DNA of 53,321 bases from assembly GCF_004010195.1 (NCBI RefSeq), contig NC_057718.1, forward strand, positions 8,269,552-8,322,872, written 5' to 3'. Below are positions 1 to 53,321 of this stretch, piece after piece. The stretch's first letter is position 1. Each line of letters starts with the position of its first letter. The DNA is from Chiloscyllium plagiosum. Lineage: Eukaryota. Made by a program: the position numbers and the translations under genes. The notes under the pieces are model-generated. The model was not told the DNA's origin and did no database searches. It saw only the letters and a list, made by a program, of their open reading frames with translations.

Positions 1-900
1 GTCCTAGCCTCTCCTATTAGTGAAAACATCTTTTTCATATTTATTCTATCAATTCTCTCAATATTCTGTAAGTTTCAAAGAGATCTCCCTTATCCTTCTA
101 AACTCAAAGTCCAGAGTCAGAGACCTCAACTGTTCCTCATATGACAAACCCTTCATCTCCAGGATCATTCCTGTAAACCTTCTCCAATGCTAGTACATCC
201 GTATTAATATGCAGAGCCCAAAACTCCCTGAAACAAAAACATGAAACAAGATCAATTGCTGATACGAAAATATGCTTCTGATTTCACTCCTAATAATCAA
301 GCTCTATTTTTAATATTATCCCCTCCTTTTCCAAATTCATAAATTCAACACATTAATTTCTCTGTATTCTTCTAAACTCAAGGAATACTAGACTGGTTTA
401 TGTAATCAATCTTCATCATTTAACTATTTAAAGCACACTGGTATATTCTGCATGGTTCCCTTCCAAGGCTAGTACGCAGTTCCTGAGATTAGGCACCCAA
501 AACTGAATACAGTACTACAATCAGGATGTGCCCAAGAGTGCAAACTGAAACATTTCCTTATTTTTGAACCCTAGAACCTTGAGACAAAGATTAATGTCTA
601 TTAGTCTTTTTTATTATTTTTCTAAATAGCTTTTAGTGATTTGTACGCTTGAACACCCACATCTCTTTGCTCCTCTACAGCTTTGAGACTCTTATCATGA
701 AGAAAATATTCCAGTTGACTTTCTCAGATTTTAAGTAGATGACATCACACTTTCCTATACTGAAATTCCATTTGTAATAATTTTACTAACTCACTTAAAT
801 TCCCTCAATATTCCGTTGCAATTCTCTCCACCCACTCTCTCAAATTACTGTGCTTTAGTGTCACTTGCTGACTTGGATATGCTGCCCACCATTCTTTATT
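1..900 (-). mobile_element. Degraded CR1-type LINE fragments
   Basis: Motifs like reverse-strand CR1 3' regions elsewhere in the window (ttctaaactc, aactgaatacagtact, ctatactgaaattccatttg). No intact ORF. Confidence 0.55.
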
Positions 901-1294
901 CAAGCCACTATATTGCATGAAGAGCTGAAGCCACAGCCAAATCTCCTAGGAATACAACTTATCACATCCCTTTCAGAGTATGAATGTGTTATTCCTATTC
1001 CTCATCTTCAATTTCACAATAATTATTAGTTCAGATCACAAAATTATCCACTGTACTCTTGTTCTTGAGAATAACAGAGTCATAGTAAAGCTACAATGCA
1101 GATAAAGGCCACGCAACCCATTGTAATTGTGCTGCTGAATAAACTTGCTGCCCATTCTAATCCCACTGCCCCACATCTGACTTGTAACCTTGTAAGTTAC
1201 AGTGCTTACAGTAGTAGGTTTAACTTTAGAGTCTAGTGTATTCACTGTGTCTTTAAAAACATTGAAAGCACGGTTAGTCAGATATAACCTCAAG

Positions 1295-2841
1295 CAAAGG
1301 CCTTACGTTCATCCCCCTCCGTTCAGGCATCAACAAATTCAATACGCAGTATGACATCAAACACTTCTTCTGCCACCTCCATCTCCGAGCTTACTTTTTC
1401 AATCAACACTCCTGCCCATCTTCCAAGGACCCCTTCTCCCACCTCCAACACATTCCACCCACCTGGACACCCCATGCTGACCTATCACCCGCCCTCGACC
1501 TCTTCATTTCCAACTGCCACATTCCACTCCGACCTTAAGTTCACCTGGACCATCTCCGATACCTCTCCCCCTTTCCTGGACCTCTCCATCTCCATCAACG
1601 GTAACTGACTCAATACTGACATTTTCTACAAACCCACCGACTTCCACAGCTACCTGGATTACACCTCCTCCCAACCAATCTCCTGCAAAAATGCTATCCC
1701 GTATTCCCAATTCATCCGCCTCCTCCGTATCTGCTCCCAGGCGGACCAGTTCCACCACAGAACACACCAGATGGCCTCCTCCTTTAAAAACCACAATTTT
1801 CCCCTCCCACATCGTTGGTGAGATCCAGTGCATCTCACCCACGTCCCGCACCTCCACCTTCGAATCCCACCCCTCCAACCGCAACAAGGACAGAACATAC
1901 AGGTCCTCACATTCCACCCCACCAAACTTCGTACACATCGCATCATCCTCCGCCATTTCTGCCACCTAGAAATGGACCCCACCAACAGAAATATTTTTCC
2001 CTCCCCACCTCTATCTACTTTCCGTAATGACTATTCCCTCTGTGACTACCTCGTCAAGTCCACTTCACCCGCCAACAACCCACCCTCCCCTCCCCTCCCG
2101 GCACCTTCCCCTGCCACCGCAGGAAATGCAAAACCTGCGCCCACGCCTCCCCCCTCACCTCTGTCCAAGGTCCCAATAGAGCCTTCCACATCCATCAAAG
2201 TTTCACCTGCACTTCCACACATGTCATTTACTGCATCTGTTACTCATGATACGGTCGCTTCTACATTGGGGAGACAGGATGCCTACTCACAGAACGCTTT
2301 AGGGAACATCTCTGGGACACCCATACCAGTCAACCCCACCACCCCGTGGCTGAACACTTCAACTCACCCTCCCACTCCGCCAAGAACATGCAGGTCCCGG
2401 ACCTCCTCCATCGCCACTCGCTTACCACCCGATGCCTGGAGGAAGAACACCTCATCTTTTGCCTCAAAACCCTCCAACCCCATGGCACCAATGTGGATTT
2501 CATCAGTTTCCTATTTCCCCATCCCCCCACCTTACCCCAGTTCCAACCTTCCAGCTCAGCACCATTCTCATGACCTGTCCCATCGGTCCATCTTCCTTCC
2601 CACCCATCTGCACCACCTTCTCCTCTGACCCATCACCCTCACCCCCACTTCCATCCATCTCAGCTACCTCCCCTGACCATTTATCTCTCCACCCCCGAAG
2701 CTCCCAGCTTCGTTCCTGATGAAGGGCTTTTGCCCGAAACGTCGATTTTCCTGCTCATCGGATGCTGCCTGACCTGCTGTGTTTTTCCAGCACCACACTC
2801 TTGACTCTAACCTCCAGCATCTGCAGTCCTCACTTTGGCCT
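1295..2841 (+). mobile_element. Penelope-like element (Neptune-type), internally deleted, with RT C-terminus, GIY-YIG endonuclease and 3' repeat
   Basis: Frameshifted peptides SKGLTFIP..., LKFTWTISDTSPPFLDLSI, DIFYKPTD..SYLDYTS..NAIPYSQFIRLLRICS, Cys motif CHRRKCKTC and VIYCI..FYIGETG..ERFREH. Flanked by agatataacctcaag (1280-1294) and agatattgcctcaag (2842-2856), a 13/15 TSD. Confidence 0.9.
2716..2745 (+). ncRNA. Minimal type I hammerhead ribozyme-like motif in PLE terminal repeat
   Basis: CTGATGA-A-GGGC-TTTT-GCCC-GAAA-CGTC: both core boxes, a 4-bp stem II, palindromic ACGT and a GUC triplet. Confidence 0.75.
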
Positions 2842-3689
2842 AGATATTGCCTCAAGTCTCTTTGATCATTCACTGGTGTCCAAATGCTGTCACTCTGTTT
2901 CAGATGATAGCCCCCCAGTAATCTACCCATACGGAGTTTTATCTACCAGAACAAGTTTGTACTGTGGTTATGTGACCACTAAAAACTGACAGACTGCTCA
3001 ATTTAAACGGATGATAACAACAGAACGAAACAGTATGTACTCAGTGTTGAGAAGAACAATAAGTTCAGAAATAAATGAAATCGTATTAACAGTTAAAATG
3101 AACCATCTGGGAAATCACTGAATTACAGCATAACAATGCACTTGATAGTATGACCATTTTTCAAGATCGACTTTGGCTAATAATTAGCTAAATGAAGCAG
3201 TGGTTTAGTTGGGTTAATTATCTACATTTCTATTTGGGACATGTGGTTTAAATAATTGAGACCCGCACTGCAGCTCAATAAGTGCTCCTTTCCTCCAGAT
3301 GGCCAGCTTCAGCAAAACAAATTGGTTGGTTCGAAAATTCTGACAACTCACTCGTGGTAAACAAGCTTGAATCAAAAACAATCCTCTTCAGGGATACAAA
3401 TTACTCACTGGAGAACTCAGAGGAAAATCATCGATCAGGGAACTGGATTGCCTTGGTTCATTTTCAGGCCAAATGAAATACAAAGTTCTCTTAATAATCT
3501 TATACATCTACTAAATTTATACAAGGATACGTAAACATCAATTTGACTTGGTAAAGAGCAGATCCTGCAAATAACTTGCAACAAAATGAAGAAATTAATA
3601 ACCTTGAATATGCCAAAACCTCAGTTGGGCCATTCTACTCTGGTTGAAAAATAGCCCAGTTTCCGAATGTGAGGAGACATGGGGGATGA

Positions 3690-4175
3690 TGACATAAGGA
3701 GTCTGCAGAGGGATACGGAACAAGTTGAATGTGAGACTATGTGCTTTGGCAAGAAAGATCGAGGAACTAAATATTTAAATGGTGAAAGACTGCAGAAAGC
3801 TGCAGCACAAAGGCAGCCTTCATATGTCACAAAACATTGGCATTTAAGCTCAATAGGTAATAAGGCAGGCAAGTTCAACAGGTAATAGGCAAGGTACATG
3901 GAATATTCGCCTTAACTTCAAACAGAATGGAATGCAAAACAGGGAAGTCTTATTGAAACGATACAAAGCAATAGTTAGATAACACCTAGAATATTGTGAA
4001 CAGTTTTGGTTTCATTGTCCAAGGAGAGATGTTCTTGTATGGGAAGTAGTCCACAGGCGGTTTGACTATGTCGATCCTAAGTCTTCTGAAGCCAAGTTCA
4101 GTAGCTTGGGCCTGTATTCATTGTAATTAAGAAGAATGAGCAGCGAATATATTGAAACATATGAAGCTTTTAGGA
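3690..4175 (+). mobile_element. Degraded CR1 LINE fragment (RT C-terminal region)
   Basis: Peptide remnants SLQRDT..., KYLNGERLQK and ..LEYCEQFW resemble the CR1 copy at 45585-47087. Confidence 0.7.
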
Positions 4176-4224
4176 GCGGAAAGGGCTGCTGCATGATTCC
4201 CTTCTCTATCCAATCTCAGGTCCA

Positions 4225-4800
4225 CAAGATTTAAAAACTGGAAGCAGCAGTAGGTCAGTTAAGCCTTTAAGCCCGCTCTGCCATTCAACAGGATCATAGC
4301 TGTTCTCCTACTTTCTTTCCATTGATCCTTGATGCATTTAATAACTAAACAGTTGGCTTTTTTGAATATACTCAGTGACTCAGCCTCCACAGCCTTCTAT
4401 GGTTGTGAATTCCACAGGTTGACTGCCCTCTGAGTGAAGAAATATTTCCTCGTCTCAGTCCTAAATGGCCTACCTATATATTCTGAGATTGTGACCTGAT
4501 TTGAGGCTTTCCAACCAGAGGAAACATCCTCTCTACATCTAGTCTATGAATGCCTTTCATCTTCCTAAAGTCTAGTGAATACAGGCCTAGTCAAATCAAT
4601 CTCCCCTCATACAGCAGTCCTGTCTTTCTTGGTATTAGTTGAGTGAACTTTTGCTGCATTCCTTCTGTAGGAAACATATCTCCTCAAGTTAGAAGACCAA
4701 AACTATACAAAATACTCCAGGTGTCTCACATTCTATAACTGCAGTAAGATATCATTGTTTCTGAACTCGAAATGAAGGCCAATATAAGTTGCCTTAGAGT
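4225..4800 (-). mobile_element. CR1 LINE 3' end fragment
   Basis: Reverse-strand CR1 3' motifs (cagcctccacagcc..gaattccacagg..ccctctgagtgaagaaat; aaatactccaggtg). Confidence 0.7.
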
Positions 4801-4804
4801 TATG

Positions 4805-5116
4805 ATTAGATTACCTACAGTATGGAAACAGGCCCTTCAGCCAAACAAGTCCATACCGACCCTCCGAAGAGTAACCCACCCACACCGATTCCCCATATGT
4901 ACCCCTGACTAATGCACTAACACTATGGGCAATTTAGCATGGCTAATTCACCTAACCTGCACATTTTTGGATTGTGGGAGGAAACCGGAGCACCTGGAGG
5001 AAACCCACGCAGACACGGGGAGAATGTGCAAACTCCACACAGTCGCCTGAGACTGGAATTGAACCCAGGTCCCTGTCGCTGTGAGGCAGCAGTGATAACC
5101 AATGAGCCACCGTGCC
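4805..5116 (-). mobile_element. HE1 SINE (tRNA-derived V-SINE)
   Basis: Reverse complement of tRNA-like head, V-domain (ggagtttgcacattctccccgtgtctgcgtgggtttcctcc) and CR1-like tail (gggcctgtttcca..taatct). Confidence 0.92.
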
Positions 5117-7380
5117 ATTATTTACCCCATTCTTGCTTGTCTACTTTCATTGGCCGCAACACAAGGACACCTAGGTCCATTTGTACATCCACTCCTAATA
5201 TATCACCATTTTTAATGAAACGTTACCATTCTAGTTTTTGACAGGCTTTTGAACAGGTTTTCAAGTTGCTTTTGTTTCAATCAAGAGTGCAGAAGGTCAT
5301 GCTAGGAACAGCACCAGATATAAGAACAAAATCAAGAGTTAACCTGTAACACAGGACTACCTGCAAGCTAAACAATATTAGCAGAAACTGATAAGTGGGA
5401 TAAACAATTCCACAATAATTGGATGAGATCCAAGATCAGCAGTCCTGCCACCCCAGCATGAATGATCATGGATGATTAAATAACTCACTGCAGGAGAACA
5501 CTCCACAAATATCCCTATACGCATCAGCACGAAAGACAAAGCTGAAGTGGATGATCCATCTCAGCTTCCTCCAAAGATGCCGATAGCACTGATGACAGTC
5601 TGCAGCCAATTCAATTCTCTCCAGAAAATATCAAGAAATAGCTGAAGGCACTGGATACTGAAAAAGCTATGGGCTCTGTTAGCATTCTGGCAATAGTACT
5701 GAAAACTCATGCTCCAGAACTTGCCATGTCTCTAGCCAAGCTGTTCCAATACAGCTACAACAATGCCCTACATAGAAAACTACCTCGGGATGTCATGTAT
5801 ACAAAAAAGCAAGGTAAATACAACTTGGCCTATTACTGCCTTATCGGTTTGGTCTCAAGGCACTATTCAAGAAATAATAGGGGTCATCAACAGTTTTATC
5901 ACATACCAGTTGCTTTGTAAAAACCTTTTCACTGAAGCTCAGTCTGGGTTCTGCCAAGGCCACTCAGCTCCTGACCTCACTACAGCTTTTCTTGAAACGT
6001 GGACAATGGAGCTGAACTCCACAAGTGAGGTGGGAGTCGCTGTCCTTATATCAAGGTGGCATTTGATCACACTTGGCATTAAAGAGCTCTCTATAATCTA
6101 GAGTCAATGAGTATCAAGGAAGAAACACTCTATTGGTTGGAGTCATACATGGCACTTACAGGGGATGGTTGTGATAGTTGGAGGTCAGTCATCTCGGTTC
6201 GAGGACAACTCTGCATCAGTTCCTCAGTGTAGTTCCCTTGGCCCATCCGTGTTCAGTTGCTTCATAAGATGCGAAGTAGGGATATTCACTATGGTTGCAT
6301 AATGTTCTGTGCCATTTGCAATTCCTGAGGTACTGATGCAGTTCATGTCTAAATGCAGCAGAACCTGGACAATGTCTATGTTTGGGCTGACAACAATTAC
6401 AACATAAGACATAGCAGTAAAGTCTTTGAATGCAGAGCATTCAATGAGAACATGGCTGATAATCCTCAAATCCACTTTCCTGCCTTTTCCCCATAATGTA
6501 TAATTGTCTTATTGATTAAATTCTATTGCAGCCTTGAATAAATCTAACAAATTAGCCTCAACAGCCCTCTGCGGTAAAGAATTCCACAGACTTGCTACTC
6601 TCTGAGAAGAAATTCCTTCTCACCTCTGTTTTAAATGCATGACCTTAGTCTGGGATTCAATAGGTTTTCTCTCATTCATTTAAATTCTAATACATACAGG
6701 ACCAACCTACCTGATGTCTCCTCATAAAACAGTCCCTCCATACCTGGTATCAATCTAGTGAACCTTCTCTAGAGAGTCTCAAATACCAGTATATCTTTCC
6801 AGAGATGAAGGGCCCAAGACTGTTCTTAGTCTGTCTAGTACCTTGTAGAGTTTAGGAAAGCTTCCCTATTTTTATACTCCATTCCCTTTGAAATAAAGGT
6901 CTTCATTCCACTTGCTGTTAGCCACTGAGCTTGGATGCTATCTTTTTGAGACTCATCATTGAGGACTCAGAAATCACTCTTATTGTGCACCTTTCTGCAG
7001 TCTTTTTCCATTTAAGGTCCTCTATTCTTCTTGCCAAAGTGCATAGCATCACATTTCCCCCCATCATATTCTTCATAGCAAGTTTTTCCCACTCACTTTA
7101 TCAGTTGCTATCCCTCTGCAGATTCAATTATCCTTACCACCTGTCTTCCACTTGTCATCTGCAAAGTTGGCTGTAGTTCACTCACTTTCCTCATCCAAAT
7201 TATTACAAGTATTAGAAATAATTGCAATCTCAGCACTGATAACTGTGACATTCCACTAGTTATAAATGCCATCTGGAAAATGCCCCTTTTATCCCAACTC
7301 TATTTTCTATTAGTTAGCCAATCATCTATCCATGCTAATACACTACCTCCAATACCATGGATGCTTATCTTATTAAGTAG

Positions 7381-7493
7381 ACAAGCAGGAGGTTGGGAGA
7401 ACACAGCAAGCCAGGCAGGATCAGGAGGTGGAGAAGTTGACGTTTAGGGTGAAACCCTTCTTCAGAAACGTTGACTTCTCCACCTCCTGATGC
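7381..7493. mobile_element. PLE terminal-repeat fragment with inverted duplication (fold-back)
   Basis: Arms 7420-7445 and 7466-7491 are reverse complements at 24/26 positions. The minus strand carries CTGAAGA-A-GGGT-TTC-ACCC-TAAA-CGTC, a hammerhead with a mutated GAAA box. Confidence 0.75.
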
Positions 7494-7523
7494 TCCTCAT
7501 TTATCTATCCCGCGTGTTACCTT

Positions 7524-7748
7524 TAGATTAGATTAGATTACATTACATTACATTACAGCGTGGAAACAGGCCCTTCGGCCCAACAAGTCCACACCGACCC
7601 GCCGAAGCGCAACCCACCCATGCCCCTACATTCCCTTATCTAACACTACGGGCAATTTAGCATGGCCAATTCACCTGACCTGCACATCTTTGGACTGTGG
7701 GAGGAAACCGGAGCACCCGGAGGAAACCCACACAGACACAGGGAGAAC
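7524..7748 (-). mobile_element. HE1 SINE, 5'-truncated, young subfamily with (GTAAT)n(CTAAT)n tail
   Basis: Very similar to the 3' part of the HE1 at 36736-37041; lacks the tRNA head. Confidence 0.92.
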
Positions 7749-8789
7749 CTCTTCAAAGGATTCCAGTAAAGTTGTCAGGCATGATTTCTTCTTCAAATGG
7801 CAAGTAACATTTGTACCAAACAATGACCATCACCAACAAAAGAAAATGCAACTATCACCCCTGACATTAAATGACATTACCATAGCTGAATTCCCTGCTA
7901 TCAGCAGACCAACATCCTGGTGATTACCAGACCAGAAACTGAACTGGACTAACCATATAAATACTACGGCTGCAAGGGCAGGTCTGAAACTAAAATTTCT
8001 GCTGCAAGTAACTGATCTTCTGACTCTTCATGTATTTGGCACAAGTCAGTGTACATGGAATACAGTACATGGAATACTCCCAATTGCTTGCATAAATGCA
8101 CCTCCAACATCAGTCAAGAGACTTGACACCATCCAGGAGAAAGCAATCCACTTGACTGGAACCACATCCACGAACATTTGTGCTCTCCACCAGTGATGCA
8201 CAGTGGCAGCAGTCTGTGCCAACTACAAAACACTCCACAGAAATTCGGCAATGTTGCACAGCACTTTCCAAACCAATGACAGGTACCATCTAGATATATA
8301 GTATACAATAATGCCACCACTTGCAAGTCCCATCCAGTCCATTCACCATCTGGACTTGGGTTAAAATCCTAGAATTATCTCCTTAACAGCACCGTTAGTG
8401 CACATACAGAAATGGACAGCAACAATTGAAGAAGTTAGCCTGACACTGACCTTTCAAGAGCGAGTGGGGATGGATACTAAATGCTGGCTCAGCCAGTGAG
8501 ACCACATCTCAAAACTTCTCAAAAAACTGAATCATACTTTTGAGTTGTTGATCTATTGATAGTAAGAAAATTTTGAACACTGAGGCTTAATTTAGGAGGT
8601 AGCATAGAACTTAGGTAGACACTTATGCAATACTGACAGAAATATGGCACTATAACAACTGCTGTCATTTGGATGGGATGACAGATGGAAACTCCCTGCA
8701 CTTGCTTTAATGACTTCAGGGAGGCAAAGATCTAGCACCAGAGATTAGTTCTCTCCAGTTTCTCAGCTAGTTGTCAGATCAACGGAAGG

Positions 8790-8890
8790 GTTTTGAGGAA
8801 GGGTCATATGACCTGAAATGTTAACTCTATTTTTTCTCCACAGATACCTCCAGATCTGCTGAGCTTTTCCAGTAATTTATGTTTTTGTTT
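8790..8890 (+). mobile_element. Degenerate PLE terminal repeat with decayed hammerhead-like motif
   Basis: TTGAGGA-A-GGGTCA-TA-TGACCT-GAAA-TGTT followed by ..cagatctgctgagcttttccag, as in other PLE repeats. Confidence 0.55.
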
Positions 8891-10822
8891 GCATCCCAGT
8901 TCGTTCATTTTTTAAGTTAGGTTGGATCAAAGCGTCTGCTCTGCTTCTTCAAACCAGCAACAGATGCCAATCTTGATTTAGTTGTAATGCTACCACCTCT
9001 TGAGTCAGAAAATTGGCATCCAACGCAGCAAATGTAACTCATTCTATGTGAAGAACTTTGAGATATTTGAAACAGCAGGCAAGACACTACTATCCTTGAG
9101 TTTCGTTTTTAAATGGTAGAGAAACAGAAATAGCACAATTCGAATATAATCACATCTCTCTTCCAGCGAGAATTACCCTTCAACATCTTTAATAAACTCA
9201 ATTACACATGGCCAGAGATGCTGATAGCACCTTTCAGGCCACTGTTAATACAGTCCTGATATCATTTCTGCCACACTCTTGCTGTGTGGATCAATACTAT
9301 TGTAGGAACTTAGTGTTGCAGGAGTTTTGGATCCCTTGTTGCAAGACTAGTTTGCTTGCTCAAATGAATATTAATTTCTTTCCCTCAAAAAGCAATTATA
9401 GATAAGCATGAAAGAAGCACTGTAATGTAGTGAATTGTGTTGACAGATACTTTCCTGGGTTTTCAATAAACCAAACACAGTAGGGCCCTACAACATTAAA
9501 AAAAAACATGTTCAGGTTAAAAAAAATCTATCATAACCATTCACCACGCAACATACATTGTACCCACTGAGTAATGTTACACTTTCAGCCCATTTTCCCC
9601 TTGTGACCTATTCGTAGACTTGACCTACTTAAAACATCCCAATGCAAGAATAATGCCTCTTTTGATATTGAACTTGTACCACAGCAGGACACTTGAACTT
9701 CAAATGTGTTCATGGGTGAATGGCAGGCCATTTCAAAACCTCAAAACTTTAAAATGTTCCATTTACATCTCATGAAGGTATATTATTGCTTGAACAACCA
9801 AATCCATTGAGCTGATCAATGTCATTGCATCATTTATTTTAACTCAACTCCATACAACATTAAACACCCGATGTTTTATTTGGTTGCTTCACATTTTCCT
9901 AACTGCTTACCGCTCTGTGGATGAGGACACTTAGTGTCACAGCTGCTCATCGACAGCAGGCAGTGAGAGCTTATACTGGGAACAGGAGTCCCAACGTACT
10001 TAATGTTGAACAAGTTCATGGATACAGCTGCATTGAACCTGCTTTGCCCAAATTCTTGCACAGTGTAATGGAAAAACATCTTTTCATTTCCAACTTAAAT
10101 AGAAAAGGAAGTTTCCTTCATTTTATTTTTGTTTCTGATTTAAAGCTGTTTTTTATTTAATGAAATGCTGTGAAAATTAATAAAAAGTGCCACTTTATTT
10201 TTGTTGGAAATAGAAGTCTTAAAGGCATAAAAGGGCCATACTTCAAGCCTTTACTGCATCAATCTGTTTCACATCAAATGCAAAGAATCTAAAACACTTT
10301 TCTTACAATAATCCATTTAAATAAAGTACAAACAAGATTGTAATATTGAATAAGATATTAGGATTCGATTTATAGCATGTTGAATGCTTTTGTCAGTTAA
10401 AGTAGATTTATTGATGTGTATCTCTGCATGTACACAATGTGAGTTGGCTGATCAGGTTGAACAACATTGTGCAGAACGTCTTACTTACATGGTTAATCTC
10501 ATTTCCAAATGTCAATCACAAATAATCTGAAGGTCCATTGTAAACAAGCTAATGCTGACAGGGGCCTGACTAACAGGCTTTCTTTACATCCTTCATTAAT
10601 GGACCCAAAAAATCAATGCTATTGAAAACAGAAAGAACTCTGCTCCAGCATAGAACCAACTCTGCTGTGTTGTGCTACACTTGGGCATAGATTAGGATTA
10701 AATAAAAACTTGTACTCATTTTGTGCTTTTAGTAGAATGACTATTTCAACTCACTTTGATGATCAAATTTAGAAATAAGAGTAGATCATCCAGCATAGAG
10801 TCAATTTTCCATTTTATAAAAT

Positions 10823-11110
10823 GCCTACCATGTGGAAGCAGGTCATCAAGTCCACACCAACCTTGCCAAGAGCATCCCACCCAGACCCACCCTTCTACCT
10901 TGTCCCTGTAATCCTGTATTTCTCATGGCTGATCCACCTAACCTGCACAGCTTTGGAGTGTGGAAGGAAACCAGAGCACCGGGGGAAAACCCATGCAGAC
11001 GTGGAGAGAACGTGCAAACTCCAATCAATTAGTCACCTGAGGCTGGAACCGAACCTGGGTCCCTGATGCTATCAGGCAGCAATACTAACCACAGAGCCAT
11101 TGCGCCATCC
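10823..11110 (-). mobile_element. HE1 SINE (diverged)
   Basis: V-domain and tRNA head in reverse orientation. Confidence 0.88.
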
Positions 11111-11339
11111 AATTAAATAAAAAAACAAACATATATTGATATAGCACCTCTGTGATCATTCTGTGATCTTAAAAAGGAGGTGGAAGCAGAGCCTTTGAAT
11201 CTTTTTAACGCAGAGCTACACAGATTCTTAAATAGGCAAGTGGAAGATGATTGGGGGAATGTGGAGTAACCCTCATATAACTGATAGGTGGAGCAGGCTT
11301 GAGGGGAGAGTGGCCTACTCCTGCCACAAATGTGTCTTT

Positions 11340-11955
11340 TTGAATGGATTTATTTGTTGTCCTGTGTATTTTGTTATAAAATACAGTGAAAAGTATTATA
11401 TAGTGCTGCCATTCTCCAGCACCACCTTAAAACACAGAAAAATAAACCATAGAATATAAAGGCAGGAAAATAAAGAAACAAAGACCAACTTTACAGTCCT
11501 TCTGGTTAAGTACTCCGTCATGGGCCTGATGGACAGGCATGAGTCCCCTTCACCATGCTGCAACCTCATGCACAAATATCACCCCTCTTCGATGCCATCT
11601 TACCCCCAATGACACCCTCGCCATTATGAGTTCTCACTGGACTTGGCCAATGCCACCGGGTACCGCAGTACCCCAAACTCACCTGTGCCGCAGCAGTCAC
11701 GAGTCGGCACTAGGACAGCTTCATTGCTGAAGAAGCCACCGGGAACCCAAACTCACCTTCCACACCGCCACGAGTCTGCGCAGGACTCGCTTGCTGCCAC
11801 CAATGCTGTCACTGCAACTGAGCTATTCAACAAGAGGTAAGTAAAACAAAAAAGGAAAGAACAAAAAAAAGAGAGAAATGAGAAGAAATGAAAAGAAAAG
11901 CCTTTGGAGTGGACAAGGCCCAGCCTCTCAAGCCCAACTCCACTGCCTTTTTATC
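11340..11955 (-). repeat. Unclassified non-coding interspersed repeat with Rex1-like 3' tail (second copy at about 51880-52200)
   Basis: Shares cttaaaacacag, caactttacagtccttct and catgggcctgatgg.caggcatgagtc with the 51.9-kb copy. Confidence 0.65.
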
Positions 11956-12249
11956 GATGTATATATTTTGTATATATTACTGACTGTTCAACACCCGACT
12001 CACTGTACTGAATAGTAGAATTTTAAAAAGCTACACTAAAGTTTCCCAGTCTTTTCCATATATTAATACAAAGAAAACTAGGCGATTTAGTCCCCAAGCC
12101 TGTTCCACCATTTCATTATTATCACTGCTGATATTTTTTTTTAAACTCTAACTACCTGACTTGGTCCTTGTAACGCCTAATCCCCTTGACTGACAACTAA
12201 GGCTGGGTGAAGAGACAGGCTTTAGTGGGAAGACTGGACGATATACAGA

Positions 12250-12670
12250 ATCAGGTGTGGGGTACAGAAGTTGGGACTCTACTCTCTGGAGTTGAGAAGA
12301 ATGAGAGGAGATTGCATTGAAACATATGGGATTCTTAAGGGGCCTGACAGGGTAAATGCTGAGAGGATGCTCCTTCTCATGGGACAATCTCAGAATAAAA
12401 GGATGCCAATTTAAGACTGAGGTGAGGAGGAATTTCTTCCCTCAGAGGGTGAGTCTTTGGAACTCCTTGCCACAGAGAGCCGTGGGGGCAGAGTCCTTGT
12501 GTATATTTAAGGCTGAGAGATTGATTCTTGATCAGTGGAGAAACCAAGGGTCATGGGGAAAGCACAGGAAAGTGGACATGAGGAATGCTGGATGACTCAT
12601 GATCTTATTGAATGGCAGAGCAGGTTCAAGCAGCCAAATGGTCTACTCATCTCCCTTTTCCTTGTGATCT
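12250..12670 (+). mobile_element. CR1 LINE 3' end
   Basis: Peptide LRIKGCQFKTEVRRNFFPQRVSLWNSLP is a typical CR1 ORF2 C-terminus; followed by the 3' UTR. Confidence 0.85.
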
Positions 12671-13889
12671 TATTGCGTTACATAGAAAATGCAACACAGC
12701 GACTAGTAATCTGGGAACAACAATATAATAGTGGTACTAGTTTTCCATATTAGCCATTCACTTAACATGTTCCTGTATCGATTTGTTCCCACTCCAACTT
12801 TGAAGTAGACCTATTCTTAAATTTTGTTGTAGTCTCTGTTCAGCCACTAACTCTGAGGACAATTCACCCCCACACCAAAGACGACATTTTGCCTGTTGTT
12901 TTTCATAAATCTTTTAGATTTATTCTTACAGCTATAGGTCTATGCTGTAAAGGTCTCAACCAGTGGAAACCGACTGTGCCAATTTAGTCCTCCTTCACGT
13001 TTAAACACTTAGATTAAATCGTTTTTAAGGATCACTGCATATTTGACCCTACAATATCAGGCAAAAGTGAATCAGATTTGTCAAAATGATCAACTTGCTG
13101 ATTGATTCTTAAGTCCCAGCAGATGGCAAATAATATCAGAGTTTCAACTCCATCCCAAGCCAGTGATCCCCACGATAAAAGCCTGTGTCCATATGTGGAC
13201 ACCAGACAGAAAGAGCAATCATTCCACTGTCCCTGTGTTTGCATTATGATGGAAATCTAGGTGTCAAGATCTCTTAGAATTTACAATTGCAGCAGGAGCC
13301 CCTGCTCCAAAAAAATTTCCAGAATGGAAAAAACAGTTAGTATTAAGGTAAACAAACTGATGCAGTACAAAGAAGGCTCATTCCACAAATCCTTAAGTCA
13401 ATCAATTCAACAGACTACATTTCCTTAAGTGGACAAAATCTTATGGCATGATTTTGCACAATGGCCAGTGCATTCTTCTTGAGTTCCAATCAGTAAAACA
13501 AATTTATTTATTTATATTAAAACAGCAATTATACTGCAAAAGTCCTTTATTAGTTATAAAGCATTGCAAAAGGCACAGCATGGGTCATTCTAATTATTTT
13601 CTGTTTTGTAATTAAAGGCTAAAAAGATAATAAAACTATCCTTAATATCCTAAAGCAACCTCTATGCTGATTTTATCTTAAAGAAAGGTCAGGGACTGCG
13701 TGCAACAACATTGGGGAAGGAAAAAGCAGTGTTAGGGAACAAGTTACCATGGGTCACTCCCATTATAAATAGCTGAAACTTGGTTTTTACATTGAGTTCT
13801 GATAAAAACAAAGAGAAATACTATTGACTGTAAATGACCACAGGAGGATCCAGTCTGGTTAGTAAAATAGAGGGAATGATGGAAAAGTC

Positions 13890-15128
13890 TAATGGAACAT
13901 TAATCAACTCCAGCCTCCCTGCTACTCTTGACCCACTCCAATTTGCCTATCGGACGAACAGATCTACGTCAGATGCCATATCCCTTGCCCTTCACTCCTC
14001 CCTAGAACATCTTGACACATTACAGCTACGTAAGAATCCTACTCATTGACCATAGTTCAGCCTTCAACACTATTACCCCCTCAAGACTGATTACTAAACT
14101 TAGTGATCTCAGACTAAGCCCCACTCTCTGCAACTGGATTCTCAGTTTCCTGACCCACAAGCCACAATCAGTGAAGATTGGGGACAATATTTCATCCTCA
14201 CTAACACTCAATACTGGAGCCTACCAGGGGTGCATACTCAGCCCCCGACTGCACTCACTGTATACCCATGACTGTGTCGCCAAATACCAGACTAATGTCA
14301 TTTACAGGTTCGCTGATGACAACACCATAGTCAGTCGAATCTCAGGTGGTGATGAAACAGACTGCAGACGGGAGGTGGAAGACCTGGAAAAATGGTGCAC
14401 TGAGAACAACCTAGCTCTCAATGCCAGCAAAACCAAGGAATTCATTATTGATGTTCGGTGGGATGTTACTCATGGCCCCCCTACACATTAACAGCACAGT
14501 GGTGGAAGGAGTGGAGAGTGTCAAGCTCCTGGGAGCAGTCATCTGCAACAAGCTTTCTTGGACTCTTCAAACGGACACACTGGTTACAATGGCCCAACAT
14601 CTCTTTCTTCCTCAGGCAGCTGAGGAAATTTGGCATGATGGCAAATACCCATGCCAACTTTTATGGGTGCGCCACCAACGGCATTTTGTCTGGATGTATC
14701 ACTACCTGGTATGGCAACTGTACCATTCAAGATCGGAGATGGTTACAGAAGAATGATGAACTTGGTCCGGACAATCACAAAGGCCAACCTCCCATCTATA
14801 GAATCCATCTACCCGGCCCGCTGTCAAGGAAAGGCTGCCAGCATTCTCAAAGATCTATCCCACCCTGGCAACCTCTACCATCGGGGAGAAGGTACAGAAG
14901 CCTGAACACACGCACCAGCCGGTTTCAAAACAGTTTCTACCCTACTGTTGTTAGAATATGAATGGACTCTCATACTCTTAACATTTGCCTGTCCCTGTGT
15001 TTTTGTTTTTGCCACTGTTTACCTATTATTTACTATCTACGCTACTTAGCTCTGTGATCTGCCTGTATTGCTCGAAAGACAAGGCTTTTCACTGTGCCTC
15101 GGTACATGTGACAATAAATTCAATTCAA
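13890..15128 (+). mobile_element. Rex1/Babar-clade LINE, 5'-truncated, frameshifted RT
   Basis: [78 protein letters not shown]. The 3' end is caataaattcaattcaa. Confidence 0.9.
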
Positions 15129-16242
15129 TGGTCGTGGTGGGATTCAATATCAACTTTAGAGTCAGGCTCTCTGATCAAACGTACTGCACTAAATATATTT
15201 TAAAATAGTCAATATAAAAATGCTTTCATGGAAGGAGAGCTTTTAATAGGTTTGAGAATATCAATATCCCACTTTTCCTCTCTCATATCTTTTTTAGATT
15301 ACCATTTGCGAGATACAGTGCTTTTGATATCAAACATTGCAAACATGATTTTGTATTAGTTGCTAGCATGAGTGAGAGTTATTGGATAGCAAGAGGAAGA
15401 AGTTAATCTTCAAATCTTTATTCCTGAAAGGACTCGATTGAAAGATTGTTAAGCCTGTGGAGAAATGTCTGTCAGGAGTCTATTCAGTTTTGTTAATACA
15501 CTGGAATTCTCTGCTACTGAATAATTTTCCAAAGCGAGTGATGTTTCAAAATGATAATGTCAATTACAGATATATTTCTGAACACAAAATCTTCAATTTG
15601 TTGTGGTTAAAACCTTCCTCAAGGACATCTCCATTGGTTAGTTGGGAAACACACTTGCTGAGGTCCAGAGCACCATTTCACTATTCTAGGAACAAATTAT
15701 TGCCGATGCTGCAATCTATGCTGAAAACAACAAATGCTGGAGGTCACAGTGGATCAGACAGCATCCGTGGAGAGACAGCAAACTAACATTGAGTCTAAAT
15801 GACTATTCATCTCTTCTTACATTAATTTCCATAAACTATCTCAACATTTCCTTTCTGATAACAAAGGGGTAAGATTAATGAGTCTCACCAAACAGAGTAA
15901 CCAGTTGCTCATCCTCTAAGGGCCTCTGGGCATTTGCTGCATGTAAATTAGCTGCTACAGTTGAGAATTTTTAAAATATTTGTTAATGGTATGTGGGTGC
16001 AGCATTTATTGTTCATCTCTAATTGCCTGAAATGTTGTCTGTGAGCAGTCTTCTTCAAACACTGCAGTTTTTCGTGTAGGGGTACAGCAACAGTGCTATT
16101 AGAGAGGGAATTCCAGGATTTTGATCTGTGACAGTGAAGGTGCAGTGATATAGTTCCAGATGAAGAGGTTTGAGACTTGAAAGGGAACATTCAGTGGGTG
16201 TTGTTCCTGTGCATTTGTTGCCCTTGTCTTCAAAGTCATGGA

Positions 16243-16583
16243 TCATAGAAACCCTACAGTGTGGAAACAGACTGTGTGGCCCAACAAGTCAATACCGACC
16301 CTCTGAAGAGTAACCCATTCAAACCCATTTCCCTACCCTATTATTTACCCCGACTATGGAACGTAACCTACATATCCGAACACTATGGGCAAATTAGCAT
16401 GGCCAATTCATCTAACCTGCACATCTTTGGATTGTGGGAGGAAACCGAAGCACCCAGAGGAAACCCACGCAGACACGGGGAGAATGTGCAAACTCCACAC
16501 AGACAGTTGCCCGAAGGTGGAAACGAATCCGGGTCCCCAGTACTATGAGGTAACAGTGCTAACAACTGAGCCATCACGCCACC
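16243..16583 (-). mobile_element. HE1 SINE
   Basis: Head, V-domain and tail in reverse orientation. Confidence 0.92.
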
Positions 16584-16713
16584 CCAAAAAATTAAGGTTG
16601 TAGGTTTGGCTTAAGGAACTTTGATGAGATACTGCAGTACATCTTGGTAAATGGTACACACTGCCACTGTGCATTGATGGTTAGGGGAGTGAATGTTGAA
16701 TGGTGTGGATGTG

Positions 16714-16815
16714 ATTTTGAAGAGTGTGTTGCTGGAAAAGCACAGCCGGTCAGGCAGCATCCGAGAAGCAGGAGAGTCAACGTTTCGAGCATAAGCTCTT
16801 CATCAGGAATGATGT
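16714..16815 (-). mobile_element. 102-bp PLE terminal-repeat insertion with intact hammerhead motif and 10-bp TSD
   Basis: TSD tgtggatgtg at 16704-16713 and 16816-16825. Minus strand CTGATGA-A-GAGC-TTAT-GCTC-GAAA-CGTT (16806-16779). Confidence 0.85.
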
Positions 16816-17866
16816 TGTGGATGTGGTGCCAATCAAGTGGGCTATTTTATCCTGGATAATGTTAAAAGTTCTTCAGTGCTGTTGGAGCTGCTCTCATCCA
16901 CACAAGAGGGGAGTATTGCATCATACTTTGGACTCATGCCTTGTAGATGATGGACAGATACTGGTAAACGGAAAGCAACTTTCTCTCTGCAGAACACCAG
17001 GACACCAACTTCTTCTGTCCTGAGGCCAAGAGGATACACCACCTGAAACCACAACCACCTTGCTTTATTAGAATTGCTCCACCTAACTAAGAGATTTTCC
17101 CATCAATTCTCTTTGACTCAAGTTTTTCTTGACAACACGTGGGGTGAACTGAGTTGGTTCAAGACTGGCATTTGAGAAGCTGAGGTCTGCAGGATGCGAT
17201 TGGATGGACCATCCACCTGGTACTGCTGGCTGAAGACTGGTACAAATGCTTCAACCATGACTTTCGCACTGATGTGCTGGGGTGTAACTTCATTGAGGTT
17301 GGGGATATTTTTAGAGGCACCAACTTCTGTTAGTGGCAGGGCTTGGTTCTAACCCATTGTTTATGGGATCACTCAGTTGAATCTACAGTCTGCCGCTTTC
17401 ACTGCTTGACACACACAGGCCATCTTGTGCTGTAGCTTCACCAGTTGGCACATTGCTTTAAGCTATACACTCCTGGCATGTCTCCCTATACTGTTTATTG
17501 AACCAAGATAGTCATTAAGTGTAATTCATGCTGTCTGATGATGGCTTGTGCAGTTCAGCTTTTCTACCCCAGTTGATGTCTCTCCTGTATTTAGCTGACG
17601 GAAATTGGCAAGGACATTCGATTATGGACTGTCTTCACCATATTTGACACCATGCTCTACCTAGTACAGGCTGTGATCCTCACCAGTGAATCCAACACAG
17701 ACTCAAATGTCAGTAAACTTAGGTAAAGCAAGGCTGCATCATTGCACGAATGCTCTCTTCCATTTCACTTACTACAACATCCCACCCAATATCCATGAAG
17801 CTTCCTTGAATAGAACTTGGAGCTTCTATACAGGATTAGTAGCATTGCTTCCAGTCCAGAAGTCTA

Positions 17867-18167
17867 GAAACAGGCCATAAGGCCCAACGAGTTCACAATG
17901 ACCCTCCGAAGATTATCCCACCCACTCTGTTACTTTACATTATCCTGACTAATGCAACTAACCTACACATCCCTGAACACTATGGACAATTTAGTATTAC
18001 CAATTCACCTAACCTGCACATCTTTGAACTGTGGGAGGAAACTGGAGCACCCGGAGAAAACCCACGCAGACACGGGGAGAATGTGCAAACTCCACACAGT
18101 CGCTCGAGGCTGGAATCGAACCTGGGTCCCTGCCACTGTGAGGCAGCAGTGCTAACCATTGAGCCAC
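17867..18167 (-). mobile_element. HE1 SINE
   Basis: Head, V-domain and tail in reverse orientation. Confidence 0.9.
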
Positions 18168-18194
18168 TCTATGTAGAGATATTTGACAGAACAG

Positions 18195-18800
18195 GTCTAA
18201 AGTTAAACATTCAGAAGACAAGGATCCCCTACCGGAGAACTCCCGCTGCACAACACTGACCCCGACTATTAAAATTCATGGCCACTGGACAACGTGGAAG
18301 CTCCATTTCAGAGAGGACAGACATTGACAATGAACTCAACATCACCTCCAGTCTGCCAGCACAGTCTTGGGTCTTTTGAAAGACAGCATTTGATGACTAA
18401 GATCATAAATCTGACATCAAGCACAGTTTACAGGGCAGTAGACTGACCCATCCTGGCAGAAAAACACTGGTGTTGCCTCTGCAAAACCTTGCAAACCCAA
18501 TGGCAAAACAGGTCTCCAATATCGATGTCCTCCCTCAGGCTAACATCTCTAGCCTTGAAGCACTGGTCTATTGATTAACCACACTGGGTAAAGCAGATCA
18601 TCCACATGCCTGACACAAGACTTCCCAAGCAAGCCCTCTATTCTAAGCTTTGTTATGGCAAGTGGTTATCAGGAGAGCAGAGGAAACACTTCAAGGACAT
18701 CCTGTAAAGCTGAAATATTCTCACCAACATGCAGAAATCTCTTGCTCAAAACAGACTGAATTAAAGAAGTTTTCAGGAAAGTGCAACCTTCTTGAGCATC
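18195..18800 (+). mobile_element. Degraded RTE-clade LINE C-terminal fragment
   Basis: HMPDTRLPKQALYSKLCYGKWLSGEQRKHFKDIL resembles the RTE ORF C-terminus (RMPDxRLPKQxLYxEL..G..KRFKD). Confidence 0.65.
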
Positions 18801-19499
18801 TTGGCCTACTGAGCATGGGCCTGTCTTTGTGTAAAAGTGGCACAATTCACCAAGTCTCCTTCAACATCATGAAGACCATATCTTTGTTATTTTTGATTAT
18901 GGACTGAAATGGAAAAAGAATTGTTTTAAAAACCAAGGATTGTGGAATAGATTAGTGTACTTTTTAAAAGCAGGTTACCAATATTGATGGCAAATACTGT
19001 TTACATTGCTGTTTGTTCAGCAGTGGTGAGAAGGCGTTCTAGACACACGTTACTGCAAATAAGCAGGTACTAAAATGAAATGTGGCCGGCAAATAACTGA
19101 GCGGCCTGTGAAGTAGTCACCAGTTGTCAATAACGAAGGCCTTGTGCTAGGTGACTGGCTCCCAGGTAGCTGAACAGCTTGGGGCTGTGACTAAGATATT
19201 CAGAAGCCTTCAGACTTCCAGAAGAGAAGGTGCTGTTCTTTCCTCTGTAAATAAACAATAGAAGCTACAGAAAGCCTTTTTATTTCCCCTTATCAGTTAC
19301 TGTAAACTGTGGGTTTGAACCAGTAAGTCAGAAACGTTATAATTTGTGAACTAATTCTTCTATGCTTCCTTCAAGGAAGTCAAAGTTCCTGAAAAAAGAA
19401 AGAGAGAGACAGAGAAATCAATGAACATAAAGTCCTGGATAACCAAAAGGACCACCTTGGCGAATACTTGGACAGGGCCCACTGAAATGCCTTCCAGTT

Positions 19500-19591
19500 T
19501 TTCTCCTTGGATGCTGCCTGACCTGTTGCGCTTTTTCAGCAACACATTTTTCAGCTCTGATCTCTAGCATCTGCAGTCCTCACTTTCTCCT
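19500..19591 (+). mobile_element. PLE terminal-repeat 3' fragment (no hammerhead)
   Basis: Near-identical to 27088-27175 (ctccttggatgctgcctgacctg..ctgcagtcctcactttctcct). Confidence 0.85.
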
Positions 19592-19789
19592 GGTAGAGTT
19601 TATGTCAATGTTTCATAACTGTTTATCACTAGCTTGAATTTATTTGTTACGACAGAATAATCTTTGATAAACATAGAAACATGCTGTGCTTTCTGTCAAC
19701 CTGGGCCTAAACAGACAGCTAAATTAGGGAAATTCTGCATACTTTGCTAAAACTTTTTACTTTTGTAATGACTCCGGCAACAGTGCTCT

Positions 19790-20073
19790 GGCCTAGTAAA
19801 GCACAGCAACATCACATTCCAAACCCACGACCACTACCACTGAGAAGGATGAGGCAGCAGGTACATGGGAATTCCCCTCCAAATCACTGACCATCCTGAC
19901 TTGGAAATAGATCACTGTCACTTTACTGTTCTTGGGTTGAAATCCTGGAAATCTCTCCTTAATGGCATTGTGGGTCTGCCTACAGCACATGGACTTCAGT
20001 GGTTCAAGAATGCAGCTCACCACCCACCTACTCAAGGGGCAACTAGAGATGGGCAATAAATGCTGTCCCAGCC
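19790..20073 (+). mobile_element. 3' end of old CR1/L2-clade LINE
   Basis: Homologous to 8250-8510; ends gggcaataaatgctgtcccagcc. Confidence 0.7.
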
Positions 20074-20771
20074 ATTTTCTTACTGGTCCTATAGAGAAGC
20101 TCCATGCTTCACACACAGTGGAGTGCCACAGTGAGTACAGTGGAGGAGAGTGTGTGTGATGATGCAACCTTGCTGTATTTAAATTTGCAGACATTTGGGT
20201 GTGTGGTGGATTCACTAGTGAGGATTGGAGAAGAAAGGCAACGAATTTCTATGGGAAGCTAAATAAGATGACAGTCTATAATCCAATCTAGCCTCTGCCC
20301 CCGCAACTTATCGTGGGTTCCATCAGAGTGTGTATTGGGTTCAATAAAGCAGAAAAATTGAAAACAATGAGAAACACACGAAAATGCAAGTTCTTCAAAA
20401 CGCCATATGACTGTTCCACAGATGTGACTGTTCGGCCACTCAGGACCCACATCTCCAGAGCGGGAGAATGTCATCTTCCATCTTGAGACAGACTGCCAAA
20501 GGAGAAAGTATTGCTGAGCAGTTGCTGCTTGACAGCACTGTTCATGACCCCTTCGATCATTTTACTGATGCTTGAGAGCAAACTAATCAAACTGTAATTT
20601 ATAGAATTGGATTTGCCCTGCTGTTCATGGACAGAACATATCTGGGCTATTTTCCACATTATTGGACAGTTGCCTATACTGAAACAGCTTGCCGAGATGT
20701 ATGGTTAATATCAGAGCACAAGTCTCAGTACCATTTTTGTTGGGGTCCATAACCTTTACACTGTTCAGTAC

Positions 20772-20821
20772 CTGAAAATGTGTTGCTGGAAAAGCGCAGC
20801 AGGTCAGGTAGCATCCAAGGA
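20772..20821 (-). mobile_element. Short PLE terminal-repeat fragment
   Basis: ctgaaaatgtgttgctggaaaagcgcagcaggtcagg.agcatccaagga matches 26115-26164. Confidence 0.75.
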
Positions 20822-21050
20822 ACCTACCCGGGCTTCAAAATTAATTCAATGGTGTGAAGCACTTTGAGACAACAAAGGAATGTTGATGCTGCTATACCAA
20901 TGCAACTTTTAAAACACAAACAATCCTTAGGATTAAGATTCAAAGGTTCTCCTCTTACTTGGGCACATAACAGTGGTCATGATGCAAGATCTAACCTTAA
21001 ATCACAGGCACACAACACATTTCTGGATCATAGTTGTACACAATACTTGC

Positions 21051-21126
21051 CTCTTCAGTGAGCTCTCCGAACACAGTAAGGACATCATATAACAGGCTGG
21101 AGGTGTAGAATGATTTGATCATGTTT
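21051..21126 (-). CDS. vta1: vta1 coding exon (equivalent to exon 4), 76 nt, GC splice donor
   Basis: tttgtttttcacag|A AAC ATG ATC AAA...GAA GAG|gcaagt translates (K)NMIKSFYTSSLLYDVLTVFGELTEE and completes the split AA|A codon of the previous exon. Confidence 0.95.
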
Positions 21127-22949
21127 CTGTGAAAAACAAAATATTACTTCAAACTTACAGGATTAGGCTCTAAATCCATATTACAACATTGATTTTTTTT
21201 TGTCTCCTTTTAGCAAAGATATTCCCTTGTGCTCATCAGAATTAGGACACAGAGAAAGGGCACCAACTTATAAAAAAAATTAGAAGAGGGCACTGATGGG
21301 TTGGGCCATCATTATCATTGAGATGCAGCTGTCAATTTTAGTTCTTAGAAAAGGCAGACTTTGACTGGTTAGGATTCTGTCATAGAAATATGGCACAAGA
21401 TTAGCAGTCTCCATGATCTTCCTTTGTTTCGGAATTAAAAGGTGCAATAAATTTTAAAAATTCTTCTTGTCTACATAAAACAGAGCCCTGTGAGTTAATA
21501 TACGTAGTTTATGACATGCACAAATGCATCAAATTGGGGGCATAACTGATACACCACTCGCATTTACTACAAAGCAGCAGTGCAAAAAGGTTTCACTTGA
21601 TGCTCAAGTTTCTGCGATATCTTCTCCTTGTGCAGTAATTTAGGGTAGAACTGGGCCCCGTTCAGGGCCAACAGTGGTGGGCAGAGGCCCTTTCATGTGT
21701 CTTTACAAGTGATGATTTGATCAGGGTAGCTAGACATTATTGCATGGAATAGTTTTGACATACCTCATCTCAGCATGAAGCTCAAATTGTAGCAGATGGC
21801 AAGGATCATATTCATGAGATTTCTAGAAATCTTGTAGTGTATGCACTGTAGGAATCCCAACGTGAATATCAGTCAATGAACATAGGCTTTTGGTAGATAG
21901 GAGGTGAGAACTTAGTGTAGACTTCTAAACTGACACACTAAGCAAACAAAGCTTGTTCCATTGCACCCATCTCATTTCAGCATCATCCGGAATTTATTAG
22001 TGTATCTTGGAAGGGGAAAGTCTCTCAAAAATTTGAAGAAAAGATGAAGTTAGGTTTCTCACATTGTTACTTAGCAGTAAACTCACAAGTGAATATATCC
22101 GTTAAGCTATAAAAGGTTGTTTGTCTAGCACACGTGTAATGTGATACAAATTTTACTGCCAGGTATGTAGACAAATATCCCAACAATTGTCGGATGTATC
22201 AAACAATACTCCCCAGTGACTATTTGCAGTGGGCAGCATGCTCATATGTCCACAATTAGGTATGATTCTGCTATTGGACATTATTTATTAAATAATCCAG
22301 ATTCCATAGAAAATAACTCCAGAAGTTAATTTAAGACTATCAGTCAGGGTTGCGGTGTTATGCATTTACATATGCTATGAGCTACATATTCTATTTTAAA
22401 TGTTAGGTAGGCAAAAGAAATTTTTACATACATTGTCTTTATGTCATTGGAACAGAGCAAGGAGTTATAGAGTCTGCCAACTTTGCTGCATTCCCACAAC
22501 AACACTGATCAGTCATAGTTTATCTTCCTAGTCTAAGAACGAAGACTGACAGTTAACTGTTCCTGTTGTATCTCCATGCTATTAATGACCCTACAAATCA
22601 GTTTTGTCTCCTGCTGCACAAATTGGAGTCCCTTGTCTGAAGTCTGGTTTTGGTGCCCGAGTTCTGATGAGTGCAAGACAAAAACCTTTGACTTCTTGTC
22701 TCCTTGCACCAGTGTTTTAAGTTTTATAATATCAAGCGATATTGACAGAATTGCTGAGGTCTGCAGAAAAAGACCTTTCAGCCCACTGAGTCTGTCCAAT
22801 CAAAGTAACCATCTAACTAGTCTAATCCCATTTTCTAGCACTTGGCGTGTAGCTTTGTATGCCTTGGCATCACAAGTGGACATCTGAAAATTTCTTACAT
22901 TTTATGAGGGTATCTGCTCCTATTTACAGGCAATCTGTTCCTGAATTCC

Positions 22950-23595
22950 ATACAGCATGGAAACAGGCCCTTTGATCCAACTCATCCATGCTGACGAGAC
23001 ATCCGGATCTGACCTAGTCCTACTTGCTAGCATTTGGCAATATCCCTCTAAATCCTTCCTGCTCATGTATCCATGCAGATGCCTTTTAAATGTTGTCATT
23101 GTACCAGCCTCCACCACTTCCTCAGCAGCTTGTTCCATACACATACCACCCTCTGCGTGAAAACGTTATCCCCTCAGGTCCTTTTTAAGTCTTTCCCTTC
23201 TCACCTTAAACCTATGCCCACTAGTTTTAGACTCCCCCATCCTAGGAAAAAGACCTTCGCTATATACCCTATCATGCCCCTCATGATTTTACAAACCTCA
23301 ATAAAGTCACCCCTCAGCCTCCGACACTCCAGAGAAAAAAAATAACCAGCCTATTGGGTCCCTCCTTAAACTCAAACCCTCCAGACCTGGCAACATCCTT
23401 GTACAAAGGAACCTCAACTATCCGACATTCAACTATCCGAATATCGGATTATCTGGCAAGATTGCAAGGTTCCGATGCTCAGCTAAACTATGTTATCCGA
23501 AATTCGATTATCTGGAATTTGTTTAACCAAAGGAAATACTCCCTGCCTGTGTCCTTTTGACAATCAAGGTTCCTCTGTAAATCCTTTCTGCAAAT
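22950..23595 (-). mobile_element. CR1 (HER1-like) LINE 3' end interrupted by a MITE
   Basis: EEVVEAGTMTTFKRHLHGYMSRK; reverse complement of the 46650-47080 region. Confidence 0.88.
23404..23577. mobile_element. Tc1/mariner-pogo (Tigger-like) MITE, 174 bp
   Basis: TIRs caaaggaacct / aggttcctctg with TA on both sides (23402-3, 23578-9). Removing it restores the CR1 sequence ggcaacatccttgTAaatc. Confidence 0.85.
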
Positions 23596-24824
23596 CTCCT
23601 CCAAATCTCCTGACCCTTACATTAAATCTATGCCCTGGTCATTGATCCCTTCACCAAGGGGAGAAGCTTGTTCATCTGTACCTTGTCAAAACTTTAAATC
23701 CAAAGTTTAAAATTATTAGATGGACGTTTTTTAAAATCACTTTTATTATTTCTTCCACACAAATATGGCTGATCTAATCCTTGCCATTGCTAGTTAAGAT
23801 TGGACATGCATTGCAAGTATTCTTGGAAAATGAATGTAAAATAATAGATCTGTTGTTCAACAAGAACACTTGCGCAGTGAGCATCAAACACCTGCACACA
23901 AAGTATCACTGTTATATTATTAGTTTATATAGTCACGCATCAACTCTAAGTCTGAAAGCCCAACACTAACGTTTCTTTCATCTGTTTTCAGGATGTGGCC
24001 AACATTTCTAAGGCTATACCTCTTGACTGGGAGGACCCTGAGTCGACCACAGATTGAAGCCTCATTTAGGCCAAGCCAAGCAGGGTTTGTGGGTTGACTG
24101 CTTATTTGCATCAAAAACCATCAACGAACTAGTGAGTTTATCCTAATAGGAATCCATTTTAATAAAGTAATAACTAAAAAAAACTCTCTCATTGCTGATC
24201 CCTGCAATCTTTCTCAGGAGTTATTTATTCCATATACATTGGGATTGATAAGGTCATACACTCTGAACAGTTTAGAATCATTAGAAATGACTGGATACAC
24301 ATTAACTAATGTTTACAGAGGAAAAACCTAGAGGTGGTGGTCTAGGGTACACAAACATAGCAATTTATTTATTTTGGTAGGTTACCATGCAACATAATCT
24401 ATATTTTTCAAAAGGAAAATGAATGCCAGAACAGGTTTTCCAAAACACATTTTCCTGACCATCGCTAAAAGAGATTTGAGACACAGAAACATTCTTTTTG
24501 AACTGTTTTCAGCATCTTTGAGCCAACTGGTATTAAGTGGAGTCCGTTGCCTTGTTTACACTATATTTTCCTTAGTTCCTGCATGTAGCAGTACAATGGA
24601 TTTAAATCAGTGGGATGGTTGTGATTTCCCTGTGCAGTCAGCCAAGTTACTGTCAAAATCCTTTGAAAATTTGTCTTATCAGAACAAATATCGAGCAAAG
24701 AATATTCAGAGTGCCACTATAAACACTCAACAGTTATGACGGACAAATCTGCAGTGGCTCAAATACTTGGGAGGTCCTTGCCTGTTGGTTTGGCATTCAT
24801 TTTAAAATAAATTCCTATTGTCTC

Positions 24825-25140
24825 AGCTGGCATTCTAACCTCTGCATCAGAAGAGTGTTGGTTTAAACTCCAGAATGGGTTGGAACTCAAAACCAACTGT
24901 AACACCTCAAATGAGATGCTGGAGTACTGAATTGTCAGATGTGTCATCCAACAGACAAAATAGGCAGCTGAAGCCCTTCATGTGGTAACTTAAAGGACAA
25001 TACTGGACTGCCTGGTGTTCTGCCTAACATTTCTCTCTTCAACAATAGCAAATACAAGCTAATTGGTCATACATCACATTGTAGGCTCATACTAAATGCA
25101 AAAGGCTGACACATGCTTTCAAATAATTAATTTGATGCAA
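24825..25140 (+). mobile_element. Degraded DeuSINE (SacSINE1-like)
   Basis: cctctgcatcagaag..gtttaaactcc head and gtactgaattgtcagatgtgtcatc Deu-like core, recognised from memory only. Confidence 0.4.
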
Positions 25141-25179
25141 AAACACAGCATCTCTCCCAAGCACACTGGCAGAAAAATG

Positions 25180-25305
25180 CTGTGGAGGTGCTGGTATTGG
25201 ACTGGGGTGGACAAAGTCTGAAGTCACAGGATACCAGGTTATAGTCCAATCGATTTATTTGAAATCACAAGCTTTCAGAGTGCTGCTTCTTCATCAGGTG
25301 AAGTG
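25180..25305 (-). mobile_element. PLE terminal repeat (second family) with hammerhead-like motif
   Basis: Minus strand CAC-CTGATGA-AGAAGCAGCACTCT-GAAA-GCTT-GTG (25300-25266): stem I CAC/GTG and palindromic AGCT. A related fragment lies at 44508-44551. Confidence 0.7.
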
Positions 25306-25335
25306 GATAGATAAATGAAGGCCAGCTCTTTAGGT

Positions 25336-25667
25336 ATCATAAAATCATAGAATCCATTGAATGTGGAATCAGGCCATTCAGTACATCGAGTTCACACTGA
25401 CCTTCTGAAGAGCATCCCACTCAGACTCACCCTCCCTAACCCTATAACCATGCATTTCCCATAGCTAACCCACCTAGCCTGCAGGTCCTGGATACTATGG
25501 GTAATTTAGCATGGTCAATCCACCTAATCCGCACACCTTTGGACTCTGGGAGGAAATCAGAGCATCTAGAGGACACCCATGCAGAAACAGTAAGAATGTG
25601 CAGACTCCACTCAGAGAGTCGCCTGAGGTTGGCACTGTGAGGCAACAGTTGCTAACCACTGAGCCAC
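25336..25667 (-). mobile_element. HE1 SINE (diverged)
   Basis: V-domain and head remnants in reverse orientation. Confidence 0.85.
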
Positions 25668-25936
25668 TAGTGTCCAATTGTATCATTTTGGCATGCATTA
25701 AAATCAGCTTACTTTACTTTGTGCTAGATGCTCTGTGTCGGTGCACTCAATGTGGAATTTTAAAGAGCTGGCATAGCCATTACGAGTCCTTGCCCCCTTG
25801 CGCCCTGATTAATGTTGTGGTGTTGTCTACAAGATGATTTAAAAAGCATCATTCACACGGTCAGTCAGCTTAACTATGCAAATTATGATGTCAATTGTAC
25901 ATTTTGCAAGGAGGACATTAGATTGTTTTGGAAGTA

Positions 25937-26086
25937 CAGAGGAACCTCGATTACTGGCACACGATTAACTGAACTTCGGATCATCTGAACAAGATTGCAA
26001 GGTCCCGATGCGTGGCTAGCTATGTTACCTGGCATTCAATTAACCGAACAAAATACTCCCTGCCTGCTTCCTTCAGAGGTTCCTCC
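25937..26086. mobile_element. Second copy of the Tigger-like MITE
   Basis: TA-cagaggaacctc ... gaggttcctc(c)-TA. Internal caagattgcaaggt and aaatactccctgcctg are shared with 23404-23577. Confidence 0.8.
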
Positions 26087-26110
26087 TAATATAGCTTATT
26101 TCTTATAATC

Positions 26111-27173
26111 GGAGCTGAAAATGTTTTGCTGGAAAAGCGCAGCAGGTAAGGCAGCATCCAAGGAGCAGGAGAATCGACGTTTCGGGCATGAGCCTTCTTC
26201 AGGAATGAGGAGAGTGTGCCAAGCAGGCTAAGATAAAAGGTAGGGAGGAGGGACTTGGGGAAGGGGGGTTGGAAATGCGATAGGTGGAAGGAGGTCAAGG
26301 TGAGGGTGATAGGCCGGAGTGGGGATGGGTGCGGAGAGGTCAGGAAGAAGATTGCAAGTTAGGAAGGTGGTGCTGAGTTCGAGGGTTAGGACTGAGACAC
26401 GGGGGGGGGAGGGGAAATGAGGAAACTGGAGAAATCTGAGTTCATCCCTTGTGGTTGGAGNNNNNNNNNNNNNNNNNNNNNNNNNNNNNNNNNNNNNNNN
26501 NNNNNNNNNNNNNNNNNNNNNNNNNNNNNNNNNNNNNNNNNNNNNNNNNNNNNNNNNNNNNNNNNNNNNNNNNNNNNNNNNNNNNNNNNNNNNNNNNNNN
26601 NNNNNNNNNNNNNNNNNNNNNNNNNNNNNNNNNNNNNNNNNNNNNNNNNNNNNNNNNNNNNNNNNNNNNNNNNNNNNNNNNNNNNNNNNNNNNNNNNNNN
26701 NNNNNNNNNNNNNNNNNNNNNNNNNNNNNNNNNNNNNNNNNNNNNNNNNNNNNNNNNNNNNNNNNNNNNNNNNNNNNNNNNNNNNNNNNNNNNNNNNNNN
26801 NNNNNNNNNNNNNNNNNNNNNNNNNNNNNNNNNNNNNNNNNNNNNNNNNNNNNNNNNNNNNNNNNNNNNNNNNNNNNNNNNNNNNNNNNNNNNNNNNNNN
26901 NNNNNNNNNNNNNNNNNNNNNNNNNNNNNNNNNNNNNNNNNNNNNNNNNNNNNNNNNNNNNNNNNNNNNNNNNNNNNNNNNNNNNNNNNNNNNNNNNNNN
27001 NNNNNNNNNNNNNNNNNNNNNNNNNNNNNNNNNNNNNNNTTCCTCATTCCTGAAGAAGGGCTCATGCCTGAAACGTCGATTCTCCTGCTCCTTGGATGCT
27101 GCCTGACCTGCTACGCTTTTCCAGCAACACATTTTCAGCTCTGATCTCCAGCGTCTGCAGTCCTCACTTTCTC
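26111..27173. mobile_element. PLE insertion with inverted terminal-repeat arrangement spanning the assembly gap
   Basis: Minus-strand PLE 3' end (LQPQGMNSDF plus repeat) left of the gap and plus-strand repeat right of it. TSD cttatttcttataatc (26095-26110) / cttatttcttacaatc (27174-27189). Hammerhead motifs at 26176-26202 (-) and 27050-27077 (+). Confidence 0.85.
26461..27039. other. Assembly gap (579 N)
   Basis: Run of N. Confidence 1.
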
Positions 27174-27549
27174 CTTATTTCTTACAATCCCTAAAGGTAA
27201 ATGGTTCATTTGGCTTCAGGCTACTTTGGTCACTAAAAGACTTTCTCATATGCATCAGATTTGGGCAGAAAGTCTTTTTAGTGTTTGCTGCTGTTTACTC
27301 TTCAACCTAGATTACAGACATACTGCGAGACAATCCATGTAGCGCCCTGTAACAGTGCACTTACATTGAAGTGTTGGTCATGTACATTCCACACATTGTT
27401 GCGCACAGTGTCAAAACTAAGTGCAGTGAAGTGGGGTGTGAACAATGGGTACTGTTTAATTTGTGTCCCGCTACAGCTTCAGAGCTAGGTCTCAGGTCAC
27501 TGTCACTCCTTGCTTACATTGATCCACCCTTCATAAACAACAGAATCTT

Positions 27550-27920
27550 ACAGTAGAAGCAGCAATCATTCAGCCCATTGCGCTTGTACTGAATTTTTGA
27601 AAGAACACTCCAATTAAGCCCAGTGTCTCAGTTCTTTCCCTATTCCTCTGCAAATGTTTCATTCTCAAGTGTGCATTCAATTCCTTTTAAGTTACTATTA
27701 AATCTTCTCCCATCCTTTCAGGTTGTGCATTCCAGATCTTAACAGTTTGCATGCAAAATTAAATTCTCATTGATGCTATACCTTTTTAGGAGATTATCTT
27801 AAATTTGTCCTCTCTGGTTACCAAACCATGTGCCACTGGAAACAGATTCCCCTTTATTTCATCTATGAAAATACTTCTTAAATGAAAATAATTTTTAAAT
27901 GCTGGCATTAAATCTTTTGT
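27550..27920 (-). mobile_element. Degraded CR1 3' end
   Basis: cattcagccc, ggttgtgcattccagatc and ctctctggtt..ccactggaaacag resemble reverse CR1 tails. Confidence 0.55.
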
Positions 27921-29888
27921 TAGGCGTCTATGCATTTATATCAGAACGGTGCTAGAAGTTCAAAAGTGCGAACTATGATTCACGCTTCTGAGATGAATGT
28001 GAGCACGCAAGCTTATTTTGCACAGCAAATTAATTGGAGACCTTGTTAAAGCTTCTAAAAACATCAGAAATGAAAACTGTTTCAAAGGCCATTTCTGGGA
28101 ACCCTGCAGGGAATCTGAGCCCTGTGGGAAGGGCATAACTGAGTGAACACTTCTTTCTCTTTTAGTCCCTCTCATTAACTTATACACTCCAGAGTTCACA
28201 CTCTCCATGCAACATTAAAAACAGTTTTCTCTTTCCTCCCGTTTAAACTATACAAGGAGCCATAAAAAGTCTGTAAATTAATGTAAAATTTAGAAACCTG
28301 GATTTAGTTACAGCAGATTGAAGGAGCCAAGTAATACGTCTTGCTCATAAAAATGTGGACTGTGCTCATTAACTGGGATTCCGTGCTGTAAATAAATTGT
28401 TCCATCAATGAATCCCTCCCCCTTTCTAAGCAACATCCCACCAACTAAATTTTCAGCCTTGTCTTTGGCCATGCTGGACTTAATTTTCACAGAAACACAC
28501 TTCTGTTCACCAACATTTCCCTTTTACGTATCTTCCTGCACTACTTTTACCAAGGTGGCAGATGGTTTGGCCACCTTGATCCCTCTCTCTGGAATTCTCT
28601 CACTAACTTCATTCTGCTTCTACTTTACCTTCCAACACCTACCTATTCTCCTCATTTCCAGCTTTCAACATGGCTCAGGTTACGCACTTGCATTCTCCTC
28701 TCTTCCACATGAAGCACTTTGGATGATTCTTTGCACTCAAAAGTATTGCATAAGTGCAAATAGTCATTTTCATTCTATCAACCACACCAACAGCATCAGA
28801 AGTTAAGATGCACAGGTTGATTCAGTCAGTACTTCACTGTTTTAAAAGATATAGCAGGCTGTCTTCTAAAAACCTGACTCTAGATTGTAGTCTAGTTTCA
28901 CTGGACTAATATTGGTATCAGCAACAACTTGTGCACCACAATCAAATGCCCAAAATGCTTCACATGCAGCAATGAGCCATATCTATTCTTCCTCTCTTCA
29001 AAAATCAATCATGTTAAAAAAAGTTGAAAACATGTTAGCAATCATTTTTAATTGTTGGTGATGCAACATCATCACAGAATAATGTACTGCTGTAGCAGTA
29101 TGGTTTGGACTTAATTCCCCAAACTCTTCAAGTTCTCAATCTTGACGTTATAACTGTGAAGGGACAACACTTATAGAGCTGTCTCCTATGCCTACCTTCA
29201 AGTCACTGCTGAGAAAAATATGACCACAGATCACTTATTTAGTCACCAGACAAGGTTTGGACCAACTGCAAGTGTGGGATCCCTAGGGACTTTTGGAAAC
29301 GGAGGCAGAATCAAGTTCTCACAGCAGTGCAATGCAGAAAAAAAAATGAACTCGAGGCCTTTTACTTTGCTGTCAGAAAATTCTCTCTTCTCATCAATGC
29401 CCATTCAACAGAAGATATAACTTTTTTCCTTGTGACACTATTCTTCATATCAGACTCAAGATCAGCTGGCATATCTCATCAAGTAGCTCTCTAAGAATTT
29501 TCTGCATATGCCTAAATCCATAGACAAGTTGTTCGTGAAAATGATACAAATTGGATTTGGATGCACAGGTGATCGAATCCTTGAGAACCCAAGATATCTC
29601 CTCCTTGTTACATGCACATCTCAGACAGAGAGAGAGGACGAAACATCCGTTACTGCTGGTACTCAGACTGGTAGAAGAGACCATTCATTTTCCTACACAA
29701 ATAAAAACTTGAAACTACGCATTTCTTACAACTCTTACGGCTATATACGTTACTTATGGGCAATGACTTTACAAGTCTTGGAAGAAAAGCTGCAGCTGGC
29801 TTCTTCCAAATATTGGAATATTGCACCACTTACTATGCCATGTTGTATAATTTTTTTTCTTTCTGAAATAACGTATCAGTGGACTCAC

Positions 29889-30016
29889 TTGTGAAATCTT
29901 CCCGCACGATCTTCAGTGTCTGCGTAGAGGAACATCTTATAGGCATAGTTCTCAATGTGGGCATTCCCCACCACATCCTGCGTAATGGATTCATTGTCAC
30001 CCAATTGCTTCTTCAT
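29889..30016 (-). CDS. vta1: vta1 coding exon (equivalent to exon 3), 128 nt
   Basis: tttttttggtctccctttcag|ATG AAG AAG...TTT CAC AA|gtgagt translates MKKQLGDNESITQDVVGNAHIENYAYKMFLYADTEDRAGRFH(K). Phase 0 start matches the upstream exon; recognisable VTA1 MIT region. Confidence 0.97.
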
Positions 30017-31199
30017 CTGAAAGGGAGACCAAAAAAAAAGCGACAGGCTTTAATATCACAACAGCAGTTTTTTTTCAGGTACAATTGCATTTTCTTGACA
30101 GTGAGGTGAAGAGCTTTGGGTGGAAAGGTTTTTGGCTCAGTGATTTGAAGCGAAATGTTTCCTTCCAGCAAGTTACAAAAATATAAATTGCTTGGTGTTA
30201 CATTAGCACTGATCCCTAATTTACCTAGTATTCCCTCTAATTCTCAATAACTACATGACCTTGGCCTTGCACCATGTCCAAAAGGATTGCTATTTATTAC
30301 TGAGTGGCAGAAGATATCATTCAATGAGCATGATTAATTATGAACGGATGTGGCATGACGTTTGGATCCAAATATGCTATTAGACTCATAATTTTTGAAT
30401 GGATTGAAACCTGACTGTGCAAAGACCATAAATTGCAAGCTCCACCAGGAGTCCTTAAAATTCTGGTGAAGTTTAACAGCCTGTAAAAGTAGCCCTTCTG
30501 AGCTTTATAAGGACTCCAACAGGAGGTGAGATAGGGAATCGTATTTCAGAGCCTGCCTTGGAAGTGGTACTTTCAAGTAGGAGGTAAGGCTGACATTTTC
30601 CATGTAGTTACAATTAAACTTTTTATTTGAAAGCAAAGCTCTCGCATAAACCAGTGTTAAACCATAAGTGACTTCGCAATAAAATGGTAGAATTAGCAAA
30701 ACAACTACAATGCTATATATCTTATGTAACCATTGCATTTCATCACAACAAAAGGGAACTTTTGCATAAATAACTATACTTATGAGGTTTCAATCTTTGA
30801 ATGGTGCTAATTGAGAAATGCTGTATGTTTCTGTATATTGTTTGAAAGATCTTCTTTGAAATAATCACAAGCTTACAGAAAGTATTTCAGAAGACATTGC
30901 AGGATTCAAGCATGTACTTTTGAGACCTTCAGAACTCAAAGGATCCATATTGCTTGACAGTATATATTTCAAAGCTCCCAGCCGAGTTAAATGCAACAAC
31001 TTCTAACAAGCCCTATTGCCAAAAACTCAAATTTCTTATCTTTTGAATGATAAAAGCCGCTGGTGAATTGTACCACAATAGTAAACAATACCATTCTGTT
31101 AGGAGGGAATTTGAGACAGGACATGAAGCAGATGTATTAGAATTGCTCTGTTGGGCTGGAAAAGGGGAAAACAATATTAGAGTTCCCGCTTCTAGTGGA

Positions 31200-31390
31200 G
31201 AAGCAAAACACTGCAGAAGCTGGAAATTGGAAATAAAAATAGAAAATTCTGGAACTATTCAGCAACAGTGGAAAGAGAACAGGATTTAACGCTGAAAGTC
31301 ATGCTAACAAAAGGTCATCCACCTGAAACATTAACTGTCTTCATTCTCTGCAGCTTCTGACCAATCTTGCATATTTCTGACTTCTTCTGC
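31200..31390. mobile_element. Old PLE terminal-repeat remnant with inverted arrangement
   Basis: Minus-oriented repeat (actgcagaagctggaaat..) followed by a plus-oriented decayed motif (aaaggtcatccacctgaaacattaac). Confidence 0.45.
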
Positions 31391-32507
31391 TTATCCAATT
31401 CAGTACAGCTACCCAGTCACTCTTTCTGGATTGAAATGTACATATAGATATTGAGTGAAGAGAGATCTGCACTTGAATTCAACTGCACTTCAACAACCTA
31501 CAAACACGGAGATGTAATCAAGGATTGTCTATAAATGAATTGAGGGAAGCAGTATTTCATCTGATCAGGGCATTAATGACGAAAACTTGTTGAGAATTGA
31601 AAATGAAATGGTCACTAAATGATTTGAAAGGAAAATCTTCATGGAACATCCAGAACAGAAGAACTTTAAAAATGACCAAAAATATTTAACACAACTGCAA
31701 GTTTCTTGCAATAATGCAATATTGGGTGATACAGGCATGAAATCTCAATAGCTGCCTTCACAAGGTTAAAGACATAATTTCACTGAATGATGGCTTGGCA
31801 CCTTTATCCTATTTGGAGAAAAGTAATTGAATGATTAACAGATCTTTGAACTTGCTCTCTCGGATCCTATTAAGTGTTCGGTGTGGTTGGGCTGGCTATA
31901 TGCAACCAGCTTGAAGAAGGAACAGTGCCTAAACCTTCTCCTTGGCAATTAAAAAAAAACAGAAACATATTGTTAATGGGCAGGTTACCAATCATAACAA
32001 TCAGGGATTCAGGAAAACTACCCACTGAGGCGAGATATTTAGACCTGGAAATAATAGAAAACTGACTTGGCACAGGCTCCTCCAGCCTGTCATCAGTATT
32101 CTAATATTCCTTCAGTCAATAAGGTGTTGCAATAGCAAATCCAAATATAAGCAATGAAAGATAAGCGAAAGTTGGATTCCACTTCACAGAAACTGAGCCT
32201 CAATGTCTCCTTAGAACAAAATTATAATTCTAACTGAAAAGTGTTGACTCAATTTCACGTTTTTTTCTCTCCTCATCTGTGCGTTAGTCAGGTGCAATTT
32301 AAGTGCAAGACATTTTATCGCTCAAAAAGCAACTTCCAGATTGTCATGGTGCAATAAAGTGACTTGTGAGATAATGAGGGAGACTTGAAAATCTGAGAGC
32401 ACCAGATTTTCTCTGTTTACAAAACAAAAGGACGCAGTACTGACAATTTCACTGCAGCCCTTCCGATTTAATTTCGAAATTATAACATGCCTTCACTCAT
32501 GCTGGAA

Positions 32508-32955
32508 TTAGTTGCAAACTCTCCAGATTGTCCAGAAGTTTCCAGGATTAAAAATTAATCATTGTGAACAACAACTGGAAGAAAAACAAATCGCACAGTT
32601 AAAGTGCATATTTTTTCCATTTACTTTGAACACTTTTGTCTATTTGTTATATAAAAAATTAGGAGATTGGTGAGGGGCAAGAGAAAAAAGATGGTTTGAT
32701 TTGACAGTCAAGAATCACTAAGTTAAAAGGGTGTTGCCTTCCAAATGGTTTGGGAAAGATGTGCAGCACAGGGATGAATTTGTTGGGTGCCCAATATTCA
32801 ATGGTAATCACATTAGCTTTATGCAAAAGCCTGTCAGTTGGAAACAGGGCAGAAACACAGTCAGAAATCTGCAAAAATAACAAGATTGTGCAGATAGGGC
32901 AATTGGGGACACGTGGTAAGATCTCCAGGAATGAGGCCAAGCAAAGTCAACGTGC
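32508..32955. mobile_element. Degraded non-autonomous DNA transposon (possibly hAT-like)
   Basis: Starts agttgcaaactctccag (AGGGTTGCCAAC-type TIR remnant), with (t/c)tccagga motifs near both ends. Recognised from memory; TSD not seen. Confidence 0.4.
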
Positions 32956-33884
32956 CATCTGGATTATAGGTTCAAGAATTGGAACGGGATTCAAAGCCAT
33001 ATGCCTTCAGTTCAGACGAGCAAAACCACCAACTGAACCAAGCAAACATTCTACTATTGGTAACGCTTTAACAAATGAAGTAGGCTCTCAAATGGGCCAT
33101 TTTCTTGCACTCCACCACTTTAAATTTGATGCTGATGCAGAAAAAAAACAACCAATTCATGGGTATAGACTATGGTGGAGCAGTGCCAAGGAAATTGTTG
33201 AACTCAGTGTCATATGCAAACCCCATTTCTTCTTTATTTCCTGCTCGAGAGGAGTGAGTCACGGAACACACTGTCCCTTTTGGATTACAAGGTACCCTTA
33301 ACTGTGAGACCATTGGACAAAATTAGCACTAGCTTGCCTGGGTTGATAACACTTGGGGCAGTCAAATCTGAACAAAAAACAGGCGGGAAATGACAAAAAA
33401 ATGAGAGAGACCCTGGTGACTTTTGAACTCCTTGCAATAAATTCAACTGATACTCACGTATCTTCCTTGGCTAAGCAGGTCTCATTTCAGACTGTAGGTG
33501 GAATTATTTGGTGAGGAGGGATGGGAAGAAATAAATAAAAAAGGTGGAACAAATAAAATCCTACTCAACAGGAGAAAACTCATCTCAAAGCTTATTTAGA
33601 CTAGTCTGCTTGATTGGTACCACATAAACTCAAGAAAAATGAAGAACTGTTTGCAGTGGTTGAAGAGGACAGCTCCACCACCACCTACTCAAGGGCAACT
33701 AAGGATTGCCCACAATTGCTGGCCGAGCCAGCTGGGCCCACATCCTGTGAATGAATTAAACAAACAAGCTGAACAGAGCCAGTAGGAGGCAGCTCTTAGA
33801 AGAACTGAATTTTTTTGGAGTGAGTGACATTTCTATCTCATTCATACCACAGTGGGGTACAAACAACCAGGCATTTTTATTTTT

Positions 33885-34443
33885 CAATTTATTCTTCCTT
33901 TATTCTTTCATGGAATATGCAATCACTGGCAAGGCCAAAATTTATTGTTCACCCCTAATCGCTCTTGAATTGAAGCAAAATGCTGCAGGTGTTAGAAATC
34001 TGAAACAAAGAAAATTCTGGAGGAGCTCAGCACATCTGGCAGCATGAGTGGAGAGAGAAACAGATTTAGCAGTTCAAGTCCACTATGTCTCTTCTTCAGA
34101 ACCCAGCTGAGATGCTGCCAGACCTGCTGAATTTCTCCTGCACTCCGTTTGTTCTTAAATTGAGTTGCTTCCTAGAAGCAACCACATCACTATGAATCTG
34201 CAATCACATGGAGAGCAAGGGTGACAGATTACCTTCTCTGTGGCACATTGTTGTAAAGATCCATCTGGTTTACAATCAGTGATAGTTCCATGGTCACCAT
34301 TTCAGAGACTAGCTTTACATTCCAGATTCGACCAATTTCATTTTAATTCCATCAGCGGCTGAGGTGGCATTTGAATCCTCAGCCCCAGTGCATTTGCTTG
34401 GATTAACCAGTTCCGTGATATGAATGGGGGAGCACCATCTCCC
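33885..34443 (-). mobile_element. Older tRNA-derived SINE sharing its 3' tail with the old CR1/L2-clade LINE; interrupted by a PLE fragment
   Basis: Minus strand B-box-like ggattcaaatgcc and tail aacaataaattttggccttgccagtgattgcatattccatgaaagaataa, similar to the LINE 3' ends at 8480 and 20050. Confidence 0.6.
33974..34152. mobile_element. PLE terminal-repeat fragment with inverted arm and 11-bp TSD
   Basis: TSD tcttgaattga (33963-33973) / tcttaaattga (34153-34163). Inverted arms tcagcacatctggcagcat / atgctgccagacctgctga. Confidence 0.7.
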
Positions 34444-34549
34444 CTAAGTGGAGTACTGCAAGCAATAAGCAGGCAATAAAGCTAAAGAAAAGGACATCAA
34501 TGCAAGAGTGGAATGGAGAAGAATGAGAAGCAAATCAGTGCAAGATAAG

Positions 34550-35097
34550 TACAGAATCATTGAATGGTCACAGTATAGGAAGTCACTAACTCTGCCATGT
34601 CTGTTAAGGAGCAATTCACCTCATGCTACTCGGCAGCCTTTTCTTTGTGACCTGACACATCCTTCTTTATCAGATATTGAACCTGACATCCTCTTGAAAA
34701 CCCTGATTGAATCTGCTTCAACCATACTTTCAGAAAGTGCAGTCTAGACCCTAAACACTCGCTGTATGAAGATGTTTCATGCTGCCATTGTTCCTTTTGC
34801 CAATTGCCTGAAATTCCTGTCTTCTGGTTCTTGATTATTCCACCAGTGGGAATAATACTTTCTTAACTACTGAGTCTAGACCCCTTATGTTTTTGAATAT
34901 GTCCATCAAGTCTCCTCTTCAAGATTCTCTTCTGCAAGAAGGATAGTTCCAACTTCTCCAATTATCCAATAATGGAAGGTCTTCTTCAATGGGACCATTC
35001 TAGTCAACTTTTCTGCAGTCTCTCTATTGTCTTCGCATCCTTCCTAATGTGCAGCACCCAGAACTGCACACAATCCTCCAGTTGAGGCTGAACCAGT
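34550..35097 (-). mobile_element. CR1 LINE 3' fragment
   Basis: cccagaactgcacacaatcctccag (reverse of LEDCVQFW) plus CR1 3' motifs. Confidence 0.7.
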
Positions 35098-36379
35098 GAG
35101 CCATATCAGAAAAAGCATGCATGCATTTTAAAAGTGTTTTGATGCAAGAGTGTAGTCTATGGAGAACTTTATAAGTGAAGGACTTAACAGATTGTGATTT
35201 TTTTTAAAATGCATGGATTGTTTCCTAGAATCGAACAGCTCTGAATCAAGTTCTGAGTTGGTTCTTAGTCAGAACTATAGCTGTATTTAATGAAAGTTCT
35301 GCAGTAAAGATTCAAGGACAATGACAATGAGACATCACCATTGGGGTAAGAAATTTTGACAAGTCAAAGAAATCAAAATATCAGCCACTATTCTTAAATA
35401 TTTATCCTCCAAAATCAGAAGGTATGTTCAGCAGAATAATTCACTCGTTTGAGAAGCATTTCAAAACCAGTACTCTATCTAGTTGAATATATTATGAGCA
35501 TATTCGAATAGGTTGTTGCAGAGGACAACAATCTAGCTCTTTTCAATGCAGACATTGTATTTTGTTTTCTGCTCAAATGTCAAGATTATTCCACTGTTGG
35601 CAGCAATGCTTCAGATTCCTGGGGTACTAAAACTTACAAGAATGTGTATCAACAGCTTAGGAAAGATCTCTACTTTATTATATCCATTGACAGCTTATTC
35701 CAGATAACTACTATGTGCACTTTCAGCAGCCTGTTAATTTGTAGGTACAGAAATTCCAATACAGCACAGGTGCACTTCTTGGTTTTCAAAGAGATGTTAA
35801 GTTCTCACTGGCATACATCGTTTATTAATAAACACAGCAGCGCATGTGAATCTGAGACATGCAGACTCGAGTGACCCTGGGTTTAAGGACAGCTCTGAGG
35901 TAAGACTGTAGCTATTAGCCAGGAGTGAAATATGAGTACAGCTGTTCAACTCATCATTCTGAGGTTGTGGAGGTGCTTTGTGAGGGGTGAGGAGGAAGAA
36001 TCCACAAAAGGTTCTCACTCCAAATTATCACCCTGCAACACCTTTGCCAGAAAGCTGCATTTGTGAATTTGCCAGAAAAAGAGACCCTATTTCTATGGTT
36101 GGCTTGAATGAAGTTGTCAAGGAGGTAATGTTCCCATTGCTCCAACTTACCCAGCGAAAGACCAATTCAGTGGGGTCTTTGCACAAGTGGCCATTCTTAT
36201 GTGAACCCATTTTATCAAACTTGCCCTGCCATTCGGTACAATCATGGCAAATCTTCAACCCCACTTTTCTGCCTGCTATTTGTACCACTCAATTTCCAGA
36301 AACACCAAAAGCATGATTGGCCCATCCTTAAATGTGTTAAATGATAGAGCATCTGGTGTCAAAAATTCCAAAGTGACAC

Positions 36380-37420
36380 AAACATTTGAGTGATCAATTT
36401 CATTTGCTTAAGTGCTACATCAAAGCTTACCGTGGAAAACAAATGTTCATGGTGGAGTGGGGAACATATTGACATGGTTAGAAGATTGGCTTGCTAATAT
36501 GGATCAAAAAGTTGGCATAAGGGAGTCATTTTCAGGCTGGCAAGTTGCAGCAAGTGATGTGCCACAATGATCTATGATCAGGAGCAGACCTCAATTGCTT
36601 ACAATTATGTAAGTAACTTGGATGAAGGGATGGAGGATAGGGTTGCCAAATTTTCTGAAGACACAAAGAAAAATAGGAAACTTAGTTACGATAAGGACTT
36701 AAAGAGGCTTCAAAATGATATTGATCCGTTAAGTGGGCGGCACGGTGGCACAGTGGTTAGCACTGCTGCCTCACAGCGCCTGAGACCCGGGTTCAATTCC
36801 CGCCTCAGGCGACTGACTGTGTGGAGTTTGCACGTTCTCCCCGTGTCTGCGTGGGTTTCCTCCGAGTGCTCCGGTTTCCTCCCACAGTCCAAAAGATGTG
36901 CAGGGTCAGGTGAATTGGCCATGCTAAATTGCCCGTAGTGTTAGGTAACGGGTAAATGTAGGGGTATGGGTGGGTTTCGCTTTGGCGGGTCGGTGTGGAC
37001 TTGTTGGGCCGAAGGGCCTGTTTCCACACTGTAATGTAATCTAAGTGAGTGGACATAGATCTGGCAAATGGCCTGAAATGGGGTTAATGTCGAAAATCCA
37101 CTTTTTCAGGAAGAAGAAAGAAAACATATCATCTAAACGGTGAGACATTGCAGATGCAGAGGGATCTAGGTGCCCTGCTTGAGGGTCAAAGTAACGAGGA
37201 AATTGAGTTGACATTTAAACAGATGAAGACATTATTGAGGATTGGCCGTCTTTGGAACTCTCTTCTTCATAAGGAGGCAGAAGCAAAGTCCTTGAATATT
37301 TTTAAAGGAAAATATAGACTCTTGTCAGGTTATCAGGGATAGTTGGAAACACAGAGGAAGCTACGACCAGATTAGCCACGATCGTATTCATTGGTTGAGT
37401 AGACTCAAGAGGCTTAATGG
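36380..37420 (+). mobile_element. CR1 LINE RT fragment interrupted by HE1
   Basis: WLEDWLAN, NLDEGMEDRVAKFSEDTK and LQNDIDPLS|EW..WQM continue across the SINE. Confidence 0.8.
36736..37041 (+). mobile_element. Full-length young HE1 SINE with 6-bp TSD
   Basis: A-box tggcacagtgg, B-box ggttcaattcc, V-domain and tail gtaatgtaatc. TSD taagtg at 36730-36735 and 37042-37047. Confidence 0.95.
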
Positions 37421-37765
37421 ACAAGAGGAAAGAGTAGGTCATATGAAATAATTGCTTCTCGTCACAGCGCTAAATGATCAGCCTTATAACCTCATGGCTG
37501 TCCCTTGTATTTAAGGTCCACTGAACAGCAGTAGCAATTTTGCCCTGATCCTCTCACGTCTTTTATGTTTCGGTAGAATCAACACTCATTCTTTTAATTT
37601 TCAGAGAATTAGGCTCCATTTACTCAGCCTCTCAATAGATGACAGCATCCATGGCCCAGAAACATGGGCCTCCTCCAACTCAAGAATTTCATTCCTTAAA
37701 TATACCGATCAAAACATTTCCAAACAAAAATCTACACTACGTCAGAAAGCAAACCAAGCATACAG

Positions 37766-38745
37766 AAATGAATTTGGTTGGCTGGGGATGGCTATGAAAG
37801 CATTTCCGAATGGAAGAAACTGAATGAGATGCTCAAACACAACCTGGTCCAGTCTACACATGTCAGTAGAGTGAGAATTCCCAAATGGGAATCCCGAGTC
37901 AGGAAGAGTAAGCTCAGTATTGGGGATCTTGTGGTATAGGATCTTATGAAGTACACTTTGTCAAAAACTACGAACCAAACTGGGCATCAAGTTTAGGATC
38001 AAACCTCTGTGATTTAGTACCTCATGCATTTCATGAATTTTACCAGTGGAAAGCAAATACGACAGGACAAACTAGTGAACCAGAAGGACATAACCATTTT
38101 TTAAAAAACTGATATCTACGCATCAAATTCGGCAACAAAAGACTTTGGATTTTATTGTAAATCTGTTCTACCTTTCCATTCTGGATTCTTTCCCTGACCA
38201 GAAGCCCAACCTCCCACCACAGGCAGTGTGAAAGAACACAGCATTTTATTTAAAGCAATCAGTTCTGGTGTATTACGACAACTCATAAGCAAGGGCCTTG
38301 AACCTGCGTCTAATACATCCAAAACCAAAAACTCCAAAATGAAATGATCGAAAGACATAAATCTGCACTAATTAATTTCCAGTAAAATGCAGCCACCATT
38401 GTATCATAAGGAAATGCAATGGCAAATTTGTACATGGCAAGGTCCCATAAACAGCCATGCAAGTGTAATGTTAAAAGATTAAATTGTACTATCTCTCTGG
38501 GCATTCATGTAAAGGGTTAAACTGTCCTGTCTTTCTCCAAGAGCTGAACATTCTGGAAGTGGGTAGGGGTGACATCCTGTGTCTCAGAGAGCATGCAGAA
38601 ATGTGGATGACTATCCATTGTAATTCACACGGAGTTTGCGCAGCCATTTACAACTATTTTACTGCTGTTATCAAATTATACTCTCATTCAGTTTCTTCCA
38701 TTCGGAAATGCTTTCATAGCCATCCCCAGCTAACCAAATTCATTT
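37766..38745. repeat. 64-bp inverted repeat pair (37766-37829 / 38682-38745)
   Basis: 63/64 identical as reverse complements. Confidence 0.95.
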
Positions 38746-39071
38746 GCGTGATCATCCCCCGATATTGAAGCATATCACATCTACATTGTCTTGGGGAATC
38801 ACAGAGTCAGGAAATCATTTGCACAACGATTCCCCACGATGAGTGCATTTACATTATCTCCGAGGATGACCTCATCTGACCACTGTACCTGGGGTAACAT
38901 AGTTATGGGGAGGAGTGCCCAGAGTATCTGTGAGCCTTACCAACTGACCAGTGTAAAGGGAATGGTTTTTTTTATACGAGGTCTCTTTGATTGACTTGAC
39001 TTCACACGCCTGCAAAGAGTGTCAAAGGGGTCTCCTAGCTTGTACAGGCTTTAATAAACTTTAACTTTATA

Positions 39072-39405
39072 GGCAGCATGGTGGCACAGTGGTTAGCTCT
39101 GCTGCCTCACAGCGCCAGGGAGTTGAGTTCAATTCTCACCTCAGACGACTGCCTGTGCGGAGTTTGCACATTCTCCCAGTGTCTGCATGGGTTTCCTCTG
39201 GGTGCTCCAGTTTCCTCCCACAATCTAAAGATATGCCGGTTGGGTGAATTGGCCATGTTAAATGGTCCCATAATGTTAGGTGCATTAGTCAGAGGTAATT
39301 GTAGGGTGGGGGAATGGGTCTGGGTGGGTTACTCTTCAGAGGATTGGTGTGGACCTGTTGGGCCAAATGGCCTGTTTCCATACTGTACGTAATCTAATTT
39401 AATCT
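39072..39405 (+). mobile_element. HE1 SINE
   Basis: Head, V-domain and tail. Confidence 0.92.
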
Positions 39406-39589
39406 TAACTGCTTGCAGAAGTTGGTGTGTGCAAATTGCATCTCATATGTGAAATCTTGGGAAAAGAACCAGATAATCTGTTTCAGGTGTTGGTTAGGGA
39501 TAAATATTGGACGTGCCTATTCTTCTGCAAGTGGCATAATAAGATCTTGGACAATCTGAAATGATCGGTTTCAAATTCAGTTGACAATC

Positions 39590-39840
39590 ACAATTTTTAA
39601 GGTGAAGTCAGGAGATTTTGAGGAGATTTGAAGAAAGGTTTTTTTTGACTCAGAGGCTGTGGGAATCTGAAACTCGCTGCCTGGGAGGACAGTAAAGGCA
39701 GGCAACCTCACAACCTTAAAAAGTATGTAAATGAACACTTTTGATATTTTAACATTCAAGGCTATGAACCATGTCCTGGAAAGTGAGATTAGGTCAGCTC
39801 AGACACAATGGGTCGAAATGCCTCTGCTATGATATGTTAC
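39590..39840 (+). mobile_element. CR1 3' end
   Basis: ttttttgactcagaggctgtgggaatctgaaactcgctgcctg plus 3' UTR motif tgggtcgaaatgcct. Confidence 0.65.
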
Positions 39841-42002
39841 TCAATGAGAATGACTACAAAATACAAATCAGCAAGGAACAATATAAAATCAGTACTTGTT
39901 ACTGAGACCTTACGAGTTACAATCTTAAAGGAAATGAGCAAGTGCCTACTCAGAAGTTCAGCACCATATCACAGTGAAGAGATTAAATGTGAAAGGCCAT
40001 CATCTTCCTTGCCAAGGAAAAAACATGGTAATGCGGAAATGACAGTAGAGGACACAGATATGAATTAAAAAGAAAGATGAGAATGCAAGGGTGCCATTCT
40101 TTCTTTCATTCCTTCTCAGTGAGATAAAAAGAACTTAATTACCTTGCTGGTTGGAAACTACCAAACTATTCAGAAAAATGGAGGTCACAAGAATCAATGG
40201 CTATTTTCTGGGCTAACTACTTATGCTCTTGATTGCCAGGCCACATCAGTGTGTGCAATCTACAGGATGCACTGCAGCGACTCACCAGTATGCGGTGCTG
40301 CTCTTGAGCTACAGGATTCATGGGTAAGCTATCACTACCCTGACTGAGGCAAATAGTACTGTTTCTTCATCACCGCTGAGACACAGTCTTAGAATTCTCG
40401 ACCTCGCCCAACCCAATGAAAGAGCACTACTGTTGCAAGGACTACAGTGGTCGGGGAGAAAGGCCTCTATTTCCTCAGGACACTGAGGGATTGGCAATTT
40501 TTAATGCAGCAGAGCCCACTTTCCAGGAACAATCACAGAGAAGAATGTTACATAAAGAAAAGGCATTTCATTATCAGCAATTAAATGATTATATTTTCTG
40601 GAGCATGGAGACACATTTAATCCCCAAGCTACAAACTTGATTGTGCTGCTGCAGTATGTAGCTAATTTATTTTTTGGAACTGTCTACCGGGTCAGTGTCC
40701 TCATAAGGCTGTATTGGTAGCATGGTCATTGGTTAAATGCAACTCGAGCTGCACCATGTTAGAACTTTAAGCATGTGGCTAAGAAAGTACCAGAAAGACA
40801 ACATAACTGGGAAGAGGCCCATCCCTTTCAGTTCAGATTGCTTGTCTATCCACCCTCTGTAAAAGGATTGTCCCACGTTCGCAATGCACTTTTATTAGCA
40901 GTTTCAGTGATCTCTTTGTCCACTGGCTTTTGCAGAAAAAGATTTGTCTGACCTCTCCACAGGATCCGTTAACAAAATAAAACTCAGTACAAATAGGTTT
41001 GTAGCCAACATCACTGTTCAACAGAGGTACAGAATTATCTTTGTTTTTCTTTATATGGTTGAATTCTTCTTTGATGGAGTGATGGAGACTAAAAATAAAA
41101 AAAACACTACATTTCTTGTGAAAATGCTCAATGACCCCTTTCACTGGTGATGGCTGCTGCTGCTTTACTCTACCTGGAAATTTAAGGCTTTTACCTGAAC
41201 TCAATCATTTATAGGAACAGTCAGCTATACGTGTATAGCAAGCAGCGAGGGTGGAAAAACTGTTAGCCACAACTGATGAATATCCTTGCTGATATTTCAC
41301 CACGTTGGGAATTCCTGGCCACAGGTTAATTTTGCAGAAAAAAGAAACAGTCGAGTTATAGAGAGGAAAATAAACAGGGTCTTTATTCATGGAAGCCAGA
41401 ATCAAATAAAGGTAAAGAGAGGTGCTAAGTTCTACATGTAAACCTCCTTTAAGAAGGGAGACAATTAAATGCTTTATGTTTTGAGTTATTGTGTTGTCAC
41501 ATCAAACAATTGTTAAACTGGTGGAGTTATAAGGTCACATTTTAATGCGGTGTTGGTGGACTAACACAAAGTAGCCTTACAGTCACACACACACACATAT
41601 CTGAAGACAGGGTGTTCCAAATATCAATCCTGACCCCAAGTGTGTTTGTAAAGACAGTGAATCGGGTGATGGGAAATAAAATCTTCCTCCTTTTATATAC
41701 CTTGGTAGTGGAAGTAACCAATTACAAAATAAACTGACAGTGTTGCCCACTTTGACTGCAGCACGTCTGATCAGATATACTGTTACATGTTTAAATACTC
41801 TCAAAGTGCCGGAGATGGAGGCAGGCATGGACGTACAGCCTGGAATTTTCGTCACAAAAGTTTCATATTTATATGCTGCACACTGTGTTGATCAATAACA
41901 CACAAACTTTAATAATTGTATACTGAATGTTAATTTTCTGTTTTATTGCTTTTCTTTATTTGCTCTTTGAATACTAAAATACAGTCATATCAGAGAAGAG
42001 TT

Positions 42003-42295
42003 GGCTGCACGGTGGTTCAGTGGTTAACACCGCTGCCTCACAGCGCCAGGGACCTGGGTTCGATTCCAAACTCTGGCAACAGTCTATTTGGAGTTTGCAC
42101 ATTCATCCCGTGTCTGCGTGTGTTTCCTCCCACAGTCCAAAGATGTGCAGGTCAGGTGAATTGGCCACGCTAAATTGCCCATAGTAGTGTTAGGTGCATT
42201 AGTCAGCGGGAAATGGGTCTGGGTAGGTTACTCTTCGGAGGGTCGGTGTGCACTTGTTGGGCCGAAGGGCCTGTTTCCACACTGTAGGGGTTCTA
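42003..42295 (+). mobile_element. HE1 SINE
   Basis: Head, V-domain with a small deletion, and tail. Confidence 0.92.
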
Positions 42296-42391
42296 ACAAA
42301 ATGACTCCAAGTGAAAAACAAACCCAAGCTTGTCCAATCTCTCCCTGTAGCTCATACCCTCCAAACCAGATGGCATCTTGGTAAACCATTT

Positions 42392-42682
42392 GGGGGCAAC
42401 ACTGTGGCTCAGTGGTTAGCATTGCTGCCTCACAGCACCAGGGTCCCAAGTTCGATTCCAGCCTCGGGCGACTGTGTGGAGTTTGCACGTTCTCCCTGTG
42501 TCTGTGTGGGTTTCCTCTCTCAGCTAGTCAGGTGAATTGGCCACGCTAAATTGTCCACAGTGTTCAGGGATGTGTAGGTCAGTTGCATCAGTCAGGGGTA
42601 ATGAGTCTGGGTGGGTTACTCTTCAGAAAGTCAGTGTGGACTTATTGGGCCAAAGGGCCTGTTTCCACACTGTAGGGATTCT
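42392..42682 (+). mobile_element. HE1 SINE (tandem neighbour)
   Basis: Head, V-domain with a different deletion, and tail. Confidence 0.9.
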
Positions 42683-43313
42683 AGCTCTGAAGCTGAACGT
42701 CCTAAATGCTACGAGCTCTTACTCTTTAAAATGAGCAAGTGTAAAGTATGTGGAAAATCATTAATGGTTAAAATAAGTTGTAGGATAACAGATTCTTGAC
42801 ATTGAATCACATGTCAAGTAAGGGATATTAACAGAGGACTATGTAGCAAATACTTGAGTGCAAACTACAGGTTTGCAATCAGGGGCATGCAATGAGAGAA
42901 TATTAATTGCGTAATTTGTTTTCACACTGGTTAGCTGAGATGTGAGAAGCAGCAGGGCTTTCTAACATGGGTTGGGAGACAGGATTGAGGGAGAAAGCAG
43001 TCAGACAATTATTGCATTTGGTGGAAGAGTCGTACAAGCTTTTGGCACAGAGGTCTAAGAGAGGAATGAAAATAACCACATTAGGAGGGGAACAGTATGG
43101 AGTCAGCACATTAAACGGCAAGAGCAAATGACATAGGAATGTGCAGTGCCTGAAGATCATGCTTTCCCCCCCAACTTCGAAATCAAATGTGAAGTTAACT
43201 CACTGTATCTTGCCAATCATCTAAATGTGCCTTTCTAATTCACTCCCCATTTTGCTGCTGCCATCAGTCCCAATCATATTCATCATATACCACACGCAAT
43301 CATTAAATATAAT

Positions 43314-43761
43314 GAAAGTTAGCCACCAGGATACATGAACACCAGCTAGCCACAAAAAGACACAACCCTCTCTCCCTCGTAGCCCTACACACGGATGAAA
43401 AAAAACACCATTTCGACTGGGACAACACATCTATCCTGGGACAGGCTAAAAGACATGCCAGAGAATTCCTAGAGCCCTGGCACTCCAACCACAACGTCAT
43501 AAACAAACACGTAGATCTAGATACCATCTATCAACCCCTCAGAAAACGAACAGGAAATGACATCACCACAAACCCCAGGAACCCCATCCAGGACAAACAT
43601 ATAAATAGAAAGCAGGAGACAACAGCTTCGCTTCACTTGGAGGTCGCCACTGATGATGTTACCTAGCCAGGTAATGAAACGTCTGGATATCAAACCTACA
43701 GCTCAGCGAGCAAACCTACACCCTAAACCTCAACCTGAGCTACAAACCTTCACAAATCTTG
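43314..43761 (+). mobile_element. 5'-truncated PLE (third family, Poseidon/Penelope-type) with GIY-YIG C-terminus, hammerhead and 13-bp TSD
   Basis: Open frame KLATRIHEHQLATKRHNPLSLVALHTDEKKHHFDWDNTSILGQAKRHAREFLEPWHSNHNVINKHVDLDTIYQPL. TSD cattaaatataat at 43301-43313 and 43762-43774. Confidence 0.88.
43647..43686 (+). ncRNA. Minimal type I hammerhead ribozyme motif
   Basis: CCA-CTGATGA-T-GTTACCT-AGCC-AGGTAAT-GAAA-CGTC-TGG: stem I CCA/TGG, 7-bp stem II, palindromic ACGT, predicted cleavage after GUC (43683). Confidence 0.8.
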
Positions 43762-43874
43762 CATTAAATATAATCTCCATACTTTGCCCTCCTGATCCAC
43801 GTTCAGCAAATTATTTGGACTTAGTCTACCAGAATCATAATTTCTGAAATCACGATTGTCCTTTTGGGAAGGAA

Positions 43875-44172
43875 GATTAGATTACTTACAGTGTGGAAAC
43901 AGGCCCTTCGGCCTAACAAGTCCACACTGACCCGCCAAAGCGCAACCCACCCAGACCCATTCCCCTACACCTAACACTACGGGCAATTTAGCAATTCACC
44001 TAACCTGCACATCTTTGGACTGTGGGAGGAAACCAGAGCACCCAGAGGAAACCCACGCAAACACGGGGAGAATGTCTGTGTGGAGTTTGCACAGTCGCCT
44101 GAGGCGGGAATTGAACCCGGGTCTCTGGCGCTGTGAGGCAGCAGTGCTAACCACTGTGCCACCGTGCCGCCC
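43875..44172 (-). mobile_element. HE1 SINE with internal micro-inversion, inserted in an older SINE (which continues at about 44180-44325, +)
   Basis: Full head and tail; 44076-44090 is inverted relative to other copies. Confidence 0.93.
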
Positions 44173-44336
44173 ACGGTGCCATAGTGAGGAAGCTGCCATC
44201 CTCACCTGGTCTAGCCTATACTTGACTGCAGAGCCACAACCACGTGGTCAACACTTAATTGTCTGCTGGGCAATAATTGCTGGCCTGGCCAGTGATGCTC
44301 ATTCGTCGTGAATGAATAAATAAAATAAAGATGACA

Positions 44337-44507
44337 GCGCAACCCACCCAGACCCATTCCCCTACACCTAACACTACGGGCAATTTAGCATGGCCAATTC
44401 ACCTAAACCTGCACATTTTTGGACTGTGGGAGAAAACCAGAGCACCCGGAGGAAACCCACGCAGACACGGGGAGAATGTGCAAACTCCGCACAAATAGTT
44501 GCCTGAT
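44337..44507 (-). mobile_element. HE1 internal fragment truncated at both ends
   Basis: V-domain region only; its first ~54 bp are identical to 43940-43993. Confidence 0.88.
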
Positions 44508-45584
44508 TTTCAACTTTGTCCACCCCAATCCAACATCGGCATCGCCACATCACTGTTACCAAGTCATTCAGTGTCTATTACAAGTCAACCACGTAGTGTA
44601 CACTAGAGTTTGAACAAGCATTGACAAAGCACTAGTTGGGTCTTGATAAAAGGTACAATAGAATCACACTCATTTCCCTATTCTTAATAACAGTCTGGCA
44701 TTACTGTCATATTCTTATGCTAACTCACAAATTACCTATTTTATTGTGTTCAATAACAATGGGCAATGATGGGATTTAATTTCTCAATTTCTGGATTGCG
44801 AATCCAGGGCCAAAAATCACATAATATCTGGAGCAATAGTTTGGTTTTGTGCTTAGTAGCACCACACAATAGAAGATTTAGATATCAAAGAGCAGTTGAG
44901 CGTTTTAAAAAAAGTCTTGAAAATTCCAATCGTTTGCCTGTCATGATCTTCTGACCATACAACAGTTCTATTTGGGACACCAATATTTACCAATTTTTTT
45001 TTTTGAGATTCTCAGATAGGCAAAATGTTTCCGGACATTTTCCATTTAACCAAATTGTTCAGCTTTGAAGTTTTAATGATTTTAGGGTTATTGTCTTATT
45101 TCACAATGTGAACTGTCACAATTGAACTTTCCTTTCGCACAAGATTGGATTCAAATGTTCAGATCCCTATATGGACCAGAAGGTCAATTCCAATAGACCA
45201 CAACTCTCAATATTACTCTGAACTCCTTACTATGTTACAGTATAGAATGTGTCAGACATTTGTGCTTCTTTCACATTATGAGAGACTTGTGCAGGGTCCA
45301 GGTGGATTAATACTCAGTGTTCTTGCAGCTCAGCAAAAGATATCTGCCTCCTGCTAGGTGCTCAAAAATTGCTTGTGCAGTAAAACACAAAGAAATACTC
45401 AGTAGCAGTCAGAAATTCATCTGCAAACATCTCATAAATAAGCTAAGTGCAGATTAGAAACAAACTCAATACTGCACTTTAATACTGTGGAATGACGCAT
45501 CATAATTAGGCACCTCACATCAGTGCTCAAGTAGAGACATAGCAACTTTTTAATGCTGAGTTTTGTTTTCCTAATGAACTGTAG

Positions 45585-47087
45585 GAAGACTGCAGGTTGG
45601 ATAACATGATGTCACTGTTTAAGAAAGGTAGCAAGGACAAGCCAGGGAACTATAGACCAGTGAGCCCGATGTCAGTGGTGAGCAAATTGTGGGAGGGAAT
45701 CCTGAGGGACAGGATGTACATGTATTTGGAAAGGCAAGGACTGATTAGGAATAGTCAACATGGCTTTGTGCATGGGAAATCATATCTCACAAACTTGAGT
45801 TTTTTGAAGAAGTAACAAAGAGGATTGATGACGGGAGAGCGGTAGACATGATCTCTATGGACTTCAGTAAGGTTCCCCACAGGAGACTGATTAGATCTCA
45901 TGGAATACAGGGAGAACTAGTCATTTGGATACAAAACTGGCTCAAAGGTAGAAGACAGAAGGTGGTGTTGGGGGGTTGTTTTTCAGATTGGAGGCTTGTG
46001 ACCAGTGTAGTGCCACAAGGATCGGTGCTGGGTCCTCTACTTTTCATCATTTATATAAATGATTTGGATGTGAGCAAAAGAGGTACAGTTAGTAAGTTTG
46101 TAGATGACACCAAAATTGGAGGTGAAAAGTGTGGTGCTGGAAAAACACAGCAGGCCAGGCAGCATCCGAGGAGCAGGAGAATCGACGTTTCGGGCATAAG
46201 GCCTTCTTCAAAATTGGAGGTGTAGTTGACATGAAGAAGGTTACCTCAGGTTACAACAGGATCTTGATCAGATGAGCCAATGGGCTGAGAAGTGGCAAAT
46301 GGAGTTTGATTTAGATAAATGCGAGATGCTGCATTTTGGGAAAGCAAATCTTAGCAGGACTTATACACTTAATGGTAAGGTCCTCGGGACCGTTGCTGAA
46401 CAAAGAGACCTTGGAGTGCAGGTTCATAGCTCCTTGAAAGTGGAGTCGCAGGTAGATAGGATAGTGAAGAAGGCATTTGGTATGCTTTCCTTTATTGGCC
46501 AGAACACTGAGTACAGAAGTTGGGAGGTCATGTTGCAGATGTACAGGACATTGGTTAGGCCATTGTTGGAATATTGCGTGCAATTCTGGTCTCCTTCCTA
46601 TCAGAAGGATGTTTTAAAACTTGAAAAGGTTCAGAAAAGATTTACAAGGATGTTGCCAGGGTTGGAGGATTTGAGCTATAGGGAGAGGTTGAATAGGTGG
46701 GGCTGAGGCTGAAGGGTGACCTTATAGAGGTTTATAAAATCATGAGGGGCATGGATAGAATAAAATAAACAAGGTCGTTTACTAGGGATGGCAGAGTCCA
46801 GAACTAGAGGGCATAGGTTTAGGGTGAGAGCAGAAAGACATAAAAGAGACCTAAGGGGCAACGTTTTCACGCAGAGGATAGTGCATGTTGGAATGGGCTA
46901 CCAGAGGTGGAGGCTAGTACAACTGCAACATTTAAAAGGCATTTGGATGGGTATGTGAATAGGAAGGGTTTGCAGGGATATGGGCCAAGTGATGCCTGGT
47001 GGGACTAGATTGGGTTGGGATGTCTGGTCAGCATGGACGAGTTGGACCTAAGGGTCTGTTTCCATGCTGTACATCTCTATGATTCTA
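45585..47087 (+). mobile_element. CR1 (HER1-like) LINE, 5'-truncated, frameshifted RT
   Basis: KKGSKDKPGNYRPVS, VPQGSVLGPLLFIIYINDLD, KFVDDTKIGG, RTLVRPLLEYCVQFWSP. The 3' end is tctctatgattcta. Confidence 0.95.
46125..46208 (-). mobile_element. 84-bp PLE terminal-repeat insertion with 14-bp perfect TSD
   Basis: caaaattggaggtg at 46111-46124 and 46209-46222. The minus strand begins in the hammerhead core (TGAAGA-AGGCCTTATGCCC-GAAA-CGTC). Confidence 0.92.
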
Positions 47088-47280
47088 AGCCTCTTTGCTC
47101 GTCTGTGCTGGACTTGGGAACAGGAAGAAGCACTTTCAAACCCACAAACACTACCATCTAGGAGAAAAAGGGCAGCAGGTTCATATGGACGCTACTACCT
47201 GCAAGTTGATTGGTCAATGTATTGTTGCCACAAGAATCGAGATAGTCAAAAGTGTTGTTTTGCATGCTATACAGGCAGAT

Positions 47281-47314
47281 GAGAGAGAGCGAGAGAGAGA
47301 GAGAGAGAGAGAGA
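47281..47314 (+). repeat. (GA)n microsatellite
   Basis: About 17 GA units with one interruption. Confidence 0.95.
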
Positions 47315-48080
47315 GTTGTTGTTTCTGAGCCCAATACAACTCTCCTTTAGAATCCTACTGGTTGAGCCAATGATGCCTGCATTATGGGAATAAACTTCTA
47401 CAACAACTCCTGCATTCACCACAGCTCAGATTTTAATGGGCTACAGGAGAAGAAACTTTGCTGTAGGAAAACAGAGTAGCATCCTTTCTGCCAATGCACA
47501 ACTGATATAAAGATGACAAACATGTTTTTTCCAGTACGGTGCTTTAAAAGATCAAAGACATTAACAAAAATAGACGAGCAGAACAAGCTGCAGATAAAAT
47601 CATCATTCCTGTCCCTCAATCACATATTTTGCAAGATTGTTTGAAGACCAATGTGAATCAAAGTGTCAGTGGGATTATGTAACGCCATTGGAGAGCTAAA
47701 GATCGGTATGCTGCTGCTTCTCTTCTCTCTCCCACAGAACCAAATAATGCATAAGGAAAGCCCATCAACTGATTCAATCAGGAAGACCCTGTAATTCCAT
47801 CTACCACAGCCTCTGTCTGCCAATTGGCACAAACTGTGGGAAATGTTAGGAAAGGTGCTACTTGAAACTTAAGCATTTTAGGTATTTATTTCCCTCAGGA
47901 CCGCTCTGGGACTTGAAGTGAGGAATGTTAACTTTAAAATGAGAAGTGATTTACATTTCTATCTAATCCAAAGACTGACTGCCCTCTGACACAAATGTAA
48001 CCAAAAACTATGTTTGGTCATGACATACTGTGTGAAGGAGATTGACTTGTCTAAGAATAAGGTTACAAATTGACACTTAC

Positions 48081-48175
48081 AGTCTCTAGCTGATCCATTA
48101 GTTTCACCAAGAACTTGTGGCATTCTGGCGTTTTGCTATCAATTTTCATTCCAGTCTGCATAGCATATAGACGAC
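48081..48175 (-). CDS. vta1: vta1 coding exon (equivalent to vertebrate exon 2), 95 nt
   Basis: Minus strand tttgtacag|GT CGT CTA TAT...CTA GAG ACT|gtaagt translates (C)RLYAMQTGMKIDSKTPECHKFLVKLMDQLET, nearly identical to vertebrate VTA1 as recalled. Canonical AG/GT sites. Confidence 0.96.
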
Positions 48176-48362
48176 CTGTACAAATAGAGAGAAGTTAAAC
48201 TTAAAATAAATGTGGGGAAAAGGACAACAAATTTGATTTCAGGTGCAGGTAATGTCTCAGGACAATAACCTTTCCCTATTACAAGGTGCAAACACACAGG
48301 ATTACCACCTTTGACTCTGTAGATAGACAGCAAGAAAATGCTTATAAGTACTTCAAGGCATC

Positions 48363-49324
48363 GTCATTTTTATAAATGATTTGGATGCGAACCTAGGAGG
48401 TATAGTTTGCAAGTTTGCAGATGACACCGAAATTGGAAGTGTAGTGGATAGTGAAGAAGGTTACCTCAGAACACAACGAGATCTTGACCAAATGGGCCAA
48501 TAGGCTGAGGAGTGGCAGATGGATTTAATTTAGTTAAATGTGAGGTGCTACACTTTGGAAAGGCAAATCAGAGTAGGTCTTGTACACTTAATGGTAAGGT
48601 CCTGGGGAGTGTTGCTGAATAAAGAGACCTTGGAGTACAGGTTCAGGTTCCTTGAAAGTGTAGTTGCAGGTAGATAGAATACTGTAGAAGCTGTTCGGAA
48701 TGCTTTCCTTTATTGGTCAGAGCACTGAATATAGGAGTTGGGAGGTCATGCTGTAGCTGTACAGGACATTGGTTAGGCCACTTTTGGAATACTACGTGCA
48801 ATGCTGGTCACCTTCCTACTGGATGTTATGAACCTTGAAAGGATTCAGAAAAGATTTGCAAGGATGTTGTCAGGTTGGAGGATTTGAGCTACAGGGAGAG
48901 GTTGAATAGGCTGGGGCTGTTTGCCCAGCATTGGAGACTGAGGGATGACCTTATAGAGGTTTATAAAGTCATTAGGGTCATGGATAGGGTAAACAGACAA
49001 GGTATTTTCCCTGGGATGGGTGGAGTCCAGGACTAGAAGGTATAGGTTTAGGGTGAGAGGGGAAAGATTTAAAAGGAACCTAAGGGGCAACTTTTTCAAA
49101 CAGAGGATGATGCATGTATGGAATGAGCTACCAGAGGAAGTGGTGGAGTTTGGTACAAATGCAGCATTTAAAAGACATCTGGATGGGTATATGAATAGGA
49201 AGGGGTTTAGAGGGATATGGGCCCAATGCTGGCAAATGGGACTAGATTAGGTTAGGAGATCTGGTCGGCATGGATGAGTTGAACTGAAGGATCTGTTTCC
49301 GTGCGGTACATCTCTATGACTCTA
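48363..49324 (+). mobile_element. CR1 (HER1-like) LINE, 5'-truncated
   Basis: KFADDTEIG and RGNFFKQRMMHVWNELPEEVVE. Colinear with 46045-47087 without the PLE insert; ends tctctatgactcta. Confidence 0.95.
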
Positions 49325-50299
49325 TCTGGAGAAACTGTAATTGGTTTTAAGACTGTTTGGAAATTGTAATGGCATCGACTGTAATTTTCTTGAATAATTA
49401 GAAATGCAATTCCATGTAACCTTTGGCCCTTGACATGGAAGTACTACCAAGAGGATATTAACATACAAAAGTCATGCGACCTGAAACAAAGAGGAGCTAG
49501 AGAAGAGGGGAGACCAAAGCAGACCATTTATAAACAGCTGTGTGCGTGAAAAAGAGACACAGTTAAACAGGACAGAGAGCTGAAGACCGTGTTATGGATT
49601 ATTTATTGCACAACTTTATTACTGTTGATATAGTTTAGTCAAACTGACCAGACCATTAATGGGTTTATTCGCGAAGTCAGATAAAGATGTCTCTGTGGAA
49701 TATATACCATCAGGTTATCGTGTAACTTGTTCTGTAAAAATGTGTAGTTTGGATGATAGTGGTCTCTTGGGACCTGGGATATAAACCAGCTGGTGGTTAA
49801 TATGAGTGGAGGTTTGAATCAATTGAGAGATTCTCCATTGTCAAGGTCAAACTGGAGAATTTTTGAACCACACATGGTGCCACATGTCAGTGGGAAGTAA
49901 TGCAGATGTTTGTATCAGACACACTGAATTGACTACCCCGAGTGAAATGTGTGTTTTTTTTTGAAGTATCATTCATCTGTTAATCCACGTCTAATATGCA
50001 TAAATTCTGATTCATATTGAAGTAGAAGTTGCAATAAGTGAAACCATATTGGCAATTTCTTCATTTGGGAGTTTTATTTTGGAAATTTGGCTGTTTTCAT
50101 TTATGGTTCCTCCACTGTGCCACAACTGCAATCGCCACAAGCCTTTGGTTATTTACAAAATCTTCCACATCTCAACAACTTGGATCGATTGATTATTTAC
50201 TCAATGATATGTTCAGATTTATGGTAACAACAGAGACTAATAATGTGCTTTCCAAGAACAATTGCACTACCAACCATACCATTAGCTGCATGGTCCCAT

Positions 50300-50715
50300 A
50301 AGTCTGGAATTCCCATCCTAAACATTTTTGTCCTCCTTTCTTCCTTTAAGACTCACCTGAAAACTTATCCTTCTGACAAAATTTCTATCGTAATATTTCC
50401 TTATATAGCTCGGTTACCAAAGTTCTCCTTGAGAATGCTGTTGCGAAGCACCTCGGGATACAGGTCGTTCTGCTTTAACGCCCATTCCGTTAACACGAAT
50501 TTGCTGTAACGCGATGGACAAGTTGGGGTCACGGTTTCTAAAGCGCAAACTTTTAAAACATGCTTTGGTTATAACATGATTACATCGCCAACATTTTAAG
50601 CACTTCCTAAAGTACGATTTTTCTATAACATGGTTGCACAATAATGCAATCACTGCATTATAGAAGAACTGACTGTATTTTACTGAATTAAAGGTGCCAC
50701 TTAAATCCAAGTTCC
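50300..50715 (+). mobile_element. L2-like LINE 3' end interrupted by a MITE
   Basis: tcctttaagactcacctgaaaacttatc and tail gaagcacctcgggaTA|TAttttactgaattaaaggtgcc..aaatccaagtt. Confidence 0.55.
50461..50675. mobile_element. Tc1/mariner-pogo-type MITE (second family), 215 bp
   Basis: Imperfect TIRs caggtcgttctgctttaacg / cattatagaagaactgactg, TA on both sides, internal (c)tataac repeats. Confidence 0.7.
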
Positions 50716-51459
50716 TATTTTTAACCATCGTGCTTGTGTGCAATGACAGAGGATCAAGGCAGAATGCCACTTACGCCATCGTCAGTTGTGCAGAGTTGGA
50801 ATCGTGCACATTTTACATTATAGCACCGCACCTGAATTGAAAGAGAAATTAGGGTGGAGCAACTGCAGAAACTATGCACCTGACCTTAATTAGCACAAAG
50901 AATCACCATGGATACTGTGTTACTGTATTGATTGGTCAAAAAGACACAAGTTATTATTCTAAACAACCTCAAGGTGATAATATTTAATTAAGCAGAGTAA
51001 ATGTCAAAGTACGTCCATGACAAGAAAATTGCTGCCGTTGTCCATTCTGAGAGGTGAATAAGGTGCACTTTAAAAACTAAATTGTGTTGACCTAAATAAT
51101 GCTAATGTTTCTTGTATCATAATACAAGTTGCCTGACTAACTCATTTGTATGCTGGGATTGCAATTTTTGAACAAATACGGTGCCTCGTCTGTAGATATC
51201 AGTGTTAAAAAAGTTTGATAACTTTTAGTTCCTGTCACAATTTCTTTCTTATCTGTATAGCAACTGATAAGAAAAGCAGAAAAAACAAGTTGAATGTATC
51301 ACCCACAACATGTTAGGAATATTCTGTCAATCAATCCTAGACCCAACAGCTCAGCCAGATTCCAGTATTGCCTGGCAGCTTAGGTGCTGACTCACCTCAA
51401 AACTTGCCCTTTAACTTCACACATTGAAGATTGAGGAATGCTGAAGACCAGAAATACAG

Positions 51460-52640
51460 AACAGTTAGCCTAATAGAGGGAAAAATACTGGAGTCTATTA
51501 TAAAAGATGTAATAACAGAGCATTTGGAAATCATTAATGGGATTGGATAAAGCCAGCATGAGCCTATGAAAGGCAAATAATGATTAACAAAAGTATTCAA
51601 GCTTTTTTTTGAGGATGTAATGAAGAGAATAGATAAGGGAGAACCAGTGGATGTGGCGTATTTTGATTTGAAGAGGACTTTTGATAAGTTCCCTCATAAG
51701 AAGTTAGTGGACAAACTTAAAGCATATGGTATAGGGGAGTAATATCAAGAATTGGTTGACAGACAGGAAAACACAGAGTGGGAATAAATAAGTTTTTTCT
51801 TGAGCGGCAGGGAGTGACAGTAGGGTACGGCAAGGATTAGTGCTTGGGCCCCAGTCATTCATGACATTTTACTGACATTTTGTTACAAAATACGGTGAAA
51901 AATGTCCGGCATCATCTTAAAACACAGTAAAATAAATCAAAACATAAAATACAAAGGAAGAAAAACAATGAAATAAAGATCAAGTGTTCAACTTTACAGT
52001 CCTTCTTAAGTGCTCCTGCATGGGCCTGATGGCCAGGCATGAGTCTCCCTTGTCTCATCCCTTCTGCTAGAATGCAAGTCACCACACCTTGGGGCTATCT
52101 TACATTCACTGACATCCTGGCCACTATGTACCCTCGCTGGGCCTCACCAATGCAGATGCCACCAATGCCATTGGGTATTCCACCTGCCCAAACACGCTGC
52201 TGACATAAAGTCATAGAGTTATACAGCATGGAAACAGACTATTCAGTCCAACTCTTAACAGAGACAACAGGTCAGGAATCAAATGCAGGTATAAAAATTA
52301 CCTGGATTAGAGAACCAAATACAATATCTCTAGGTTTGCTGGCAGCATAAAACTAGGAGGGACAGAGAGTTGTGTGGAGGATACAAGGAGCTTTCAAAGC
52401 CATTTAAAACAAGTAGAGGGAGTGGGCAAGCACATGGCAGATGCAGTACAAATGGTTCCATGCAAAGTTATACACTTAAATATGAAAAAAGGAAACAAAC
52501 AATATTGTTTAAGTGGTGACATACTGAGAACTGTGAATGTACAAGGGGATACAGGGGTCATTGTAGGAAGGTAATTCAGATGTCTTAATGCAGTTATACA
52601 GGGCTTGGTGAGACTACACTTGGAGTACTGCATGTAGTTT
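51460..52640 (+). mobile_element. Degraded CR1 LINE RT, interrupted by the unclassified repeat (about 51880-52200)
   Basis: KYRTVSL, VDVAYFDLKRTFDKFPHKKL, QGLVLGP and LVRLHLEYCM. Confidence 0.8.
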
Positions 52641-52642
52641 TG

Positions 52643-53321
52643 AGACATCGAACAATTCTTCCGCTGCCTTCGCCTCAGCGCCTACGTCTTCAACCAGGAT
52701 TCTCGCCCACCCTCTGACGACCCCTTCGCCCGCCTCCAACACACCCCATCCACCTGGACACCGGTGCTGGCCTCTTACCTGCCCTCGATCCCTTCATAGC
52801 CAACTGCCGCCGCGACATTAACTGCCTCAACCTCTCCATTCCTCTCACCCACTCCAACCTCTCACCCTCGGAACGTGCAACCCTCCACTCCCTTCGTTCC
52901 AACCCCAACCTCACTATTAAACCGGTAGACAAGGGAGGCGCGGTGGTAGTTTGGCGCACTGATCTTTACACCGCTGAGGCTAAACGCCAGCTCGCGGACA
53001 CCTCCTCCTACTGCCCCCTTGACCATGACTCACCTCCCACCAGCAAACCATCATCTCCCAGACCATCGATAACCTCATCTCCTGAGGGGATCTCCCATCC
53101 ACCGCCTCCAACATCAGTCCCACAACCCTGCACCACCCGTTTCTACCTCCTGCCCAAAATCCTCAAACCTGACTGCCCCGGCCGACCAATTGTCTCAGCC
53201 TGCTCCTGCCCCACCGAACTCATATCTGCATACCTCGACACGGTCCTGTCCCCCTTAATCCAAGAACTCCCCACCTACATTCGGGACACCACCCACGCCC
53301 TCCACCTCCTCCATGATTTTC
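52643..53321 (+). mobile_element. Penelope-like element RT N-terminal region (runs off the window)
   Basis: SNLSPSERATLHSLRSNPNLTIKPVDKGGAVVVW (PLE DKG motif) and RFYLLPKILKPDCPGRPIVS..YIRDT. Contains frameshifts. Confidence 0.92.

Follow-up and report, generated by a model that had tools for sequence, protein, structure and literature searches.

Minimal type I hammerhead ribozymes have been described in the pseudo-LTRs (pLTRs) of metazoan Penelope-like elements (PLEs), where the CUGANGA and GAAA boxes, an unpaired base and the G10.1-C11.1 pair are combined with a short helix I and a helix III reduced to a palindrome, where motifs on opposite strands lie 100–700 bp apart, and where truncated PLEs account for most motifs, as widespread single copies (Cervera and De la Pena 2014, PMC4209133). 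The signature of Penelope elements comprises a head-to-head inverted unit with a target-site duplication (TSD), a tail at one end only and a promoter-like box upstream of the transcribed part of the pLTR (Arkhipova et al. 2013, PMC3846280; Craig et al. 2021, PMC8557442). In the Poseidon element PAc of Anolis carolinensis, reverse transcription starts internally about 110 nt after the hammerhead, cutting and extension take place on both DNA strands, the RNA template is uncleaved, and no RNA-seq ends are seen at the site of cleavage (Frangieh et al. 2024, PMC11167929). The elements that we describe here from the shark Chiloscyllium plagiosum share the features that sequence and RNA reads can show, and may resemble PAc in the others.

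The supplementary alignment of PMC4209133 has the same layout as the shark motifs, and its lamprey entry carries the same helix I, UCAC/GUGA, as one shark family (C, below); the first half of the text and one supplement of that paper name no cartilaginous fish. Stem II is 4 bp in shark family A versus 7–8 bp in the Schistosoma families of the same paper. The largest difference is in copy number: about 4,000 copies in the coelacanth and about 9,000 in Xenopus were called remarkable there, whereas the intact 28-nt motif of family A alone has 87,506 exact matches in the 3.56 Gb shark genome. The motifs of families B and C have 6,471 matches at no more than 2 mismatches and 4,438 at no more than 3, respectively, and the reversed-pattern control gave 0 for each family. 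We consider it likely that the sites are minimal hammerhead motifs in a 3'-terminal PLE module that has been amplified to very high copy number in the genome of this species.

The window, that is, the whole 53,321-nt stretch analysed, had been read from its letters as containing CTGANGA...GAAA cores in the introns of vta1. Direct sequence inspection found the motif on the named strand at every position listed in that sequence-only reading, and all of the sites proved to be copies of three interspersed repeat families. The bare CTGANGA heptamer is at chance level in the window (42 matches versus a shuffle mean of 36.2, with at least 42 in 16 of 100 shuffles). We used a minimal-hammerhead descriptor consisting of CTGANGA, a bulge of 0–1 nt, helix II of at least 4 bp, a loop of 3–10 nt and GAAA, followed by A-xy-U with x and y complementary, H17 other than G and helix I of at least 2 bp. 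It gave four matches, at 2716(+), 16806(−), 27050(+) and 43650(+), versus none in any of 200 dinucleotide shuffles; when helix I was raised to at least three contiguous pairs, 43650 was the sole site in the window still passing. The motif shared by the families combines the CUGANGA...GAAA core with an unpaired base preceding a stem II of 4–7 bp, and helix III is replaced by the palindrome ACGU (families A and B) or AGCU (family C); stem I is CCA/TGG in family B and CAC/GTG in family C.

The complete family A core, CUGAUGA-A-GGGC-UUUU-GCCC-GAAA-CGU-C, lies at 2716–2743(+), with a predicted cut after 2743. The core of the short module at 16725–16812(−), at 16779–16806, belongs to the GAGC/GCUC subfamily and has U at H17, and that of the module with the long tail (to +125) at 27045–27175(+), at 27050, has the pair G10.1.U11.1. 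The latter stands head-to-head, across a 579-N gap (26461–27039), with a long family A copy at 26108–26460(−) that abuts this assembly gap; the short-end module of this copy spans 26108–26207.

The remaining sites fall outside the strict descriptor, each with a specific defect. The core at 26202(−) has lost one nucleotide of stem II, resulting in GGC/GCC with an unpaired C. A decayed family A copy fused to an inverted partial copy (7394–7494(−), hairpin 7417–7494) has U at G12 at site 7465, and a family-A-like core at 8793–8830(+), with UUGAGGA, a GGGUCA/UGACCU stem and GAAAUGU, has U at C3 and a decayed CpG in ACGU. The family C module at 25176–25302(−), whose core starts at 25297, keeps the AGCU palindrome and helix I UCAC/GUGA, with stem II decayed to GAAG/CUCU with an A.C mismatch. 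The 86-nt family A mini copy at 46125–46210(−) has a C.C mismatch in stem II in addition to the missing C3. It sits in a LINE with an empty-site paralogue near 48430, and is flanked by a 12-bp TSD, AAATTGGAGGTG, at 46113–46124 and 46211–46222 (46113–46222 in all). The first C had been taken as lost; the inserted copy began at U4 of the core, so that C3 is absent through 5' truncation at insertion and not through later loss. Fragments without a core were recognised by module matches: two of family A without the hammerhead, at 19503–19591(+) (+38 to +125) and 20772–20821(−) (+39 to +88), and a family C tail fragment at 44513–44552(+) (+80 to +119).

The motifs had been assigned to PLEs, and the adjoining reading frames bear this out for families A and B. 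Homology to two genomic copies, L027 and L030, from about −1198 and −1112 to +120 relative to C3, defines a 5'-truncated family A copy at 1518–2840(+) with an ORF remnant, spacer, hammerhead module (module match 2713–2836) and tail. The ORF list of the window places a decayed GIY-YIG endonuclease remnant (...YIGETG..RFREHL...) at 2250–2573(+). Pfam gave no match on this remnant itself, and three of four better-kept genomic copies match PF01541 at 20–21 bits (E 4e-4 to 9e-4), just under the Pfam cutoff. A first look found 107,218 relatives of this ORF in the genome. In its full-length homologue P0004 (902 aa, E 3e-46), Pfam finds RVT_1 (42.4 bits) and GIY-YIG (32.4 bits), both above cutoff, and families A and B are therefore PLEs. 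In the window, family B is represented by a PLE 3' end at 43316–43763(+), with an ORF remnant at 43316–43663, the hammerhead at 43650–43683 and a tail to 43763. Its sister copies match P0004 within the GIY-YIG region (residues 805–879, E 2e-9 and 6e-9), and Pfam supports GIY-YIG in one of three fragments at 16.8 bits.

In both families the ORF and the hammerhead share a strand, the module lying just 3' of the ORF in family A and overlapping its end in family B, where the stop codon UAG falls inside loop II of the hammerhead. In PAc, by contrast, the ORF starts inside stem II, and in the examined family A copies no long ORF runs onward from the module. A search for full-length elements that carry the hammerhead module at their 5' end demonstrated none. 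For family C, no ORF-bearing copy was found among the six loci fetched (the window copy included) or at the L039 copy, and we infer from its shared anatomy that it is also a PLE.

The motifs had also been identified with the minimal type I hammerhead published for PLEs, and every hallmark of it that is legible in the sequence is present: an unpaired base between positions 9 and 10.1, G10.1-C11.1, a palindromic 15.2-16.2 pair and a short helix I. The extra nucleotide after CUGANGA, regarded before as a shark variant, is a general hallmark of the PLE motif in Cervera and De la Pena 2014 (PMC4209133). The hammerhead models of Rfam matched nothing, either at the gathering score or, on 101-nt segments, at E up to 10, as expected for motifs with no helix III hairpin. 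The hammerhead families in Rfam are types I, II, III, HH9 and HH10, and the catalytic core consensus is the same in them as in the shark motifs.

Compensating changes had been proposed for stem II, and its sequences GGGC/GCCC, GAGC/GCTC, GGGT/ACCC and GTTACCT/AGGTAAT are as first named. The claim of covariation is supported in part. In family A the compensated double GAGC/GCUC occurs in 378 copies versus 16.4 expected (23-fold) and forms its own subfamily; this enrichment may reflect a single ancestral event. Families A, B and C have wholly different stem II sequences that pair in all three. The doubles GGAC/GUCC (1.4 times expectation) and GGGU/ACCC (2.3 times), on the other hand, stay near the 1.8-fold of the non-compensatory control. 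Fold prediction gives stem II a pair probability of 0.81–1.0 in intact modules; the minimum-energy fold predicted for copies of the CUGAUGA type has part of the core paired with ACGUC, and thus competes. Helix I is 2–4 bp overall, with two contiguous pairs in most family A copies (AUUC/GAUU, 15 of 41 descriptor matches). The core is kept across three otherwise unalignable families and is therefore probably under constraint in the source elements.

Such constraint might have a non-catalytic reason, with the motif serving as an RNA structure for the PLE protein, as a promoter-proximal or 5'-leader element or as part of a translation start, with no cleavage in vivo and with the hammerhead likeness as inherited baggage; we regard this as possible but doubtful. 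It is supported by the Anolis work, in which catalytic hammerhead mutants left in vitro insertion unchanged, cutting by the ribozyme required protein, and the site of cleavage was neither the start nor the end of any RNA-seq read (Frangieh et al. 2024, PMC11167929). Furthermore, PLEs without hammerheads still proliferate well, and hammerheads may be no more than parasites of PLEs (Craig et al. 2021, PMC8557442). In the shark, the whole motif is present in genomic copies, and uncleaved RNA is therefore the template. Raw poly-A single-cell RNA reads, from a library poorly suited to cleavage products, also show no molecule ends or starts and no dip at 2743/2744. Against this reading, all nucleotides required for catalysis are retained in the three families, whose stems and flanks are unalignable, the differences read by eye between family A subfamilies inside the motif concern N7, loop II and one compensated pair, and published PLE minimal hammerheads do cleave, weakly, as dimers or with protein. 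By analogy with the latter, self-cleavage in the shark source elements, if any, would probably be weak, dimer-dependent or protein-assisted.

The window copies themselves are relics: four have a complete motif, and none is positioned for a tandem dimer. The host gene is vta1, with an exon at 29882–30019(−) that gives the only Vta1 Pfam match in the genome (PF04652, 36.8 bits versus a cutoff of 26.8); the placement of the sites in vta1 introns, as first read, is likely, this being the sole exon mapped. The copies at 16806, 25297, 26202 and 46210 (all −) are sense to vta1, and one could suppose that they are active ribozymes cutting the host pre-mRNA, the more so as 16806 has a complete motif on the strand of the exon. 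We consider this very unlikely, given that the core or stem II is damaged in three of these four, that helix I has two contiguous pairs, that none of 83 module matches has a tandem partner with which to form a cis dimer, and that no read ends fall at the cut site of the 2716 module, which gathered reads from many sister copies and is covered equally in both orientations.

The anatomy of the copies bears on what kind of element spread them. In family A the module begins about 5 nt ahead of the CUGANGA box and has either of two 3' ends, at about +90 or about +125. Among 30 family A copies, selected irrespective of the hammerhead and classified by eye, there were 16 head-to-head pairs, 6 solo short copies starting at −5 to −3, 7 long copies and 1 abutting an assembly gap; 12 of the 3' ends are at +87 to +97, 14 at +120 to +134 and 4 elsewhere. 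Solo fragments carry their own TSDs of varying length, and the longer copies are 5'-truncated. In a further sample of 20 head-to-head pairs, selected by the junction only, one long and one short arm were found in 18 of 18 evaluable pairs, with a tail of 30–40 nt on one arm only, and a direct repeat of 8–18 bp flanks 16 of the 18 versus 3 of 306 mismatched controls. This shows that the pairs were inserted as one event, with target-site duplication. Head-to-head junctions number 6,352 genome-wide, their positions varying between pairs, and raw RNA reads independently mark the same module boundaries, with loose ends clustering at 2713, 2796/2797 and 2836 and opposite-strand joints at 2713.

The PLE literature records such an anatomy, with a 5'-truncated copy in inverted position, a one-sided tail, a TSD, a TATA box and Inr in the pLTR and internal initiation of reverse transcription at two sites. 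Penelope elements have inverted pLTRs; the shark differs in that most of its units are ORF-less mini pairs of about 220–245 bp, in thousands. The upstream box is TTATCT, a candidate TATA-like or GATA promoter element, in contrast to the canonical TATA of the Penelope pLTR (PMC3846280; PMC8557442). At 2681–2686(+) it is the sole invariant upstream block in 11 of 11 long family A copies, and it occurs at 26231–26236 upstream of the 26202(−) core.

Non-LTR retrozymes are likewise non-autonomous and hammerhead-bearing, with a proposed origin from the pLTRs of PLEs (Cervera and De la Pena 2020; Li et al. 2026 preprint), and such animal elements have been reported in one cartilaginous fish. Their tandem arrays yield small circular RNAs, whereas the shark modules are dispersed or inverted: 83 module matches include 21 head-to-head pairs and no true same-strand abutting copies, and TRF found no tandem array in the window. 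That the modules are retrozymes is very unlikely. A foldback DNA transposon or MITE whose terminal inverted repeats measure about 125 bp, and in which the hammerhead likeness is incidental, could account for inverted pairs flanked by direct repeats, which make up more than half of the sampled copies, but hardly for the variable length of the repeats (8 to 18 bp), the systematically unequal arms, the variable junctions, the TSDs of solo copies and a module that runs upstream into a GIY-YIG ORF whose homologue also has a reverse transcriptase; these features contradict it, and we give it scarcely any credence. Equally implausible is a LINE or SINE 3' tail with the hammerhead antisense to the element RNA, in which a constant core-side end and a far end that varies at first sight would be opposite-strand 5' truncation, since the adjoining ORF in families A and B is on the hammerhead strand, which contradicts it, the far ends form two discrete groups separated by about 35 nt, and long copies reach upstream of the core.

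Taken together, these data favour a PLE module, for which the following route can be proposed. The two 3' ends of the module would correspond to two internal start sites of reverse transcription, as in PAc, where the sites are 30–40 nt apart (PMC11167929); this would explain the optional tail. The sharp 5' end at −4/−5 would be that of the template RNA. The positions at which copies begin, together with the TTATCT box about 25–30 nt upstream, suggest that transcription probably starts there. A fragment retaining the TTATCT promoter would emit short hammerhead-led RNAs, which the PLE enzyme would copy into promoter-less, dead-on-arrival mini copies. The kind of element is already known from the PLE hammerheads of Cervera and De la Pena 2014; its copy number in the C. 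plagiosum genome is unusually high, and every copy would contain the hammerhead as part of the segment that is copied, not by virtue of being functional.

Every coordinate named in the sequence-only reading bears the hammerhead-like motif described for it, on the strand described. The bare heptamer CTGANGA occurs in the window at chance level (42 matches against 36.2 expected, 42 being reached in 16 of 100 shuffles). For the hammerhead search which that reading had proposed, an explicit minimal-hammerhead descriptor was built from published features and applied to the window and to 200 dinucleotide shuffles. It matched at four sites, 2716(+), 16806(-), 27050(+) and 43650(+), where the CUGANGA and GAAA boxes are correctly spaced around a helix II hairpin, and in 0 of the 200 shuffles. 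The other five sites fail the descriptor: 26202(-) through a 1-nt deletion in stem II, 46210(-) through the absence of C3 together with a C.C mismatch, 25297(-) through an A.C mismatch, 7465(-) through U at G12, and 8793(+) through U at C3 and a decayed CpG. The finding of hammerhead sites is correct and not an artefact.

Self-comparison of the window shows that 2716(+), 16806(-), 26202(-), 27050(+), 46210(-) and the decayed 7465(-) have in common a segment of about 90-127 nt (family A), and that 43650(+) (family B) and 25297(-) (family C) occur singly. In a BLAST inventory at E up to 1e-4, the window has 10 copies or fragments of the hammerhead-bearing module, of which seven belong to family A, two to C and one to B, besides the decayed copies around 7465 and 8793. 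The window also holds at least 11 copies (69-93% identity) of a separate interspersed repeat of about 300 bp, SINE-like in look and unrelated to the hammerhead modules, at 16253-16581, 4814-5117, 17861-18166, 36735-37033, 39057-39387, 42013-42295, 42405-42683, 43877-44174, 7543-7748, 10924-11121 and 25344-25632. The assignment of the host gene to vta1 on the minus strand holds, because the only Vta1 match (PF04652) in the genome falls in the window, at 29882-30019(-) (36.8 bits).

The core letters are the same in families A, B and C. Judged by eye, the stems are wholly unlike between the families, yet they pair in all three: stem II is GGGC/GCCC in A, GUUACCU/AGGUAAU in B, and GGAG/CUCC or GGAG/CUCU in C, while helix I is mostly AUUC/GAUU in A (AUUC/GAAU in one subfamily), CCA/UGG in B and UCAC/GUGA in C. 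The G10.1-C11.1 pair that closes helix II is G-C in A, G.U in B, and G-C or G.U in C, according to whether the strand reads CUCC or CUCU. In a MAFFT cross-family alignment, the stems fall out of register. The base left unpaired before helix II is A in 31 of 41 descriptor matches and U in 10, and the helix III hairpin is replaced by a palindromic 15.2-16.2 segment, which reads ACGU in 39 of the 41, AGCU in one and AUAU in one. In PLE minimal hammerheads, helix I is expected to flank the core and the cleavage site with 4-5 bp; here, contiguous helix I pairs number two in 20 of the 41 matches, three in 11, four in four, eight in one and fewer than two in five.

No Rfam hammerhead match was obtained at the gathering score or at E up to 10 in the whole window or in two 101-nt segments. 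This is a ribozyme class missed by the Rfam models, yet recognisable to a first-pass reader. Two other matches in the window lie far below threshold, a weak U6-like one at 46592-46700(+) (18.8 bits, with the gathering score at 44) and a spurious snoRNA one produced by a (CT)n-rich stretch at 47263-47348(-).

Motif counts in the 3.56 Gb genome show how abundant these modules are; reversed-pattern controls gave 0 in all of them. The 28-nt motif of family A, CTGANGA-A-GGGC-NNNN-GCCC-GAAACGTC, has 87,506 exact matches, and a 20-mer from the 3′ part of the family A module has 165,276. The family B motif is matched 6,471 times at up to 2 mismatches and that of family C 4,438 times at up to 3. The copy number of shark hammerheads is at least 10 times that of published cases called remarkable.

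The families were assigned to Penelope-like elements (PLEs) through the coding sequence upstream of the hammerhead. Homology of the 2716 copy with other genomic family A copies extends more than 1.1 kb upstream of the core and includes an ORF at 2250-2573(+) that resembles a GIY-YIG endonuclease and has 107,218 first-look relatives in the genome. Pfam did not recognise GIY-YIG in the window's own ORFs, including this decayed one, and PDB sequence searches with endonuclease fragments found nothing. Among four better-preserved family A copies, GIY-YIG (PF01541) was matched in three (E 4e-4 to 9e-4), with scores of 20-21 bits, just below the 22.6-bit cutoff. A database search with the family A ORF led to P0004, a 902-aa homologue (E 3e-46, 39% identity, 90% query coverage) in which both RVT_1 (42.4 bits) and GIY-YIG (32.4 bits) exceed the Pfam thresholds. 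P0004 has the organisation that defines PLE (EN+), one ORF in which RT precedes a C-terminal GIY-YIG, of which the window copies are remnants only. The nearest named database matches of the family A ORF are uncharacterised proteins of Chiloscyllium, Rhincodon and Stegostoma. In the first 4 kb of the window (1-4000), GC skew is strongly negative (-0.42 to -0.24), and long proline-rich open frames lie in several frames over the region of the decayed PLE ORF.

The ORF of family B terminates within the hammerhead, where loop II contains the stop codon, and reads ...YKVPCKDCHKHYVGQTGRKLATRIHEH... in sister copies. It aligns with the GIY-YIG region of P0004 (residues 805-879; E 2e-9 and 6e-9), and Pfam alone gives a weak match (16.8 bits in one of three fragments). 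In families A and B, the hammerhead is found in the terminal repeat of an RT and GIY-YIG element. For family C, no ORF-bearing copy was found at six fetched loci, including the window copy, nor at the copy at locus L039, and its assignment to PLEs is suggested by shared anatomy only. None of six decayed P0005-like ORF copies has a module before the ORF in their shared upstream region. At one of these loci, L092, a family C fragment, itself partial, occurs 290 nt upstream and beyond the shared region; we judged it to be a neighbouring insertion.

Other elements in and around these loci were set apart from the families. An RT fragment at 14006-14488(+) (RVT_1, E 2.3e-18) belongs to another retroelement and has no hammerhead module adjoining it. 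At locus L052 (G000:C13:65041000-65048000), a run of N at 2326-4829 spans the greater part of an ORF that stops 158 nt short of a family A hammerhead, and the flank upstream of the run is an unrelated LINE RT; an apparent 987-aa open frame at this locus (C13) was rejected as an artefact of the 2,504-N run.

The way in which copies begin and end was first determined in 30 family A copies, sampled through the 3′ 20-mer with no requirement that a hammerhead be present and classified by eye. Sixteen adjoin a head-to-head inverted partner, six are solo short copies that start 3-5 nt before the CUGA box, seven are long copies with conserved upstream sequence, and one adjoins an assembly gap. Three of the solo copies show target-site duplications (TSDs), of 11 bp at locus L010, 12 bp at L029 and 10 bp at L032. 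The 3′ ends, counted from C3 of the core, lie at +87 to +97 in 12 copies, at +120 to +134 in 14 and elsewhere in four. Of the 16 sampled pairs, 14 could be evaluated; 13 combine a short and a long arm, and one is long/long.

Head-to-head junctions number 6,352 genome-wide, which allowed a blind test with pairs chosen by the junction alone (the first 20 fetched, two already seen being skipped). One arm ends at +123 to +129 in 18 of 18 evaluable pairs and the other at +83 to +97, once at +108; an N run or a truncated arm prevented scoring of the other two. A direct repeat of 8-18 bp flanks the pair as a unit in 16 of the 18, against repeats of at least 8 bp in 3 of 306 mismatched-locus controls. 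At the junctions, both arms usually extend to ATTC or CATTC, immediately ahead of the core, and overlap by a few bases. Head-to-head pairs also occur in families B and C, which likewise have two classes of 3′ ends (about +75-80 or +115-125 in B; +85 or +120-126 in C), and family C shares the sharp start, at -3 to -7.

Several features of the window touch on this anatomy. A 579-N assembly gap at 26461-27039 sits exactly between the inverted family A arms 26202(-) and 27050(+), the left arm being short-ended and the right one long-ended, like the arms of single-event pairs. Inverted PLE structures are described as often breaking assemblies (Craig et al. 2021, PMC8557442), and inverted module pairs probably do so here, for example at this gap. 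A near-perfect 22-bp hairpin at 7417-7494 consists of a decayed family A copy and an inverted partial copy; a miRNA gene at this place was rejected, the weak Rfam matches to mir-197 (28.8 bits, E 0.7), mir-761 and mir-3156 being inverted PLE arms. Two LINE fragments, 46044-46808 and 48361-49037, are paralogous (82% identical over about 616 nt), with an RVT_1 match in an ORF at 45755-46222 in the region of this pair; a family A mini copy is inserted in one of them, giving a clean filled-site/empty-site pair. In the predicted fold of the family A module from about +38 to +115 (e.g., at locus L026), GGAUGCUG (about +44) pairs with CAGCAUCU (about +108) and encloses an inner UGCUG/CAGCA hairpin; each of the two 3′ ends lies directly 3′ of a predicted stem. 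These predicted stems may recall the AC-rich stem-loop at the RT start sites of the Anolis element.

Other element types could be considered as the source of the motif. Non-LTR retrozymes also carry hammerheads, as tandem head-to-tail repeats, whereas the 83 module hits comprise 21 abutting head-to-head pairs, 0 tail-to-tail pairs and 0 true tandems, and a TRF search of the window returned 0 arrays; this reading was dropped. A motif lying antisense to a LINE or SINE tail was rejected because the ORF and the hammerhead are on one strand in families A and B. A foldback MITE reading was considered and dropped.

The shark modules bear exactly the traits with which Cervera and De la Pena (2014, PMC4209133) define minimal hammerheads, described there as an unpaired base between 9 and 10.1, a conserved G10.1-C11.1 pair, a palindromic 15.2-16.2, a short helix I and pairs of motifs on opposite strands. 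For the Anolis element, Frangieh et al. (2024, PMC11167929) describe two adjacent internal sites, about 110 nt beyond the hammerhead, at which RT starts, a tail of 30-40 bp that is the sequence between these sites, and cutting and extension of both DNA strands. An adjacent inverted 5′-truncated PLE copy is described by Craig et al. (2021, PMC8557442) and Arkhipova et al. (2013, PMC3846280). The shark copies show the PLE (EN+) signature of head-to-head insertion as a unit, a TSD and a one-sided tail of 30-40 bp, and the rule of one long and one short arm is the published one-sided tail, here unusually clear. The shark modules thus match the published minimal-hammerhead, Anolis and Penelope descriptions of the PLE signature in every point.

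The sequence-only reading had also proposed that changes in stem II compensate each other. We counted copies with the pattern CTGANGAA-[5′ stem]-NNNN-[3′ stem]-GAAACGTC, against the baseline of GGGC/GCCC copies. Support is partial. GAGC/GCTC was observed 378 times with 16.4 expected from singles of 1,333 and 1,077 (23x). The ratios of GGAC/GTCC (37 observed, 26.4 expected, singles 1,693 and 1,363; 1.4x) and of GGGT/ACCC (37 observed, 15.8 expected, singles 1,584 and 875; 2.3x) are near that of the non-compensatory control GAGC/GTCC (37 observed, 20.8 expected, singles 1,333 and 1,363; 1.8x). The differences between copies thus mostly resemble neutral decay in copies that are dead. The GAGC/GCUC double has a signature of its own, CUGAUGA with a UUAU loop, and is therefore a subfamily, possibly derived from a single ancestral event; the 16806 copy of the window is a member. 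One amplified lineage thus looks to have altered a stem II pair with pairing kept.

For the predicted catalysis, observations point both ways. Retention of the complete core in three families speaks for it, as do the predicted pair probability of stem II in intact modules (0.81-1.0), the predicted minimum-energy folds of several short constructs, which show helices I and II, and the description of PLE minimal hammerheads as active (Cervera and De la Pena 2014, PMC4209133), where single copies are called widespread and in vitro activity low and confined to dimers. Counted against it are the lack of an Rfam hammerhead match, a helix I of two contiguous pairs in most family A copies, a predicted competing fold that pairs part of the core in CUGAUGA-type copies, and the absence of a tandem partner for a cis dimer among the 83 module hits; the genomic copies, moreover, all derive from uncleaved RNA. 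According to RNAcofold, a dimer of two copies is more stable than two monomers through stem swapping and not through an ACGU helix, and therefore says nothing on the dimer model. In the Anolis element, hammerhead mutants are described as without effect on insertion and cleavage as requiring protein (PMC11167929).

In raw poly-A single-cell RNA (run X21), 2,082 reads fall on 2560-2900, covering the module to a similar degree in each orientation, and 99% continue into unrelated flanks; run X22 yielded 0 mapped reads. These reads show no molecule starts or ends in the module, and their depth climbs smoothly across the predicted cut site of the 2716 copy, between 2743 and 2744. Efficient cleavage of the bulk copies is therefore unlikely in this sample, although a library of this type could easily miss cleavage products.

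The sharp 5′ end of the short copies suggests a further possibility. Mini copies and both arms of pairs stop at -4/-5, and 394 raw reads from many loci lose homology at 2713 (= -3). The only invariant block upstream is TTATCT, at about -34 to -29 from C3 and 25-30 nt upstream of the inferred RNA end, shared by all 11 of the long copies compared, which represent three diverged subfamilies (window 2681-2686 and 26231-26236(-); loci L001, L004, L005, L013, L023, L025, L027, L030 and L036); the sequence around it diverges between long family A copies. We infer that TTATCT is a promoter element from which transcripts start at -4/-5; a TATA-like box is one possibility, a GATA site on the other strand another. 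From any fragment keeping TTATCT, a short RNA would then arise with the hammerhead at its beginning and the RT start sites inside it, and copying of this RNA would yield promoter-less mini copies.

We hold out little hope for a joint reading that would combine a record population of hammerhead cores, promoter-driven hyper-parasite RNAs, a cleavage switch and a host tax. In it, the shark lineage may hold the largest intact hammerhead-core population recorded in any genome, with a minimum of 1e5 modules and perhaps over 5e5; its cause would be a PLE promoter that fires 4-5 nt upstream of the ribozyme, and RNAs of promoter-bearing fragments would be self-contained hyper-parasites of their own parent element. 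If capped leader RNAs self-cleave with the help of protein, the ribozyme would be a 5′ de-capping or processing switch that, if true, would set the choice of translation or retrotransposition, and intronic copies in sense orientation could be a burden on host transcripts.

Taken together, the shark PLE hammerheads are notable mainly for their copy number and for their clear display of the PLE insertion signature. Literature searches brought up no account of hammerheads in shark PLEs, though the supplements of the 2014 paper or on bioRxiv may have a shark entry; PLEs themselves are described in elephant shark and whale shark, and retrozymes in one cartilaginous fish (Li et al. 2026 preprint). 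For annotation, the modules should be masked as PLE fragments, and inverted pairs mimic miRNA hairpins. The results extend the host range of PLE minimal hammerheads to cartilaginous fishes, and the natural copies, which comprise intact motifs in the tens of thousands, single-event one-tailed pairs in the thousands and a compensated subfamily, are a resource for asking how PLEs prime from both DNA strands, for testing the two-start-site model outside Anolis, and for distinguishing a hammerhead under selection from one merely carried along.
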